This document shows positions 1 through 64,000 of a stretch of 64,000 nucleotides of DNA, piece by piece. The notes beneath the pieces are model-generated. The model searched no databases. It saw nothing but the letters and a program-made list of their open reading frames with translations, and was not told the origin of the DNA. The translations under genes were made by a program, and so were the position numbers. Position 1 is the stretch's first letter; every line of letters begins with the position of its first letter. Origin of the DNA: Cetorhinus maximus (lineage: Eukaryota); contig NC_135901.1 in assembly GCF_964194155.1 (NCBI RefSeq), positions 31,186,001-31,250,000 of the forward strand. The letters run 5' to 3'.

Positions 1-310
1 GGTTTACATCAGCTGGGCAAATAAAACCTGTTCCCGCCAAGGACGAGGGGACACAGGTTGAAGGTTTTAAGTGAGAGATGTAGGGGGGATGTGAGGAAGA
101 AGTTTTTTTACACAGCGAGTGAGAATGACCTGGAATTCGCTGCCTATGAGGTGGTGCAATCAGAGATGATGAACAATTTCAAAAGAAAATTGGATGGGCA
201 CTTGAAGGCAATAAACTTGCAGGGATACGGGGATATAGAGGGGGAATGGGACTGACTGGATCGCTCTACAGAGAGTCAGCATGGACTTGAGGTACCAAAT
301 GGACCTTTTT
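1..310 (+). mobile_element. CR1-type LINE 3' fragment (degraded)
   Basis: Translates to CR1 ORF2 C-terminal-like text (DVRKKFF...NNFKRKLDGHLK...LQGYG). The same fragment recurs in the introns of most ZNF units (~4420-4610, 16430-16670, 36020-36250, 43380-43620). Confidence 0.7.
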
Positions 311-664
311 GAAGGTAACTTTGTAACATTTAACCCATGTTGGTGCAGCTGTTCAACAAAACTAACAACTTCTTAAACAAATATTTGTGATCCTTGACCA
401 ATGGGAAAAGTGTTCCTCATTTCCCCACAACAAATTGAGCCAATCAGCTTGGAGTCCCTTCTAACTGTGAACTATAACTTGTATCTAAACAGGGTGTCCT
501 GGAACACCTGGTGCTCTGACCCCTTCCTGACTTTAACACCAGTTTTATTTTCCTTAAAGCTACATTACAGTATCTGGAACTTAAAGAGACAGGCAATTGA
601 AGACTGTTCATCGTTAAGCTTACATACAGTACAATTTGGTAATGTAAGCCTTATTAATTACAAT

Positions 665-1830
665 GTTATCGAGGTGAAGTCTAACAGTTAACACTGATAA
701 AGAGGCTGACTCCAGTTATTTTGCAGGGAATCCCCACTCTTTATAGTGACTTCAATGTGTTGACATCACCAAACCAGAACTTTCATACTCCTTAACCTTG
801 TGTCGATCCTCACTATGAGGTGAATCAGGGTAACATATTCACCAATCTGATCCACATACTGTCGAGATGCAGCCACTATCTAACACAGCACAGTTGAATG
901 AGTCTGTGACTAACACACTCATCACTGGACCAAAGCTCCTTGTGACTAGTACAATTCCTTCAGAGTGATCATCATCATCACCTTCAGCCTCAGAATTCTC
1001 TGTATCATGTGTCACTTCGAAGACCCTGATTTTCCACTTTGGGCAGCTCATTACATAATGATATTTTGAGATAGACCTGAAACACCTGTTGACTGTTTCC
1101 TGGTCATCCCTGGGGTTCATTCACCTATTAGTGCTGTTCCAATCCTGTCTCTTGTTGTGATATCCAGATCTGCTAAAGATGCTTTCACCCTCATTCGAAA
1201 CCTGTCAAAGTCCATCTATGCTTCATAGGCATCCAGTAGATCATCTTTCTTGTAAATCTCATCAATGAACCCGAATAGAAGATCCAAACCTTCATCAGTA
1301 TCCAACTGACAGGCATCCAGCTCACTAAATACTTTGCTTCTGATTTTACTTTTGTTGGGAGGTGACGATGCCAAGACCAGACTTTGTTTCCTCCTTGGTA
1401 GGGACGTAACCCGTGTCCACATCTCCACTTCATTCTTCCACTGGTCGTGTGGCTCAGACTCCGAGAACATCGGCGGGAAATCAGACCCTGACAATTTCCA
1501 CTTGCTTTCAACCATTTTTCACAAAAGCTACTCAAGTTGTAACTGTCTGTCTGAAATTTTATTTCCCTTTAGTTTCCAACCTTCACCATTAGACAAGCAT
1601 TCTCTGTTACCCTGTTATAATCCTGACAGCCTAATGGTGAAGGAAGAAACCGGAGTCAGTCTTTACTTAGTATAGATTTATTCATTGAGTGAAACATTAC
1701 AGGTATACACCTCCTGACTTGACTCCACTCTCTGTCAGTAAGGGTCTCTTTATATGTGCTCAAGTAATTATCCAATCCATGATGTCCATCTGTATATACT
1801 TAACCTCAATTGACATAATCGACAATCACA
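665..1830 (-). mobile_element. Ty1/copia (GalEa-like) LTR retrotransposon remnant: 5' LTR (~1613-1830), PBS, deleted gag, protease
   Basis: Minus-strand ORF pieces: PPMFSESEPHDQWKNEVEMWTRVTSLP (gag), CFRSISKYHYVMSCP (degenerate zinc knuckle), AVLDSGCISTVCG (aspartic protease). The LTR ends ...TATAACA and is followed by GGGTAACAGAGAAT (tRNA-iMet-like PBS). Confidence 0.8.
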
Positions 1831-1851
1831 GTCAGAGCATCTAAAAGGTCT

Positions 1852-2697
1852 CTAATCAGTGTGACTGTCATGGTGTGTCAGTGGCTTGGATGAACAAGTG
1901 AATCTCTTCCCCCACTTCGAGCCTGTGAACGGCCTCTCCCCAGTGTGAACTCGCTGGTGTCTCCGCAGGCGGGATGAATTACTGAATCTTTTCCCACATT
2001 CAGGGCACATGAACGGTCTCTCCCCACTGTGAACTCGCTGGTATGATTGCAGGCTGGATAACTTACTAAATCCCTTCCCACACTCAGGGCACGTGAACGG
2101 TGTCTCCCCGGTGTGAACTCGCTGGTGTAATTGCAGGCTGGATAACTGACTAAATCCTTTCCCACACTCAGAGCAGGTGAATGGCCTCTCCCCAGTGTGA
2201 ACTCGCTGGTTTTCCTGCAGGTTGGATGAACTTCGAAACCTCTTTGTGCAGTGAGAGCAGCTGAACGGTCTCTCCTCAGTGTGAAAACGCTGGTGGAACA
2301 TCAGTTCCCGAGAGCTTTTGAAGCTACTCCCACAGTCAGAACATTTAAAGGGTCTCTCATCAGTGTGAGTGACATGGTGTCTCAGCAGGCTCGATGACTG
2401 AGTGAATCGTTTCCCACACATGGCGCAGATGAACAGACTCTCCCTGGTGTGAACTCGCTGGTGTATCCGCAAGTGGGACGACTGAGTGAATCCCTTCCCA
2501 CAGTCAGAGCAGGTGAATGGTCTCTCCCCGGTGTGAACTCGCTGGTGTCTCATCAAGTGGGATGAATGAGTGAATCCCTTCCCACACACAGAGCAGGTGA
2601 ACGACCTCTCTCCAGTGTGGCTGCGTCGATGAATTTCCAGCTTTGATGGGGTTATGAATCCCTTCCCACAGTCCCCACATTTTCACAGTTTCTCCAT
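1852..2697 (-). pseudogene. C2H2 zinc-finger gene A (~10 fingers), nonsense codon at codon 5
   Basis: ATG GAG AAA CTG TGA (stop at 2685-2683), where paralog C has TGG. The downstream frame 1852-2589 encodes tandem CxxC-x12-HxxxH fingers with TGERP linkers. The last finger is degenerate. Confidence 0.8.
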
Positions 2698-3099
2698 GGT
2701 GCGGGTGTCCTTTGGTCGCCTCAGATTCAATGATCAACTGAGCAGTCCACACACAGAACATGTGTACAGTCCCTCCCGTGATGTTTTATCAGGCTGCGTA
2801 ACTGGTCAAAGCTCTTTCCACAGTCAGTGCACTGGAACACTCTCACTCGGATGTGTCTGTCTCAGGGCATTTCCAATAACACTGATTTTAAAACCTGAAG
2901 CAGAATGAACAGTCAAACATTTCTCCTTCTAGATTCAAAGGCCATTGACATTCAGCTCCCGCTGAATTGAGTGACTCTGTCAGATCTTGCTGTAACATGT
3001 GGTTTGAGATCTGTCTGCAAAATCTCCCCCTCTAATATTCTGTAAAAGGTGTTTACAAAAGTCATCACTGTCAGTCGATGATAGCAAATCAGAACAGCT

Positions 3100-4050
3100 G
3101 AATTCAGCTCCTGTAAGTCAACAATTTGCCCCCAGAATGAGAAAAGAAATGGAAAGGGGGAAACATTGATTTCCTCCCAGATGTTGCCCAGAGGAGGAAG
3201 TTTTAGTCTGAAGCTCATTGTCCAACTTCCGCATTGTGACGTCCACAACGGAACCCTGCCTGAATCAGCCAATAGGAATCACTCTGCTCCGCGGTGACGT
3301 TCTCGGGTTCCAATCTGCAGGCCAGGCGCTCGGACACGGGAACCCCGCCCCCACCCGTTGTTCCGCCTCCGCCTCCTCGAGTCAAGGTTTCCTGGCAACC
3401 GGCTGACTTATATTTCACCCCTCTCCTAATATTACTTAGTTCTGCTGAAGGGTCATGAGGACTCGAAATGTCAACTCTTTTCTTCTCCGCCGATGCTGCC
3501 AGACCTGCTGAGTTTTTCCAGGTAATTCTGTTTTTGTTTTAACCGGCTGACGGCTCCGGCCAGAGCGAGAAGCCGCTCGGAGAACTCGGGAGAGGGGAAG
3601 CTGCGCATGTGCGGGGGAGAGCCCGCCCCTTCCCTTCATGCTGAGGGGCTGACCAATAGGAAGAGTTGGAGGACCGCAAGGACCCTGGTCCTCCAGCCAA
3701 TCAGAGCATGGGCTTTGTGTGAATCAAGATTGAGCTTCACACAGACTAAAACTTCCTCCTGTGTCCAACATCTGTGAGTAAAACACTTTCTTTTCTCCCC
3801 CTTTCCATTTCTTTTCTCATTCTGGGGGCAAATTGTTGACTTGCAGGAACTGAAGGGAAAGGAAGTGAATCCAGGGAGGGTGCAGACTCTGGAAAGGTTG
3901 GCCCAGGTCTCTCTCTCTCTCTCTCTTAAAGACATTGACATCCTTTGCTCCCTCAGCTTGACACATTTATTTGTCTGGCTAAAAGGATGGTCTCTTTCCT
4001 AATGTTCACAATTAAAGGGATGGTTTCCCCAGGAGATGGCTGACATTAAG
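3100..4050. promoter_or_regulatory. Bidirectional CpG-rich promoter/5'-exon module P1 (type alpha) between divergent ZNF A and B
   Basis: CpG-rich. Contains TGACGT (CRE-like), CCAAT x3, a GC box, GTTTCCTGGCAAC (X-box-like) and TGCGCATGTGC (NRF1-like). Putative donor ct|GTGAGT at 3774, putative 50-nt exon 3847-3896 and a (CT)n tract. Near-identical to 10790-11600, 20500-21240 and 61258-62040. Confidence 0.7.
3408..3540 (+). mobile_element. Short Penelope-derived insertion with minimal hammerhead motif
   Basis: 11-bp TSD AACCGGCTGAC at 3397-3407 and 3541-3551. Absent at the equivalent site in P2, P3 and P7. Core AGTT CTGCTGA AGGGTC ATGAG GACTC GAAA TGTC AACT. Confidence 0.8.
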
Positions 4051-4134
4051 CGGAGAGTAAATTAATATAGGACAGAGATATGTCCAGTGTTGTTATATGG
4101 TACATATTAGATAGATGATTAGAGATATGTCCTC

Positions 4135-4275
4135 TTTAGCTCTGAAGAAGAGTCATACATACTCAAAACGTTAACTCTGTTTGTCCCCCCACAGGTGCTG
4201 TCAGATTTGAGTTGTTCCAGCATATTCTGTTTTTATTTCAGACTTCCAGTATCTGCCGTATTTAGCTTTTATCAT
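4135..4275 (+). mobile_element. Short Penelope-derived element (degenerate hammerhead motif)
   Basis: CTGAAGA AGAGTC...ACTC AAAACGTTAAC followed by the family tail (...ccagcatattctgtttttatttcag...). The flanking AGAGATRTGTCYAGTGT sequence is duplicated. Confidence 0.65.
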
Positions 4276-5218
4276 AGCAACAGAGATGTGTCTAGTGTAG
4301 TTATATGGTACGTATTAGATACATTATTGATGGATCTGTAATACAGTACATTTATTATTATTTCATGATTTTTTGTATTGTGCAGTAAATATTTAGTTAT
4401 AAAATCATTAGGGCACAGAAGGAGTCCATTTGGCAACTTGAGCCCATTCCAACTCTCTGTAGAATAATCCAGTCTGTCCCATTCTCCCTCTATATACCCG
4501 TTCATCTGCAGCTTTATTTCCTTCAAGAGCCCATCTAATTTCATTTTGAAATTATTGGTCGTCTCCGCTTCCACCACTCTCATGGACAGCGAGTTCGAGC
4601 TCATCGCCACATGAAGTTCTACCTCACAGCCCCATGTATCTGTAATCATGTAACAGAGTACTGTGTATTACACACATTTTGAGTGCAGTAATGTTGGGTG
4701 TTTATTAGGTACAGCAGAGTGAGAATAGAGGGAGAATGGGTGGGATGGAGATTTACAGCTATTGGGGAACAACAGAGGGAAGAATGTTCCATAGAAACTA
4801 GAATTGTCTGTTCTGAATTTCTATCCTGTACTGACAGTGATAACTTGTATAAATTCCTTTTACAGGATATTAGAAGAGGATTTGCAGACAGAAATCTCAA
4901 ACCAACATCACATCGAGATCTGACAGAGTCATTTGATTCATGGGACCAGACTATCATGAGCATTTGAATCTAGAAGGAATAATGTTTCTCTGTTTTTTTC
5001 TGCTTCTAAAGATTTTAAACATCCGTGTGATCAGGAAAGTACCGAGACACCCGCACCCATGTTCCAGTGCACTAACTGTGGAAAGCACTTCAACCAGTTA
5101 CATTGTCTGAAAAAATCATCGAACCTTTCACAGCAGAGAGAGACCATACCTCTGTACTGTGTGAGGAAGAAGCTACAAATGATCGTCAGACCTGAAGAGT
5201 CACAAGGAGACCCTCACC

Positions 5219-5728
5219 ATGGAGAAACCTTGGAAATGTGGGGACTGTGGGAAGGGATTCAAATCCCCATCTGAGCTGGAAGCTCATCGACGCAGTCACA
5301 CTGGGGAGAGGCCGTTCACATGTTCTGAATGTGGGAAGGGATTCACTCATTCATCCAACCTGCGGACACACCAGCAAGTTCATACTGGGAAGAGGCCATT
5401 CACCTGCTCCGAATGTGGGAAGGGATTTAGTAATTCATCCCATCTGCTAACACACCAGCGAGTTCACACAAGGGAGAGGCCATTCACCTGCTCTCAGTGT
5501 GGGAAGGGATTCAGTGATTCGTCCAACTTGCGGACACACCAGCGAGTTCACACTGGGGAGAGGCCGTTCATCTGCTCTGAGTGTGGAAAGGGATTCACTC
5601 ATCTATCCACCCGGATGACTCACCAGCGAGTTCACACCAGGGAGAAGCCATTCAACTGCTCTGAATGTGGGAAGGGATTCAGTCAGTTGTCCAATCTGCG
5701 GACACACCAGCGATTTCACACTGGGTAG
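5219..5728 (+). CDS. C2H2 zinc-finger protein B (6 fingers; premature TAG, degenerate fingers continue to ~6059)
   Basis: Starts [14 protein letters not shown] in a caccATGG context. TAG replaces the GAG of a TGERP linker. Frameshifted fingers follow up to the family-typical ...AAGTGA end and shared 3' UTR. Putative acceptor ttttacag|GATATTAG at 4865/4866. Confidence 0.7.
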
Positions 5729-6322
5729 AGAGTGTTCACCTGCTCCGTGTGTGGGAAGAGATTGAGTAATTTGTCCAACCAGCAGACACACAGCGAGTTG
5801 ACACTGAGGAGAGACGGTTCAGCTGTTCTCACTGTGCAATGAAGTTTAGATGGCCTTCCAACCTGTGGGAACATCAACGAGTTCACGCCAGGGAAAAGCC
5901 ATCCACCTGCTCTGAGTGCGGGAGGGATTCACTCATTTATCCAGCCAGCTGAGACACCAGCGAGTTCATAATGAAGAGAGACCATTCACCTGCACCGAGT
6001 GTTGAAAGGGATTCAGTCAGTTATGCAACCTGCTGAGACACCAGCGAGTTCAGAAGTGATTCCAAGGGTTGGATTCTGCTGTTATTGCTGCTGTTAATCA
6101 CATCCAGGACTGAACCATGTTCATTCTGACACTTGGTGAAGTGGGAGGGTTGGAGGGTTTCTTTCTGCTGGACTGGCCGGTCTCACGACTTTGCTTCCAG
6201 GGGGCTGATGCTGTTTGAGCCTGGGAGTGCACATTTCCACTGAAATGATCCACAAAAGCTGATGAAGTCCACTTATTTTATCCTGGATAGTAAATCTTTG
6301 TTTGGTCGTACAGAACTTGAGT

Positions 6323-6600
6323 ATTGCTGAGAAAAGAGACATGTTGAAGCTTTTCACCTTGCACTCATCATACTTCGCAAGAATACCAATATAAGCAGAA
6401 AACAACAATTTATACTGCATGAGAAGAGAGTGCTAATTGGTTGGCAAGTGGACTCTGATTGGTTGTGACGTTGCCATGGAGAATGCACCAATTGAAGGTG
6501 ACTGGCTGTTGTTGTTTTCCCCTCACATTGGTTTTCTTGTGAAGTGTCCTGATGATGCCAGATTAAAAGCTTGGACAGTAAATTATGTTTTTCCCACCGC
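6323..6600. mobile_element. ~280-bp non-autonomous element with inverted, hammerhead-like termini (Penelope pLTR-derived)
   Basis: The reverse complement of the left end (TGGTATTCTTGCGAAGTATGATGAGTGCAAGGTGAAAAGCTTC) matches the right end (TGGTTTTCTTGTGAAGTGTCCTGATGATGCCAGATTAAAAGCTT). Inserted in the 3' UTR of B. Related copy at 56233-56500. Confidence 0.6.
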
Positions 6601-6614
6601 AACAGGCAGATCTA

Positions 6615-7850
6615 AAATTCATACAGACAGTACTGGAAAAACCCAGCTGCTCTGGAAGTATCTGTGAAGAGAAAGAAACAGAGTTAATGTTTCGACTCCA
6701 ACATGACTCTTCCTCAGAACTTCAGAGAGGGAGAAATGTGATGGTTTTGATGCTGTTGAGAAAGGGGGGAGGGTCCGGTAGAACAAAAGGGAAAGTCAGG
6801 GATTGGTTAGATGGCGAGTGAGATTAAATAACAAAAATATCATGGAACAAAAGACAAAGGGAGGTAATGGTTGTAGTAAAGAAACAAAGCATTGGTCCAG
6901 AGTAAGTGTTAATGGCAGAATAAAGGACAGCTCTATCTGAAAGCAAAAATCATGAAAACAAGGTACAGACTGGCACTTGGTAAAAAAAACTGCGTCTCAT
7001 GTCAACGCGAGATGGCCGCACAAGATGCCCACTGATGGCCGGATGCATCTGCGGTAAACGCAGTCCAGTTAAAAACTTTGGAAAGTAAAACCACACATTT
7101 CCATGGTTATTGTTCACAAAACCACGTAGCTTACAGATAGTGGAAGAGAAACAGTGGATTGTATCTGACTTTACATTCAAAAGATAAACAGAGACAATGC
7201 AGAGAACAGTAAAATGTTTCAGCTATTGATGAGTGAGCTGCCAGGGTTTGTATATAATAGAACTGAAAATACACCATGGAAACAGATAAAGCTAAAGGAA
7301 ATGACCGAGGGGAAAATGGGTATTGGATTTTGTTCTGAATGAAATAGCCCCTTCTGGGTCCAAAATCCAATCTCTAGGATTGTTCATTGAATTTTGTTAT
7401 TCAGTTTCAGTTCTCATTAGGATTGCTGCAAGTTTGAAATTGGTTTAAAAACAGGGAGAAACTAACTGGAGAGGATGAGTATCACACTGAGTTTGGGGGA
7501 ATGAGTAGAGTTCTGATCTTCGTCATTCACAATGACATCACTGCGTGAAGCGGTACAACTGAGCACGCCCCGCGTTGGCAGCAAACGCAGCCACAGAGAT
7601 TAGTTCCAAACGGAGGACAGAGTTGCTGGTCTGAAGTCGTTGAACTCAATGTTGAGTCCAGGAGGCTGTAAAGTGCCTCATCGGAGGATGAGGTGCTGTT
7701 CGTCCAGCTTGTGTTGGGCTTCTCGGGAACATTGCAGCAGGCCGAGGACAGAAATGTGAGCATGAGAGCAAGGTGGTGAATTATAGTGGCAGCAACTGGA
7801 AGGTCAGGGTCATGCTTGTGGACTGAGCGGAGGTGTTCCACAAAGAGGGC
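6615..7850 (-). mobile_element. Penelope-like element 3' remnant (GIY-YIG endonuclease C-terminus plus hammerhead-bearing tail), split by ~630 bp of extra sequence
   Basis: 7620-7845 reads EHLRSVHKHDPDLPVA/YNSPPCSHAHISVLGLLQCSREAQHKLDEQHLILR*GTLQPPGLNIEFNDF across a frameshift. CTGAGGA...GAAACATT motif at ~6685-6718. Paralogs at 40462-41745 and 53785-54395. Confidence 0.75.
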
Positions 7851-9114
7851 AGTGAACAGGGGACAGATGAATTAAAGAGAAACCATTTGGGTCCAGAACA
7901 TTGTGCAGATCCTTTTACTCTGGTTGTCTTTGATCCTCAAGTAATTTTCTGTTTTCTTTTAACCATGTTCTGTTTCATTAATAAACTTTAATCAGTAAAA
8001 ATATTTGATTTTTCTGGGCTTTTCATGATTAGATTTCTGCACTTTAGGGAAAATGGGTGAGAGGGGTTGGCAGGCTCTTTAACAGAAAGTGAGTCCCTCT
8101 AAGGTAATTGACAAAGGAGCCAGAGGGGGAGATGAGATTTTATTTTGGACACAGCGATGTTAGAAAATGGGGTTCAGGGAGTCAATTAACCCGTTATCCC
8201 CTTTTCCCAAACTCTGAAATGATTCACAGTGATAACCCTTATTGGTGACAGTGGTTAGATTTTATTCAGTATAAATAAGACCTGACACATGCTCATGTCT
8301 GAGCAGTAGTATCAAAGTGCAGCAGCATTACCATTACACTCTGGGTAGAAGCACCATCTCCACGTAAATGCTCCCTGGTCTGCCCCAGATGCCATGGCAC
8401 CAGTGAATGCAATATGTAAAACCTCTACAAATCTCTGTGCTCGGGGAATCCCTTCTGATACTTTTTTACATCACAAAGTCTATGGAGACTGATTTAGCCC
8501 AATCATTGCTGAGCTAACATTTGAACGGACCAATTACAAAACCTGTCATTGAACCATCTTTACCCGCCCAAGCCACGTCAAACTCTCAAACAATTGGCTT
8601 CCCACGCTCCGTCCCCGGTACAGGGAGTCAGCATTCCAAACCACAATTTCCCTTCCTGTCACCTGTCAACTATCCTCACCCAGAGAGTAATCACAACAGG
8701 AATAAAAACAGGAGAAGTGTAACAATCAAATTAAAAATAAATGCACAGCCAGTCATAGTTTTTAATTAAATGTTCACTAATTAGCAAGAAAACCTGAAGT
8801 AACCCCTGTTCTGGTCCTGATATTTCAGGTGGTGGCCAGGCTGTCAAATGTGGTTTTCTTGAAAACAAAATTCATAGGTAAGGATGTAAATATCTCCCAG
8901 TGAAATCTATCAACTTATTCATCTCATCTACACCTCCCTGGCTTTCACTAGAATGTAGGTGGATACCAGATTGATACATTCCACTGATCACCCGGGTGAG
9001 TTACTCTAATTCCTTTACTGTCCAATACAATATATTCATCATATCTTTAAAACAGAAATCAAACATTCCCAATTGATTTCAGGCATTAACATATTGTTTG
9101 TTTTTTACTTTAGA

Positions 9115-9670
9115 CGTCAGGCTGGGGTTGTATTCCTTGAATCCTGGAGGTTGAGGGGAGATTTGATGGAGGTGTACAACATTATGACAGGTTTAGATAA
9201 GGTGGACAAAGAAAAGCTGTTCTCATTCGCTGATGGTACAAGGAGGACAGGAACACAGATTTAAGGTTTTGGGCAGGAGATGCGGGGAGGGTGTGAGGAG
9301 GAATATTTTTACACAGTGAGCGGTAATGACCTGGAACTCACTGTCTATGAGGGGCGGGGTGGAAAGCAGAGAGGATGAACAATTTCAAAAGGCAATTGGA
9401 TGGGCACTTGAGGGAAATAAACTCTCAGAGATTCAGTGATAGAATGGGGGAATGGGACTGACTGGATTGCTCTACAAAGAACTAGCATGGACTTGATGGG
9501 CTGAATAGTCTCCTTGTATATCTTAATGACTCCATGATTCAAAGACAGAAAATTCAGCTGCTCCAATCTCTCCAACTAACTGAAGTCACTCATTCCTGGT
9601 GCCATTGTCGTAAATCTCCTCTGCACCCTCTGTAAGAACTTCAAATCTTTCCTAAAATGTGGGGCACAGA
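9115..9670. mobile_element. CR1 LINE 3' fragments (both orientations)
   Basis: RLRGDLMEVYNIMTGLDKVDKEKLF on +, and an RRFT..APGM-like fragment on -. Inverted paralog at ~26950-27430. Confidence 0.7.
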
Positions 9671-9825
9671 TACAGTCAGCACATTTAAAGGGTCTCTCAT
9701 TGGTGTGAGTGACATAGTGTGTCAGCAGGCTGATGTGTCAACAGATTGTGTGAATACCTGCCCATGCTCCGAGCAGGCGAATGGCCTCTTCCCACTGTGA
9801 GCTCGCTGGTATCTCAGCAGGCTGA

Positions 9826-10380
9826 TTAAATAAGCAAATGTCTTCCCACACTGGAGCAGGTGAATGGCCTCTCCCCAGTGTGAACTCGCTGGTTTTCCTG
9901 CAGGTTGGATGAACTTCGAAACCTCTTTGTGCAGTGAGAGCAGCTGACCAGTCTCTCCTCAGTGTGAAAACGCTGGTGGAACATCAGTTCCCAAGAGCTT
10001 TTGAACCTACTCAAACAGTCAGAGCATTTAAAGGGTCTCTCATTGGTGTGAGTGACATGGTGTCTCAGCAGGCTGGATGACTGAGTGAATCGTTTCCCAC
10101 ACATGGTGCAGATGAACAGACTCTCCCTGGTGTGAACTCGCTGGTGTATCCACAAGTGGGACGACTGAGTGAATCCCTTCCCATAGTCAGAGCAGGTGAA
10201 TGGTCTCTCCCTGGTGTGAACTCGCTGGTGTCTCATCAGGTGGGATGAATGAGTGAATCCCTTCCCACACATGGAGCAGGTGAACGGCCTCTCTCCAGTG
10301 TGGCTGCGTCGATGAATTTCCAGCTTTGATGGGGTTATGAATTCCTTCCCACAGTCCCCACATTTCCACAGTTTCTCCAT
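9826..10380 (-). pseudogene. C2H2 zinc-finger gene C (6 fingers then frameshift; 3'-truncated); recent duplicate of A
   Basis: [27 protein letters not shown]... is nearly identical to A. Degenerate fingers continue to ~9675, then CR1 sequence. No family 3' UTR. Confidence 0.7.
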
Positions 10381-10789
10381 GGTGCGGGTGTCCTTTGGTC
10401 GCCTCAGATTCAATGATCAACTGAGCAGTCCACACACAGAACATGTGTACAGACCCTCCCGTGATGTTTTATCAGGCTGCGTAACTGGTCAAAGCTCTTT
10501 CCACAGTCAGTGCACTGGAACACTCTCACTCGGATATGTCTGTCTCAGTGCATTTCCAATAACACCGATTTTAAAACCTGAAGCAGAATGAACAGTCAAA
10601 CATTTCTCCTTCTAGATTCAAAGGCCATTGACATTCAGCTCCCGATGAATTGAGTGACTCTGTCAGATCTTGCTGTAACATGTGGTTTGAGATCTGTCTG
10701 CAAAATCTCCCCTTCTAATATTCTGTAAAAGGTGTTTACAAAAGTCATCACTGTCAGTCGATGATAGCAAATCAGAACAGCTGAATTCA

Positions 10790-11600
10790 GCTCCTGTAAG
10801 TCAACAATTTGCTCCCAGAATGAGAAAAGAAATGGAAAGGGGGAAACATTGATTTCCTCCCAGATGTTGCCCAGAGGAGGAAGTTTTAGTCTGAAGCTCA
10901 TTGTCCAACTTCCGCATTGTGACGTCCACAACGGATCCCTGCCTGAATCAGCCAATAGGAATCACTCTGCTCCGCGGTGATGTCCTCGGGTTCCAACCTG
11001 CAGGCCAGGTGCGTGGCCACGGAACCCCGCCCCCACCCATTGTTCCCCCTCCCCCTCCGCCACCTCGAGACAAGGTTTCCAGGCAACCGGCTGACGGCTC
11101 CGGCCAGAGCGAGAAGCCGCTCGGAGAACTCGGGAGAGGGGAAGCTGCGCATGTGCGGGGGAGAGCCCGCCCCTTCCCTTCATGCTGAGGGGCTGACCAA
11201 TAGAAAGAGTTGGAGGACCGGAAGGGCTCTGGTCCTCCAGCCAATCAGAGCGCGGGCTTTGTGTGATTCAAGATTGAGCTTCACACAGACTAAAAGTTCC
11301 TCCTGTGTCCAACATCTGTGAGTAAAACACTTTCTTTTCTCCCTCTTTCCATTTCTTTTCTCATTCTGGGGGGAAATTGTTGACTTGCAGGAACTGAAGG
11401 GAAAGGAAGTGAATCCAGGGAGGGTGCAGACTCTGGAAAGGTTGGCCCAGGTCTCTCTCTCTCTCTCTCTCTCAAAGACATTGACATCCTTTGCTCCCTC
11501 AGCTTGACACATTTATTTGTCTGGCTAAAAGGATGGTCTCTTTCCTAATGTTCACAATTAAAGGGGTGGTTTCCCCAGGAGATGGCTGACATTTAAGGGG
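10790..11600. promoter_or_regulatory. Bidirectional promoter module P2 (type alpha) between ZNF C and D
   Basis: Same motifs and order as P1, plus CCGGAAG (ETS-like). Lacks the 3408-3540 insertion. Confidence 0.7.
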
Positions 11601-13029
11601 ACAGTGAATTAATATAGGACAGAGATGTGTCTAATGTTGTGATCGGGAACAGTTTAGATATATTATTTGTCGTCCTATAATTAAATTAATTTATTATCCT
11701 TTCCAGTCTTGTAGTATAGGAATGTAGCTGTGTCTATATTTCTAGACATAGGGTCATAACGACACAGAAGGAATTCATATACCCCCTTCTATATCCCCGT
11801 TCCCCTGCAAGTATATTTCCATCAAGTGTCCGTCGAATTTCATTCTGAAATCAATGATGATCTTCAGTTCCACCATCCTCAGAGACATTGAATTCCAGGT
11901 CATGATCACTCACTCCGAAATACAGTTCTTTCTTGCATTCCCCCATACCTCTAATCATGCAGTACATATTCTATTATATTACAACATTTGTACTCCTGTA
12001 ATATGTTCATGTATATGGCTCACAGCTCTGTTTGCTGGACTGACAGTACTGAACATGGATCTGTCAATCGGGATGAATTTGCACCTTCAGGAGAATTGGG
12101 AGGTTGTATATTAGGTACAGCAGAGTGAGATTGGAGGGAGAGTGTGTGCAACAGTGATTTACAGGTTTTGGGGAACAGGAGAGGAAAGAATGTTTCATAG
12201 AAACTAGAATTGTCTGTTATGAATTTCTATCCTGTACTGACAGTGATGACTTTTGTAAACCCCTTTTGCAGGATATTAGAGGGGGAGGATTTGCAGACAG
12301 AAATCTCAAACCAAAAATCACATCAAGATCTCACAGTGTCATTCAATTCATCAGGACCTGAACATAATTGACCTTTGAATGTTGGGAAACGTTTGTCTGT
12401 TCTGTCTGTGGGGAAAGATTCTAAACATTGGTGTGATTGGAAAAGCACCGAGACACACACACCCGAGTGAGCGTGTTCCAGTGCACCGACTGTGGAAAGA
12501 CTTTTAACCAGTTACACAGCCTGAAAAAAAAATCACACCATTCACAGCGGGGAGAGACTGTACATGTGTTATCTGCATGTATGAGGCTTCAACTGATCGT
12601 CAAACACAGAGAGACATAAGGACACCCACACCATGGAGAAACCATAGAAATGTGGGGACTGTGGGAAGGGATTCCGGAACCCGTCTGTGCTAGAAATTCT
12701 CAAACCAAAATTCACGTTAGCATCTGCCAGAGTCACTCGATTCATTAGGACCTGAATATCATCGGCCTTTGAATCTAGAAGGAGAAATGATTGTCTGTTC
12801 TGTCTGCTTCAAAATGTTTCAAACATCAGTGTGATTGGAAAAGCACCGAGACATACACACCCGAGTGAGAGTGTTCAAGTGCACCGACTGTGGAAAGAGC
12901 TTTAACCAGTTACACAGACTGAAAAAACATCACACCGTTCACAAAGGGGAGACACCACGCATGTGTTCTGAGTGTGGACAAGGCACCAATTGATCAACAG
13001 ACGTGGAGATACACGAGGGCACACGCATC

Positions 13030-14649
13030 ATGGAGAAACTGTGGAAATGTGGGGACGGTGGGAAGGGATTCCAAACCACATCTATGCTGGAAACTCATCG
13101 ACACATTCACACCGGGGAGAGGCCATTCACCTGCCCTGTGTGTGGGAAGGGATTCACTCATTCCTCACACCTAGTGGCACACCAGATCACTCACACCAGG
13201 GAGAGGCCACTCACCTGCTCTATGTGTGGAAAGGGATTCACTCATTCCTCACACCTAGTGGCACATCAGGTCGCTCACACCAGGGAGAGGCCGCTCACCT
13301 GCTCTGTGTGTGGGAAAGGATTCACTCAGTCATCCCACCTAGTGGCACACCAGATAGCTCACACCAAGGAGAGGCCGCTCACCTGCTCTGTGTGTGGGAA
13401 GGGATTCAGTAAACCATTACATTTACTGGCACACCAGGTAGCTCACACCAGGGAGAGGCTGCTCACCTGCTCTGTGTGTGGGAAAGGATTCACTCATTCA
13501 TCCCACCTAGTGGCACACCAGGTAGTTCACACCAGGGAGAAGCTATTCACCTGCTCTGAGTGTGGGAAGGGATTCACTCAGTCATCCCACCTACTGGCAC
13601 ACCAGGTAGTTCACACTGGGGAGAGGCTGTTCACCTGCTCTGTTTGTGGGAAGGGATTCACTCAGTCATCCCACCTAGTGACACACCAAGTTGCTCACAC
13701 CAGGGAGAGGCCGTTCTCCTGCTCTGAGTGTGGGAAGGGATTCACTCAGACATCCCACCTAGTGGCACACCAGGCAGTTCACACAGAGGAGAGGTCGTTC
13801 ACCTGCACTGAGTGTGGGAAGGGATTCACTCAGTCTGCGCACCTAGTGGCACACCAGGTAGTTCACACTGAGGAGAGGCCGTTCACCTGCACTGAGTGTG
13901 GTAAGGGATTCACTCAGTCAACCCACCTAGTGGCACACCAGGTAGTTCACACCAGGGAGAAGCCATTCACCTGCTGTGTGTGTGGGAAGGGATTCACTCA
14001 GTCATCCCACCTAGTGGCACACCAGGTAGTTCACACCAGGGAGAGGCCATTCACCTGCTCTGTGTGTGGGAAGGGATTCACTCATTCATCCCACCTAGTG
14101 GCACACCAGGTCGCTCACACCGGGGAGAGGCTGTTCACCTGCACTGAGTGTGGGAAGGGATTCACTCAGTCTGCGCACCTAGTGGCACACCAGGTAGTTC
14201 ACAACAGGGAGAGGCCATTCACCTGCTCTGTGTGTGGGAAGGGATTCACTCAGTCCTCACACCTTGTGGCACACCAGTTAGTTCACACAGAGGAGAGGCC
14301 TTTCACCTGCTCTGAGTGTGGGAAGGGATTCACTCAGTCTGCGCACCTAGTGGCACACCAGGTAGTTCACACCAAGGAGAGGCCGTTCACCTGCTCTGTG
14401 TGTGGGAAGGGATTTGCTCAGTTATCTCACCTGCTGACACACCAACAGGTTCATACTGGAAAAGACCATTCACCCGCTCTCGATGTGGGAAGGATTCACT
14501 CGGTCGTCCCATCTGCAGACACACTGGCAAGTTCACACTGGAGAGAGGCCCTTCGTTTGCTCCATGTGTGGGAAGGGATTCGCTCTTTCATCCTACCTGC
14601 TGACACATCAACAGGGTCACCCTGGGGCGAGGCCGTTTGCCTGCTCTGA
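13030..14649 (+). CDS. C2H2 zinc-finger protein D, 17 in-frame fingers with homogenised (Q/H)SxHLVA helices; C-terminal frameshift
   Basis: 84-bp tandem unit. The first finger has C->G. The frame shifts after finger 17, and ~3 further fingers lie in another frame up to ~14690. Confidence 0.8.
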
Positions 14650-14690
14650 GTGTAGGAAGGAATTCACTCGGTTAACCAGCCTGCTCGGTC

Positions 14691-16270
14691 TGTGGGAGTT
14701 AATTGTGTCAATTGAGGTAATATATATCCACGTGCAGGACATTTAGTGGATGGTTACTTGAGCACATATAAAGAGACACTACTGACACATAATGGGGTGT
14801 ATTCAGGAGGTATATACCTGTAATGTTTCACACTGTGAATAAATCTACACCAAACAAAGACTGGCCCCAGTTTCTTCCTTCACCATCAGGCTGTCAGGAT
14901 TATAACATGGTAACAGAGAGTACTTGTCTAATGGTGGAGGTTGGAAACTGAAGGAAAATAAAATTTCAGACAGAAGCTTACAATCCGAGTAGCTTTTGTG
15001 CAAAATGGCTGAAAACAAGTGGAAATTGTCAGGGAATTGCTCTGAAGATGGGTCATACGGACACAAAAGGTTAACTCTGTTTCTCTCTCCACAGATGCTG
15101 CTTGACCTGCTGAGTTTTTCCAACCCTTTCTGTTTTTGTGTCAGATTTCTAGCATCTGCAGTAATTTGCTTTTATATTATGGAAATTGTCAGGGTCTGAT
15201 TACCCGCCGATGTTCTCGGAGTCTGAGCCACACGACCAGTGGAAGAATGAAGTGGAGATGTGGACACGGGTTACGTCCCTACCGAGGAGGAAACAAGGTC
15301 TGGTCTTGGTATTGTCACTTCCCAACAAAAGTAAATCAGAAGCAAAGTATTTAGTGAGCTGGATGCCCATCAGTTGGATACTGATGAAGGTTTGGATCTT
15401 CTATTCGGGTTCATTGATGAGATTTGAAAGAAAGATGATCTATTGGATAGTTGGACTTTGACAGGTTTCAAATGAGGGTGAAAGCATCTTTAGCAGGTCT
15501 GGATATCACAACAAAAGACAGGATTGGAACAGCACTAATAGGTGAATGACCCCCAGGAATGACCAGGGAACAATTAACAGGTGTTTCAGGTCTGACTCAA
15601 AATATCATCATGTGATGAACTGCCCAAAGTGGAAAATCAGGGTCTTCGAAGTGACACATGATACAGAGAATTCTGAGGCTGAAGACGATGATGATGATCA
15701 CTCTGAAGGAATTGTACTAGTCACAAGGAGCTTTGGTCCAGTGATGAGTATGTTAGTCACATTCAACTGTGCTGTGTTAGATAGTGGCTGCACCTCGACA
15801 GTATGTGGATCAGATTGGTGAAAATGTTACCCAGATTCACCTCATAGTGACGATCGACACAGGGTTAAGGAGTATGAAAGTTCTACTTGTTTAAGTTTGG
15901 TGATGTGAACACATTGATATCACTAAAAAGAGTTGGGATTCCATGCAACATAGCTGGAGTCAGCCACTTTATCAGGACTGGTGTAGACTCTAGTGAGATA
16001 CCCTTCCTGTTGAGTAAACCTTCCATGAAAAAGGCACAAATGCAACTGGACATGGAGCAAGATAAAGCAACTGTTTTTGGAAAGTCAGTGGATCTGCAGT
16101 TGACTCAATCAGGACATTATCGTCTCCCCTTAACAATACCTGATGTTTCTCATCAGAGTGTTTGAGAAGGATTAATGGCATCAGGTGATAAGAATCAGAG
16201 AAAAAATGCAAATTGTCTTAAAACTACACAGGCACAATTTGCTCATCCTTCTTGTCAAAGATTAAAAATC
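14691..16270 (+). mobile_element. Ty1/copia (GalEa-like) remnant: LTR 14691-14907, PBS 14908-14921, gag, protease, start of integrase region
   Basis: LTR TGTGGG...TATAACA with AATAAA; PBS TGGTAACAGAGAGT; gag as at 1216-1515; AVLDSGCTSTVCG, FKFGD, IPFLLSKPSMKKAQMQLD, GHYRLPL and a KLH..FAHPS-like motif, i.e. copia domain order (protease then integrase). Confidence 0.8.
15035..15179 (+). mobile_element. Short Penelope-derived insertion inside copia gag
   Basis: 15-bp TSD TGGAAATTGTCAGGG at 15020-15034 and 15180-15194. The paralogous site at ~1486-1501 is empty. Degenerate CTGAAGA..GGGTC..GAC core. Confidence 0.8.
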
Positions 16271-16326
16271 CAGCTTCATGTCCTGGACAGAGAGACCTGA
16301 AATTCTTTATGCAGGCTGTATATCTC

Positions 16327-16327
<1 letters not shown>

Positions 16328-16366
<39 letters not shown>

Positions 16367-16372
16367 CATGTA
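16328..16372. repeat. (CA)n(TA)n microsatellite
   Basis: Directly visible. Confidence 0.9.
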
Positions 16373-17114
16373 CGTATAACTGGACTGAAAATGAGTGATG
16401 TACAGTACTGTATTTCTTAAAGATACAGTGGGAGGGGGATGTGAGGAAGAACTTTATTTAGGCACAGAGTGGTCATGATCTCGCTGCCAACAAGGGTGGT
16501 GGAAAGGGAAATAAACAATTTCAAAATGAAATTGGATGGACACTGGAAGGAAATAAACTTGCAGGGTTATGGGGATACAGAGGGGCAATGGGACTGACTG
16601 ATTGCTCCACAGGAAGTCAGTGCACATTCCAGTTTCCGAACGGACTTCTTCTGTGCCGTAATAACGCTATGACTTTACGGAAGCTGACTCGCTGCACACC
16701 AGCCCACCCCGCAGCCAGAACACACTGCGGGCGGGTTCAGCGGGGGCAGGGTGAGACTTCCAGGACTTCTGCCCCTCGCTGGGGAGGGAGTCCCGCCCTC
16801 AGGAGCCACCGACAAATCGGATTGGGCAGCAGCTCCGGCAATCCAACCATGCCAAGAGGGCATTAGGGCACTTCCAGGACTGCAACCGGTTCCAGCAATG
16901 AATCGTGGAGCAAGATACGTCCGGGGTATTGGACTAGGTGGGTTTGGGCAGCTTGGGGAGTGGGGCGGGGACGGGGGGATGTGGTGGCTTTTGGCGAACA
17001 GGCGAGAAGGAAGAAAGGCGGGTGCTATCTTAGCAGGGGGCTCCCTGGAGATCTGGCATGGATTGAATGGGATGAATGGCCTCCTGCTCATTTCTAATGT
17101 CACGATGGTCAAAA

Positions 17115-17770
17115 TAAAACAATTTCAGCTGCTCCAGCCTCTGCAACTCACTGAAGTCCCTCATCCCTGGTGCCATTCTCGTAAATCTCCTCTGCACCCT
17201 CTCTAAGAACTTCACATCTTTCCTAAAGTGTGGGGCCCAGATATAGGGTTCCATTCTAGTGGGATAGAATTGAAAAGCAGGGAGGTTATGTTCAACCTGT
17301 TTTGAACCATGGTTAGACTACACTGGGAGTATTGTCAACATCTATGATCTCCATTTAGAAAAAGGAAATAGAGGCACCGGAGAAGGGGCAACAAAGAATC
17401 ACAAGAATAAAGCCAGAACTGAGAGTATTTAACCCTCAGGAAAGGCTGGGGCTGTTTTTCTCTAGAAAAGAGACGACTGAAGGGTGACCTGATGGAAGTC
17501 TTTAAGATGATGAAGGGGTTCAATAATCCAATAGGGATTTCATGAGAAACCTCTTTACCCAGTGAATGGTGAGAATGTGGAACTCGCTATCACAGCAAGT
17601 GGTTGAGGTGAATAAGAGGAAGCTAGACACATACATGAGGAAGAAAGGAATAGAAGGATATGCTGATGGGGGGAGATGAAGAGGGGTGGGTGGAGTCTCA
17701 TGTGGAGCATAAATACTGACAGAGACCAATTGAGCCGACTGGCCTGGCCCTGTGCTTTAGACTCAATGGA
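17115..17770. mobile_element. Mosaic of CR1 3' fragments, duplicated as a block
   Basis: WAPHFRKDVKFLERVQRRFTRMAPGM on the - strand; NLFTQ*MVRMWNSL on the + strand. The same mosaic occurs at 26410-27070 (inverted) and 57990-58600. Confidence 0.7.
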
Positions 17771-18055
17771 ACAGAGACAAATGTATTTATTTTAGATCTA
17801 CCTGCAGTGGTAGGAAAAACACTCATTACTATCCAGGATAAAAATGTACTTGATCAACTCGTGTGGATCATTCCAGTGGAAATGTGCACTCCCAGGCTCA
17901 AAGAGCATCAGCCACTGGAAGCAAAGTCGTGAGACCGGCCAGTCCAACAGAAAGAAACCCTCCGACCCTCCCACTTCACCAAGTGTCAGAATGAACATAG
18001 TTCAGTCCTGGATGTGATTAACAGCAGCAATAACATCAGAATCCAACCCCTGTAA

Positions 18056-18979
<924 letters not shown>

Positions 18980-19899
18980 GGTGCAGGTGTCCTCGTGTCT
19001 TTCCAGGTTCAGTAATTAACTGAGGGGTCCACATACACAACATGTGTCCACTCTCCTGCGCTGTGAATGATGCGATGTTTCTTCAGGCTGTGTAACTGGT
19101 GACAGCTGTTTCCACACTCAGTGCACTGGAAACACTCTCACTCGGGTGTGTGTGTCTCGGTGCTTTTCCAGTCCCCCTGATGTTTAAAACCTTCTGAAGC
19201 AGACAGAACGGACGAACATTTCTCCTTCAAGATTCAAAGGCCAATGATATTCGGGTCTTGATGAATTGTGTGACTCTGTCAGATCTTGACGTGACATTTG
19301 GTTTGAGATTTCTGTCTGCAAATCTTCCCCTTCTAATATCTTGTAAAAGGAGTTTACAAGTCATCACTGTCAGTACAGGATAGAAATTCAGAAAAGACAA
19401 TTCTAGTTTCTCTGGATCATTCTTTGCTTTCATTCCCTAAAAGTTATAAATCTCTGTCCCCCACACTCTCACTCCATTCTCACTCTGTTGTAACTAATTT
19501 TCGACCCTTCCAATTCTCCTGAAGGTGCCGTTTCATGCGAATCGACAGATTCATGCTCAGTATTTCCTGTGCAGGACACGGAGAGCTGAAAATCTTTGTA
19601 CAGGCTGCAAGACCTGGAACTCACTGACTGGTGGAAACGGAGACAATCAATGATTTCAAAATGAAATTCGCTGGGAAATAAACTTGTAGGGAATGGGGAT
19701 ATAGAGGGGGAATGGGACTGACTGGATTGCTCTACTGGGAGTTGGCATGGACTCCTTTTGTGCCATCGTGACTGGAAATATATAATGTAGCTACAGTACT
19801 ATATTACAAGACTAGAAATAATAAATGCATTTTAATACAGAACCAGAAATAATACATTGCATATGTACAATATAACAGCACGAGACATATCTCTGTCCT

Positions 19900-21240
19900 G
19901 TATTAATTTACAGTCCCCTTAAATGTCAGCCATCTCCTGGGGAAATCACCCCTATAATTGTGAACATTAGGAAAGAGACCATCCTTTTAACCAGACAAAA
20001 AAATGTGTCAAGCTGAGGGAGCAAAGGATGTCAATGTCTTTAAGGGAGAGAGAGAGACCTGGGCCAACCTTTCCAGAGTCTGCACCCTCCCTGGATTCAC
20101 TTCCTTTCCCTTCAGTTCCTGCAAGTTAACAATTTGCCCCCAGAATGAGAAAAGAAATGGAAAGGGGGAAGCATTGATTTCCTCACAGATGTTGCCCAGA
20201 GGAGGAAGTTTGAGTCTGAAACAAAATCAGGAACAGAAATACCTGGAAAAACTCAGCAGGTCTGGCAGCATCGGCGGAGAAGAACAAAGTTAACGTTTCG
20301 AGTCCTCATGACCCTTCAACAGAACTAAGTAAAAAAATCTGTTTTTACTTAGTTCTGTTGAAGGGTCATGAAGACTCGAAACGTCAACTGTACTCTTCTC
20401 CGCCGATGCTGCCAGACCTGCTGAGTTTTTCCAGGTAATTCTGTTGTTGTTTTGGATTTCTAGCATCCGCAGTTTTTTGTTTTTATCTCATAAGTTTGAG
20501 TCTGAAGCTCATTGTCCAACTTCCGCGTTGTGACGTCCACAATGGAACCCTGCCCGAATCAGCCAATAAGAATCACTCTGCTCCGCGGTGACGTCCTCGG
20601 GTTCCAGTATGCAGGCCAGGCGCGCGGACACGGGAGCCCTGCCCCCACCCATTGTTCCCCCCTCCCGCTCCACTTCCTCGAGCCAAGGTTTCCAGGCAAC
20701 CGGCTGACGGCTCCGGCCAGAGCGAGAAGCCGCTCGGAGAACTCGGGAGAGGGGAAGCTGCGCATGTGCGGGGAGAACCCGCCCCTTCCCTTCATGCTGA
20801 GGGAATGACCAATAGGAAGAGTTGGAGGACCGGAAGGACTCTGATCCTCCAGCCAATCAGCGTGCGGGCTTTGTGTGAATGAAGATTGAAACTAAAACGC
20901 AGACTAAAACTTCCTCCTGTGTCCAACATCTGTGAGTAAAACACTTTCTTTTCTCCCCCTTTCCATTTCTTTTCTCATTCTGGGGGGAAATTGTTGACTT
21001 GCAGGAACTGAAGGGAAAGGAAGTGAATCCAGGGAGGGTGCAGACTCTGGAAACGTTGGCCCAGGTCTCTCCCTCTCTTAAAGACATTGACATCCTTTGC
21101 TCCCTCAGCTTGACACATTTATTTGGCTGGATGAAAGGATGGTCTCTTTTCTCATGTTCACAATTAAAGTGGTGGTTTCCCCAGGAGATGGCTGACATTT
21201 AAGGGGACAATAAATTAATATGGGACAGAGATATGTCCAG
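19900..21240. promoter_or_regulatory. Bidirectional promoter module P3 with two complete inverted arms, between ZNF E and F
   Basis: 19900-20220 is the reverse complement of ~20900-21240 (exon-1 end, donor, 50-nt exon, GA tract). The left donor is intact (ct|GTGAGG on -). Confidence 0.75.
20221..20491. mobile_element. Palindromic Penelope-derived insertion with two inverted minimal hammerhead motifs
   Basis: 15-bp TSD AAGTTTGAGTCTGAA at 20206-20220 and 20492-20506. Arms ~20233-20335 and ~20342-20445 are inverted copies. Core AGTT CTGTTGA AGGGTC ATGAA GACTC GAAACGTC AACT. Confidence 0.85.
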
Positions 21241-21438
21241 TATTGTTTTATGGTACATATCAGATATAAGATTCATGGTAATCTAAACTTCACTTATTCT
21301 TATTTCTAGTGTTGTAATTTTATTACAGTAAGTATGTTATATATTTCCAATCATAGAGTCATTATGGCACAGAAGGCTCCATTCAGCAATTCAAGTCTGT
21401 GCCAACTCTCTGTAGAGCAATGCAATTGGTCTCATTCC

Positions 21439-24330
21439 ATAAGACCATAAGTCATAGGAGCAGAAATTAGGCCATTCGGCCCATCGAGTCTGCTCCGCCA
21501 TTCAATCATGGCTGATAAGTTTCTCAACCCCATTCTCCTGCCTTCTCCCCGTAACCTTTGATCACCTTACCAATCAAGAACCTATCTATCTCGGTCTTTA
21601 ATACACTCAATGACCTGGCCTCCACAGCCTTCTGTGGCAATGAATTCCATAGATTCACCAGTCTCTGGCTAAGAAGTTTCTCCTCATCTCTGTTCTAAAA
21701 GGTCTTCCCTTTACTCTGAGGCTGTGCCCTCGGGTCCTAGTCTCTCCTACTAATGGAACATCTTCCCCACGTCCACTCTATCCAGGCCTTTCAGTATTCT
21801 GTAAGTTTCAATCGGATCTCCCCGTTTCCTTCTAAACTCCATCGAGTATAGACCCAGCGTCCTCAAACGTTCCTCATATGTTAAGCCTTTCATTCCTGGG
21901 ATCATTCTCGTGAACCTCCTCTGGATCCTCTCCAGGACCAGCACATCCTTTCTGAGATACGGGGCCCAAAATTGCTCACAATATTCTAAATGTGGTCTGA
22001 CCAGAGCCTTATAAAGCCTCAGCAGCACATCCCTGCTTTTATATTCTAGTCCTCTCGAAATAAATGCCAACATTGCATTTGCCTTCCTAACTACAGCCTC
22101 AACCTGCAAGTTAACCTTAAGAGAATCCTGGACTAGGACTTCCAAATCCCTTTGCACTCCAGATTTCTGAATTCTCTACCCATTTAGAAAATAGTCTATG
22201 CCTCTATTCTTCCTACCAAAGTGCATGACCTCACACTTGCCCACATTGCATTCCATCTGCCACTTCTTTGCCCATTCTCCTAACCTGTCCAAATCCTTAT
22301 GCAGCCTCCCTGCCTCCTCAATACTACCTGTCCCTCCACCTATCTTTGTATCATCTACAAACTTAGCCAGGATGCCCTCAGTTCCTTCATCTAGATCATT
22401 AATGTATAAAGTGAAAAGTTGTGGTCCCAACACTGACCCCTGCGGAACTCCACTAGTCACCGGCCGCCATCCTGTGAAGGACCCCCTTATCCCCACTCTC
22501 TGCCTCCTGCCAGACAGCCAATCTTCTATCCATGCTAGTACCTTGCCTCTAACACCATGGGCTCTTATCTTACTGAGCAGCCTCCTGTGCGGCACCTTGT
22601 CAAAGGCCTTCTGGAAATCCAAATAGATAACATCCATTGGCTCTTCTTTGTCTAACCTACTCGTTACCTCCTCAAAGAATTCTAACAGATTTGTCAGGCA
22701 TGACCTCCCCTTGATGAAACCATGCTGACTTTGCCCGATTTTACCATGCACTTCCAAGTATTCTGAAATCTCATCCTTAATAATGGACTCTAAAATCTTA
22801 CCAACGACCGAGGTCAGGCCAATCGGCTTGTAGTTTCCTGACTTTTGCCTCACTCCGTTCTTAAACAGGGGTGTTACATTAGCAATTTTCTAGTCCTCTG
22901 GGACCCTCCCTGATTCCAGTGATTCTTGAGAGATCACCACTAACGCCTCCACTATCTCTTCAGCTATCTCCTTCAGAACTCTGGGGTGTAATCCATCTGG
23001 TCCAGGTGATTTATCCACCTTCAGACCTTTCAGTTTTCCTAGCACCTTCTCCTTGGTAATGGCCACTATACTCACCTCTGCTCCCCGACTCTCTTGAACT
23101 TTGGGGATGTCACTTGTGTCTTCCACTGTGAAGACTGACGCAAAGTACCTATTCAGTTCCTCCGCCATTTCTTTGTTCCCCACTACTACTTCTCCAGCGT
23201 CATTTTACAGCGGCCCAATGTCTACTTTTGCCTCTCTCTTACCCTTTATATATCTAAAAAAACTCTTGCAATCTTCTTTTATATTACTGGCTAGTTTGCC
23301 CTCATATTTAATCTTCTCCCTCCTTATTTCTTTTTTAGTTGTCCTCTGTTGGTCTTTGTAGGCTTCCCAATCCCCTGGTTTCCCACTGCTCTTCGCCGCA
23401 TTGTATGCTTTCTCTTTAGCTTTTATGCTGTCCCTGACTTCCCTTGTCAGCCATGGTTGCCTCGACCTCCCTTTAGTATGCTTCTTCTTCCTAGGGATGA
23501 ATTTTTGCTGTGTCTCCCAAATTACTCCCAGAAACTCCTGCCATTGCTGTTCCACTGTCTTTCCTGCTAGGCTCATCTCCCAGTCAATTCTGGCCAGCTC
23601 CTCCCTCATGCCTCTGTAGTTGCCTTTATTCAACTGTAATACCGTTACATCTGATTCCAGCTTTTTCCTCTCAAATTCTATCATATTATGGTCACTTCCT
23701 CCTAAGGGTTCCTTCACCTTAAGCTCCTTTATCAAATCTGCCTCATTACACATCACTAAATCTAGAATTGCCTGTTCCCTAGTGGGCTCCACCACAAGCT
23801 GCTCCAAAAAGCCATCTCGTAGACATTCCACAAATTTCTTTTCTTGGGATCCACTACCAACCTGATTTTCCCAGTCTACCTGCATATTGAAATCCCCCAT
23901 GATCACTGTAACCTTGCCTTTCTTACACACCTTTTCTACCTCCTGGTGTATCTTGTGCCCCACATCCTGACTACTGTTCGGAGGCCTGTACATAACTCCC
24001 ATTATGGTTTTTTTACCTTTGCGGTTCCTCAACTCTATCCACACAGATTTTATGTCATCTGACCCTACATCATTTCTTGCTATCGATTTAATTTCATTTC
24101 TTACTAACAAAGCAACCCCATCCCCTCTGCCAACCTGCCTATCTTTTCGTTAGGATGCATATCCTTGGATATTTAGCTCCCAGTCCTGATCCCCCTGCAG
24201 CCATGTCTCCGTAATGCCCATCACATCATCACATCACATGCCAATTTCAATCTGTGCCACAAGCTCATTTACCTTATTTCGTATACTGTGTGCATTCAGA
24301 TACAACACCTCCAGTCCTGTATTTCCCGTC
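21439..24330 (-). mobile_element. CR1 LINE, ~2.9 kb, ORF2 (APE endonuclease plus RT) broken by frameshifts, in the intron of ZNF F
   Basis: ORFs 23205-24110 (YRPP, MGDFN, LDLV, SDHN), 22890-23183, 22176-22853 (GVPQGSVLGP, FVDD) and 21750-22157. 3' tail repeats CTTATGG-like units. Confidence 0.92.
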
Positions 24331-24509
24331 CCCTTTCACCCTCAATATCTCCATTCTGTCTCCCAGAAGTTTCCTTCAAGTGTCCATCCAATTTCATTTT
24401 AAAATTATTGATCGTCTCTGCCTCCACCGCCCTCTTAGGCAGCAAGTTCCAGGTCATGACTGCACGCTGTCTGCATTTTCAATCTGTTCTTTCATAGGGC
24501 CCTGGTTAG

Positions 24510-24755
24510 GCTAGCATTTCAAATGCCCATCCCTAATTGTCCTTGAGAAGGTGACTCAGTGAGCCTCCTTGTTGGACCGCTGCAGTCGAAGTGGTGTAGG
24601 TACACCCACGGTGCAGTTAGAGAGGGAGTTCCCGGATTTTGACCCAGCGACAGTGAAGGAATGGTGATATACTTCCAAGTCAGGATGGTGAGTGACTTGG
24701 AGGGGAACTTGCAGGGGGTGGTCGTGTCCCCATCTATCTGCTACCCTTGTCCTCT
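24510..24755. mobile_element. Fragment of another LINE-like shark repeat
   Basis: GCCCATCCCTAATTG.CCTTGAGAAGGTG...GACCCAGCGACAGTGAAGGAA resembles a common elasmobranch LINE 3' region. Recognised from memory, not aligned. Confidence 0.4.
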
Positions 24756-25447
24756 AGGGGATAAATAGAGCCCTTCTTCACATTCCCCTTGTATCTTAAT
24801 CAAGTGAGACAATGCAGGTTATTACACATTTTTCATGCAGTAAGATAGACATATATGTTTAACCACCTACTTGAAGATTTTCAGGTCTCTTTGTGCTGAA
24901 AATGCAGGAAGCGGTGAGCATGGATCTGTTGGTCAACATGAATCAGGAGAACTGGGAGGGTGTATATTAGGTACAGCAGAGTGAGAATGGAGGAAGAGTG
25001 TATGGGACAGAGATTCACACCTTTTGGGGAATGACAGAAGAATGAATGTTCCACATGAACTAGAATTCTCAGTTCTAAAATGTTATCCTGTACTGATTAT
25101 TACAAACTTTTTGTGACAGGATATCACAAGGGGAGGATTTTCATACAAAAACCTCAAAACAAACATGTCAAGATCTGACAGAGTTGCTTGATTCATCGGA
25201 ACACAGATATTCTCAGCTTTTGAATCTAGAAGGAGAAATGTTTGTCTGTTCTGTCTGCTTCAAAAGATTTTAAACGTTATCGTGACTGGAAAAGCACCGA
25301 GACACACAGACCCGAGTGTGGAAAAAGCTTGAACCAGTTAAACAGCCTGAGTAGACATCATAGTGTAGAGAGAGAGTACAAGTGTCCGTGTGTGGACGAG
25401 ACTTCAGCTGATTGCCAGACCTGGAGATTCACAAGGACAACCGCACC

Positions 25448-26122
25448 ATGGAGAAACCGTGGCAATGTGGAGACTGTGGGAAGCGCTACCGAATCCCGTC
25501 TGAACTGGAAATTCATCATCGCATTCACACCGGGGAGAAGCCTTTCACCTGCTCCGAATGTGGGAAGGGATTCACTCGGTCATCCCACCTGCTGACACAC
25601 CAGCGAGTTCACACCGGGGAGAGACCATTCACCTGCCCTGAGTGTGGGAAAGGATTCACTGGGTCATCCCACCTGCGGACACACCAGCGAGTTCACACCG
25701 GGGAGAGGCCATTCACCTGTTCTGAGTGTGGGAAGGGATTCACTCAGTCACCCAACCTACTGACACACCAGCGAATTCACACTGGAGAGAGGCCGTTTAG
25801 CTGTTCTGTGTGTGGGAACAAATTCAGTCAGTTATCCAGCCTGCGGACACACCAGCGATTTCACACTGGGGAGAGGCCGTTCACCTGCTCTGAGTGTGGG
25901 AAGGGATTTGCTGACACATCGAGTCTGCTGACACACCAACGACTTCACACTGGGGAGAGGCCATTCATCTGCTCTGAGTGTGGGAAAGGATTCACTCAGT
26001 TATCCCACCTGCAGAAACACCAGAGAATTCACACAGGGGAGCGGCCATTCACCTGCTCTGTGTGTGGGAAGGGATTTGTTCATTTATCCAGCCTGCGGAG
26101 ACACCAGCGAGTTCACAAGTGA
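25448..26122 (+). CDS. C2H2 zinc-finger protein F (8 intact fingers)
   Basis: Start gcacc[14 protein letters not shown]...HQRVHK*. Family 3' UTR with AATAAA at ~26390. Confidence 0.85.
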
Positions 26123-28981
26123 TTCCAGGGATTGGATTCCGCTGTTATTGCTGCTGTTAATCACATCCAGGACTGAACCATGTTCATTCTGACACTTGGT
26201 GAAGTGGGAGGGTCGGAGAGTTTCTTTCTGCTAGACTGGCCGGTCTCACGACTTTGCTTCCAGTGGCTGATGCTCTTTGAGCCTGGGAGTGCACATTTCC
26301 ACTGAAATGATCCCCAAAAGCTGATGAAGGATATTTATTTTACCCTGGATAGTAAATAGTGTTTTTCCTACCACTACAGGTAGATCTAAAATAAATACAT
26401 TTATCTCTGTTCCATTGAGTCTACAGCACAGGGCCAGGCCAGTCGGCTCAATTGGTCTCTGTCAGTATTTATGCTCCACATGAGCCTCCACCCACCCCTC
26501 TTCATCTCCCCCCCATCAGCATATCCTTCTATTCCTTTCTCCCTCATGTATGTATCTAGCTTCCCCTTAAATGTATTCATGCTATTCACCTCAACCACTC
26601 GCTGTGGTAGTGAATTCCATATTCTCACCACTCGCTGGGTAAAGAGGTTTCTCATGAAATCCCTATTGGATTATTGAACCCCTTCATCATCTTAAAGACT
26701 TTCATCAGGTCACCCTTCAGTCTTCTCTTTGCTAGAGAAAAGCAGCCCCAGCCTTTCCTGAGGGTTAAATGCTCTCAGTTCTGATTTTATTCTTGTGAAT
26801 CTGTGTTGCCCCTTCTCCAGTGCCTCTATTTCCTTTTTCTAAATGGAGATCACTAATGTTGACAGTACTCCTAGTGTAGTCTAACCATGATTCAAAACAA
26901 GTTGAACATAACCTCACTGCTTTTCAATTTTATCCCTCTAGAATGGAACCCTATATCTGGGCCCCACACTTTAGGAAAGATGTAAAGTTCTTAGAGAGGG
27001 TGCAGAGGAGATTTACGAGAATGGCACCAGGGATGAGGGACTTCAGTTAGTTGGAGAGACTGGAGCAGCTGAAATTTCTATCTTTGGATCATGGAGTCAT
27101 TAGGACTTACAAGGAGACCATTCAGCCCATCAAGTCCATTTTTCCCTCAAGTGCCCATCCAATTGCCTTTTGAAATTGTAATCATCTCTGCTTCCACCCC
27201 CCTCATAGGCAGCGAGTTCCAGGTCATTACCACTCACTGTGTAAAAATATTCCTCCTCACACCCTCCCCGCATCTCCTGCCCAAAACCTTAACTCCGTCC
27301 CCCTCATCCTTGTACCATCAGCGAATGGGAACAGCTTTTCTTTGTCCACCTGATCTAAACCTGTCATAATCTTGTACACCTCTATCAAATCTCCCCTCAA
27401 CTTCCTATGCTCCAAGGAGATCAACCCCAGCCTGACATCCACAATAAAGAGCAAACAAAAGATGTTAATGCCTGAAATCAATTGGGAATGTTTGATTTCT
27501 GTTTTAAAGATATGATGAATATATTGTATTGGACAGTAAAGGAATTGGAGTAACTCACCCGGATGATCAGTGGAATGTATCAATCTGGTATCCACCTACA
27601 TTCGAGTGAAAGCCAGGGAGGTGTAGATGAGATGAATAACTTGATAGATTTCTCTGGGAGATATTTCTATCATTTGCCTCTGAACCTTTTTTTTAAGGAA
27701 AATCACATTGAAAAACTGAAAGGTGTAAAAGGGGCCAAACTTCAGCAGAAATCTGGCAGAGCTGAGAACAGACGACTTGCTATGTGGGAACAGGGAGAAG
27801 AACAGCTCCCAGAGGACAGAGAAAACAAGAGTGCCTTGAATCCTAAACGACACCTAGGTGTCAAGGCCACCATGTTTTCACTGCTTGGCATGGGAATGCT
27901 GACTCCCTGTACCGGGGACGGAGCGTGGGAAGCCAATTGTTTGAGAGTTTGATGTGGCTTGGGCGGGTACAGATGGTTCAATGACAGGTTTTGTAATTGG
28001 TCCGTTCAAATGTTAGCTCAGCAATGATTGGGTTAAATCAGTCTCCATAGACTTTGTGATGTAAAAAAGTATCAGAAGGGATTCCCCGAGCACAGAGATT
28101 TGTAGAGGTTTTACATATTGCATTGACTGGTGCCATGGCATCTGGGGCAGACCAGGGAGTATTTACATGGAGATGGTGCTTCTACCCAGAGTGTAATGGT
28201 AACGCTGCTGCACTTTGATACTACTGCTCAGACATGAGCGTGTGTCAGGTCTTATTTATACTGAATAAAATCTAACCACTGTCACCAATAAGGGTTATCA
28301 CTGTGAATCATTTCAGAGTTTGGGAAAGGGGATAAAGGATTAATTGACTCCCTGAACCCCATTTTCTAACATCGCTGTGTCAAAAATAAAATCTCATCTC
28401 CCCCTCTGGCTCCTTTGTCAATTACCTTAGAGGGACTCACTTTCTGTTAAAGAGCCTGCCAACCCCTCTCACCCATTTTCCCTAAAGTGCAGAAATCTAA
28501 TCATGGAAAGTCCAGAAAAATCAAATAACTTTACTGATAAAAGTTTATTAATGAAATTGAACATGGTTAAAAAAAACAGAAAATTACTTGGGGATCAAAG
28601 ACAACCAGAGTAAAAGGATGTGCACAATGTTCTGGACCCAAATGGTTTCTCTTCGGCTCCTCTGTACCCTGTTCCTGTGACTCCTGCTTTGGACACAAAG
28701 GCACTGAACCCCAGGGGTTGTGTCACCATCAGCTCCAGTCTTCCGTGCCCCGATTGATTGGAGGCCCATTTCCCAGTCAGTCCTCCAGCACTTTCCTGTC
28801 TCTATTAGTGCGATGCCCATGGCAGTTTCCCAACTGGGGCACAGGCCCCGTTATTCTCAGTTAAATTCAGCCCTCAGCTCCGTCGCCTGGCTGTCATTGA
28901 CACGAGCAATAGAGAGACAGAAAGGTGCTGGAGGCTCAAATGGGAAGTTGAAACTTGCGGCTCTAAACCAAATAGGATCTC

Positions 28982-29743
28982 TGTAAAGACCGGTAAATTG
29001 TAAAAAGAAATTCAAATTGTCAGTGAACAAATTAAAGGATCACACGACAGGACTTCAAGTATTATGACTTTTACTGCAACAAACAAACTAAAAGCAACAT
29101 TAGCTAAACACCATTTTTGTGGGCAAGGTATACCTTAAACTATCAAACAGAACTTTGCTCTTTGACTTTTAACATAATGAAAAATCCCACTCCATGATTA
29201 TACTTTACTCTGTTCCTGAAGTAGACACTCAATTATCCTGGAACCTGTCCAAAGTGATTATTTGCTCCCGAGTGTTTACTTCCATTCTTTTCCTTTCCCA
29301 GTCTGGCAACCTCTAACCCCAGAACTGTCTTTCACTGTGAAGGTTCTCCTGGGTTCTCCCTATAACTCAAGCAAAGCGAATCTTCCAGTCTCATTTTAAA
29401 TCCTCATGAATTTGGTCTTTTCAATCTGAGCACAAGGTCCCATCCACATTCGCGTGTGTTGAAAGAGACTTGCCGCCTCTATCAGTTCTCTCTCTCTCTC
29501 TTGGATCCTGGCAGACTGATCGGTCTGTGAAATTCAGAGATGCCTTTTAGGAGAACTTTACAACCTGATCCTACAATAGCTTCCCATGGATCCTTCTCCA
29601 ATCAAAGCCCATCTCCATGGCAACGTGAATCACATGGGCCTTGGATCCAGGTAGAAATGCCAATTAGTTATTCAGACTCCCAACATCATTCTATCTGGAA
29701 ATTAAATAGACAATTGAAGTATAGCTGTTCACAAAATCTGACA
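28982..29743. mobile_element. Possible solo-LTR-like repeat
   Basis: TG...CA bounded, non-coding. Part of it resembles ~560-610 and ~33270-33360. No TSD confirmed. Confidence 0.3.
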
Positions 29744-29769
29744 TTTGCAATACCTCCCTGGACTTTGGA

Positions 29770-32365
29770 GACTAACAGGCTAAATGATATTGAAGGATGC
29801 ATGACATTAAATAGGGACGGGAAGCTTGGAAAAGGTAAAGGGGTGGCACTGTTAATTAATGATGGCATTACCGCAATAGAGAGGGATGACCTAAGTTCAG
29901 GAAACCAGGATGTAGAAGCAGTTTGGGTTGAGATGAGAAATGATAAAGGCAAGAAGTCACTTGTGGGAGTGGTGTACAGGCCCCCTAACAGTAACCACAT
30001 GGTAGGATGGAGTATAAAGGAAGAAATAATGGGAGCTTGTCAGACGTTACAGTGATAAATATGGGGGATTTTAATCTACGTATACGCTGGAAAAATCAGA
30101 CAGGCCAATGTAGCCTAGATAGGGAGTTCATAGAACATTTTCAGGATAGTTTCTTAGAACAGCACATTCTGGAGCCAGAGAGCAGGTGAGATTAAACCTG
30201 ATATTGTGCAATGAGATAAGATTAATTAATGATGACATAGTGTAGGCGCCCCTAGGTAGCAGCAATCACAATATGATTCAATGTTATCTTCAATTTGAGG
30301 GAGAGAAGAGTGGGTCCAAGACTAGTATTTTAAACTTAAAGAAGGGCAGTTATGAGGGCATGAAAGCAGAGCTAACTAAAGTGAACTGACAAATTACGTT
30401 ATGGGATGCGTCAATTGAGATGGAGTGGCAGACATTTAAGGGGATATTTCAGGATATACAGATTAGATACATTCCAACAAGAAAGAAAAATTCCAAATGG
30501 AGGACCCGCCATCCGTGGTTAATTATAAAAGTTAAAGATAGCATCAAACTTAAAGTGAAAAGAGCTGGCAGGTAAGAAGACTGGACAGAATATAAAAACG
30601 GCAAAGACTGACTAAAGGATTGATAAGGAGGGAAAAATTAGAGTATGAGAGAAAGCTAGCTGGAAATAGAAAAACAGATACTAAGTGTTTCTATAGATGT
30701 TTAAAAAAGAATAGAGTTAACAAAGTGATTGTCGGTCTTATAGAAAGTGAGTCTGGAGAATTAATAATAGAAAATAAGGAGATGGCAGATGAATCGAACA
30801 GGTATTTTGCATCGGTCTTCACTATAGGGGATACAAGTAACAACCCAGAAATAGCTGTAAATCAGGAAATGGAAAGGAGGGTAGAATTCAAGAAAATTAC
30901 AATTGCCACAGAAGTGGTACTGAGTAAATTTGTTGGAGCTGCAGGCTGACAAGAACCCAGGTCCTGATGGACTTCAACCTCGGGTCTTAAAAGAAGTAGC
31001 TAGTGAGATAGTTGATACATTTGTTTTAATTTTCCAAAATTTCCTAGGTTCGGGGAAGATTAGATTGGAAAATGGTGAATGTAGCTCCTTCATTCAAAAA
31101 GGCAGGCAGACAGGAAACTGGAAACGACAGGCTAGTTAGCTTAACATCTGTCATAGGGAGAGTCAACACGGTTTTGTGAGAGGGAAATCATGTTTATCCA
31201 ATTGAGTGGAGTTCTTTGAAGAAGTAACATTTGCTGTGGATAAAGGGGAACCAGTGGAATACTATTCTTAGATTTCCAGGAAGCATTTGATAAGGCGCCA
31301 CATCAAAGGTTATTGCAGGAAATAAAAGCTAACGCTGTAGGAGGTAAGATGTAGGAGCATGGATAGGTTGGTCAGCTAACAGGAAACAGAGAGTAGGCAT
31401 AAATGGGCCATTTTCTGCTTGGCAAAATGTGACAAGTGGTGTGCCACAGGGATCAGTGCTGGGGCCTCAACTTTTTACAACTTATATAAATGACTTGGAC
31501 GAAGGGACTGAAGGTATGGTTGCTAAATTTGCTGATGACACTAAGATAAGTAGTAAAGTAAGTTGTGAAGAGGACATAAGGCTACAAAGGGATATTGACA
31601 GGTTAAGTGAGTGGGGAAAGATCAGGCAAATGGAGCATATCCACTTTGGCAGAAAGAATAAAAAATAAGCATACAGTGAGAGATTGCAGAGCTCTGAGAT
31701 GCAGAGGGATCTGGGTGTCCTTGTGCAAGAATTGAAAAAGCTAATTATTCAGGTACAGCAAGTAATTTGGAAAGCTAACCACAGAAGGTTATCATTAGAA
31801 GTAGGAAGGTTATGCTTCAGTTATACAGGGCAATGGTGAGACCATATCTGGAATACGGTGTACAGTAGCAGTTCAGAGAAGGTTTACTGGACTAATACCT
31901 GGAATGGGTGGGTTGTCTTATGAGGAAAGGTTGGACAGGCTGGGCTTGTATCTGCTGGAGTTTAGAAGAGTAAGAGGCAACTTGATTGAAACATATAAGA
32001 TCCTGAGGGGCCTCGACAGGGTGGATGTGGAAAGGATGTTTCCTCTTGTGGGAGAATCTGGAAATTGAGGTCACGGTTTAAAAGTAATGGGTCGCCTCTT
32101 TAAGACAGAGGAGAACATTTTTTTCTCAGAAGGTAGTGAGTCTTTGGAACTCTCTTCCTCAAAGGGCGGGGGACGCAGAGTCTTTGAATATTTTTAAGGC
32201 AGAGCTAGAAAGGTTCTTGATAAGCAAGAAGTAAAAGGTTATCAGGGTAGGCAGGAATGTGGAGCTGAGGTTACAATAAGACCAGTCAGGAACATATTGA
32301 ATGTGGAGCAGGCTCTAGGGGCCGAGTGGCCTACTCCTGCTCCTAATTCATATGTGTGTATGTTA
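29770..32365 (+). mobile_element. Old degraded CR1 LINE (APE plus RT remnants)
   Basis: GKGVALLI, VGVVYRPP, MGDFNL, PGPDGLQPRVLKE, SGVPQGSVLGP...FADD; many stops and frameshifts. Confidence 0.88.
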
Positions 32366-32369
32366 TCAC

Positions 32370-33200
32370 ATCCTTTTTAATAGATTCCAGCATTTTCCCG
32401 ACTACTGACATCAGGCTAACAAGTCTGTAGTTCCCCATTTTCTCTCTCCCTCCTTAAATAGTGGGTGACATTTGCCACCTTCCAATCTGCAGGAACCATT
32501 CCAGAATCTATAGAATTTTGGTAGATGATCACCAATGCATCCACTATCTCTACAGCCACCTCCTTCAACACTCTGGGATGTGGATCACCAGGTCCAGGGG
32601 ATTTAGCAACTTTCAATCCCATTCATTTTTCCAGTACTACTTTTTTACCAATACTAATCTCTATCAGTTCCTCATGCTCACTAGTCCCTTGGTTCTCTAG
32701 TATTTTTGGGATGATTTCTGTATCTTCCTCTGTGAAGACAGACACACATTGTTTAGTTTCTCTGCAAATTCCCTATTCCCCATTATAAATTCTCCCCTCT
32801 CTGCCTGGAATGGACCCACATTTCTCTTTGCTAATCTTTTCCTTTTCACATACCTATAGAAGCTTTTACAGTTGCTTTTTATGTTTCTCACCAGTTTGCT
32901 CTGATGTTCGGTTTTCTCTTTCTTTATCAGTTTCTTGGTCCTCCTTTCCTGAATTCTGAAAAAGCTTCAATCCTCGGGCTTACTACTTTTTTTGGCCACT
33001 TTATGAGCCTCTTCCTTTGATCTAATGCAATCTTTATCTTTTCTGTTGGCCACGGTTACATCACATCTCCTGTTGGATTTTTATTCCTTAAAGGGATTTA
33101 TATTTGTTTGTAAATGTGTAATAATTCCTTCAATGTTAGCTATTGCCTGTCTACCATCATAAATTTTCATGTAGTTTCCCAATCTACCACAGCCAACTTG
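32370..33200 (-). mobile_element. CR1 LINE internal fragment
   Basis: KSPGPGDPHPRVLKEVAVEIVDAL...WKVANVT; NCKSFYRYVKRKR. Confidence 0.8.
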
Positions 33201-33567
33201 ACACTCAAACTGTGATAGTTTTCTTCTGTGAGAAACACCCAGATAAATTATACAGAAGAACCATCTAACCAGCACAGCCCATCTCCATGGCAACATGGCA
33301 TGATTTGGGTGGTTCCAAATAGAAATGCAAACTAAATATCTTTTACATTCCAAACACCCTTTCATCCTGTGATCCCTGTGAAATATGAAACTAGATATTC
33401 GCAACAAGTCTCAAAGAGCATCAGCCACTGGGGCAAAGTCATAAGACTGACCAGTCCAGCAGAAAGAAACCCTCCAATCTTCCCAATTCATCAACTGTCA
33501 GGATGAACATGGTTCAGTCCTGGATGTGATTAACAACAGCAATAACAGCAGAATCCAACCCCTGGAA

Positions 33568-34494
33568 TCACTTGTGAACTTGCTGGTGTCTCAGAAGGTG
33601 GGATGACTGAGTGAAACCCTTCCCACACTGAGAGCAGGTGAACAGCCTCCTCCCGGTGTGAACTTGCTGATGTCTCAGCAGGTGGGATGACTGAATAAAT
33701 CCCTTCCCACACTGAGAGCAGGTGAATGGCCTCTCCCCAGTGTGAAGTCGCTGGTGTGCCTGCAAATGGCATAACTGAGTGAAGCCCTTCCCACATTCAG
33801 AGCAATTGAACAGCCTCTCCCCAGTGTGAACCCGCTGGTGTATCCGCAGATGGGATAACTGAGTAAATTGTTTCTCACATTCAGAGCAGGTGAACAGCCT
33901 CTCCCCAGTGTGAACTCGCTGGTGTGTCCGCAGATGGGATAACTGAGTGAATCCCTTCGCACATGCAGAGCATGTGAACGGCCTCTCCCTAGTGTGAACT
34001 TGCTGGTGTCTCTGCAGGTGGGATAACTGAGTGAATCTCTTCGCACATGCAGAGCAGGTGAACGGCCTCTCCCCAATGTGAAATCGCTGGTGTCTCAGCA
34101 GGTTGGATGACCGAGTGAATCCCTTCCCACATTCAGAGCAGGTGAACAGTCTCTCCCCGATGTGAACTCGCTGGTGTGACTGTAGTCTAAATAACTGACT
34201 GAATCCCTTCCCACACTCAGAGCAGGTGAACAGTCTCTCCCCGGTGTGAACTCGCTGGTGTGACTGTAGTCTAAATAACTGACCGAATCCCTTCCCACAC
34301 TCAGAGCAGGTGAACGGCTTCTCCCTGTTGTGAACTCGCTGGTGTGTCTGCAGGTTGTATAACCGAGCGAATCCCTTCCCACACTCGGAGCAGGTGAATG
34401 GTCTCTCTCCAGTGTGACTGCGTCGATGAGTTTCCAGCTCAGACGGAGCTTTGAATTCCTTCCCACACTCCCCACATTTCCACGGTTTCTTCAT
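33568..34494 (-). CDS. C2H2 zinc-finger protein G (11 intact fingers)
   Basis: MKKPWKCGECGKEF...HQQVHK*. Family 3' UTR at ~33410-33567, truncated. Confidence 0.85.
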   Translation of the reverse strand: MKKPWKCGECGKEFKAPSELETHRRSHTGERPFTCSECGKGFARLYNLQTHQRVHNREKPFTCSECGKGFGQLFRLQSHQRVHTGERLFTCSECGKGFSQLFRLQSHQRVHIGERLFTCSECGKGFTRSSNLLRHQRFHIGERPFTCSACAKRFTQLSHLQRHQQVHTRERPFTCSACAKGFTQLSHLRTHQRVHTGERLFTCSECEKQFTQLSHLRIHQRVHTGERLFNCSECGKGFTQLCHLQAHQRLHTGERPFTCSQCGKGFIQSSHLLRHQQVHTGRRLFTCSQCGKGFTQSSHLLRHQQVHK

Positions 34495-35084
34495 GGTGCG
34501 CGTGTCCTTGTGTCTCTCCAGGTTCGACGATCAGTTGAAGCCTCGTCCTTGCACAGAACTTGTGTACGATCTCCCCGCTGTGAATGGTGCAATGTTTTTT
34601 CAGCCTGTGTAACTGGTTAAAGCTCTTTCCACAGTCAGTGCACTGGATCACTGTGTGTGTGTGTCGGTGCTTTTCCAGTCACACTGATGTTTAAAATCTT
34701 TTAAAGTAGACAGAACAGACAAACATTTCTCCTTCTAGATTCAAAAGCCAATGATATTCAGGTCCTGATGAGCCCAGTGACTCTGTAAGAACTTAACCTT
34801 TGATTTCAGATTTCTGTCTGTAAATCCTCCCCTGCTGACATCCTGTAAAAAGAATAGAATTCACAACCGTCATCACGATCAGTACAGGTTAGAAATTCAG
34901 AACAGACAATTCTAGCTTCTGTGGGGCATTCTTTACTCTCTCGTTCCCCAAAAGCTGTGAATCTCTGTTCCACACACCCTCTCTCCATTCTTACTCTGCT
35001 GTACCTAATATACACCCTCCCAATTCTCCTGAAGGTTCATGTTGATCGACAGATCCACGCTCACCACTTCCTGTCAGGACAGAG

Positions 35085-35790
35085 ATCATAAGCAATAGGA
35101 GCAGTATGAGGCCATTCGGCCCATTGAGCCTGCTTGGACATTCAATGAGATCATGGCTGATCTACCTCAGCACCAGTTTCCCACACAATCCCCAATATCC
35201 CTTAATATCTTCACTATCTAAAACCTGTCAATCTCTGTCTTGAATATATTTAATGACTGAGCCTCCACAGTTCTCTGGGGTTGAGAATTCTAAAGCTTCA
35301 CCAGTCCCTGAGTGAAGGAATTCCTCCTCATCTCACCTTTAACTCCATTTTCCAGCCTGTCTCACATAACACTCAACACCCTGGGCAATCAAAAATCGGT
35401 CTAACTCATCCTTGAATATATTCAATGACCCGGCCTCCACTGGTTCTTGCGGAAGAGAATTCCAACATGCTGATACACCAGCGAGTTCACTCCGGCGAGA
35501 GGCCATTCCCCTGCTCTGAGTGTGGGAACGACCTTCTGAGGGAAGAAATTCCTCATCTCCATCTTCAATGGGAGACACCCTCTTTTTAAAATGTGTTCCT
35601 ATTTCTAAACTCCCCAATGAGTGGAAACATCCTCCCAACATCTACCCTGTCAAGCTGCCTCAGAATCCGATATCTTTCAATAAGGTCACCTCCCATTCTT
35701 CTCAACTCCAATTTGTATTGGCCCAACCTGCTCAATGTTTCCTCATAAGGCAACCCCTTTATCCAAGGAATCAGCCCAGTGAAGCTTCAC
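35085..35790 (-). mobile_element. CR1 3' end fragments (intron of ZNF G) containing a captured zinc-finger fragment
   Basis: WNSLPQEPVEAGSLNIFKDELDRFL plus CR1 3' UTR. Zinc-finger-coding piece at 35461-35528. Confidence 0.7.
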
Positions 35791-36389
35791 TGTTTTTATA
35801 TTTCTTGTTAGTTGTCGGTCATACTCCATTTTCACTCTCTTCATTTCTTTTTGTGATGCTTTGCTGGTGTCTAAGGTTTTTTCAAACTTCTGGCCCACCA
35901 CTAATCTTTGCAGCATTGAAAATCAACAACCATGCTGCTAGTCTTAACTATATGCCTGTGCCCATAGTAATGGGCTAAGTGTAATATACAGTACAGGATT
36001 ATTTGACCAGAGATATAGGTGGGATGTGAGGAAGGACTTTATTTCAGCAGCAGGCGGTCATGTCCTGGAACTTGCTGCCTCTGAGGATGGTAGAAGTGGA
36101 GACAATTTCAAAATGAAATTGGATGGACACTTGAAGGAAATAATCTTGCAAGGGGATGGGGATATAGAGCGGAATGGGACTGACTGGATAGCTCCACACA
36201 GAGTCGGCATGGACTCGAGGTACCGAAAGGGCTCCTTCTGTGCCGTAATGATTCTAGGACTGAAATAAGTAACGTAGCTACAGTACTATATTACAAGACT
36301 AGAAATAATAATAAACGTATTTTGATAAAGGGCCATAAATAATATATCTAATATGCACCACATAACAACACTAGACATATCTCTGTCCT

Positions 36390-37330
36390 ATATTAATTTA
36401 CTGCCCCCTTAAATGTCAGCCATCTCCTGGGGAAACCACCCCTTTAATTGTAAACATTAGGAAAGAGACCATCCTTTTAGCCAGACAAATAAATGTGTCA
36501 AGCTGAGGGAGCAAAGGATGTCAATGTCTTTAAGAGAGAGAGAGAGAGAGACCTGGGCCAACCTTTCCAGAGTCTGCACCCTCCCTGGATTCACTTCCTT
36601 TTCCTTCAGTTCCTGCAAGTCAACAATTTCCCCCCAGAATGAGAAAAGAAATGGAAAGGGGGAGAAAAGAAAGTGTTTTACTCACAGATGTTGGACACAA
36701 GAGGAAGTTTTAGTCTGTGTGAAGCTCAATCTTGATTTACACAAAGCCCGCGCTCTGATTGGCTGGAGGACCAGAGTCCTTCCGGTCCTCCTACTTTCCC
36801 CATTGGTCAATTCCCCGCCTGAAGACAATGGGGCAGCGGAAGCCATGTCGGGGCGCCGGAAACCCTTTGATCCTCATGACGAAATGAGCGGCTGGCCAAT
36901 GAGCACCACCATTCCCCACACATGCGCACCTTCCCCTCTCCCTCGGACATGCGCAGTCCCGGGCCGCCCGTCCGCGCGGTGGATAGAGCGGTCTCCGCAG
37001 CGCGGGGGATTGTGGGAACTGCGGCCGCCATTACCCATCCGGAGCCCAGTCTCCAAACTCCTGGGACTGGGATGGAAAGTGGGGGTGGGGGGCGCAGTGA
37101 CCCTGACACAGAGTACATGTGGGTAGTCACTGGATTTGATTGTGACGCCCCCTTAGCAAAACAGTTTGTTAACTTCAGGTGGAAAGATTTAGACACCTGG
37201 GTGACATATTGGGGAAGGCAACAGGTGAGTGTGAAACTGAACCCGAGAGTCAGCACCTTCAGGGGAGGAGAATTGAGGGAAAAGCAGGAGGAGGATAGTC
37301 GGATGAACTATAGTTACAATCAATAGGGAG
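36390..37330. promoter_or_regulatory. Bidirectional promoter module P4 (type beta) upstream of ZNF G
   Basis: Shared exon/GA arm on the - strand with a different CpG core: NRF1-like CATGCGCA x2, CCAAT, and a ZNF143/Staf-like site (revcomp TTCCCACAATCCCCCGCG, 37001-37018). Donor cag|GTGAGT at 37225 on +. The + partner is cut off by CR1 at ~37445. Confidence 0.7.
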
Positions 37331-38517
37331 GAGGGAGTGTGTGGGGGACAGAGATTTATAGTTTTAGAGGGAGCAACATGTTTCAAGACAAGTAGAATTC
37401 TCAGTTCAAAATTTCTATCGTGTACTGATAGTGATGACTTGATGACACCAACCCTGTCACCCCCTGTCATAATCTTAAAGTCCTCTATCAGGTCAGCCCT
37501 CAGCCTTCTCTTTTCCAGAGAAAATATTCCCAGCCTGTTCAATCTATCCTGTAACTTAAACACTCTCAGTTCTGGTATCATCCTTGTGAATGTTTCTTGC
37601 ACCTTCTCGAGGCTCTCTCTCAATGTTAGAAGGGTACATAAATAAAATTGGTTGCAGGCGCCTAATTACTCGGTTCCAAATTGAACCCCTAAATTTCATA
37701 TTGACCCTCTCAAATGCTTTAATTTGAAAAAGACTTAACCATCAGGCAAGATAGGACCCTGAAATGGCAAATCATATCAATGTTTATTTTTTAAAAAGTT
37801 TACTTATGAAATACCCGAGATACTTTCCCCAACTCAATTGGGCACCCACCCCAGGGAGAAGTGTGACTCTTCCTCAGGTTCTTGAACCATCAGCGATTTC
37901 CCACAATCCTGCCCCAGGGGACACTCAGTACCTCCACAGCTAGAGACCAACTCGCAAACCCAAAATAGTTCTTGAAACCCACTTTTAATCCTTAAATTAG
38001 CATTACCACATTTCGAATGAGGCTTGTTGTCATTAGAATATTGATCAATGTTGTTGCTGGGTTAAGTTTATTGGATTTAACCATTTCCGTACATTGTTCC
38101 ATAGAGCAGAACAGTGAAATTGTTGTTGCGTCCAGAGACAGCTACAGGAAGGGTGCTGACTGTAATCGGCCATGTTCGATGTTTAAATATACAGAAGAGT
38201 GGAGACATTGTTACATTGGTCACACTGAGCTGAACTGAAACCCGTCTCTTTAAATGCAGATACAGGGAAGAGGCTGAAATGAAATCTGTCCTTTTTAACC
38301 TGCACAAAAGCAGGAGGCTCAGATTCACAGGCTGCAGGAGTCCATTCGGCCCATCATACCCCTGCCATCTCTTTGAAAGGGCTTGTTGATTCATCCAACT
38401 GCTCTGCTCTTTCCCCACAGCCCTGCAAATTCTTCCCCTTCAAGTATTTACCCTTTTGGAAAAATACTACTGAATCTGCTTTCAGGCAGATCAGAACAAC
38501 TCGCTGCATCAAAAAAA

Positions 38518-40165
38518 CACAGAAATATAGAAACTTGGAGCAGGAGTAGGCCATTCGGCCCTTCGAGCCTGCTCCCCCATTCATTCTGATCATGGCTGAT
38601 CATCCAACTCAATAGCCTGCTCCCGCTTTCTCCCCATACTCTTCGATCCCTTTCGCCCCAAGAGCTATATCTAACGCCTTCTTGAAAGCATACAATGTAT
38701 TGGTCTCAACTACTTTCTGTGATAGCGAATTCCACAGGCTCACCACGCTCTGGGTGAAGAAATTTCTCCTCATCTCAGTCCTAAATGGTCAACCCCATAT
38801 CCTCAGACTGTGACCCCTGGTTCTGGACTCCCTCACCATCGGGAACATTCTTTCTGCATCCACCCTGTCTAGTCCTGTTAGAATTTAATAGGTTTCTATG
38901 AGATTACCCCTCATTCTTCTGAACTCCAGCGAATATAATCCTAATCGACTCAATATCTCCTCATATGTCAGTCCCGCCATCCCAGGAATCAGTCGGGTAA
39001 ACCTTCGCTGCACTCCCTCTATAGCAAGAACATCCTTCCTCAGATAAGGAGACCAAAACTGCACACAATATTCCAGGCACTGTACAATTGCAACAAGACA
39101 TCCCTGTTCCTGTACTCGAATCCTCTGGCTATGAAGGCCAACATACCATTTGCCTTCTTTACCGCCGGCTGCACCTGCATGCTTACCTTCAGCGGCTGGT
39201 GTACAAGGACACCCAGGTCTTGTTGCACATTCCCCGCTCTCAATTTATAGCCATTTAGATAATAATCTGCCTTCCTGTTTTTGCTACCAAAATGGATAAC
39301 CTCACATTTATCCACATTATACTGCACCTGCCATGCATTTGCCCACTCACTCAGCTTGTCCAAATCACACTGAAGCATCTCTGCATCCTCCTCACAGCTC
39401 ACCTTCCCACCCAGCTTTGTGTCATCTGCAAATTTTGAGGTATTACTTTTAATTCCCTCATCCAAATCATTAATATATATTGTGAATAAATGGGGTCCCA
39501 GCACCGATCCCTGCGGTACCCCGCTAGTCACTGCCTGCCATTCGGAAAAAGACCCGTTTATTCCTACTCTTTTGTTTCCTGTCTGCCAATCAATTTTCTA
39601 TCCATCTCAATATACTACCCCCAATCCCTTGCACTTTAATTTTACACGCCAATCTCTTACGTGGGACTTTGTTGAAAGCCTTCTGAAAGTCCAAATAAAC
39701 CAGGTCCAATGGCTCCCCCTCATCAACTCTACTAGTTACATCCTTGAAAAATTCCAGTAGATTTGTCAAGCATGATATCTCTTTCACAAATCCATGCTGA
39801 CTCTGTCCGATTCTGCCACTGTTTTCCACATGCTCAGCTATTAAATCTTTTATAATGGATTCTAGAATTTTCCCCACTACCGACGTCAGGCTGACTGGTC
39901 TATAATTCCCTGTTTTCTCTCTGTCTCCCTTTTTAAATAGTGGGGTTACATTAGGTACCCTCCAATCTGTAGGAACTGTTCTAGAGTATATAGAATCTCG
40001 GATGATGACCACCAATTCACTATTTCTAGGACCACTTCCTTAAGTACTCTGGGATGTAGATTATCAAGCCCTGGGGACTTATCAGCCTTTAATCTCATCA
40101 ATTTCCCCAACACCATTTCCCTACTAATACTGATTTCTTTCAGTTCCTCCCTCTCACTAAACCCT
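38518..40165 (-). mobile_element. 5'-truncated CR1 LINE (RT plus 3' UTR)
   Basis: ORFs 39590-40015 and 39040-39531 (NYRPVSLTS, GVPQGSVLGP, FADD). Absent from the paralogous site at ~54690. Possible TCAAAAAA TSD. Confidence 0.88.
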
Positions 40166-40461
40166 CAAAAAATCTCATCTCCCCCTCTGGCTCCTTTGCC
40201 AATTAACTTAGAGGGACTCACTTTCTGTCAAAGAGCCTGCCAACCCCTCTCACCCACTTTCCCTAAAGTGCAGAAATCTAATCATGAAAAGTCCAGAAAA
40301 ATCAAATATTTTTAAAGATAAAAGTTTATTCATGAAATTGAACATGGTTAAAAGAAAACAGAAAATTACTTGAGGATCAAAGCCAACCAGAGTAAAAGGA
40401 TGTGCACAATGTTCTGGACCCAAATAGTTTCTCTTTAATTCATCTGTCCCCTGTTCGCTGC

Positions 40462-41745
40462 CCTCTTTGTGGAACACCTCCGCTCAGTCCAAAAGCATGA
40501 CCCTGACCTTCCAGTAGCTGCCATTATAATTCAGCACCTTGCTCTCATGCTCACATTTCTGTCCTCGGCCTGCTGCAATGTTCCCGAGAAGCCCAACACA
40601 AGCTGGACGAACAGCACCTCATCCTCCGATGAGGCACTTTACAGCCTTCTGGACTCAGCATTGAGTTCAACAACTTCAGACTGTCAACTCTGTCCTCTGT
40701 TTGGATCTATTTTTTGTGGCTGCGTTTGCCGCCAACGCTCAGTCTTACCGCTTCACGCAGTGATGTCATTGTGAGTGACGGAGATCAGAACTGTACTCAT
40801 TCCCCCAGCCTCAGTGTGATACTCATCCTCTCCAGTTAGTTTCTCCCTGTTTTTAAACCAATTTCAAACTTGCAGTAATCCTAATGAGAACTGAAACTGA
40901 AGAACAAAATTCAATAAACAATCCTACAGAGTGGATTTTGGACCCAGAAAGGGCTATTTCATTCAGAACAAAATCCAATACCCATTTTCCCCTTGGTCAT
41001 TTCCTTTAGCTTTCTCTGTTTCCATGGTGTATTTTCAGTTCTATTATATACAAACCCTGGCAGCTCACTCATCAATACCTGAAACATTTTACTGTTCTCT
41101 GCACTAAGTTTTTTTTAACATAGACGCAAATACAATCCACTGTTTTCTCTTCCACAATCTGTAACGTACACAGTTTTGTTAACAATAACCACGGAAATGT
41201 GTGGTTTTACTTTCCAATGTTTTTAAACGGACTGCGTTTACTGCAGGTGCATCCGGCCAATGACGTTATTAGTGTTGAGTGCTCACACAGACAAGTGCAC
41301 ATGTGCAGACGGGTATTGGCGGCCATCTTGTGCAGCCATCTTATGCGGCCATCTTGCGTTGACAGGAGACACGGTGTTTTTTAACCAAGTGCCAGTCTGT
41401 ATCTCATTGTCATGATTTTTGCTTTCAGACAGAGCTGTCCCTTATTCTGCCATTAACACTTACTCTGGACCAATGCTTTGTTTCTTTACTACATCCATTA
41501 CCTCTCCCTTTACATTTGGTTCCATGACATTTTTGACATTTAATCTTGCCCGCCCTCTAACCAATCCCTGACTTTTCCTCTTGTTCTACCTGACCCTCCC
41601 CCCTTTCTCAACAGCATCAAACCCATCACATTTCTCCCACTCTGAAATTCTGAAGAAGAGTCATATTGGACTCGTATATGAAATCTGTTTCTCTCTGCAC
41701 AGATGCTGCCAGGCCTTTCCAGCATTTTCTGTATTTATTTTAGAT
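40462..41745 (+). mobile_element. Penelope-like element 3' remnant (paralog of 6615-7850, inverted)
   Basis: GIY-YIG C-terminal text at 40465-40680; CTGAAGAAGAGTC...GACTCG at ~41650. Confidence 0.72.
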
Positions 41746-42006
41746 CTGCCTGTGGTGGTAGAAAAACCCTATTTACTATCCAGGATAAAATAAATCTATT
41801 TTGTCAGCTTTTGCAGATCATTTCAGCAGAAACGTGAATTCCCAGGCTCAAAGATCATCAGACCAATGGAAGCAAATTCATGAGACCAGCCAGTCCAGCA
41901 GAAAGAAACCCTCCGACCCTCCCACTTCACCAAGTGTCAGAATGAACATGGTTCAGTCCTGGATGTGATTAACAGCAGCAATAACAGCAGAATCCAACTC
42001 CTGGAA

Positions 42007-42765
42007 TCACTTGTGAACTCGCTGGTGTCTCAGCAAGTGCGATGAGTGAGTGAATCCCTTCCCACACTGAGTGCAGATGAACGGCCTCTCTCCAGTGTGA
42101 ACTCGCTGGTGTGTCTGCAGATTGGATGAATGAGTGAATCCCTTCCCACACTCAGTGCAGGTGAACGGTCTCTGCCCGGTGTGAACTCGCTTGTGGGTCT
42201 GCAGGCTGTATGAGTCAGTGAATCCCTTCCTGCACTCAGCGCAGGTGAAGGGCCTGTCCCCGGTGTGAATTCGCTGGTGTGCCAGCAGGGTGGATGAAAC
42301 AGTGAATCCCTTCCCACACTCAGAACAGGTGAATGGCCTCTCCCCGCTGTGAACTCGCTGGTGTTTTCTAAGGTCAGATGAATTACTGAATCCTTTCCCA
42401 CACTCAGAGCAGGTGAACGGCCTCTCCCCGCTGTGAACTCGCTGGTGTGTCTGCAGATGGGTTGAAATACTGAATCCCTTCCCACACTCAGAACAAGTGA
42501 ATGGCTTTTCCCCGGTGTGAACTCGCTGATGCCTCTGGAAGTTGGATGAATCACTGAATCCCATCCCACACTCAGAGCAGGTGAAGGGCCTCTCCCCGGT
42601 GTGAACTCGCTGGTGGGTCCGCAGGGTGGAAGGAGCAGTGAATCCCTTCCCACACTCAGGGCAGGTGAACGGCCTCTCCCCGGTGTGACTGCGTCGATGC
42701 GTTTCCAGCTTCGATGGGGTTTTGAATCCCTTCCCACAGTCCCCACATTTCCATGGTTTCTCCAT
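42007..42765 (-). CDS. C2H2 zinc-finger protein H (9 intact fingers)
   Basis: Start gcacc[14 protein letters not shown]...HQRVHK*. Family 3' UTR at 41735-42006. Confidence 0.85.
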
Positions 42766-44129
42766 GGTGCGCGTGTCCTTGTGTCTCTCCAGGTTCAACA
42801 ATCACTTGAAGCCTCGTCCTCACACAGAACACATGAACGGTCTCTCTCCACTGTGAATGGTGTGATGTTTTTTCAGGCTGTGTAACTGGTTTAAGCTCTT
42901 TCCACAGTCAGTGCACTGGAAGACTCTCACTCAGGTGTGTGTGTCTCAGTGCTTTTCCGGCCACACTGATGTTTAAAATATTTTGAAGCAGACAGAACAA
43001 AACATTTCTCCTTCTAGGTTCAAAGGCCAGTGATATTCAGGTTGCGATCAATCAAGTGACTGTCAGATTTTGACGTGAAGTTTGGTTTGAGATTTCAGTC
43101 TGCAAATCCACCCCTTCTAATATCCTGTAAAAGGAGTTTATAAAATACATCACTGTCAGTACAGGATAGAAATTCAGAACAATTTTAGGTTCTGTGGTGT
43201 ACTCTCTCATTCCCCAAAAGCTGTTAGTCTCCTTAGCACACACTCTCCCTACATTCCAACTCTGCTATACTTTCTCTCCATTCTCATTCTGCTGTATCTA
43301 ATATATACACAACAGTACTGCACCTAAAGAGTGTGAAATGTACAGAACTCTTACATGATTAGAGACACTTGGGGCTGTGAGGGAGAACTTTATTTTGACA
43401 GCAAGTGGTGTTGATCTGTAACTCGCTGCCTATGAGGGTGGAAGAAGTGGAGGCGATCAATGATTTCAAAATGAAATTGGATGGGCACTTGAAGGAAATA
43501 AACTTGCAGAGGAACGGGGATATAGAGGGGGAATGGGACTGACTGGATTGCTCTACAGAGAGTCGGCATGGACTCAGATTACTGAATCGACTCCCTTCTG
43601 TGCTGTAATGACTCTATGACTGGAAATAAATAACATAGCTACAGCACTATATTACAAGACTAGAAATAATAATAAATGTGCTTTATTACAGAAAAATAAA
43701 TATACAAAATCAGACATATTACAATATTTTCTGAGGTGCACAATTCCTCTGAAGTAAAATAAGGGACACTTCAGCCGCGGGGCTGGAGGCATGGGTGAGG
43801 GAGTGGGTGGTGACAGAGAGAGTAGGTTGCGAGGGGGGGTTGTGTTTCAATGTGAGATGGGGGTAGGGGTGGAGAGGAGGGGCCTTGTGACAATAATAGT
43901 GAGAGGGGTGAGGGTTAAAATCAACTAAATCTTACAATTCATCTTGTTCAGTCACAACATCATCATCTCTCTATGGCCGACTCACTGACTTACCGTCCCA
44001 CTCAAATCACTCAAACTCACCCTGAAGACTCCCAGGATCAGTTTCCCACAGGTTGTCCTAGAAAAACGAGACAAAAGAGAAAATCAGGAGCAATCCCTTA
44101 AAATACAGGACAGTTAATCACCCTGAAAT

Positions 44130-44908
44130 TGTCCCCTTAAATGTCAGCCATCTCCTGGGGAAACCACCCCTTTAATTGTGAACATTAGGAAAGAGACCAT
44201 CCTTTTAGCCAGACAAATAAATGTGTCAAGCTGAGGGAGCAAAGGATGTCAATGTCTTTAAGAGAGAGAGAGAAAGACCTGGGCCAACCTTTCCAGAGTC
44301 TGCACCCTCCCTGGATTCACTTCCTTTCCCTTCAGTTCCTGCAAGTCAACAATTTCCCCCAGAATGAGAAAAGAAATGGAAAGGGGCAGAAAAGAAAGTG
44401 TTTTACTCACAGATGTTGGACACAGGAGGAAGTTTTAGTCTGGGTGAAGCTCAATCTTCATTCACACAAAGCCCGCACTCTGATTGGCTAGAGGACCAGA
44501 GTCCTTCCGGTTCTCCATCTCACCCCATTGGTCAGTCTCCGGCGTGCAGACAATGGGGTAGCGGAAGCCTTCGCGAGCGCGGCGGATACTTTGATCCCCA
44601 TGACGATTTCCGTGTTTGGCCAATGGGAATAGACATAACCTGCGCATGCGCACATTCCACTCACCCTCGGACATGCGCAGTCCCGGTCCGCCCGCCCGCG
44701 CGGCGGATAGAGCGGTTTCCCAAGCGCGGTGGATTGTGGGGGCTGCGGCCGCCATTACTCATCAGGAGCCCAGTCTCCAAACTCCTGGGACTGGGATGGA
44801 AAGTGGGGGTGAGGGGCGCAGTGACCCCGCCCTGACACAAAGTACATGTGGGTAGTCACTGGATTTGATTGTGACGTCCCCTTAGCAAAACAGTTAGTTA
44901 ACTTCAGA
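44130..44908. promoter_or_regulatory. Bidirectional promoter module P5 (type beta) upstream of ZNF H
   Basis: Homologous to P4 and P6. Contains a perfect TGCGCATGCGCA (NRF1 consensus) at 44641-44652 and CCAAT boxes. Confidence 0.7.
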
Positions 44909-46042
44909 CATAAGAAGGTTCAGACACTTGGTATCGATGGAGAGGTTGTAAACTGGATTCGAAATTGGCTGTGTGGGAGAAGACAGAGAGTGGTAGTGGA
45001 TGATTGCTTCTCAGACTGGAGGTCTGTGACTAGTGGTGTGCCTCAGGGGTCTGTGCTGGGACCATTGTTGTTTGTTGTCTATATCAATGATTTGGATGAT
45101 AATGTGGTGAATTGGATCAGCAAGTTTGCTGATGACACTAAGATTGGAGGCGTTGTGGACAGCGAGGAAGGCTTTCAAAGCTTGCAGACAGATCTGGACC
45201 AACTGGAAAAATGGGCCAGAAAATGGCAGATGGAATTTAATGCGGATAAGTGTGAGGTGTTACATTTTGGAAGGTCAAACCAAGGTAGGACATACACAGT
45301 AAATGGTAGGGCACTGCGGAGTGCGGAGGAACAAAGGGATCTGGGAGTTCAGATACATAATTCCCTGAAAGTGGCGTCACAGGTAGACAAGGTTGTAAAG
45401 AAAGTTTGTGGCATACTGGCCTTCATAAATCAAAGTATTGAGTATAGGAGTTGGGATGTTATGGTGAGGTTGCATAAGACATTGGTGAGGCCAACTTTGA
45501 AGTATTGTGTGCAGTTCTGGTCGCCTAACTACAGGAAAGATATCAGTAAGATCAAGAGAGTGCAGAGAAGATTTACTAGGGTGTTGCCGGGTCTTAAGGA
45601 GTTGAGTTACAGGGAAAGATTAAACAGGTTAGGACTTTATTCCTTGGAGCATAGAAGAATGAGGGGAGATATGATAGAAGTTTATAAAATTATGAGGGGT
45701 ATAGACAGAGTAAATGCGAGTAGGCTCTTCCACTTAGATTAGGAGAAATAAACACGAGAGGACATGGCTTTAGGGTGAAAGGGGAAAGGTTTAGGGGGAA
45801 TATTAGGGGGAACTTCTTCACTCAGAGAGTGGTGAGAGTGTGGAATGAGCTACCATCTGACATGGTAAATGCGGGCTCACTCTTAAGTTTTAAGAATAAA
45901 TTAGATAGATACATGGATGGGAGATGTCTGGAGGGTTATGGACTAGGTGCAGGTCAATGGGACTAGCGGAATAATATTTCGGCACAGACTAGAAGGGCCG
46001 AATGGCCTGTTTTCTGTGCTCTTCTATGGTTCTATGGTTCTA
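44909..46042 (+). mobile_element. Relatively young 5'-truncated CR1 LINE inserted in the beta arm of P5
   Basis: Uninterrupted RT text in ORF 44846-45742; 3' tail (TTCTATGG)n. The empty site AACTTCAGGTGGAAAGATTTAGACACC is at ~37171-37197. Confidence 0.9.
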
Positions 46043-46249
46043 TAAATATTTAGACACCTGGGTGACAGATCGGGAAGGGCAACAGGTGAGTGTGAAACTG
46101 AACCCGAGAGTCAGCACCCTCAGGGTTGGAGAGTTGGGGAAAATGCAGGAGGAGAAAAGTAGGATAAACAAGTGTTACAATGAATAGAGAAGAGGGAGCC
46201 TGTTGGAGGGAGGCCAGAGATTTATAGTTTGAGAGGGGGACGGATGCAA

Positions 46250-46975
46250 ACCAAACATCACGTTCAGACCTGATAGCATCACTCAACTCGGACCTGACTA
46301 TCATAAGCCTTTGAATGCCGAATGAGAAATGATTTGTCTATCTATCTACCTTAAGGGTTTCAGCGATCTGTGTGAGGCTTCAATTGGTCATCCAGCTTGG
46401 TGATGGACAACTGTAACCCGACAGGGGATGAACTTTGCAAACAAGGCAGTGTGAGGGGCCTTGGGAAAGCAACCAAGCTGGAAAATCAACCGTGCAGTCA
46501 CAGTGGGGAGAAGCCATTCACCTGCTCCGTATGTGGGAGGGGATTCATTTGCTCAGTCACCCTGCTTAGTCACTAATTAGTTCACACTGTGGAGAGGCCC
46601 TTTGCTCGCTCCCAGTGTGTGAAGAGGTTCACGGATTCCTCTCACCTGCTGGGACACCACGAGAGGCCAGTCACCTGCTCTGAATGTTGGAAGGGATTCA
46701 CTCACTCATTGAGCTTGATAACATAACAATGAGCTCATACCAGAGAGAGACCAGTCACCTGATCCAACTCGGAAGGGATTCACTCAGTCAGCCAAGCTGC
46801 TAGCAAACCAGTGAGTTCACACTAGGGAGAGACATTTAAATGTTCCATGTGTGTGAACGAATTCAACCAATCCTCCAGCCTGTTGATACACCAGTGATTT
46901 CACTCCATGGAAAGGCTGTTTGAAAGTTCACTCGCTCGTCCCACCTCCAGACCCAACAGTGAATTCATGTTTGAC
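46250..46975 (+). pseudogene. Highly degenerate C2H2 zinc-finger pseudogene I
   Basis: Recognisable GAGAAGCCATTCACCTGC...GGGATTCA finger repeats with stops and indels, followed by the start of the family 3' UTR (GGGTTGGATTCTGCTGTTATTG). Confidence 0.7.
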
Positions 46976-47054
46976 TGCCGGGGTTGGATTCTGCTGTTAT
47001 TGATGCTGCTAATCACATCCAGGACTGAACCATGTTCATTCTGACATTTGGGGT

Positions 47055-47835
47055 TTGTGAGAAAATCTGAAGTTGTCCATTTTGGCAGGGAGAATATAAG
47101 AGAAGCATATTATTTAAATGATGAGAGATTGCAGAGCGCCGAGATGCAGATGGATTCGGGTGTCTTAGTGCATGAATCGCAAAATGTAAGTACAGCAAAT
47201 AATTAGGAAAGCTAATAGAATGTTATCATCTGTTGTGAGGGGAATTGAATACAAAAGTAGGGAAGTTATACTTCAGTTATACACAGCACTTGTGAGAGCA
47301 TATCTGGAGTACTGTATACTGTATTGGTCGCCTTATTTAAGGAAGTATGTAAATGTAAAAGGATGAAGAAGTTCAGAGAAGGTTTACCAGACTAATATCT
47401 GGAATGGGTGGGTTGTCTTATGAGGAAAGGTTGGACAGGCTGGGCTTGTATCCGCTGGAGTTTAGAAGGGCAACAGGCGACTTAATTGAAACCTTTCAGA
47501 CCCTGAGGGGTCTTCACAGGACGGGTGTGGAGAGGATGTTTCTTCTTATAGGAGAATCTAGAACTAGAGAGTCAATGTGTTAAAATAAGCGGTTGCCCAC
47601 TTAACACAGAGATGAGGCGAATTTTTTTCTTTCAGGGGGTTGTAAACCTTTGGAACTCTCTCCCTGAAAAGGCAGTGGAATCAGAGCCTTTGAACATTTT
47701 AAAGGCAGAGGCGGATAGGTTCTTGGTAAGCAATGGGGCGATAGGTTATTGAGGGTAGGCAGGATGCAGATGTGAGGTTACTATCAGGTCAGCCATGATC
47801 TTAGTAAATGATGGAGCAGGCTCGAGGGGCTGCGC
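47055..47835 (+). mobile_element. Degraded CR1 3' fragment
   Basis: CR1 RT C-terminal and 3' UTR text, similar to 31640-32340. Confidence 0.75.
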
Positions 47836-48029
47836 TGGAGCGTAATAATCCAGATAAATATCAAATAAATCAGCTTTGTTTTGGACACACAGTTTGTCAA
47901 GTCCTTGATGTCAGTGAAATGAGAAAAGGTAGGTTTTAAGCAGAATCTTAAAGGAGGAGAGAGAAGTGGAGGGGTTAAGGGAGGGAATTCCAGAGCTCAG
48001 GAACCTGGCAGCTAAAGACTGAAAGAGTA

Positions 48030-48125
48030 TCAGCCCTCGATTATTGGGGACTCGAGTCTGTGGAGTGGGGACTTGAACCCACGACCTTCAGACTCAGAGG
48101 CGAGTGTATGAGACTGACTAAGCCC
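48030..48125 (-). mobile_element. tRNA-derived SINE head (DeuSINE/SacSINE-like), next to an L2-like fragment
   Basis: GGAGTGGGACTTGAACCCACGACCTTCAGACTCAGAGGCGAG; its reverse complement carries the B box GGTTCAAGTCC. Matches 57700-57770. Confidence 0.6.
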
Positions 48126-48300
48126 TGGTGTTCGAGGAAGTGATGTGAAGTCTCAGCTGCCTCATCCTTTCTCTGTACTTTGCCCCATTCCAGGATCAGC
48201 AGATCGAGCTGAGGATCTGGGCAACAATTAAAAAGGGGCAAGAAGAAAGTTACGAGAATAAACTTCTTCACCCAGAGAGTGGTGAGAATGTGGCACTCGC

Positions 48301-50045
48301 TCCTAAACCTAAGCATAAACCTAAATGTAACCCTAACCCTAAAACTAACCACAGCCCTAAACCTAACCCTAAACCGAAACCTAACCCTAAAGCTAACCAT
48401 AACCCGAATCCTTACCTAACCCTAAAACAAACCCTGAACCTAACCATAAACCTCACCATAACCCTAAACCTAACTCTAGACTTAACCATAGTCCTAAACC
48501 TAACAATAACCCTAAATTTAACCTGAAACCGAACCATGAACCCAACACTAACCCTAATGCTAACCCTAAACCTAACCATAACCTTAGATCTAACCATAAC
48601 TCTAAACCTAACGCTAACCTAGGCCTAAACCTAACCATAAACCTAAACCTAGCCTTAAAGCTAACCCTAACCCTAAACCTAACCCTAAAACTAACCATAA
48701 CCCTAAACCTAACCCTAACCCTAGACCTAACAATTACCCTAAATCTAATCCTAGACCTAACCATAACCCTAAACTTAACAATAACCAAACTTAATCGTAA
48801 ACCTAACCCTAAATCTAATCATGACACTAAAACTAACCCTAAACCTAACTCTATCTATAACCCTAAACCTAACCGTGAACCTAACGATAAACCTAAACAT
48901 AACCATAACCCTAACCCCATCCCTAAACCTAACCCTTCACCTAACTATAGCCCTAAGTCTAACCCTCAACCTAGCCAAAACACTAACCCTAACCCTAAGC
49001 CTCACCATAACCCTAAATCTAACCGTAGGCCTAACCATAACCCTAACCCTAGCCTAACCTAAAAGCTAACCCTACACCTAACTGGAACCCAAACATAACC
49101 ATAACCCTAAACCTATCCATGACCCTAAATCTAACCCTAAACCTAACCATTATTCTAACCCTAACCCTAAACCTAACCCAAAAGCTAACTTAAACCCTAA
49201 TCCTAACCCTAAACCTAACCCTAACCCTAAAGCTAACACAAAAGCTAACTTATACCCTAAACCTAGCCCTAAACCTAACCATAACCCTAAACATAACCTT
49301 AGCCTAACCCTTAAATAACCCTGACCCTAAACCTAACCTTCAACCTAACCATAACCCGAAATCTAACCCTAAACATAGCCAAAACCCTAACACTGTCCCT
49401 AAACCTCACCATAACCCTAAATATAACCTTAGACCTAACCGTAGCCTGAAACCTAACAATAACACAAAATCTTACCTTAAACCTAACACTGACCCTAACA
49501 CTGACCCTAACCTAACCCTAAACCTAACCCTAAACCTAACCCTAAAACAAAACATAAGCCTAAACCTATCCAGAATACTAAACTTAACCATAACACTAAA
49601 CCTAACCATGAACCCAACCATAACCATAAACCTAACCCTAACCTTAACCCTAACCCTCACCCTAAAATTAACACTAAACCTAACACTACCCTAAAACTAA
49701 ACGTAAAACTAACCATAACCCTAACTCTAAACCTAACCATAACCCTAAACATAAGCCGAAACCTAACACTAACCCTGAAACTAATCATAGCCCTAAACCT
49801 AACACTGACCCTAACCATAAGCCTAAACCCAACCCTAACCTTAAACCTAACCCAAATCCTAAACCTAACCATAACCCTAAACCTAAACTTAACCCTGAAC
49901 CTAACCATAGCCCTAACGGTAACCATAACCCTAAACCAAAGCCTAAACCCAACCATAACCCTAAATCTAACCATAGCCCGAACCCTGGTCCCAAACATAA
50001 CCCTAAAGTTAACCTAACCCTAACTTTACCCCAAACCTAACCTTA
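48301..50045 (+). repeat. Degenerate interstitial telomere-like array, (CCCTAA)n variants
   Basis: 6-nt period throughout: CCCTAA, ACCTAA, CCATAA. The unit CCCTAAACCTAACCATAA recurs. Confidence 0.9.
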
Positions 50046-50364
50046 GGATGTGATGCTGAAAGTGAACTGTTTTATTGGAAAATAATTTCAGCTGAGAGTC
50101 CCTGAATGAATGAGGAGAGATCATAAACAGCAGTTCTTAAAGAGACACTGCTCACCCAGCAAATCAGCAAACCCAATTTATCCCACATCAAGGACATGAC
50201 ACAGCGTGTTCAATCCAAAACTGTTTAATTCCACTTACATCCAGAATATTAAACTCCATCTCAGTTACAGGGGTTATTAACATGAGCAGAAATAAACCCC
50301 AACGGTCAGGATGAATATAGTTTGCTCCAAGATCTGAATAACAGCAGAATCCTTCTCCTTCTCT

Positions 50365-51345
50365 AATGATAAATCTCTGCGCGCCTCACCCTCCTTCCTT
50401 CCTATTCATTATAACCCTAATTGATGTTACTATTCTCCTCCTGCTTTTCCCCAGTTCTCCTCCCCTGAAGGTGCTGACTCTCTGGTTCAGTTTCACACTC
50501 ACCTATTACCCTCCTCAATACGTCACCCAGGTGTCTAGATCTTTACACCTGAAGTTAACAAATTGTTTTGCTAAGGGGACGTCACAATCACATCCAGTCA
50601 CTACCCACATGTACTTTCTGTCAGGGCGGGGTCACTGCATCCCCCACCCCCACTTTCCATCCCAGCCCCAGGAGTTTGGAGACTGTGCTCCAGACGAGTA
50701 ATGGCGGCTGCAGCTCCCACAATCTCCCGCGCTGTGGAAACCGCTCTATCCGCCGAGCGGGCGGGCGGCCCGGGACTGCGCATGTCCGAGGGAGAGGGGA
50801 AGCTGCGCATGTGCAGAGAGTGGATTTTTTTTTTTTGCCTATTGGCCACCTGCTCATCTGCCATGAGGGTCAAAGGGTGTCCGACGCTCACGAAGGCTTC
50901 CGCTGCCCCATTGGCTTCATGCTGGAGATTGACCAATGGGAAGAGTTGGAGGACCGGAAGGATTCTGGTCCTCCAGCCAATCAGAGCGCGGGCTTTGTGT
51001 GAATGCAGATTGAGCTTCACACAGACTAAAACTTCCTCCTGTGTCCAACATCTGTGAGTAAAACACTTTCTTTTCTCCCCCTTTCCATTTCTTTTCTCAT
51101 TCTGGGGGGAAATTGTTGACTTGCAGGAACTGAAGGGAAAGGAAGTGAATCCAGGGAGGGTGCAGACTCTGGAAAGGTTGGCCCAGGTCTCTCTCTCTCT
51201 CTCTCTCTCTTAAAGACATTGACATCCTTTGCTCCCTCAGCTTGACACATTTATTTGTCTGGCTGAAAGGATGGTCCCTTTCCTAATGTTCACAATTAAA
51301 GGGGTGGTTTCCCCAGGAGATGGTTGACATTTAAGGGAACAATTT
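50365..51345. promoter_or_regulatory. Bidirectional promoter module P6 (type beta, inverted relative to P5) upstream of ZNF J
   Basis: Reverse-complement homolog of P4 and P5. Donor ct|GTGAGT at ~51054 and a (CT)n tract. Confidence 0.7.
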
Positions 51346-52145
51346 CAGGGTAATTAACTGTCCTGTATTTTCAGGGATTGCTCCTTATTTTGCCTTTTGC
51401 CCCGTATTTCTCGGACAGCCTGTGGGAATCTGATTCCGGAGACTCCAGAGTGATTTGAGTGAGATGGCAAGTGAGTGAGTTGGCCAGCAGAGAGATGATG
51501 ATATTCTGACTGAACAAAATAAGTTGTAAGTTTTAGTTAATTTTAACCCCCACCCCTCCCACTCATATTGTCTCAAGACCCCTTCTCCCCAGCTGTTCTC
51601 GTATTGAAATCCGCAACCCCCCCCCAAACTGCTCTCTTAGTCACCAGCACCACACCCCCCAACCATGCCTCCAACCCCATGGCTGATGTGTTCCTTATTT
51701 TATTTTATAAGAGTTCTGCCCCCTGGACAATACAATAATATAGGACATAGATATGTCTAATGTTGTGATAAGGGACATTTTAGATATATTAATTATGATT
51801 CTATAAAAGAGTTTATTTATTATCGTTCCTAGTTCCTACAGTACTGTAGCTACGTTATGAATATCCAGTCATAGAGTCATTACAGCACAGGAGTCCATTC
51901 TGCAACTCGAGTCCATGCCGACTCTCTGTAGAGCAATTCGCTCAGTCCCATTCCCCCTCTCTCTCCCTGTTCCCCTGCAAGATTATTCCCTTCGTCTGTC
52001 CATCCAATTTAGTTTTGAAACTATTGATTGTTTATGCTCCCACCACCCTTGTAGACAGCGAGATCCAGGTCATCAGCACTCACTGTCAAAATAAAGTTCT
52101 CCCTCACAGACCCATCTGTCCCTAATCATGTAATGGAGTACTGTA

Positions 52146-52353
52146 TGTTAAGCTCCAATAGCTGGTTGATAATAAACACAGAAACCAGGTCTTTACTTCT
52201 TCAAGCAGAGTTTTATTCTAGCACACACATAATTCTACGCACACATTGTCTTACCTGTTTCCCCTTTAGATACACCCAGCAAAGTACTTGTCAATTAACC
52301 TACAATTACCAACTGAAACACTCCTTGACAGTTCACTGCTTCCTACCCTAACA
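52146..52353 (-). mobile_element. Solo LTR (208 bp) in the intron of ZNF J
   Basis: TGTTA...TAACA termini and a 5-bp TSD CTGTA (52141-52145, 52354-52358). AATAAA on the - strand. The paralogous site at ~4660 is empty. Confidence 0.8.
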
Positions 52354-52919
52354 CTGTATATTACACACATTTTTAGTGCAGCACTGTTGGGTGTATATTA
52401 GATACAGCAGAGTGAGAATGGAGGGAGAGTGCATTGGGGACGGAGATTTACAGCTTTTGGGGAACGAGAGAGGAAAGAATGTTCCATAGAAACTAGAATT
52501 GTCTGTTCTGAATTTCTATCCTGTACTGACAGTGATGACTTGTGTAAACTCCTTTTACAGACTATTAGAAGGGGAGGATTTGCAGACAGAAATCTTAAAA
52601 CAAACTTGGCATCAAGATCTGACAGAATCACTCGATTCATCGCGACCTGAATATCATTGGCCTTTGAATCTAGAAGGAGGTTTGTCTGTTCTGTATGCTT
52701 CAAGAAAATTTTAAACAACATTTTGACCAGAAAAGCACCGAGACCCCCATACCCGAGTGAGAGTGTTTCCAGTGCACTGACTGTGGAAAGAGCTTTCACC
52801 AGTTACACAGCCTGAAAAAACATCACTCACAGTGAGGAGAGACATTATAGATGTTCTGTGTGTGAGGACGAGGATTCAACTGATCATCAAACCTGGAGAG
52901 ACACAAGGATACGCGCACC

Positions 52920-53510
52920 ATGGAGAAACCATGGAAATGTGGGGACTGTGGGAAGGGATTCAAATCCCCGTCTGAGTTGGAGATTCATCGACGCAGTCAC
53001 ACCGGGGAGAGGCCGTTCACCTGCCTCGATTGTGGGAAGGGATTCAGTCATTCAACCCACCTGCTGAGACACCAGCGAGTTCACACTGGGGAGAGGCCGT
53101 TCACCTGCTCAAAGTGTGGGAAGGGCTTCACTGAATCATCCAACCTGCTGAGGCATCAGCGAGTTCACACAGGGGAGAGGCCATTCACCTGCTCAGAGTG
53201 TGGGAAAGGATTCAGTAATTCATCCGACCTTAAAAAACACAAGGCAGTTCACACGGGGGAGAGACCCTTCATCTGCTCTGAGTGTGGGAAGAGATTCACT
53301 GTTTCATCCACTCTGCTGACACACCAGCGAGTTCACACTGGGGAGAGGCCGTTCACCTGCTCCGAGTGTGGGAAAGGATTCACTATGTTATCCCACCTGC
53401 AGAGACATCAGCGAGTTCACACTGGAGAGAGGCCATTCACCTGCTCTGTGTGTGGGAAGGGATTCACTCATTTACCCAACCTGCTGAGACACCAGCGAGT
53501 TCACAAGTGA
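52920..53510 (+). CDS. C2H2 zinc-finger protein J (7 intact fingers)
   Basis: Start gcacc[14 protein letters not shown]...HQRVHK*. Family 3' UTR with AATAAA at ~53780. Confidence 0.85.
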
Positions 53511-53784
53511 TTCCAGGGGTTGTATTCTGCTGCTATTGCTGCTGTTAATCACATCCAGGACTGAACCATGTTCATTCTGACACTTGGTGAAGTGGGAGGG
53601 TCGGAGGGTTTCTTTCTGTTGGATTGGCCGGACTCACAACTTTGCTTCCAGTGGCTGATGCTCTTTGAGCCTGGGAGTGCACATTTCCACTGAAATGATC
53701 CACAAAAGCTGATGAAGGACATTTATTTTATCCTGGAGAGTAAATAGTGATTTTTGCTACCATTACAGATAGATCTAAAATAAA

Positions 53785-54395
53785 TACAGAAAGTGCTGGA
53801 AAAACTCAGTAGGTCTGGCAGCATCTTTGGAGAGAGAAACAGAGTTAACGTTTCAATTCCAGTGTGACTCTTCCTCGGAACTTCAGAGAGGGAGAAATGT
53901 GATGGGTTTGATGCTGTTGAGAAAGGGGGGAGGGTCAGGGAGAACAAAAGGGAAAGTCAGGGATTGGTTAGAGGGCAGGCGAGATTAAATAACAAAGATA
54001 TCATGGAACAAAAGACAAAGGGAGTGATAATGGTTGTAGTAAAGAAACAAAGCATTGGTCCAGAGTAAGTGTTAATGGCAGAATAAAGGACAGCTCTGTC
54101 TGAAAGCAAAAACATGAAAACAAGATGCAGACTGGCACTTGGCAGAACAGAATCAAAACAGAGAACAGAGTTGACAGCCTGAAGTTGTTGAACTCAATGT
54201 TGAGTCCAGGAGGCTGTAAAGTGCCTCATCGGAGGATGTGGTGCTGTTCGTCCAGCTTGTGTTAGGCTTCTCGGGAACATTGCAGCAGGCCGAGGACAGA
54301 AATGTGGGCATGAGAGCAAGGTGGTGAATTATAATGGCAGCAACTGGAAGGTCAGGGTCATGCTTGTGGACTGAGCGGAGGTGTTCCACAAAGAG
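53785..54395 (-). mobile_element. Penelope-like element 3' remnant (contiguous GIY-YIG end plus tail)
   Basis: Same text as 6615-7850 but without the ~630-bp internal segment. Confidence 0.72.
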
Positions 54396-55149
54396 GACAG
54401 CAAACAGGGGACAGATGAATTAAAGAGAAACCATTTGTGTCCAGAACATTGTGCACATCCTTTTACTCTGGTTGTCTTTGATCCTCAAGTAATTTTCTGT
54501 TTGTTTAACCATGTTCGGTTTCATTAATAAACTTTTATCAGTAAAAGTATTTGATTTTTCTGGGATTTTCATGATTAGATTTCTGCACTTTAGGGAAAGT
54601 GGGTGAGAGGGGTTGGCAGGCTCTTTAACAGAAAGTGAGTCCCTCTAAGGTAATTGGCAAAGGAGCCAGAGGGTGAGATGAGATTTTATTTTTTGACACA
54701 GCGAGTTGTTCTGATCTGCCTGAAAGCAGATTCAATAGTATCTTTCCAAAGGGTAAATACTTGAAAGGGAAGAATTTGCAGGGCTGTGGGGAAAGAGCAG
54801 AGCAATTGGAGGAATCAGAGAGTCCTTTGAAAGAGATGGCAGGGGCACGATGGACTGAATGGACTCCTTCTGCAGCCTGTGAACCTGAATCTCCTGCTTT
54901 TGTGCAGGTTAAAAGGGACAAATTTCATTTCAGCCTCTTCCCTCAATCTGTATTTAAAGAGACGGGATTCTGTTCAGCTCTGAGTGGCCGATATAACAAT
55001 GTCTCCACTCCTCTGTATATTTAAACATGGAACAAAGCCTTGCATGGCTGATTATAGTCAACAGCCTTCCTGTAGCTCTCACTGGACGCAGCAAGAAAGT
55101 GTTTGACTGCTTAACAATAGCAACATCCCCTGAAAATAATTCAGACACC

Positions 55150-55740
55150 ACAACATAAACAACCTGCATTTATGTAGCACCTTTAAACATCCCAGGGAGA
55201 TTCCCAGGGATGATTACAAAACAGAAGTTGACACTGAGCCACATAAAGAGATATAAGCCCAGATGAACAGTCGCTTGGTCAAAGAGGTAGGTTTTAAGGA
55301 ATGTCCTAAAAGTGCAAAAAAGATTGAGGGGCAGAGAGGTTTAGGGAGGGAATTCGAGAGCGTGGGGCCCAGGCAGCTGAAGACATAGCCCCCAGTGGTT
55401 GTGCAATTGAAACCGGGGATACTGAAGAGGCCAGAATTAGTGGAGCACAGATATCTCAGAGGGTTGTAGGGATCGAGAAGATTACAGAGATGGGGAGATT
55501 GCGGGTGTGTGACCACGTGGTTATTTGAATAAAAGGCGGCCGTGGAGGGATATGTAAAGAATGGGCCAGGATTTAGCTTAATTCAACATCCCATTCACCT
55601 TTACGGAGGTAAAACCGGGCCTGGGGAGAATTTTAAAATGGAGGCATTGCTTGAGTGGATGCCAATGTCAGTCAGTGAGCACAGGGGGTGATAGGTGAAC
55701 GGGACTGAGTGTGAGTTGGGAGATGGGCAGCAGAGTTTCT
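55150..55740 (-). mobile_element. L2-type LINE 3' fragment
   Basis: The ACAACCTGCATTTATGTAGCACCTTT tail is shared with the SINE at 57310. The - strand gives L2-like FSCLGPTLSNSLP. Confidence 0.6.
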
Positions 55741-56232
55741 CTATTGAAGAAAACTGGTCCAGTTCTGTACATTTCCCATCACACCCTTTATGTCTAAGAT
55801 CAAGCTGACATCATCGCATTCCATTGAGATTGCGCAATCCACTGATGTCATCACATTCTATTGTGATGATGTCATAAGATGACATCAGCATGTTTGTGAT
55901 TCCACAATCAGCTGACACCAGACGATAAACTTCATTGGGAGTGTGGGATTAGCTGATGACTGCACATTGATTTATCATTGTGCAGTGAGCAGAAACGATC
56001 GTTTGTGTGAGTTTTTAAACAGAATTTTTAACTACATGTACAGAATTGATCTTCGGATCTGGAAAATGATCCGTATCTGGAACATTTACCACAAAAATTA
56101 ACAAATTTGCAAGTATGTGACTTTTTCGATGACAGTTTGTTATCATTGTTTACAATAAATTGTCAGAGAGGAACTGAATCATTATTTCACTCAATCTCCC
56201 AATTTTAACAAACATTTTTAAAAAGTTGTGTA

Positions 56233-56500
56233 CTGCTGAAAAAAGAGACATGCTGTTGAAGCTTTTTGTCTTGCACTCATCAGGACAGATGCAAGAATAC
56301 CAAATGTCAAAGGGAACAACAATTTATACTGACAGAGAAACAGGGTGTTGATTGGTTGGCACATGGATTATGATTGGTTGAGGGGTTGCTGTGGGGAATG
56401 CATCAGCGAACAATTGTCCCCCAAGCTTTTGTTTAATTGAAAAGGTGAAATGCCTGGACAAATTCCTTTAGTCTGCAGAGGACAGGGCTCTGGTACAAAT
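56233..56500 (-). mobile_element. Second copy of the hammerhead-bearing short element (family of 6323-6600)
   Basis: Reverse complement GTC CTGATGA GT GCAAG AC AAAAAGCTTC; the body is similar to 6323-6500. Confidence 0.6.
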
Positions 56501-57309
56501 ACAAAAGATTCCAGGATTTGGATATGGTCCGCATCTTCACCAAATCTAAATATTTCTTCATTGGGCAAGACCATATTTGTGTACCGTGCTTGTTCAAATC
56601 TATCCGTTAGTTTTTGAGATGTATTATGGACAGACAAACAGGGATGAAAACATGTTTGGTATCTGCAAAGCAGAAAGAATAAATGTTTATTTAGAGCAAC
56701 AATCTCCACATCTAACAACTGGCTCTGAAAACTCTGCTCACATTTTGACAGCTGTGACAAATTCTACCCCAGCAGCGGAGACAATCCACAACATTCAATA
56801 ACACTCAACATTTGAAATAAAACAAACTACAACAATCGACAAGAAAAAGTCAATTCTCCCGATCTCCCAATGTGAACGGATCCCTTCAAAAATTCCCGGA
56901 TTCAGATCATCACCAAAAACAAATCAGTTCTTCCGTGGGCCATATCCTGTCGGCGTACTGAGTTTTGTTAAAATCCATCCATTAGTTTGTGAGATAAATT
57001 GTTTACAGACAAACAGAATAACAGGGATGGAAACATTACCTCCGCCCATCTTCAGTGTCAGACATACTTTCAGTACATTGAGCAGCCCCGATGTCTATTC
57101 TCAGCCAGCATTACACAGGGGGGAAAGGGCTGGATTCTCAGACCAGCAAGTCAAGGCACCCTCTTTAAATGGCCACTTCCCACAATGGATTCAGTGGCCT
57201 CTGAAGGGAAGCAGCCTCGGTCCACACTGGGAGTTCCTGCCCCCCAGTCAGCTGGCTCATGCTGGCTCCTGCTGGACGATCTGCCTGTGAGGATAGGAGT
57301 GTGTCGACT

Positions 57310-57770
57310 TAAAAAGAAACCTGCATTTATGTAGCACCTTTCACTACCTTAGGGTGTCTCAATGTGTTTCACTGCCAATCCAGCTCTTTCTGAAGTGTAG
57401 TCATTATAGGAAACCTGGCAGCCAATTTGTGCACAGCAAGATCCCACAGACAGTAATGTGATGATGACCAGATTTTCTGTTTTTACTGAGGTTGGTTGAG
57501 GTATAAATATCAGGCCCCAGGACACTGGGGGTGAACTCCTCCCCCTCCTGCTCTTCTTCCAATTGTGGCCATTCAGTCTTGTACATACGTCTGAGAGGGC
57601 AGACGGGGCCCTCGGGTTAATGTCTCACTCGAAGACGGTCCCTCCAACAGGACGGCTCTCCCTCAGTACTGGCATCGGGAGTGTGGGCCCTGGATTATGG
57701 GGGCTCGAGTCTCTGGAGTGGGGATTGGAACCCCCCACCTCCTGACTCAGAGGCGAGAGTGCTACCCACC
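57310..57770 (-). mobile_element. DeuSINE/SacSINE-like tRNA-derived SINE, near full length
   Basis: tRNA-like head at the right end, a central conserved domain (GCAGCCAATTTGTGCACAGCAAGATCCCACA) and an L2-like tail. Confidence 0.7.
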
Positions 57771-58609
57771 ATCATGCCGTGTTGAATAGAATCAGCGAGC
57801 TGGTGTTCTAGAATCATGGAATGGTTACAACACTGAAGGAGGCCATTCAGCCCATTGTGTCTATGCCAGCTCTCTGCAAGAGCAACTCACCAGGAGCCAA
57901 CCCCCACCTTTTCCCCATAACCCTGCCAATTTCTCCTCTTCGGATAATGATCCAACACTCTGTTCAAAACCAAGACTGAATCTACCTCCAAGCCCTCCAT
58001 CCCTGGTGCCATTCTCGTCAATCTCCTCTGCACCCTCTAAGAACTTCACATCTTTCCTAAAGTGTGGGGCCCAGATATAGGGTTCCATTCTCGAGGGATA
58101 GAATTGAAAAGCAGGGAGGTTATGTTCAACTTGTTTTGAACCATGGTTAGACTACACTGGGAGCACTGTAAACATTTGTCATCTCCATTTAGAAAAAGAA
58201 AATAGAGGCACTGGAGAAGGGGCAACAAAGATTCACAAGAATAATCCCAGAACTGAGAGCATTTAATCCTCAGGAAAGGCTGGGGCTGCTTTTCTCTAGA
58301 AAAGAGAAGACTGAAGGGTGACCTGATGAAGGGGTTCAATAATCCAATAGGGATTTCATGAGAAACCTCTTTACCCAGCGAGTGGTGAGAATGTGGAACT
58401 CACTACCACAGCGAGTGGTTGAGGTGAATAGCATGAATACATTTAAGGGGAAGCTAGATACATACATGAGGGAGAAAGGAATAGAAGGATATGCTGATGG
58501 GAGGAGATGAAGAGGGGTGGGTAGAGAATAAATACTGACAGAGACCAATTGAACCGACTGGCCTGGCCCTGTGCTGTAGGCTCAATGGAACAGAGACAAA
58601 TGTAGTTAT

Positions 58610-59665
58610 GAACATATGAACAGGGAGCAGGAGGAGGCCATTCAGCCCCTCGAACCTGCTCCGCCATTTAATAAGATCGTGGCTGATCTGACAGTAACCT
58701 GAAATCTGCAGCCCACCTACCCCCGATAACCTATCACCCCCCTGCCTACCAAGAATCTATCACTTCTGCCTTAAAAGAATTCAAAGACTCTGCTTCCTGC
58801 ACATTTTCAGGAAGAGAGTTCCAAAGGCTCATGACCCTCTGAGTGAAATAATTTCGCCTCATCTCTGTTGTAAATGGGTAACCCCTTATTGTTAAACAGT
58901 GACCCCCTAGTTCTAGATTCCCCCACCAGAGGAAACATCCTCTCCCCATCCACCCTGTAAAGACCTCTTAGCATCTTATATGTTTCAATCAAGTCACCTC
59001 TTACTCTTGTACACTCCAGCGGATACAAGCCCTGTTCAACCTTTCCTAATAAGACAACCCTCCCATTCCAGGTATTGGTCTGGTAAACCTTCTCTGAACT
59101 GCTTCCAACCCATTTACATCCTTAAATAAGGTAACCAATACTGCACACAGTCCTCCAGATCAACCCATTTACATCCTTCCTTAAATAAGGTGACCAATAC
59201 TGCACACAGTCCTCCACATCTGGTCCCGCTAGTGCCCTGTACAACTGAACCATAACCTCCCTACTTATGTATTCAATTCCCCTCACAATAAATGATAACG
59301 TTCTATTAGCTTTCCTAAAAACCTGCTGCACTTGCAGACTAGCCTTTTGTGAATCACACATTAGGACACCCAGGTCCCTCCGCACCTCAGAGCTCTGCAA
59401 TCTCCCACCATTTAGATAATATGCTTCTCTTTTATTCTTCCTGCCAAAATGGACAATTTCACATTTTCCCACATTATGCTCCATCTGCCAGGTCCTTGAC
59501 CACTCACTTTCTAGAACTGTTTGTAGCCTCCTTTTCTCCTCTTCACAACCTACTTTCCCAACTATCTTTGTGTCATCAGCAAAGTTGGCAACCATCCCTT
59601 CAATCCCTTCATCCAAGTAATTTATATAAATTGTAAACAGTTGAGGTCCAGGCACTGATCACTGT
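58610..59665 (-). mobile_element. 5'-truncated CR1 LINE with a ~55-bp internal tandem duplication
   Basis: GPQLFTIYIN...FADDTKI...CVQYWSPYLRKDV. 59106-59160 is repeated at 59161-59220. Confidence 0.85.
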
Positions 59666-59838
59666 GATTTTAGGTCTACATGTAGTGGTGAGAAAAACAA
59701 TATTTATTATCCAGGATAAAATAAATGTCCTTCATCAGTTTTGCAGATCATTTCAGTGGAAATGTGCACTCCCAGGCTTAAAGAGCATCAGCCCACTGGA
59801 AGCAAAGTCGTGAGAACAGCAGAATCCAGCCCCTGCAA

Positions 59839-60429
59839 TCAGTTGTGAATTCGCTGGTGTCTCTGCAGGCTGGATAACTGAGTGAATCCCTTCCCACATT
59901 CAGAGCAGGTGAACGGCCTCTCCCCAGTGTGAACTCGCTGGTGTGTTAGCAGGGTGGACGTCTTAGTGAATCCTTTCCCGCAAACAGAGCAGCTGAATGG
60001 CCTCTCCCCAGTGTGAACTCGCTGGTGTTCCTGCAGGGTGGATGAATGAGTGAATCCCTTCCCACACACAGAACACGTGAATGGACGTTCCCCAGTGTGA
60101 ACTCTCTGGTGTTCCTGCAGGTTGGATAACCGACTGAACCCCTTCCCACACTCAGAGCAGGTGGCTGGCCTCTCCCCAGTGTGAACTCGCTGGTGATCCT
60201 GCAGGGTGGATGAATGACCAAATCCCTTCCCACAAACAGAGCAAGTGAATGGCCTCTCCCCAGTGTGAACACGTTGGTGTCTCAGCAGGTTGCTTGACTG
60301 AGTAAATCCCTTCCCACACTTAGAGCAGGTGAATGGCCTCTCCCCGGTGTGACTGCGTCGATGAGTTTCCAACTCAGATGGGGTCTGGAAACCCCTTCCA
60401 CAGTCCCCACATTTCCACGGTTTCACCAT
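59839..60429 (-). CDS. C2H2 zinc-finger protein K (7 intact fingers)
   Basis: [14 protein letters not shown]...HQRIHN*. Internally deleted family 3' UTR at 59670-59838. Confidence 0.8.
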
Positions 60430-61257
60430 GCTGCAGGTGTCCTTGTGTCTCTCCAAGTTTGACAATCAGTTGAACCCTCGTCCACACACAGAACACGTGT
60501 ATGGTCTCTCCCCGCTGTGAATGGTGTGATGTTTTTTCAACTGCATAACTGTTTAAAGTTCTTTCAACAGTCAGTGCAATGGAACATTCTGAATCGGGCG
60601 TGTCTGTGTCTCCTTCAGGATTCAAAGGCCGATAATATTCAGGTCCCAGTGAATGAAGTAATAATGTCAGATCTTGACGTGACAGTTAGTTTGAGATTTC
60701 TGGCAGAAAATCCTCCCCTTGCAGTCACCTGTAAAAAGTTTAGAAAAATCATTACTATCAGGACAGCATAGAAATTCAGAAAAGACAATCCTAGTTTCTA
60801 TGGAACATTCTTTTCCCCTCTTGTTACCCATTAACTGTAAATCTCCATCCCACACACTCTCCCTCCATTCTCACTCTGCTGTACCTAATAAATACCCTCC
60901 CAATTCTCCTGAAGGTGCTGACTCACACTGATCGACAGACCCATGCTCACTGCTTCCTGTCCAGGCCCAGTGAGATTGCAACTCACCACCTATGACGGTC
61001 GTGGAAGCAGAGGCAATCAATACTTTCACAATATATATGCTCAGTGGACTAAAAATGTGTGGAAAACACAGGACTGTACTACGTGATGAGAGCTACCTGG
61101 GGGATGAGGGAGAAATTTGTTCGGGCAGCGAGTGGACATGATCTGGAATTCACTCACTGTGAGGATGGTGGCAGCAGAGATCATCAGTGATTTCAAAATG
61201 AAATTGGATGGGTACTTGAAGAAAATAATCTTGCAGGGGAACGGGATATAGAGGGGG

Positions 61258-62040
61258 AATGAGAAAAGAAATGGAAAAGGGGAAACATTGATTTCCTCCC
61301 AGATGTTGCCCAGAGGAGGAAGTTTTAGTCTGAAGCTCATTGTCCAACTTCCGCATTGTGACGTCCACAATGGAACCCTGCCTGAATCAGCCAATAGGAA
61401 TCACTCTGCTCCGTGGTGACGTCCTTGGGACGCAGTCTGCAGGCCAGGCGCGCGGACACGGGAGCCCCGCCCCCACCCATTGTTCCCCCTCCTCCTCCAC
61501 CACCTCGAGCCAAGGTTTCCAGACAACCGGCTGACGGCTCCGGCCAGAGCGAGAAGCCGCTCGAAGAGCACGGGAGAGGGGAAGCCGCGCATGTGCGGGG
61601 GAGAGCCCGCCCCCTTCCCGCCATGCTGAGGGGTTGACCAATGGGAAGAGTTGGAGAACCGGAAGGACCATGGTCCTCGAGCCAATCAGAGCGTGGGCTT
61701 TGTGTGACTGAAGATTGAGCTTCACACAGAATAAAAGTTCCTCCTGTGTCCAACATCTGTGAGTAAAACACTTTCTTTTCTCCCCCTTTCCATTTCTTTT
61801 CTCATTCTGGGGGGAAATTGTTGACTTGCAGGAACTGAAGAGAAAGGAAGTGAATCCAAGGAGGGTGCAGACTCTGGAAAGGTTGGCCCAGGTCTCTCTC
61901 TCTCTCTTAAAGACATTGACATCCTTTGCTCGCTCAGCTTGACACATTTATTTGTCTGACTAACAGGATGGTCTCTTTCCTAATGTTCACAATTAAAGGG
62001 GTGGTTTCCCCAGGAGATGGCTGACATTTAAGGGGACAAT
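61258..62040. promoter_or_regulatory. Bidirectional promoter module P7 (type alpha) between ZNF K and L
   Basis: Homologous to P1-P3. Confidence 0.7.
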
Positions 62041-63000
62041 AAATTAATATAGGACAGATTTATGTCTAGTGTTTTCACATGGTACATATTAGATGTATTA
62101 TGGTTCTGTAATAAAGTACATTTGCCAAATATTTATAGTCTTGTAATGTAGTACTGTAGCTTCGTTATACATTTCCAGTCATAGAGTCATTACGGCACAG
62201 AAGGAGTCCATTTAAAAAAGTGAAACCTTTGTGCTCATTGAGGTTGTGGTTGTCCGGGAATTTGTTTATTTTAAGGTTATTGGACCCCATGGAGATCGTA
62301 ACAACAGAGATGTGTCTAGTGTTGTTATAGGTCACGACCACTCACTTCCTAAGGAAAGGTCTTCCTCACATCCCCTCATGTATCTCTAATGAAGTGGTGC
62401 ATTACTGTATATTGCACATATTTTCAGTCCTCTAATATAAATATATATATGGCTGGTGGCCTGCATGAACATTTTCAGGTCTGTGTTCTGGACAGGAAGT
62501 GGTGAGCATGGATCTGTCGATCAGCATGAATGGGGGGAGTGTGTGTGGGATGGAGATTTACAGCTTTTGGGTAACAAGAGAGGAAAGAATGTTCTAGAGA
62601 GACTAGAATTGTCTGTTCTGAATTTCTATCCAGCACTGACAGTGATGACTTTTGTAAACTTCTTTTGCAGGATCTTAGAAGAGGAGGTTTTGCAAACAAA
62701 AATCTCAAGCTAAAGGCCAAGATCTGACAGAGTCACTCAGTTCATCGGGACCTGAATATGATCAGCCTTTGAATCTAGAAGGGGAAACAATTGCCTGTTC
62801 TGTCTGCTGCAAAAGGTTTTAAACATCAGTGTGACTGGAAAAGCATTGAGACACACGCTTCCAAGTGAGAGTGTTCCAGTTCACTGACCGTGGAAAGAGT
62901 TTTAACAAGTTACACAGCCTGAGAAAACATCACCATTCACAGTGGAGAGAGACTGTACACGTGACGTTTGAACTTCAATAGTCACAAGGACAACCACTCA

Positions 63001-63678
63001 ATGGAGAAACCATGGAAATGTGGGGACTGTGGAAAGGGATTCCGTTGCCCATCTAAGCTGGAAATTCATCGACGCAGTCACACTGGGGAGAGGCCATTCA
63101 CCTGCTTTGTGTGCAGGAAGGGATTTACTAAGTCATCCAACCTGCAGCTGCACCAGCGAGTTCACACTGGGCAGAAGCCGTTCACCTGCTCTGAGTGTGG
63201 GAAGGGATTTACTCAGTCATCCCACCTGCAAACGCACCATCGAGTTCATACCGGGGAGAGGCCGTTCACCTGCTCTGAGTGTGGGAAGGGATTCTCTCAG
63301 TTATCCCACTTGGAGACGCACCATCGAGTTCACACCGGAGAGAGGCCATTCACCTGCTCTGACTGTGGGAAGGGATTCACTCAGTCATCCCTGCTGCAGA
63401 TACACCAGCGAGTTCACAATGGAGAGAGGCCATTCTGCTGCTCCGTATGTGGGAAGGGATTCACTGATTCATCCAACCTGCAGAGACACCAGCGAGTTCA
63501 CACCGGGGAGAAGCCATTCACTTGCTCTGAGTGTGGGAAGGGATTTACTCAGTCAGTGCACTTGCAGTCACACCAGCGGGTTCACACTGGGGAGAGGCCA
63601 TTCACCTGCTCTGTGTGTGGGAAGGGATTCACTTGTTCATCGGAGATGCTGAGACACCATGGCAGTCATACCAAGTAG
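63001..63678 (+). CDS. C2H2 zinc-finger protein L (8 fingers)
   Basis: [10 protein letters not shown]...HHGSHTK*, immediately followed by the copia LTR. Confidence 0.82.
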
Positions 63679-63685
63679 ACCTCTG

Positions 63686-64000
63686 TGTTTGGGTGTTAGT
63701 TGAATCAATTGAGGTTAAGTATATATTGATTGGATATTTACTTGAGCACAAATAAAGAGAGACTTACTGACATAACGTGGAGTCAGGAGGTATATACCTG
63801 TAATGGTTAATTCTGTGAATAAATCTATACCAAAGTAAAGATTGACTCCACCCTAAGGCTGTCAGGATTATAACATGGTAAAAGAGAATGCTTGTCTAAT
63901 GGTGAAGGTTGGAATCTAAAGGAAAATAAAATTTCAGACAGAAATTTATAATCTGAGTAACTTTTGTGAGAAATGGCTGAAAGCAAGTGGAAATTGCCAG
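63686..64000 (+). mobile_element. Ty1/copia (GalEa-like) LTR (~63686-63875), PBS and start of gag (runs off the window)
   Basis: Homologous to 14691-15030: ...TATAACA TGGTAAAAGAGAAT; ATGGCTGAAAGCAAGTGGAAATTG. Confidence 0.8.

What the first reader, a model, noticed from the sequence alone, without database searches (positions are those of the whole stretch)
1852..63678. Modular, KRAB-less zinc-finger gene family: naked finger arrays paired on one reusable bidirectional cassette
Seen: about 12 C2H2 genes share one architecture. They have a common promoter/exon arm, a common 5' leader, an invariant leader finger ([23 protein letters not shown]), a variable array of 6-17 fingers with diverse recognition helices, and a common 3' UTR. 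No KRAB, SCAN or BTB domain is visible, and intact and dead copies alternate. Established: tetrapod KRAB-ZNF and cyprinid FiNZ-ZNF clusters evolve by birth-and-death and repress transposons through an effector domain. Inference: this may be an elasmobranch analogue in which no separate effector is encoded and the conserved leader finger could be the cofactor-binding module. Promoters and introns are retained, so amplification was by DNA duplication rather than retroposition.
Basis: partly seen in the sequence, partly recalled or inferred. Interest (0 to 1): 0.7.

Follow-up and report, generated by a model that had tools for sequence, protein, structure and literature searches.

The report
Effector-less zinc-finger gene family in sharks
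This stretch of shark-type DNA holds twelve copies of a gene family, spread along most of one chromosome, whose intact copies encode bare chains of zinc fingers with no silencing domain, and which likely acts as a fast-changing DNA-recognition system against transposons, although its targets and partners are untested.

Summary
The window holds 12 C2H2 genes (6 clearly intact), mostly head to head. The family runs along the 65-Mb contig C24, and protein relatives are from sharks and rays. The absence of an effector is now tested. Contigs from related species join a non-coding exon 1 directly to the finger exon. The shared 5' leader is dead coding sequence (a linker and three broken fingers) that evolves neutrally, with an in-frame stop 12 codons before the ATG in 56 of 74 intact copies. 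The ATG sits inside a former finger linker. The coding frame is under purifying selection. Corrections: the leader finger is not invariant; its base-contact positions vary (omega 1.8, p=0.013), and only non-contact residues (W, P+1, E+5) are held. There are two cassette types, confined to a subfamily. Intact and dead copies do not alternate beyond chance. The promoter arm is about seven times more uniform than the leaders, even in dead genes. Transposon repression and cofactor docking remain inference. This scan has noted the family repeatedly on other DNA; in print I found only a passing mention and counts.

The parts
1852..2697 (-). Gene A, broken (stop at codon 5); leader and arm 96% identical to C
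3100..4120 (.). Type-1 divergent promoter cassette of A/B, with a short repeat inserted at about 3410-3540
5219..5728 (+). Gene B, 6 fingers then premature stop; decayed fingers continue to about 6050
9826..10380 (-). Gene C, frameshifted after 4 intact fingers
10722..10960 (-). Left arm of C/D cassette: non-coding exon 1 ends at 10862, 139-nt intron to acceptor at 10722; donor is GG in this copy, GT in most paralogues
   Evidence: joints; donors
10860..11320 (.). CpG-rich promoter core of C/D (GC 0.59, CpG o/e 0.59; CCAAT, NRF1-, ETS-, CRE-, RFX-like motifs, no TATA)
   Evidence: motif names recalled
11260..11603 (+). Right arm: non-coding exon 1 (donor 11317/11318), 73-nt intron, likely optional exon 2 (11391-11603, holds a CT microsatellite); 1-3% from the majority across paralogues
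12272..13029 (+). Acceptor and tandemly duplicated dead-finger leader of D; first start (12633) is dead
13030..14649 (+). Gene D, 16 near-identical fingers, frameshifted tail
18064..18979 (-). Gene G, broken by frameshifts and stops
20110..21273 (.). Type-1 cassette of G/H; H's intron is interrupted by a LINE fragment (about 21440-24300)
25448..26122 (+). Gene H, intact, 8 fingers
33568..34494 (-). Gene E, intact, 11 fingers
36338..37440 (.). Type-2 cassette of E; the opposite gene is lost
42007..42765 (-). Gene F, intact, 9 fingers
44128..46245 (.). Type-2 cassette of F/I, split by a LINE fragment (about 44910-45740)
46246..47053 (+). Gene I, heavily decayed
50349..51343 (.). Type-2 cassette of J; its other arm ends near a telomere-like repeat array
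52561..52919 (+). 5' leader of J: splice acceptor, dead acidic linker, three dead fingers, in-frame TGA 12 codons before the ATG
52920..53510 (+). Gene J, intact, 7 fingers; ATG in ACCATGG context within a former finger linker
53511..53760 (+). Shared 3' UTR module
59839..60429 (-). Gene K, intact, 7 fingers
61257..62094 (.). Type-1 cassette of K/L
63001..63678 (+). Gene L, intact, 8 fingers

Best explanation
This is a slice of an elasmobranch family of tandem C2H2 genes that encode only zinc fingers, likely amplified by local DNA duplication along one chromosome, whose proteins are predicted to bind DNA directly and likely help to keep transposons or other repeats silent without a KRAB-type domain. 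Shown: a CpG-rich promoter arm gives a non-coding exon 1 that joins straight to one large exon; the first 350-odd bases of that exon are the dead remains of a linker and three fingers; the finger frame opens only just before an ATG in a strong context that lies in a former finger linker. Inferred: the family descends from a longer protein that shed its N-terminus into the 5' UTR; new specificities arise by whole-finger gain and loss and by change at base contacts; the proteins act by occluding their sites or by recruiting a partner through finger surfaces, the conserved non-contact residues of the leader finger being the best candidate (about 25%); the promoter arm is held by selection and homogenised among neighbours by gene conversion.
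For: Splicing: joint 11317 to 12272 with GT..AG ends in 3 of 4 runs from three studies; left-arm joints in 2 of 4; a catshark gene model shows the same exon1-to-linker junction (P0009). No in-frame upstream coding: the finger frame is open from the acceptor in 3 of 93 copies with an ORF (167 acceptor hits; 44 without a parsed acceptor and 30 without an ORF set aside); stop 12 codons upstream in 56 of 74 intact copies, within 87 codons in all 74; leader lengths fall in all three frames, 19/16/15 of 50. Leader in its old frame omega 0.85 (p=0.07), first 54 codons 0.52, linker 0.07, leader-finger contacts 1.79 (p=0.013) in 64 genes. One KRAB match in the genome, on C34. The linker profile gives 41 hits among 1.8 billion proteins; the named ones with the linker have unrelated N-termini. 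64 of 64 intact arrays are distinct; 332 fingerprints among 620 fingers. Only 2 of the 10 closest pairs are collinear finger by finger. Analogy: ZNF and retroelement numbers correlate across animals and FiNZ knockdown derepresses transposons (PMC10547256).
Against: No target, binding, silencing or partner was tested. Positive selection is only moderately supported: finger-2 contacts give omega 1.13 (p=0.67); p=0.013 is one of ten uncorrected group tests; the two collinear close pairs give contact pN/pS 0.57 (7 non-synonymous, 7 synonymous). The runs are contigs only guessed to be RNA, from related organisms and probably other paralogues. Leaders carry upstream ATGs (159 in 43 genes, 2 in strong context; 18 of 43 genes have an upstream ORF overlapping the start), so translation may be weak. 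117 of 181 starts are broken.
Confidence: 0.55

Rival explanations
1. The leader finger is a dedicated, family-wide cofactor dock that replaces KRAB.
For: P+1 in 63 of 64 intact against 94 of 115 broken copies, E+5 in 60 of 64 against 87 of 115; omega 0.27 at knuckle/+1/+5 against 1.01 in finger 2. P+1 occurs in 9 and E+5 in 3 of 556 other fingers. Both are kept in 11 of 13 type-II copies, 7 of which carry it as a later finger, and in three ray proteins. Precedent: one finger of Kipferl binds Rhino (PMC11245307, section 5).
Against: Its base contacts diversify (omega 1.79), which a pure dock would not need. W fills the usual aromatic position, and Pro at +1 also occurs in fingers 1 and 3 of ZFP568 in the PDB, so a structural reason is enough. 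Knuckle G and D are not significantly better kept in intact than in broken copies (p=0.33, 0.09). No partner is known.
Confidence: 0.25
2. A self-amplifying gene array under ordinary fold-level selection only: the proteins are weakly expressed DNA binders without a shared defence role, and contact positions drift under relaxed constraint.
For: 65% of starts are broken; many upstream ATGs; finger-2 contacts and close pairs show no excess of non-synonymous change.
Against: Strong purifying selection on linker, scaffold and start region; leader-finger contacts exceed neutrality; the family is kept in sharks and rays.
Confidence: 0.2
3. An effector exon exists but is spliced to a cryptic acceptor, or lies far upstream.
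For: Some loose ends at the acceptor were not resolved; 3 of 93 copies are open from the acceptor.
Against: The in-frame stop lies only 12 codons before the ATG in most copies, with no pyrimidine tract after it in the copies I read; any exon joined at the shared acceptor is cut off. No shared N-terminal domain in homologues.
Confidence: 0.05
4. The uniform promoter arm is explained by purifying selection alone, without gene conversion.
For: A catshark model matches the exon-2 frame at 18 of 19 residues (P0006); differences are over-dispersed across sites, 97 of 320 invariant against 41 for Poisson; intact copies are slightly closer to the majority than broken ones (0.013 against 0.019, p=0.009).
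Against: Arms of dead genes whose first finger is 13-23% diverged are still only 0.3-2.8% from the majority; variants are mostly rare (12 at five or more copies against 190 in the leader); 223 of 320 sites tolerate change; no coding signature, no Rfam match, no unusual fold (z -0.15).
Confidence: 0.3

Closest known systems
KRAB zinc-finger (KZFP) clusters of tetrapods (PMC10547256, PMC3971581)
   Same: Clustered tandem genes, finger array in one last exon, high turnover, finger gain and loss, variable base contacts.
   Different: No KRAB and no coding exon upstream of the array; the old N-terminus is now 5' UTR.
FiNZ-ZNF genes of cyprinids, zebrafish chromosome 4q (PMC10547256)
   Same: Lineage-specific expansion concentrated on one chromosome in a lineage without KZFPs.
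   Different: FiNZ is a 28-residue acidic domain on its own upstream exon; here nothing upstream is in frame. Repression is shown for FiNZ, untested here.
ZNF-only polydactyl C2H2 genes (PMC3971581)
   Same: Fingers without KRAB, SCAN or BTB.
   Different: Human ZNF-only genes are mostly old and conserved (136 of 212 back to tetrapods); this is one modular family with a very large, fast-turning copy number.
Vertebrate bidirectional CpG-island promoters (recalled)
   Same: Divergent first exons about 360 bp apart, CpG-rich core, CCAAT/NRF1/ETS/CRE-like motifs, no TATA.
   Different: Copied dozens of times as a unit, two related exon-1 arms in type 1, and an arm far more uniform than the genes it serves.
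Kipferl-Rhino (PMC11245307)
   Same: Precedent for one finger of an array serving as a protein dock.
   Different: Kipferl has a ZAD domain and a known partner; no homology claimed.

Membership tests
KRAB-ZFP | N-terminal KRAB domain in frame with the array | tested here: not met
   the only genome-wide KRAB match is on C34.
KRAB-ZFP | Tandem C2H2 array in a single last exon with canonical linkers | tested here: met
KRAB-ZFP | Clustered birth-and-death evolution | tested here: met
   64 intact of 181 starts; all 64 arrays distinct.
KRAB-ZFP | Positive selection at base-contact residues | tested here: inconclusive
   Finger 1 omega 1.79 (p=0.013), finger 2 1.13 (p=0.67), two close pairs 0.57.
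KRAB-ZFP | TRIM28 recruitment and transposon silencing | not testable with these tools
   Needs binding and knockdown data.
FiNZ-ZNF | Short acidic domain on an upstream coding exon | tested here: not met
   Exon 1 joins the finger exon but the frame is closed before the ATG. No FiNZ profile was run.
SCAN-ZNF / BTB-ZNF | SCAN or BTB domain in the protein | tested here: not met
   None among listed Pfam rows; none of the 150 scored SCAN-like matches of 4987 candidates is on C24. BTB was not searched genome-wide.
ZNF-only C2H2 class | Polydactyl array with no known effector domain | tested here: met
   51 of 64 intact proteins are within one residue of 28 per finger; most of the rest exceed it by about whole finger units.
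Bidirectional CpG-island promoter | Divergent first exons under about 1 kb apart around a CpG-rich core | tested here: met
   94 of 158 exon-1 arms lie in divergent pairs within 1.2 kb; core CpG o/e 0.57-0.77 against 0.34 for the window.
Bidirectional CpG-island promoter | Both strands transcribed from the same copy | tested here: inconclusive
   Both arm types are spliced in contigs, but contigs cannot be assigned to one copy.
Retrocopies | Intron loss and detachment from the parental promoter | tested here: not met
   140 of 172 genes in six regions have an exon-1 arm within 6 kb upstream.

The most novel reading that the evidence does not exclude
Sharks and rays devote most of a chromosome to a KRAB-independent transposon defence made of effector-less finger arrays, which arose by discarding an ancestral N-terminus into the 5' UTR, and in which the leader finger both reads DNA and docks a silencing cofactor through its conserved outer residues, while gene conversion keeps the promoters of the cluster co-regulated.
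Probability: 0.2. Interest if true: 0.8.

Novelty: new variant of a known kind. Interest (0 to 1): 0.52.

Why it matters
How lineages without KRAB-ZFPs turn finger binding into silencing is an open question; PMC10547256 leaves it open even for FiNZ. Here a very large vertebrate family has no separate effector at all, so any repression must come from the fingers themselves or from occlusion. The shared start sequence makes a family-wide knockdown practical, and three conserved leader-finger residues give a direct mutational test. The family also shows a start codon sited in a finger linker and a promoter arm much more uniform than its genes.

Tried and rejected
No listed run is on record as RNA. 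The first lay was swamped by finger repeats and showed no informative joint. A linker search with one divergent copy found no candidate. The protein Atlas gave no result. Rfam found nothing at gathering score in the window and two chance hits on the cassette. The arm shows no unusual RNA fold and no coding signature. Open frames across the cores match no Pfam family convincingly. An SSXRD search to confirm the C34 KRAB as PRDM9 rang nowhere and is uninformative; that identity is recalled. The conservation of the knuckle was partly built in by my pattern and was redone. The 'broken' set was contaminated by internal fingers and was replaced. My first idea that arm variation is Poisson was not borne out. 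An edge effect as sole cause of leader-finger conservation was weakened: the last finger lacks such constraint and type-II copies keep the residues in a later finger. The AlphaFold model shows seven ordinary fingers; it says nothing on partners. The octopus paper was not held.
Full report
WHAT IS THERE. Six-frame translation gives 103 C2H2 pattern matches in 12 arrays. Six genes have a clean ORF from the shared start to the end of the array: E (11 fingers), F (9), H (8), J (7), K (7), L (8). B stops after 6 fingers; D has 16 near-identical fingers behind a duplicated leader; A, C, G and I are broken. Self-comparison shows shared promoter arms, leaders and 3' UTRs. A/B, C/D, G/H and K/L face away from a type-1 core, F/I from a type-2 core; E and J have a type-2 core whose opposite gene is gone.

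EXTENT. The window lies on contig C24 (65.2 Mb) of a 3.99-Gb genome; the start region has 3048 first-look candidates, and the 40 scored are all on C24. An exact 34-base start pattern has 292 matches; of the first 100 listed, 98 are on C24 from 0.3 to 25.7 Mb and 2 on C22. Of 20 spot samples of 10 kb between 33 and 64.5 Mb, 12 hold fingers and together they hold 8 ORFs with five or more fingers. The pattern matches 41 of 181 sampled starts, which extrapolates to roughly 1,300 starts of this type; this is a rough figure, because the large samples were chosen near known hits. Named relatives of the leader finger are from sharks (Scyliorhinus, Heterodontus, Chiloscyllium, Pristiophorus, Mustelus, Cetorhinus) and rays (Rhinoraja, Hypanus, Pristis, Mobula); the 17 hits also include one abalone protein matching by generic fingers and two unnamed proteins. 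The genome is therefore shark-type.

IS THERE A HIDDEN EFFECTOR EXON? Contigs of runs guessed to be RNA, from related organisms, join 11317 to 12272 with GT..AG ends in 3 of 4 runs from three studies, and join the left-arm exon at 10862 to the same kind of acceptor in 2 of 4. These are paralogue contigs and cannot show level or strand. A catshark gene model has the same junction (P0009). One contig joint and the depth profile suggest an optional exon 2 at 11391-11603; it holds a microsatellite of variable length and shows no coding signature. The stronger evidence is the leader. It translates in pieces as an acidic linker and three broken fingers. The finger frame is open back to the acceptor in only 3 of 93 copies with an ORF (44 hits without a parsed acceptor and 30 without an ORF were set aside). 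In 56 of 74 intact copies an in-frame stop lies exactly 12 codons before the ATG, in all 74 within 87 codons, and leader lengths fall evenly into three frames. In its old frame the leader evolves as neutral sequence (omega 0.85, p=0.07). The ATG occupies the second position of the linker after the last dead finger, with A at -3 and G at +4 in 67 of 74. A second subfamily starts at another ATG further up and often keeps that finger alive (15 copies). A profile of the dead linker finds 28 proteins in one search and 41 in another; the named ones are shark gene models with unrelated N-termini, two fused to histones, and several end at the same stop in the first dead finger. The genome has one KRAB match, on C34, which I recall as PRDM9-type. 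I infer that the family lost its N-terminus early and has no separate effector.

SELECTION. On a tree of 64 intact genes, with the neutral spectrum taken from the leader and changes counted by parsimony, the first 54 codons give omega 0.52, the linker 0.07 and the scaffolds 0.33 and 0.20. The ORFs are therefore functional as a class. Base contacts of the leader finger give 1.79 (p=0.013, one of ten uncorrected tests); those of finger 2 give 1.13 (p=0.67). Among the 10 closest pairs only 2 are collinear, and these give contact pN/pS 0.57 on 14 changes. Whole-finger gain and loss is the evident mode of change; positive selection is suggested, not proven. Gene conversion among paralogues could distort these counts.

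THE LEADER FINGER. It is not invariant: 42 fingerprints among 64 genes, and five residues are common at -1. What is held is W before the first Cys, P at +1 and E at +5. These are better kept in intact than in broken copies, rare in other fingers (9 and 3 of 556), kept in 11 of 13 type-II copies and in three ray proteins. This fits a docking surface, for which Kipferl is a precedent (PMC11245307). It fits a structural role equally well; ZFP568 has Pro at +1 in two fingers. I put the dock at about 25%.

THE CASSETTE. Across six regions 94 of 158 exon-1 arms lie in divergent pairs, mostly about 360 bp apart. The arm accompanies 131 of 142 genes at 27-31 Mb and 8 of 13 at 0.3 Mb, but only 1 of 17 at 18.6 Mb; 96 of the first 100 of 178 exact matches lie from 26.8 Mb onward. 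It is a subfamily trait. Cores are CpG-rich with common housekeeping motifs (names recalled). The arm from exon 1 to the exon-2 donor is 1.3% (33 intact) and 1.9% (43 broken) from the majority, against 11-12% for the leaders of the same genes; 76 of 87 arms were used. Excluding CpG-related sites does not change this. Dead genes keep near-perfect arms, and variants are mostly rare, which points to gene conversion. A catshark model keeps the exon-2 frame at 18 of 19 residues and variation is over-dispersed, which points to selection. Both probably act; I could not separate them.

MECHANISM. Shown: gene structure, closed upstream frame, purifying selection, turnover. Inferred: the proteins bind DNA, diversify to track fast-changing sequence, most likely transposons, and silence or occlude without a separate effector. 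The transposon link rests on analogy to KRAB and FiNZ families only. Upstream ATGs in the leader (159 in 43 genes, 2 in strong context) leave translation efficiency open.

LITERATURE. Searches found no description of this family; subscription journals are largely missing from the library. PMC11979771 (one passage) notes clusters of recently duplicated zinc-finger genes on catshark chromosomes 13 and 17. PMC10547256 (passages, first part of Results, supplement rows; supplement files 3-5 not searched, and they may bear on this) lists 703-3586 ZNF ORFs in six shark assemblies and 1223 in a skate, but its main text had no hit for the shark terms I tried. PMC8455134 (passages) reports KRAB families lost in cartilaginous fishes. 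PMC11603059 (passages) covers KRAB-like and FiNZ proteins with TRIM33. PMC3971581 (passages) defines the ZNF-only class. PMC11245307: abstract and section 5. The Squalomix preprint and PMC11406177 had no zinc-finger hits. Seven earlier notes of this scan describe the same family on other DNA; I reached my reading before that look-up and do not count them as support.

VERDICT. A real, largely undescribed elasmobranch variant of the known kind 'lineage-specific tandem C2H2 expansion'. It is built and turns over like KRAB-ZFP and FiNZ clusters but is a member of neither. Interest 0.52.

Noticed in passing
window 48302-50042: A 1.7-kb degenerate telomere-like repeat array (6- and 12-base period) inside the cluster, near where the second arm of J's cassette ends.
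   Followed up: no
window about 21440-24300, 38500-40000, 44910-45740, 58600-59660: LINE fragments; two sit inside cassettes or introns of the finger genes. RT and endonuclease domains confirmed for the first, RT for the third.
   Followed up: partly
window 13106-14669: Gene D's fingers are almost all of one helix type, unlike the other arrays; likely a recent internal expansion.
   Followed up: no
proteins P0002, P0013: Sawshark gene models fuse histone H2A or H2B to the dead linker, suggesting histone and finger genes are interleaved there.
   Followed up: no
L081:5851-7161: A type-II copy with 14 fingers open from the acceptor; a white shark model (P0014) joins a similar promoter-region frame to it. 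A possible rare exception with an N-terminal extension.
   Followed up: partly
L101:1360-1680 (G000:C34): The single KRAB match of the genome; looks PRDM9-type by recall, not confirmed.
   Followed up: partly
G000, many contigs: 4987 SCAN-like candidates scattered genome-wide, by recall probably LTR-retrotransposon capsid sequence; none of 150 scored is on C24.
   Followed up: no
window 11267-11293 and paralogues: 72 of 87 right arms have an ATG in exon 1 that would open a short upstream ORF; this copy lacks it.
   Followed up: partly
G000:C24, e.g. 26949573/26949999: Some cassettes carry the identical exon-1 donor motif on both strands about 430 bp apart, i.e. fully symmetric arms.
   Followed up: no

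What the first reader, a model, noticed from the sequence alone, without database searches (positions are those of the whole stretch)
12787..13032. Fossil zinc fingers as 5' UTR, with a stop codon fixed exactly 13 codons before the ATG in 11 of 11 genes
Seen: upstream of the MEKPWK start, the same frame encodes three more decayed fingers. In D they read [83 protein letters not shown], open apart from two TGA codons (12832, 12991) at helix positions +3 and -1. The second stop lies 39 nt before the ATG in every copy: A 2736, B 5180, C 10419, D 12991, E 19018, F 25409, G 34533, H 42804, J 52881, K 60468 and L 62962. Ten are TGA and E has TAA. The neighbouring codons vary, and L keeps the stop despite an adjacent deletion. 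Inference: an ancestral longer ZNF was truncated (possibly CGA>TGA) and the stop is now maintained, e.g. as a uORF terminator for re-initiation or a regulated read-through switch between short and N-extended proteins. Simple shared ancestry remains a real alternative.
Basis: partly seen in the sequence, partly recalled or inferred. Interest (0 to 1): 0.7.

Follow-up and report, generated by a model that had tools for sequence, protein, structure and literature searches.

The report
Inherited stop before shark zinc-finger genes
Hundreds of shark-type zinc-finger genes carry a stop codon 39 bases before their likely start, most likely because all descend from one truncated founder; the stop is lost less often than nearby untranslated bases, which may reflect weak selection, but it is likely no read-through switch.

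Summary
Observation confirmed: 11 of 11 window genes have a stop 39 nt before the ATG. In 202 copies from 1.93 Mb it is a stop in 183, a sense codon in 15, unaligned in 4. Sister genes carry CGA/CAA there, so a founder's CGA>TGA is likely. The neighbouring codons vary because they are CpGs. The fossil fingers evolve like untranslated DNA (dN/dS-like about 1, frameshifts in most copies), and RNA-like contigs place them in exon 2. A read-through switch is not supported, and an AUG feeds this stop in only 34 of 198 copies. Yet stop-losing changes are 12 against 29-32 expected (P 0.002-0.003), while TGA>TAA runs at the normal rate. The fresh 49-gene sample alone is not significant (6 against 9-10), and the deficit persists where another stop shields the site. 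Weak selection and a mutational cold spot stay open. A 31-copy sub-lineage lost stop and ATG and reads through the third finger. The scan noted this family before on other DNA, calling the leader neutral.

The parts
11197..11245 (+). Two CCAAT boxes (11197-11201, 11241-11245) in the likely bidirectional promoter between genes C and D
   Evidence: sequence; function inferred
11246..11317 (+). Short first exon of D (5' end not determined); donor GT at 11318
   Evidence: joint 11317>12272 GT..AG in RNA-like runs X3 and X7, not in X1 or X17; homologue in 119 of 155 copies, GT in 110
11318..12271 (+). Intron 1 (954 nt)
   Evidence: acceptor AG in 139 of 145 copies
12272..12699 (+). Start of exon 2: a dead tandem copy of the leader (TGA 12594-12596, ATG 12633, stop after 4 codons)
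12787..13029 (+). Three decayed C2H2 fingers, likely 5' UTR; upstream ATG at 12787
   Evidence: (zf-H2C2_2, E 1.6e-7 for 12835-12990)
12832..12834 (+). First in-frame TGA (-198); stop word in 75% of copies; lost at the background rate
12961..12963 (+). In-frame ATG at -69 (ATG in 30, ACG in 66, ACA in 47 of 202 copies); in D it opens a 10-codon uORF ending at 12991
12991..12993 (+). The TGA at -39
13030..14649 (+). Main ORF of D from the linker-derived ATG: 539 aa, 16 C2H2 fingers, no other domain found
2734..2736 (-). -39 TGA of A (broken gene, stop at codon 5)
5180..5182 (+). -39 TGA of B
10417..10419 (-). -39 TGA of C
19016..19018 (-). -39 TAA of E
25409..25411 (+). -39 TGA of F
34531..34533 (-). 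-39 TGA of G
42802..42804 (-). -39 TGA of H; bridged to the ATG by contigs of RNA-like runs; intron joint 43123>44410
52881..52883 (+). -39 TGA of J
60466..60468 (-). -39 TGA of K
62962..62964 (+). -39 TGA of L, at a 27-nt deletion junction

Best explanation
The stop 39 nt before the ATG is likely a founder's CGA>TGA mutation that tandem duplication copied into hundreds of genes, the three fingers in front decay like untranslated leader, and the stop is probably kept by weak selection as a backstop against stray upstream initiation rather than as a switch. Shown: the stop, its distribution, CGA/CAA in intact sister genes, neutral decay and frameshifts in the fossil, a pooled 2.5-fold deficit of stop-losing changes. 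Inferred: single origin by CpG deamination; translation from the linker ATG; exonic status in this species (seen only in contigs of related organisms whose RNA nature is a guess); and that the deficit is selection on termination. My odds: ancestry plus neutral fossil, no switch, about 0.9; some selection on this word about 0.6; selection on its being a stop about 0.45.
For: Intact sister genes have CGA or CAA at this codon with GGG/AGG in the linker (14 such genes used); one sister gene has its own TGA there (g18987218m). Only 3 of 202 family copies have CGA, whereas true CpGs in the leader change 2-3 times faster than other sites (20.8 against 9-13 events per site). Fossil dN/dS-like ratio 0.99-1.24 against 0.52 in the first coding finger; 80-160 distinct indels per 100 nt in the leader against 23 in coding DNA, about a fifth frame-keeping. 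Stop-losing events 12 against 31.7 (whole leader) or 29.1 (fossil only), P 0.0017 and 0.0033; stop-keeping 13 against 9-10; O/E 0.39-0.41, like the splice acceptor (0.38) and the ATG (0.51); rank 3 of 303 triplets. Terminal branches outside the window: 10 against 24.0, P 0.010. Lowest of 23 TGA/TCA words in leader and intron in the first sample (7 against 14-34). One TAA>TAG change keeps a stop. New in-frame stops between stop and ATG: 3 against 10.6 at non-CpG sites. A sub-lineage that lost stop and linker ATG has an ATG at -69 and open frames, which suggests that the upstream start can be used.
Against: The 49-gene second sample alone gives 6 against 9-10 (P 0.16-0.34, rank 44-62 of 303). 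The T of the stop changes at a normal rate (9 against 12.1); the deficit sits on the A (3 against 12.6) and on G transversions (1 against 7.0), and A in two other TGA words is as quiet (3 and 4 events). The deficit is as strong where another in-frame stop lies within 8 codons upstream (3 against 11.4) and is present in broken genes (6 against 11.8, P 0.05). Among copies where an AUG feeds the site the stop is kept in 31 of 34, no better than 152 of 164 without. Site rates are autocorrelated (lag 1: 0.23), so resampling P values are too small; parsimony counts on one tree ignore gene conversion. The site was chosen after it was seen to be invariant.
Confidence: 0.45

Rival explanations
1. Pure shared ancestry: the stop does nothing now, and the deficit is chance plus a locally low mutation rate, picked out after the fact.
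For: Second sample not significant; T normal, A in two other TGA words equally quiet; no dependence on shielding, on an upstream AUG or on gene integrity; the block at -157..-152 is as quiet (ranks 1-2 of 303); 15 of 202 copies have a sense codon, five of them with ATG and 6-13 fingers and unaltered spacing; a stop-less lineage has 31 copies.
Against: Pooled P 0.002-0.003; terminal branches outside the window P 0.010; losses are 12 of 25 changes against 77% expected (binomial P 0.0017); O/E is below 0.6 in each of the four regions with enough copies.
Confidence: 0.33
2. The constraint is on an RNA or DNA motif that happens to read TRA, for instance a branch-point-like CTRAY used with a minor 3' splice site just before the ATG, which would remove the upstream AUGs.
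For: The sequence fits yUnAy (consensus recalled); the A is the most constrained base, G>A (12) and +4 T>C (16 against 6.0) run at or above expectation; +4 is T or C in 192 of 202; leaders carry about 4.7 AUGs each; frame independence fits.
Against: No AG downstream is constrained like the real acceptor (events at -23/-22, -21/-20, -14/-13: 9/18, 10/15, 9/10); no pyrimidine tract; contigs run unbroken across stop and ATG, and no GT..AG joint ends there among the 15 of 510 and 15 of 218 joints shown; one TAA>TAG change removes the A.
Confidence: 0.12
3. One reading: the stop ends a regulatory uORF and ribosomes re-initiate 13 codons later.
For: In D, an ATG at 12961 gives a 10-codon uORF ending at 12991; the stop is lost less often than expected.
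Against: An AUG feeds the stop in 34 of 198 copies (11 of 80 intact copies). TGA>TAA is not depleted (12 against 9.6), whereas in translated human uORFs stop-strengthening changes are under negative selection (PMC7943595, passages). The ATG at -243 is present in 97 of 156 rows and usually meets a stop at -210 or -198.
Confidence: 0.08
4. One reading: regulated read-through or recoding of the TGA gives short and N-extended proteins.
For: In D the frame is open apart from two TGA; spacing is 39 nt in 168 of 198 and indels are fewer between stop and ATG (80 per 100 nt against 118-160).
Against: No coding constraint on the fossil (ratio about 1); 14 of 202 copies keep a usable frame; 5 of 31 indels between stop and ATG keep the frame; TAA in 17 copies; +4 is T in 175 of 202, not the leaky C (context rule recalled).
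Confidence: 0.02

Closest known systems
Lineage-specific tandem C2H2 zinc-finger expansions: tetrapod KRAB-ZNFs and cyprinid FiNZ-ZNFs (Wells et al. 2023, PMC10547256; passages read)
   Same: Hundreds of clustered paralogues, one finger-array exon behind a short upstream exon, many broken copies (91 of 198 lack the ATG or have fewer than 5 fingers).
   Different: No N-terminal domain was found: the ORF starts at a finger linker and the first exon looks non-coding. The paper's main text has no hit for 'shark', 'chondrichth' or 'cartilaginous'; its supplements were not read. KRAB-box families are reported as enriched among those lost in cartilaginous fishes (PMC8455134, passages).
Translated uORFs and their stop codons in human 5' UTRs (PMC7943595; passages read)
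   Same: A weak UGA stop in a leader with several AUGs.
   Different: No conserved AUG feeds this stop, and UGA>UAA is not depleted here.
N-terminal truncation with start-codon shift, former coding DNA turned 5' UTR (general knowledge, no paper read)
   Same: Nonsense change plus downstream ATG in good context (CACC ATG G).
   Different: Here it founded a whole family shared by several shark groups, and one sub-lineage appears to have reversed it in part.

Membership tests
Tandem C2H2 (Kruppel-type) zinc-finger genes | Array of PF00096 fingers with HTGE[KR]P linkers | tested here: met
   16 stretches in D, 7 in J
KRAB-ZNF | KRAB domain in an upstream coding exon | tested here: not met
   No KRAB among the 25 Pfam families of D (all shown) or the best 25 of 40 of J; exon 1 joins a leader with in-frame stops
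FiNZ-ZNF | 28-aa FiNZ domain on its own exon | tested here: inconclusive
   No FiNZ model was run; the ORF begins with the first finger, leaving no room for it
Conserved regulatory uORF with re-initiation (ATF4/GCN4 type, recalled) | Conserved AUG in frame with the conserved stop | tested here: not met
   34 of 198 copies
Conserved regulatory uORF with re-initiation (ATF4/GCN4 type, recalled) | Ribosome occupancy ending at the stop | not testable with these tools
   No ribosome profiling data
Programmed stop-codon read-through | Coding constraint and kept frame on both sides of the stop | tested here: not met
   Ratio 0.99-1.24; 14 of 202 with usable frame
Programmed stop-codon read-through | Leaky context UGA-C (recalled) | tested here: not met
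   +4 is T 175, C 17, A 4, G 1, gap 5
Selenocysteine recoding | UGA only, with a SECIS element | not tested
   No SECIS search; TAA in 17 and TAG in 1 of 202 argue against it
U2 branch point with 3' splice site | yUnAy followed by a constrained AG and a junction in RNA | tested here: inconclusive
   Motif present; no constrained AG; no such joint among those shown, most joints not shown

The most novel reading that the evidence does not exclude
A family of hundreds of genes keeps, by selection, a stop codon that shields its N-terminus from a fossil reading frame, and the leader is a reversible store: when the stop is lost an upstream ATG made by CpG decay can bring a dead finger back into the protein, as a 31-copy sub-lineage appears to have done.
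Probability: 0.35. Interest if true: 0.55.

Novelty: new variant of a known kind. Interest (0 to 1): 0.3.

Why it matters
If the deficit is selection, some hundreds of paralogues give a rare natural replicate series for measuring how much an upstream in-frame stop is worth, and the stop-less sub-lineage would be a dated case of 5' UTR returning to coding. If it is chance, the finding is an ordinary inherited scar that mainly matters for annotation: gene models in other sharks read through or splice around the fossil (P0003, P0007, P0011, P0017). Seven literature searches listed no paper on this shark family or its leader; the library lacks most subscription journals and I read no supplements. 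The scan itself has noted the family at least seven times on other DNA of this genome.

Tried and rejected
No RNA holder listed: no run holding the stretch is on record as RNA; contig depth was not used to rank expression. Genome-wide anchor counts (TGA 430, VGA 12, TAA 11, TGB 7, TYN 25) were used for scale only: they miss TAG/TAY and V-non-GA codons, miss copies without the exact ATG anchor (such as the AGA lineage), include indel-shifted rows and many recent duplicates. By eye they give about 17 stop-losing against 8-11 stop-keeping lineages, a weaker skew than the block sample. My first filter used a query that held the TGA and was replaced by one blind to it; one search counted one gene three times, fixed. 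In one search, 43 of 245 first-finger hits were dropped (sister-type genes, internal fingers, poor alignments), at least three of the 31 new drops with TGA. Second-sample regions were chosen by gene density, and one TAA copy in them was known. An E-box/MYB motif at -43..-38 was rejected because G>A is free; an antisense acceptor because C(-40) is unconstrained. A fold of the majority leader showed nothing that I could test (no shuffle control). Protein searches for a three-finger-extended protein returned 1, 9 and 8 candidates and no clean full-length one; the search is word-limited, so this is weak. A pattern with a wrong last letter found nothing and was corrected. The open relative on C1 was not read. 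No structure, complex, atlas or representative search was run.

Full report
Setting. The window is G000:C24:31186001-31250000 of a 3.99-Gb genome. It holds eleven C2H2 zinc-finger genes on both strands. Named relatives of the proteins are from sharks, so I call the family shark-type. An exact 23-nt anchor at the start codon has TGA 39 nt upstream in 430 places, TAA in 11, and VGA, TGB or TYN in 12, 7 and 25, many of the last shifted by indels. These are lower bounds, mostly on C24.

Observation. Every coordinate is right. But 11 of 11 says little alone: A and C are near twins; two out-of-frame TGA words remain stop words in 12 of 12 window copies; 22 of 81 leader codons are nearly invariant in the window; and at the family rate 11 of 11 has P = 0.34. 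The two codons after the stop vary because they are TCG TCG: CpG sites average 20.8 events against 9-13 for other sites. D is unusually clean; 14 of 202 copies have an in-frame leader with at most two stops, and 115 of 202 have a third stop, TAA at -210.

Anatomy. Contigs of runs guessed to be RNA, from coded organisms A and B, join 11317 to 12272 with GT..AG ends (X3 2 contigs, X7 3; none in X1 or X17), and 43123 to 44410 for H (X3, 1 contig). Contigs of X1 and X3 run unbroken over H's stop and ATG (42744-42887, 42739-42903, 42740-42911). So the fossil is likely the 5' part of exon 2, behind a short first exon at a CCAAT promoter. These are pooled paralogues at 86-88% likeness, and only 15 of 510 and 15 of 218 joints were shown. 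In 155 copies an exon-1 homologue was found for 119, and the acceptor AG is kept in 139 of 145.

Origin. Sister genes on C24 have an intact finger with CGA or CAA at this codon and GGG or AGG where the family has ATG; P0001, P0002 and P0011 begin with this type. A stretch on C1 matches the fossil at 80% inside a 390-codon open frame (not read). So CGA>TGA is the likely origin. The linker ATG may itself come from ACG: ACG or ACA stands there in 7 of 202 copies, and P0001, P0004 and P0007 read TTEK; this is inference. The fossil is old: Heterodontus P0011 carries it in shifted frames whose residues fit both stops, Pristiophorus P0007 and Heterodontus P0003 carry the HKDTRT-type finger, and Scyliorhinus P0017 is a copy with Trp at the first stop (read by eye from gene models). 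Loose ends in X1 and X3 show TGA at the site.

Is the fossil coding? No. In 202 copies from 1.93 Mb (153 + 49 kept of 245 hits) the dN/dS-like ratio is 0.99-1.24 across the fossil fingers against 0.52 in the first coding finger; leader segments carry 80-160 distinct indels per 100 nt against 23, with about a fifth keeping frame; the stop site is out of frame with the ATG in 24 of 198. This removes the read-through switch.

Is the stop kept? I built trees without the tested codon, counted parsimony events per site and drew a null from non-CpG leader sites of the same base. First sample: 6 stop-losing events against 21-23 (P about 0.001; 0.002 without the window genes), 11 stop-keeping against 6-7; lowest of 23 TGA/TCA words. 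Second sample of 49 genes: 6 against 9-10, P 0.16-0.34. Pooled: 12 against 29-32, P 0.002-0.003, rank 3 of 303 triplets, O/E about 0.4, near the acceptor AG (0.38) and the ATG (0.51). Terminal branches outside the window: 10 against 24, P 0.010.

What would keep it? The tests for a translation role mostly fail. An AUG reaches the stop in 34 of 198 copies, and these keep it no better (31 of 34 against 152 of 164). The deficit holds where another in-frame stop shields the site (3 against 11.4), though those stops are partly recent, and in broken genes (6 against 11.8). T changes normally (9 against 12.1); A (3 against 12.6) and G transversions (1 against 7.0) carry the signal. TGA>TAA is not depleted, unlike stop-strengthening changes in translated human uORFs (PMC7943595, passages). 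For a stop function: every tolerated change keeps a stop word, including one TAA>TAG; new in-frame stops and indels are fewer between stop and ATG; near-cognate ACG stands in frame at -69 in 66 of 202. A branch-point-like motif fits the base pattern but has no constrained AG and no visible junction. I commit to weak selection as a backstop at 0.45, pure ancestry with a cold spot at 0.33, a motif at 0.12, a dedicated uORF at 0.08, read-through at 0.02.

A natural experiment. Of 35 matches to one sub-lineage pattern, 31 have AGA for the stop and ATT or ACG for the ATG; 4 have TGA and ATG. Rows of this lineage show an ATG at -69, and its open frames run 230-260 codons. Two copies read in full (L228, L229) are open from -276 and -195; L229 reads from the -69 Met through a complete C-x2-C-x12-H-x3-H pattern into the array, and both nest among TGA copies (SH-like support 0.85-0.86; deeper nodes weak). 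Reversal rather than retention is therefore likely but rests on two copies. The lineage lies mostly in recently duplicated DNA, so its copy number is no sign of advantage. In the unbiased sample stop loss and ATG loss coincide in 5 of 19 against 23 of 183 copies, three of the five from one clade.

Comparison. It is a member of the tandem C2H2 class, not a KRAB-ZNF, and it lacks room for a FiNZ domain (PMC10547256, passages). Seven searches listed no paper on the family; papers other than PMC10547256, PMC7943595 and PMC8455134 were seen as listings only, and no supplements were read. Earlier notes of this scan describe the same family and two call the leader neutral.

Verdict. Real, mostly explained by descent, no switch; a modest unexplained constraint on one codon remains. 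Interest 0.3.

Noticed in passing
G000:C24 2.49-23.3 Mb and small contigs; L228, L229: 31 copies with AGA at -39 and ATT/ACG at the start; an ATG at -69 in the rows seen, giving a predicted protein with the third fossil finger restored.
   Followed up: partly
G000:C1:215370217-215370381 (-); also C1920:51413 and C6:78753807: Matches to the fossil fingers inside open frames of 390, 456 and 351 codons without stops: possible intact three-finger relatives.
   Followed up: no
leader -158..-135 (window about 12872-12895 in D): The quietest block of the leader (9-mer O/E 0.60-0.68) in the pooled data, with a 10-nt palindrome in the majority sequence and a TTCCAG that resembles an acceptor.
   Followed up: partly
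leader -57: TGT>TGA makes another in-frame stop in 38 of 156 rows; 15 parsimony events against 3.3 expected, perhaps spread by gene conversion.
   Followed up: partly
window 10850-11320: Likely bidirectional promoter between C and D with mirrored first exons; C's donor reads GG instead of GT (4 of 119 copies).
   Followed up: partly
window 43941-44056 (-): Extra joints 44056>44410 (X3, X1) and 43124>43941 (X1) suggest a cassette exon in H's intron.
   Followed up: no
window 12272-12699: D and its close paralogues carry a tandem duplicate of the whole leader; paralogues encode 623-735 aa with 20-24 fingers.
   Followed up: partly
window 21753-24149, 39043-40039, 44825-45739, 59125-59658: Broken frames that read like LINE reverse transcriptase/endonuclease fragments (label by eye, not tested).
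   Followed up: no
window 48000-50050: Low-complexity AACCCT-like repeat region giving Pro/Asn/Lys-rich frames.
   Followed up: no
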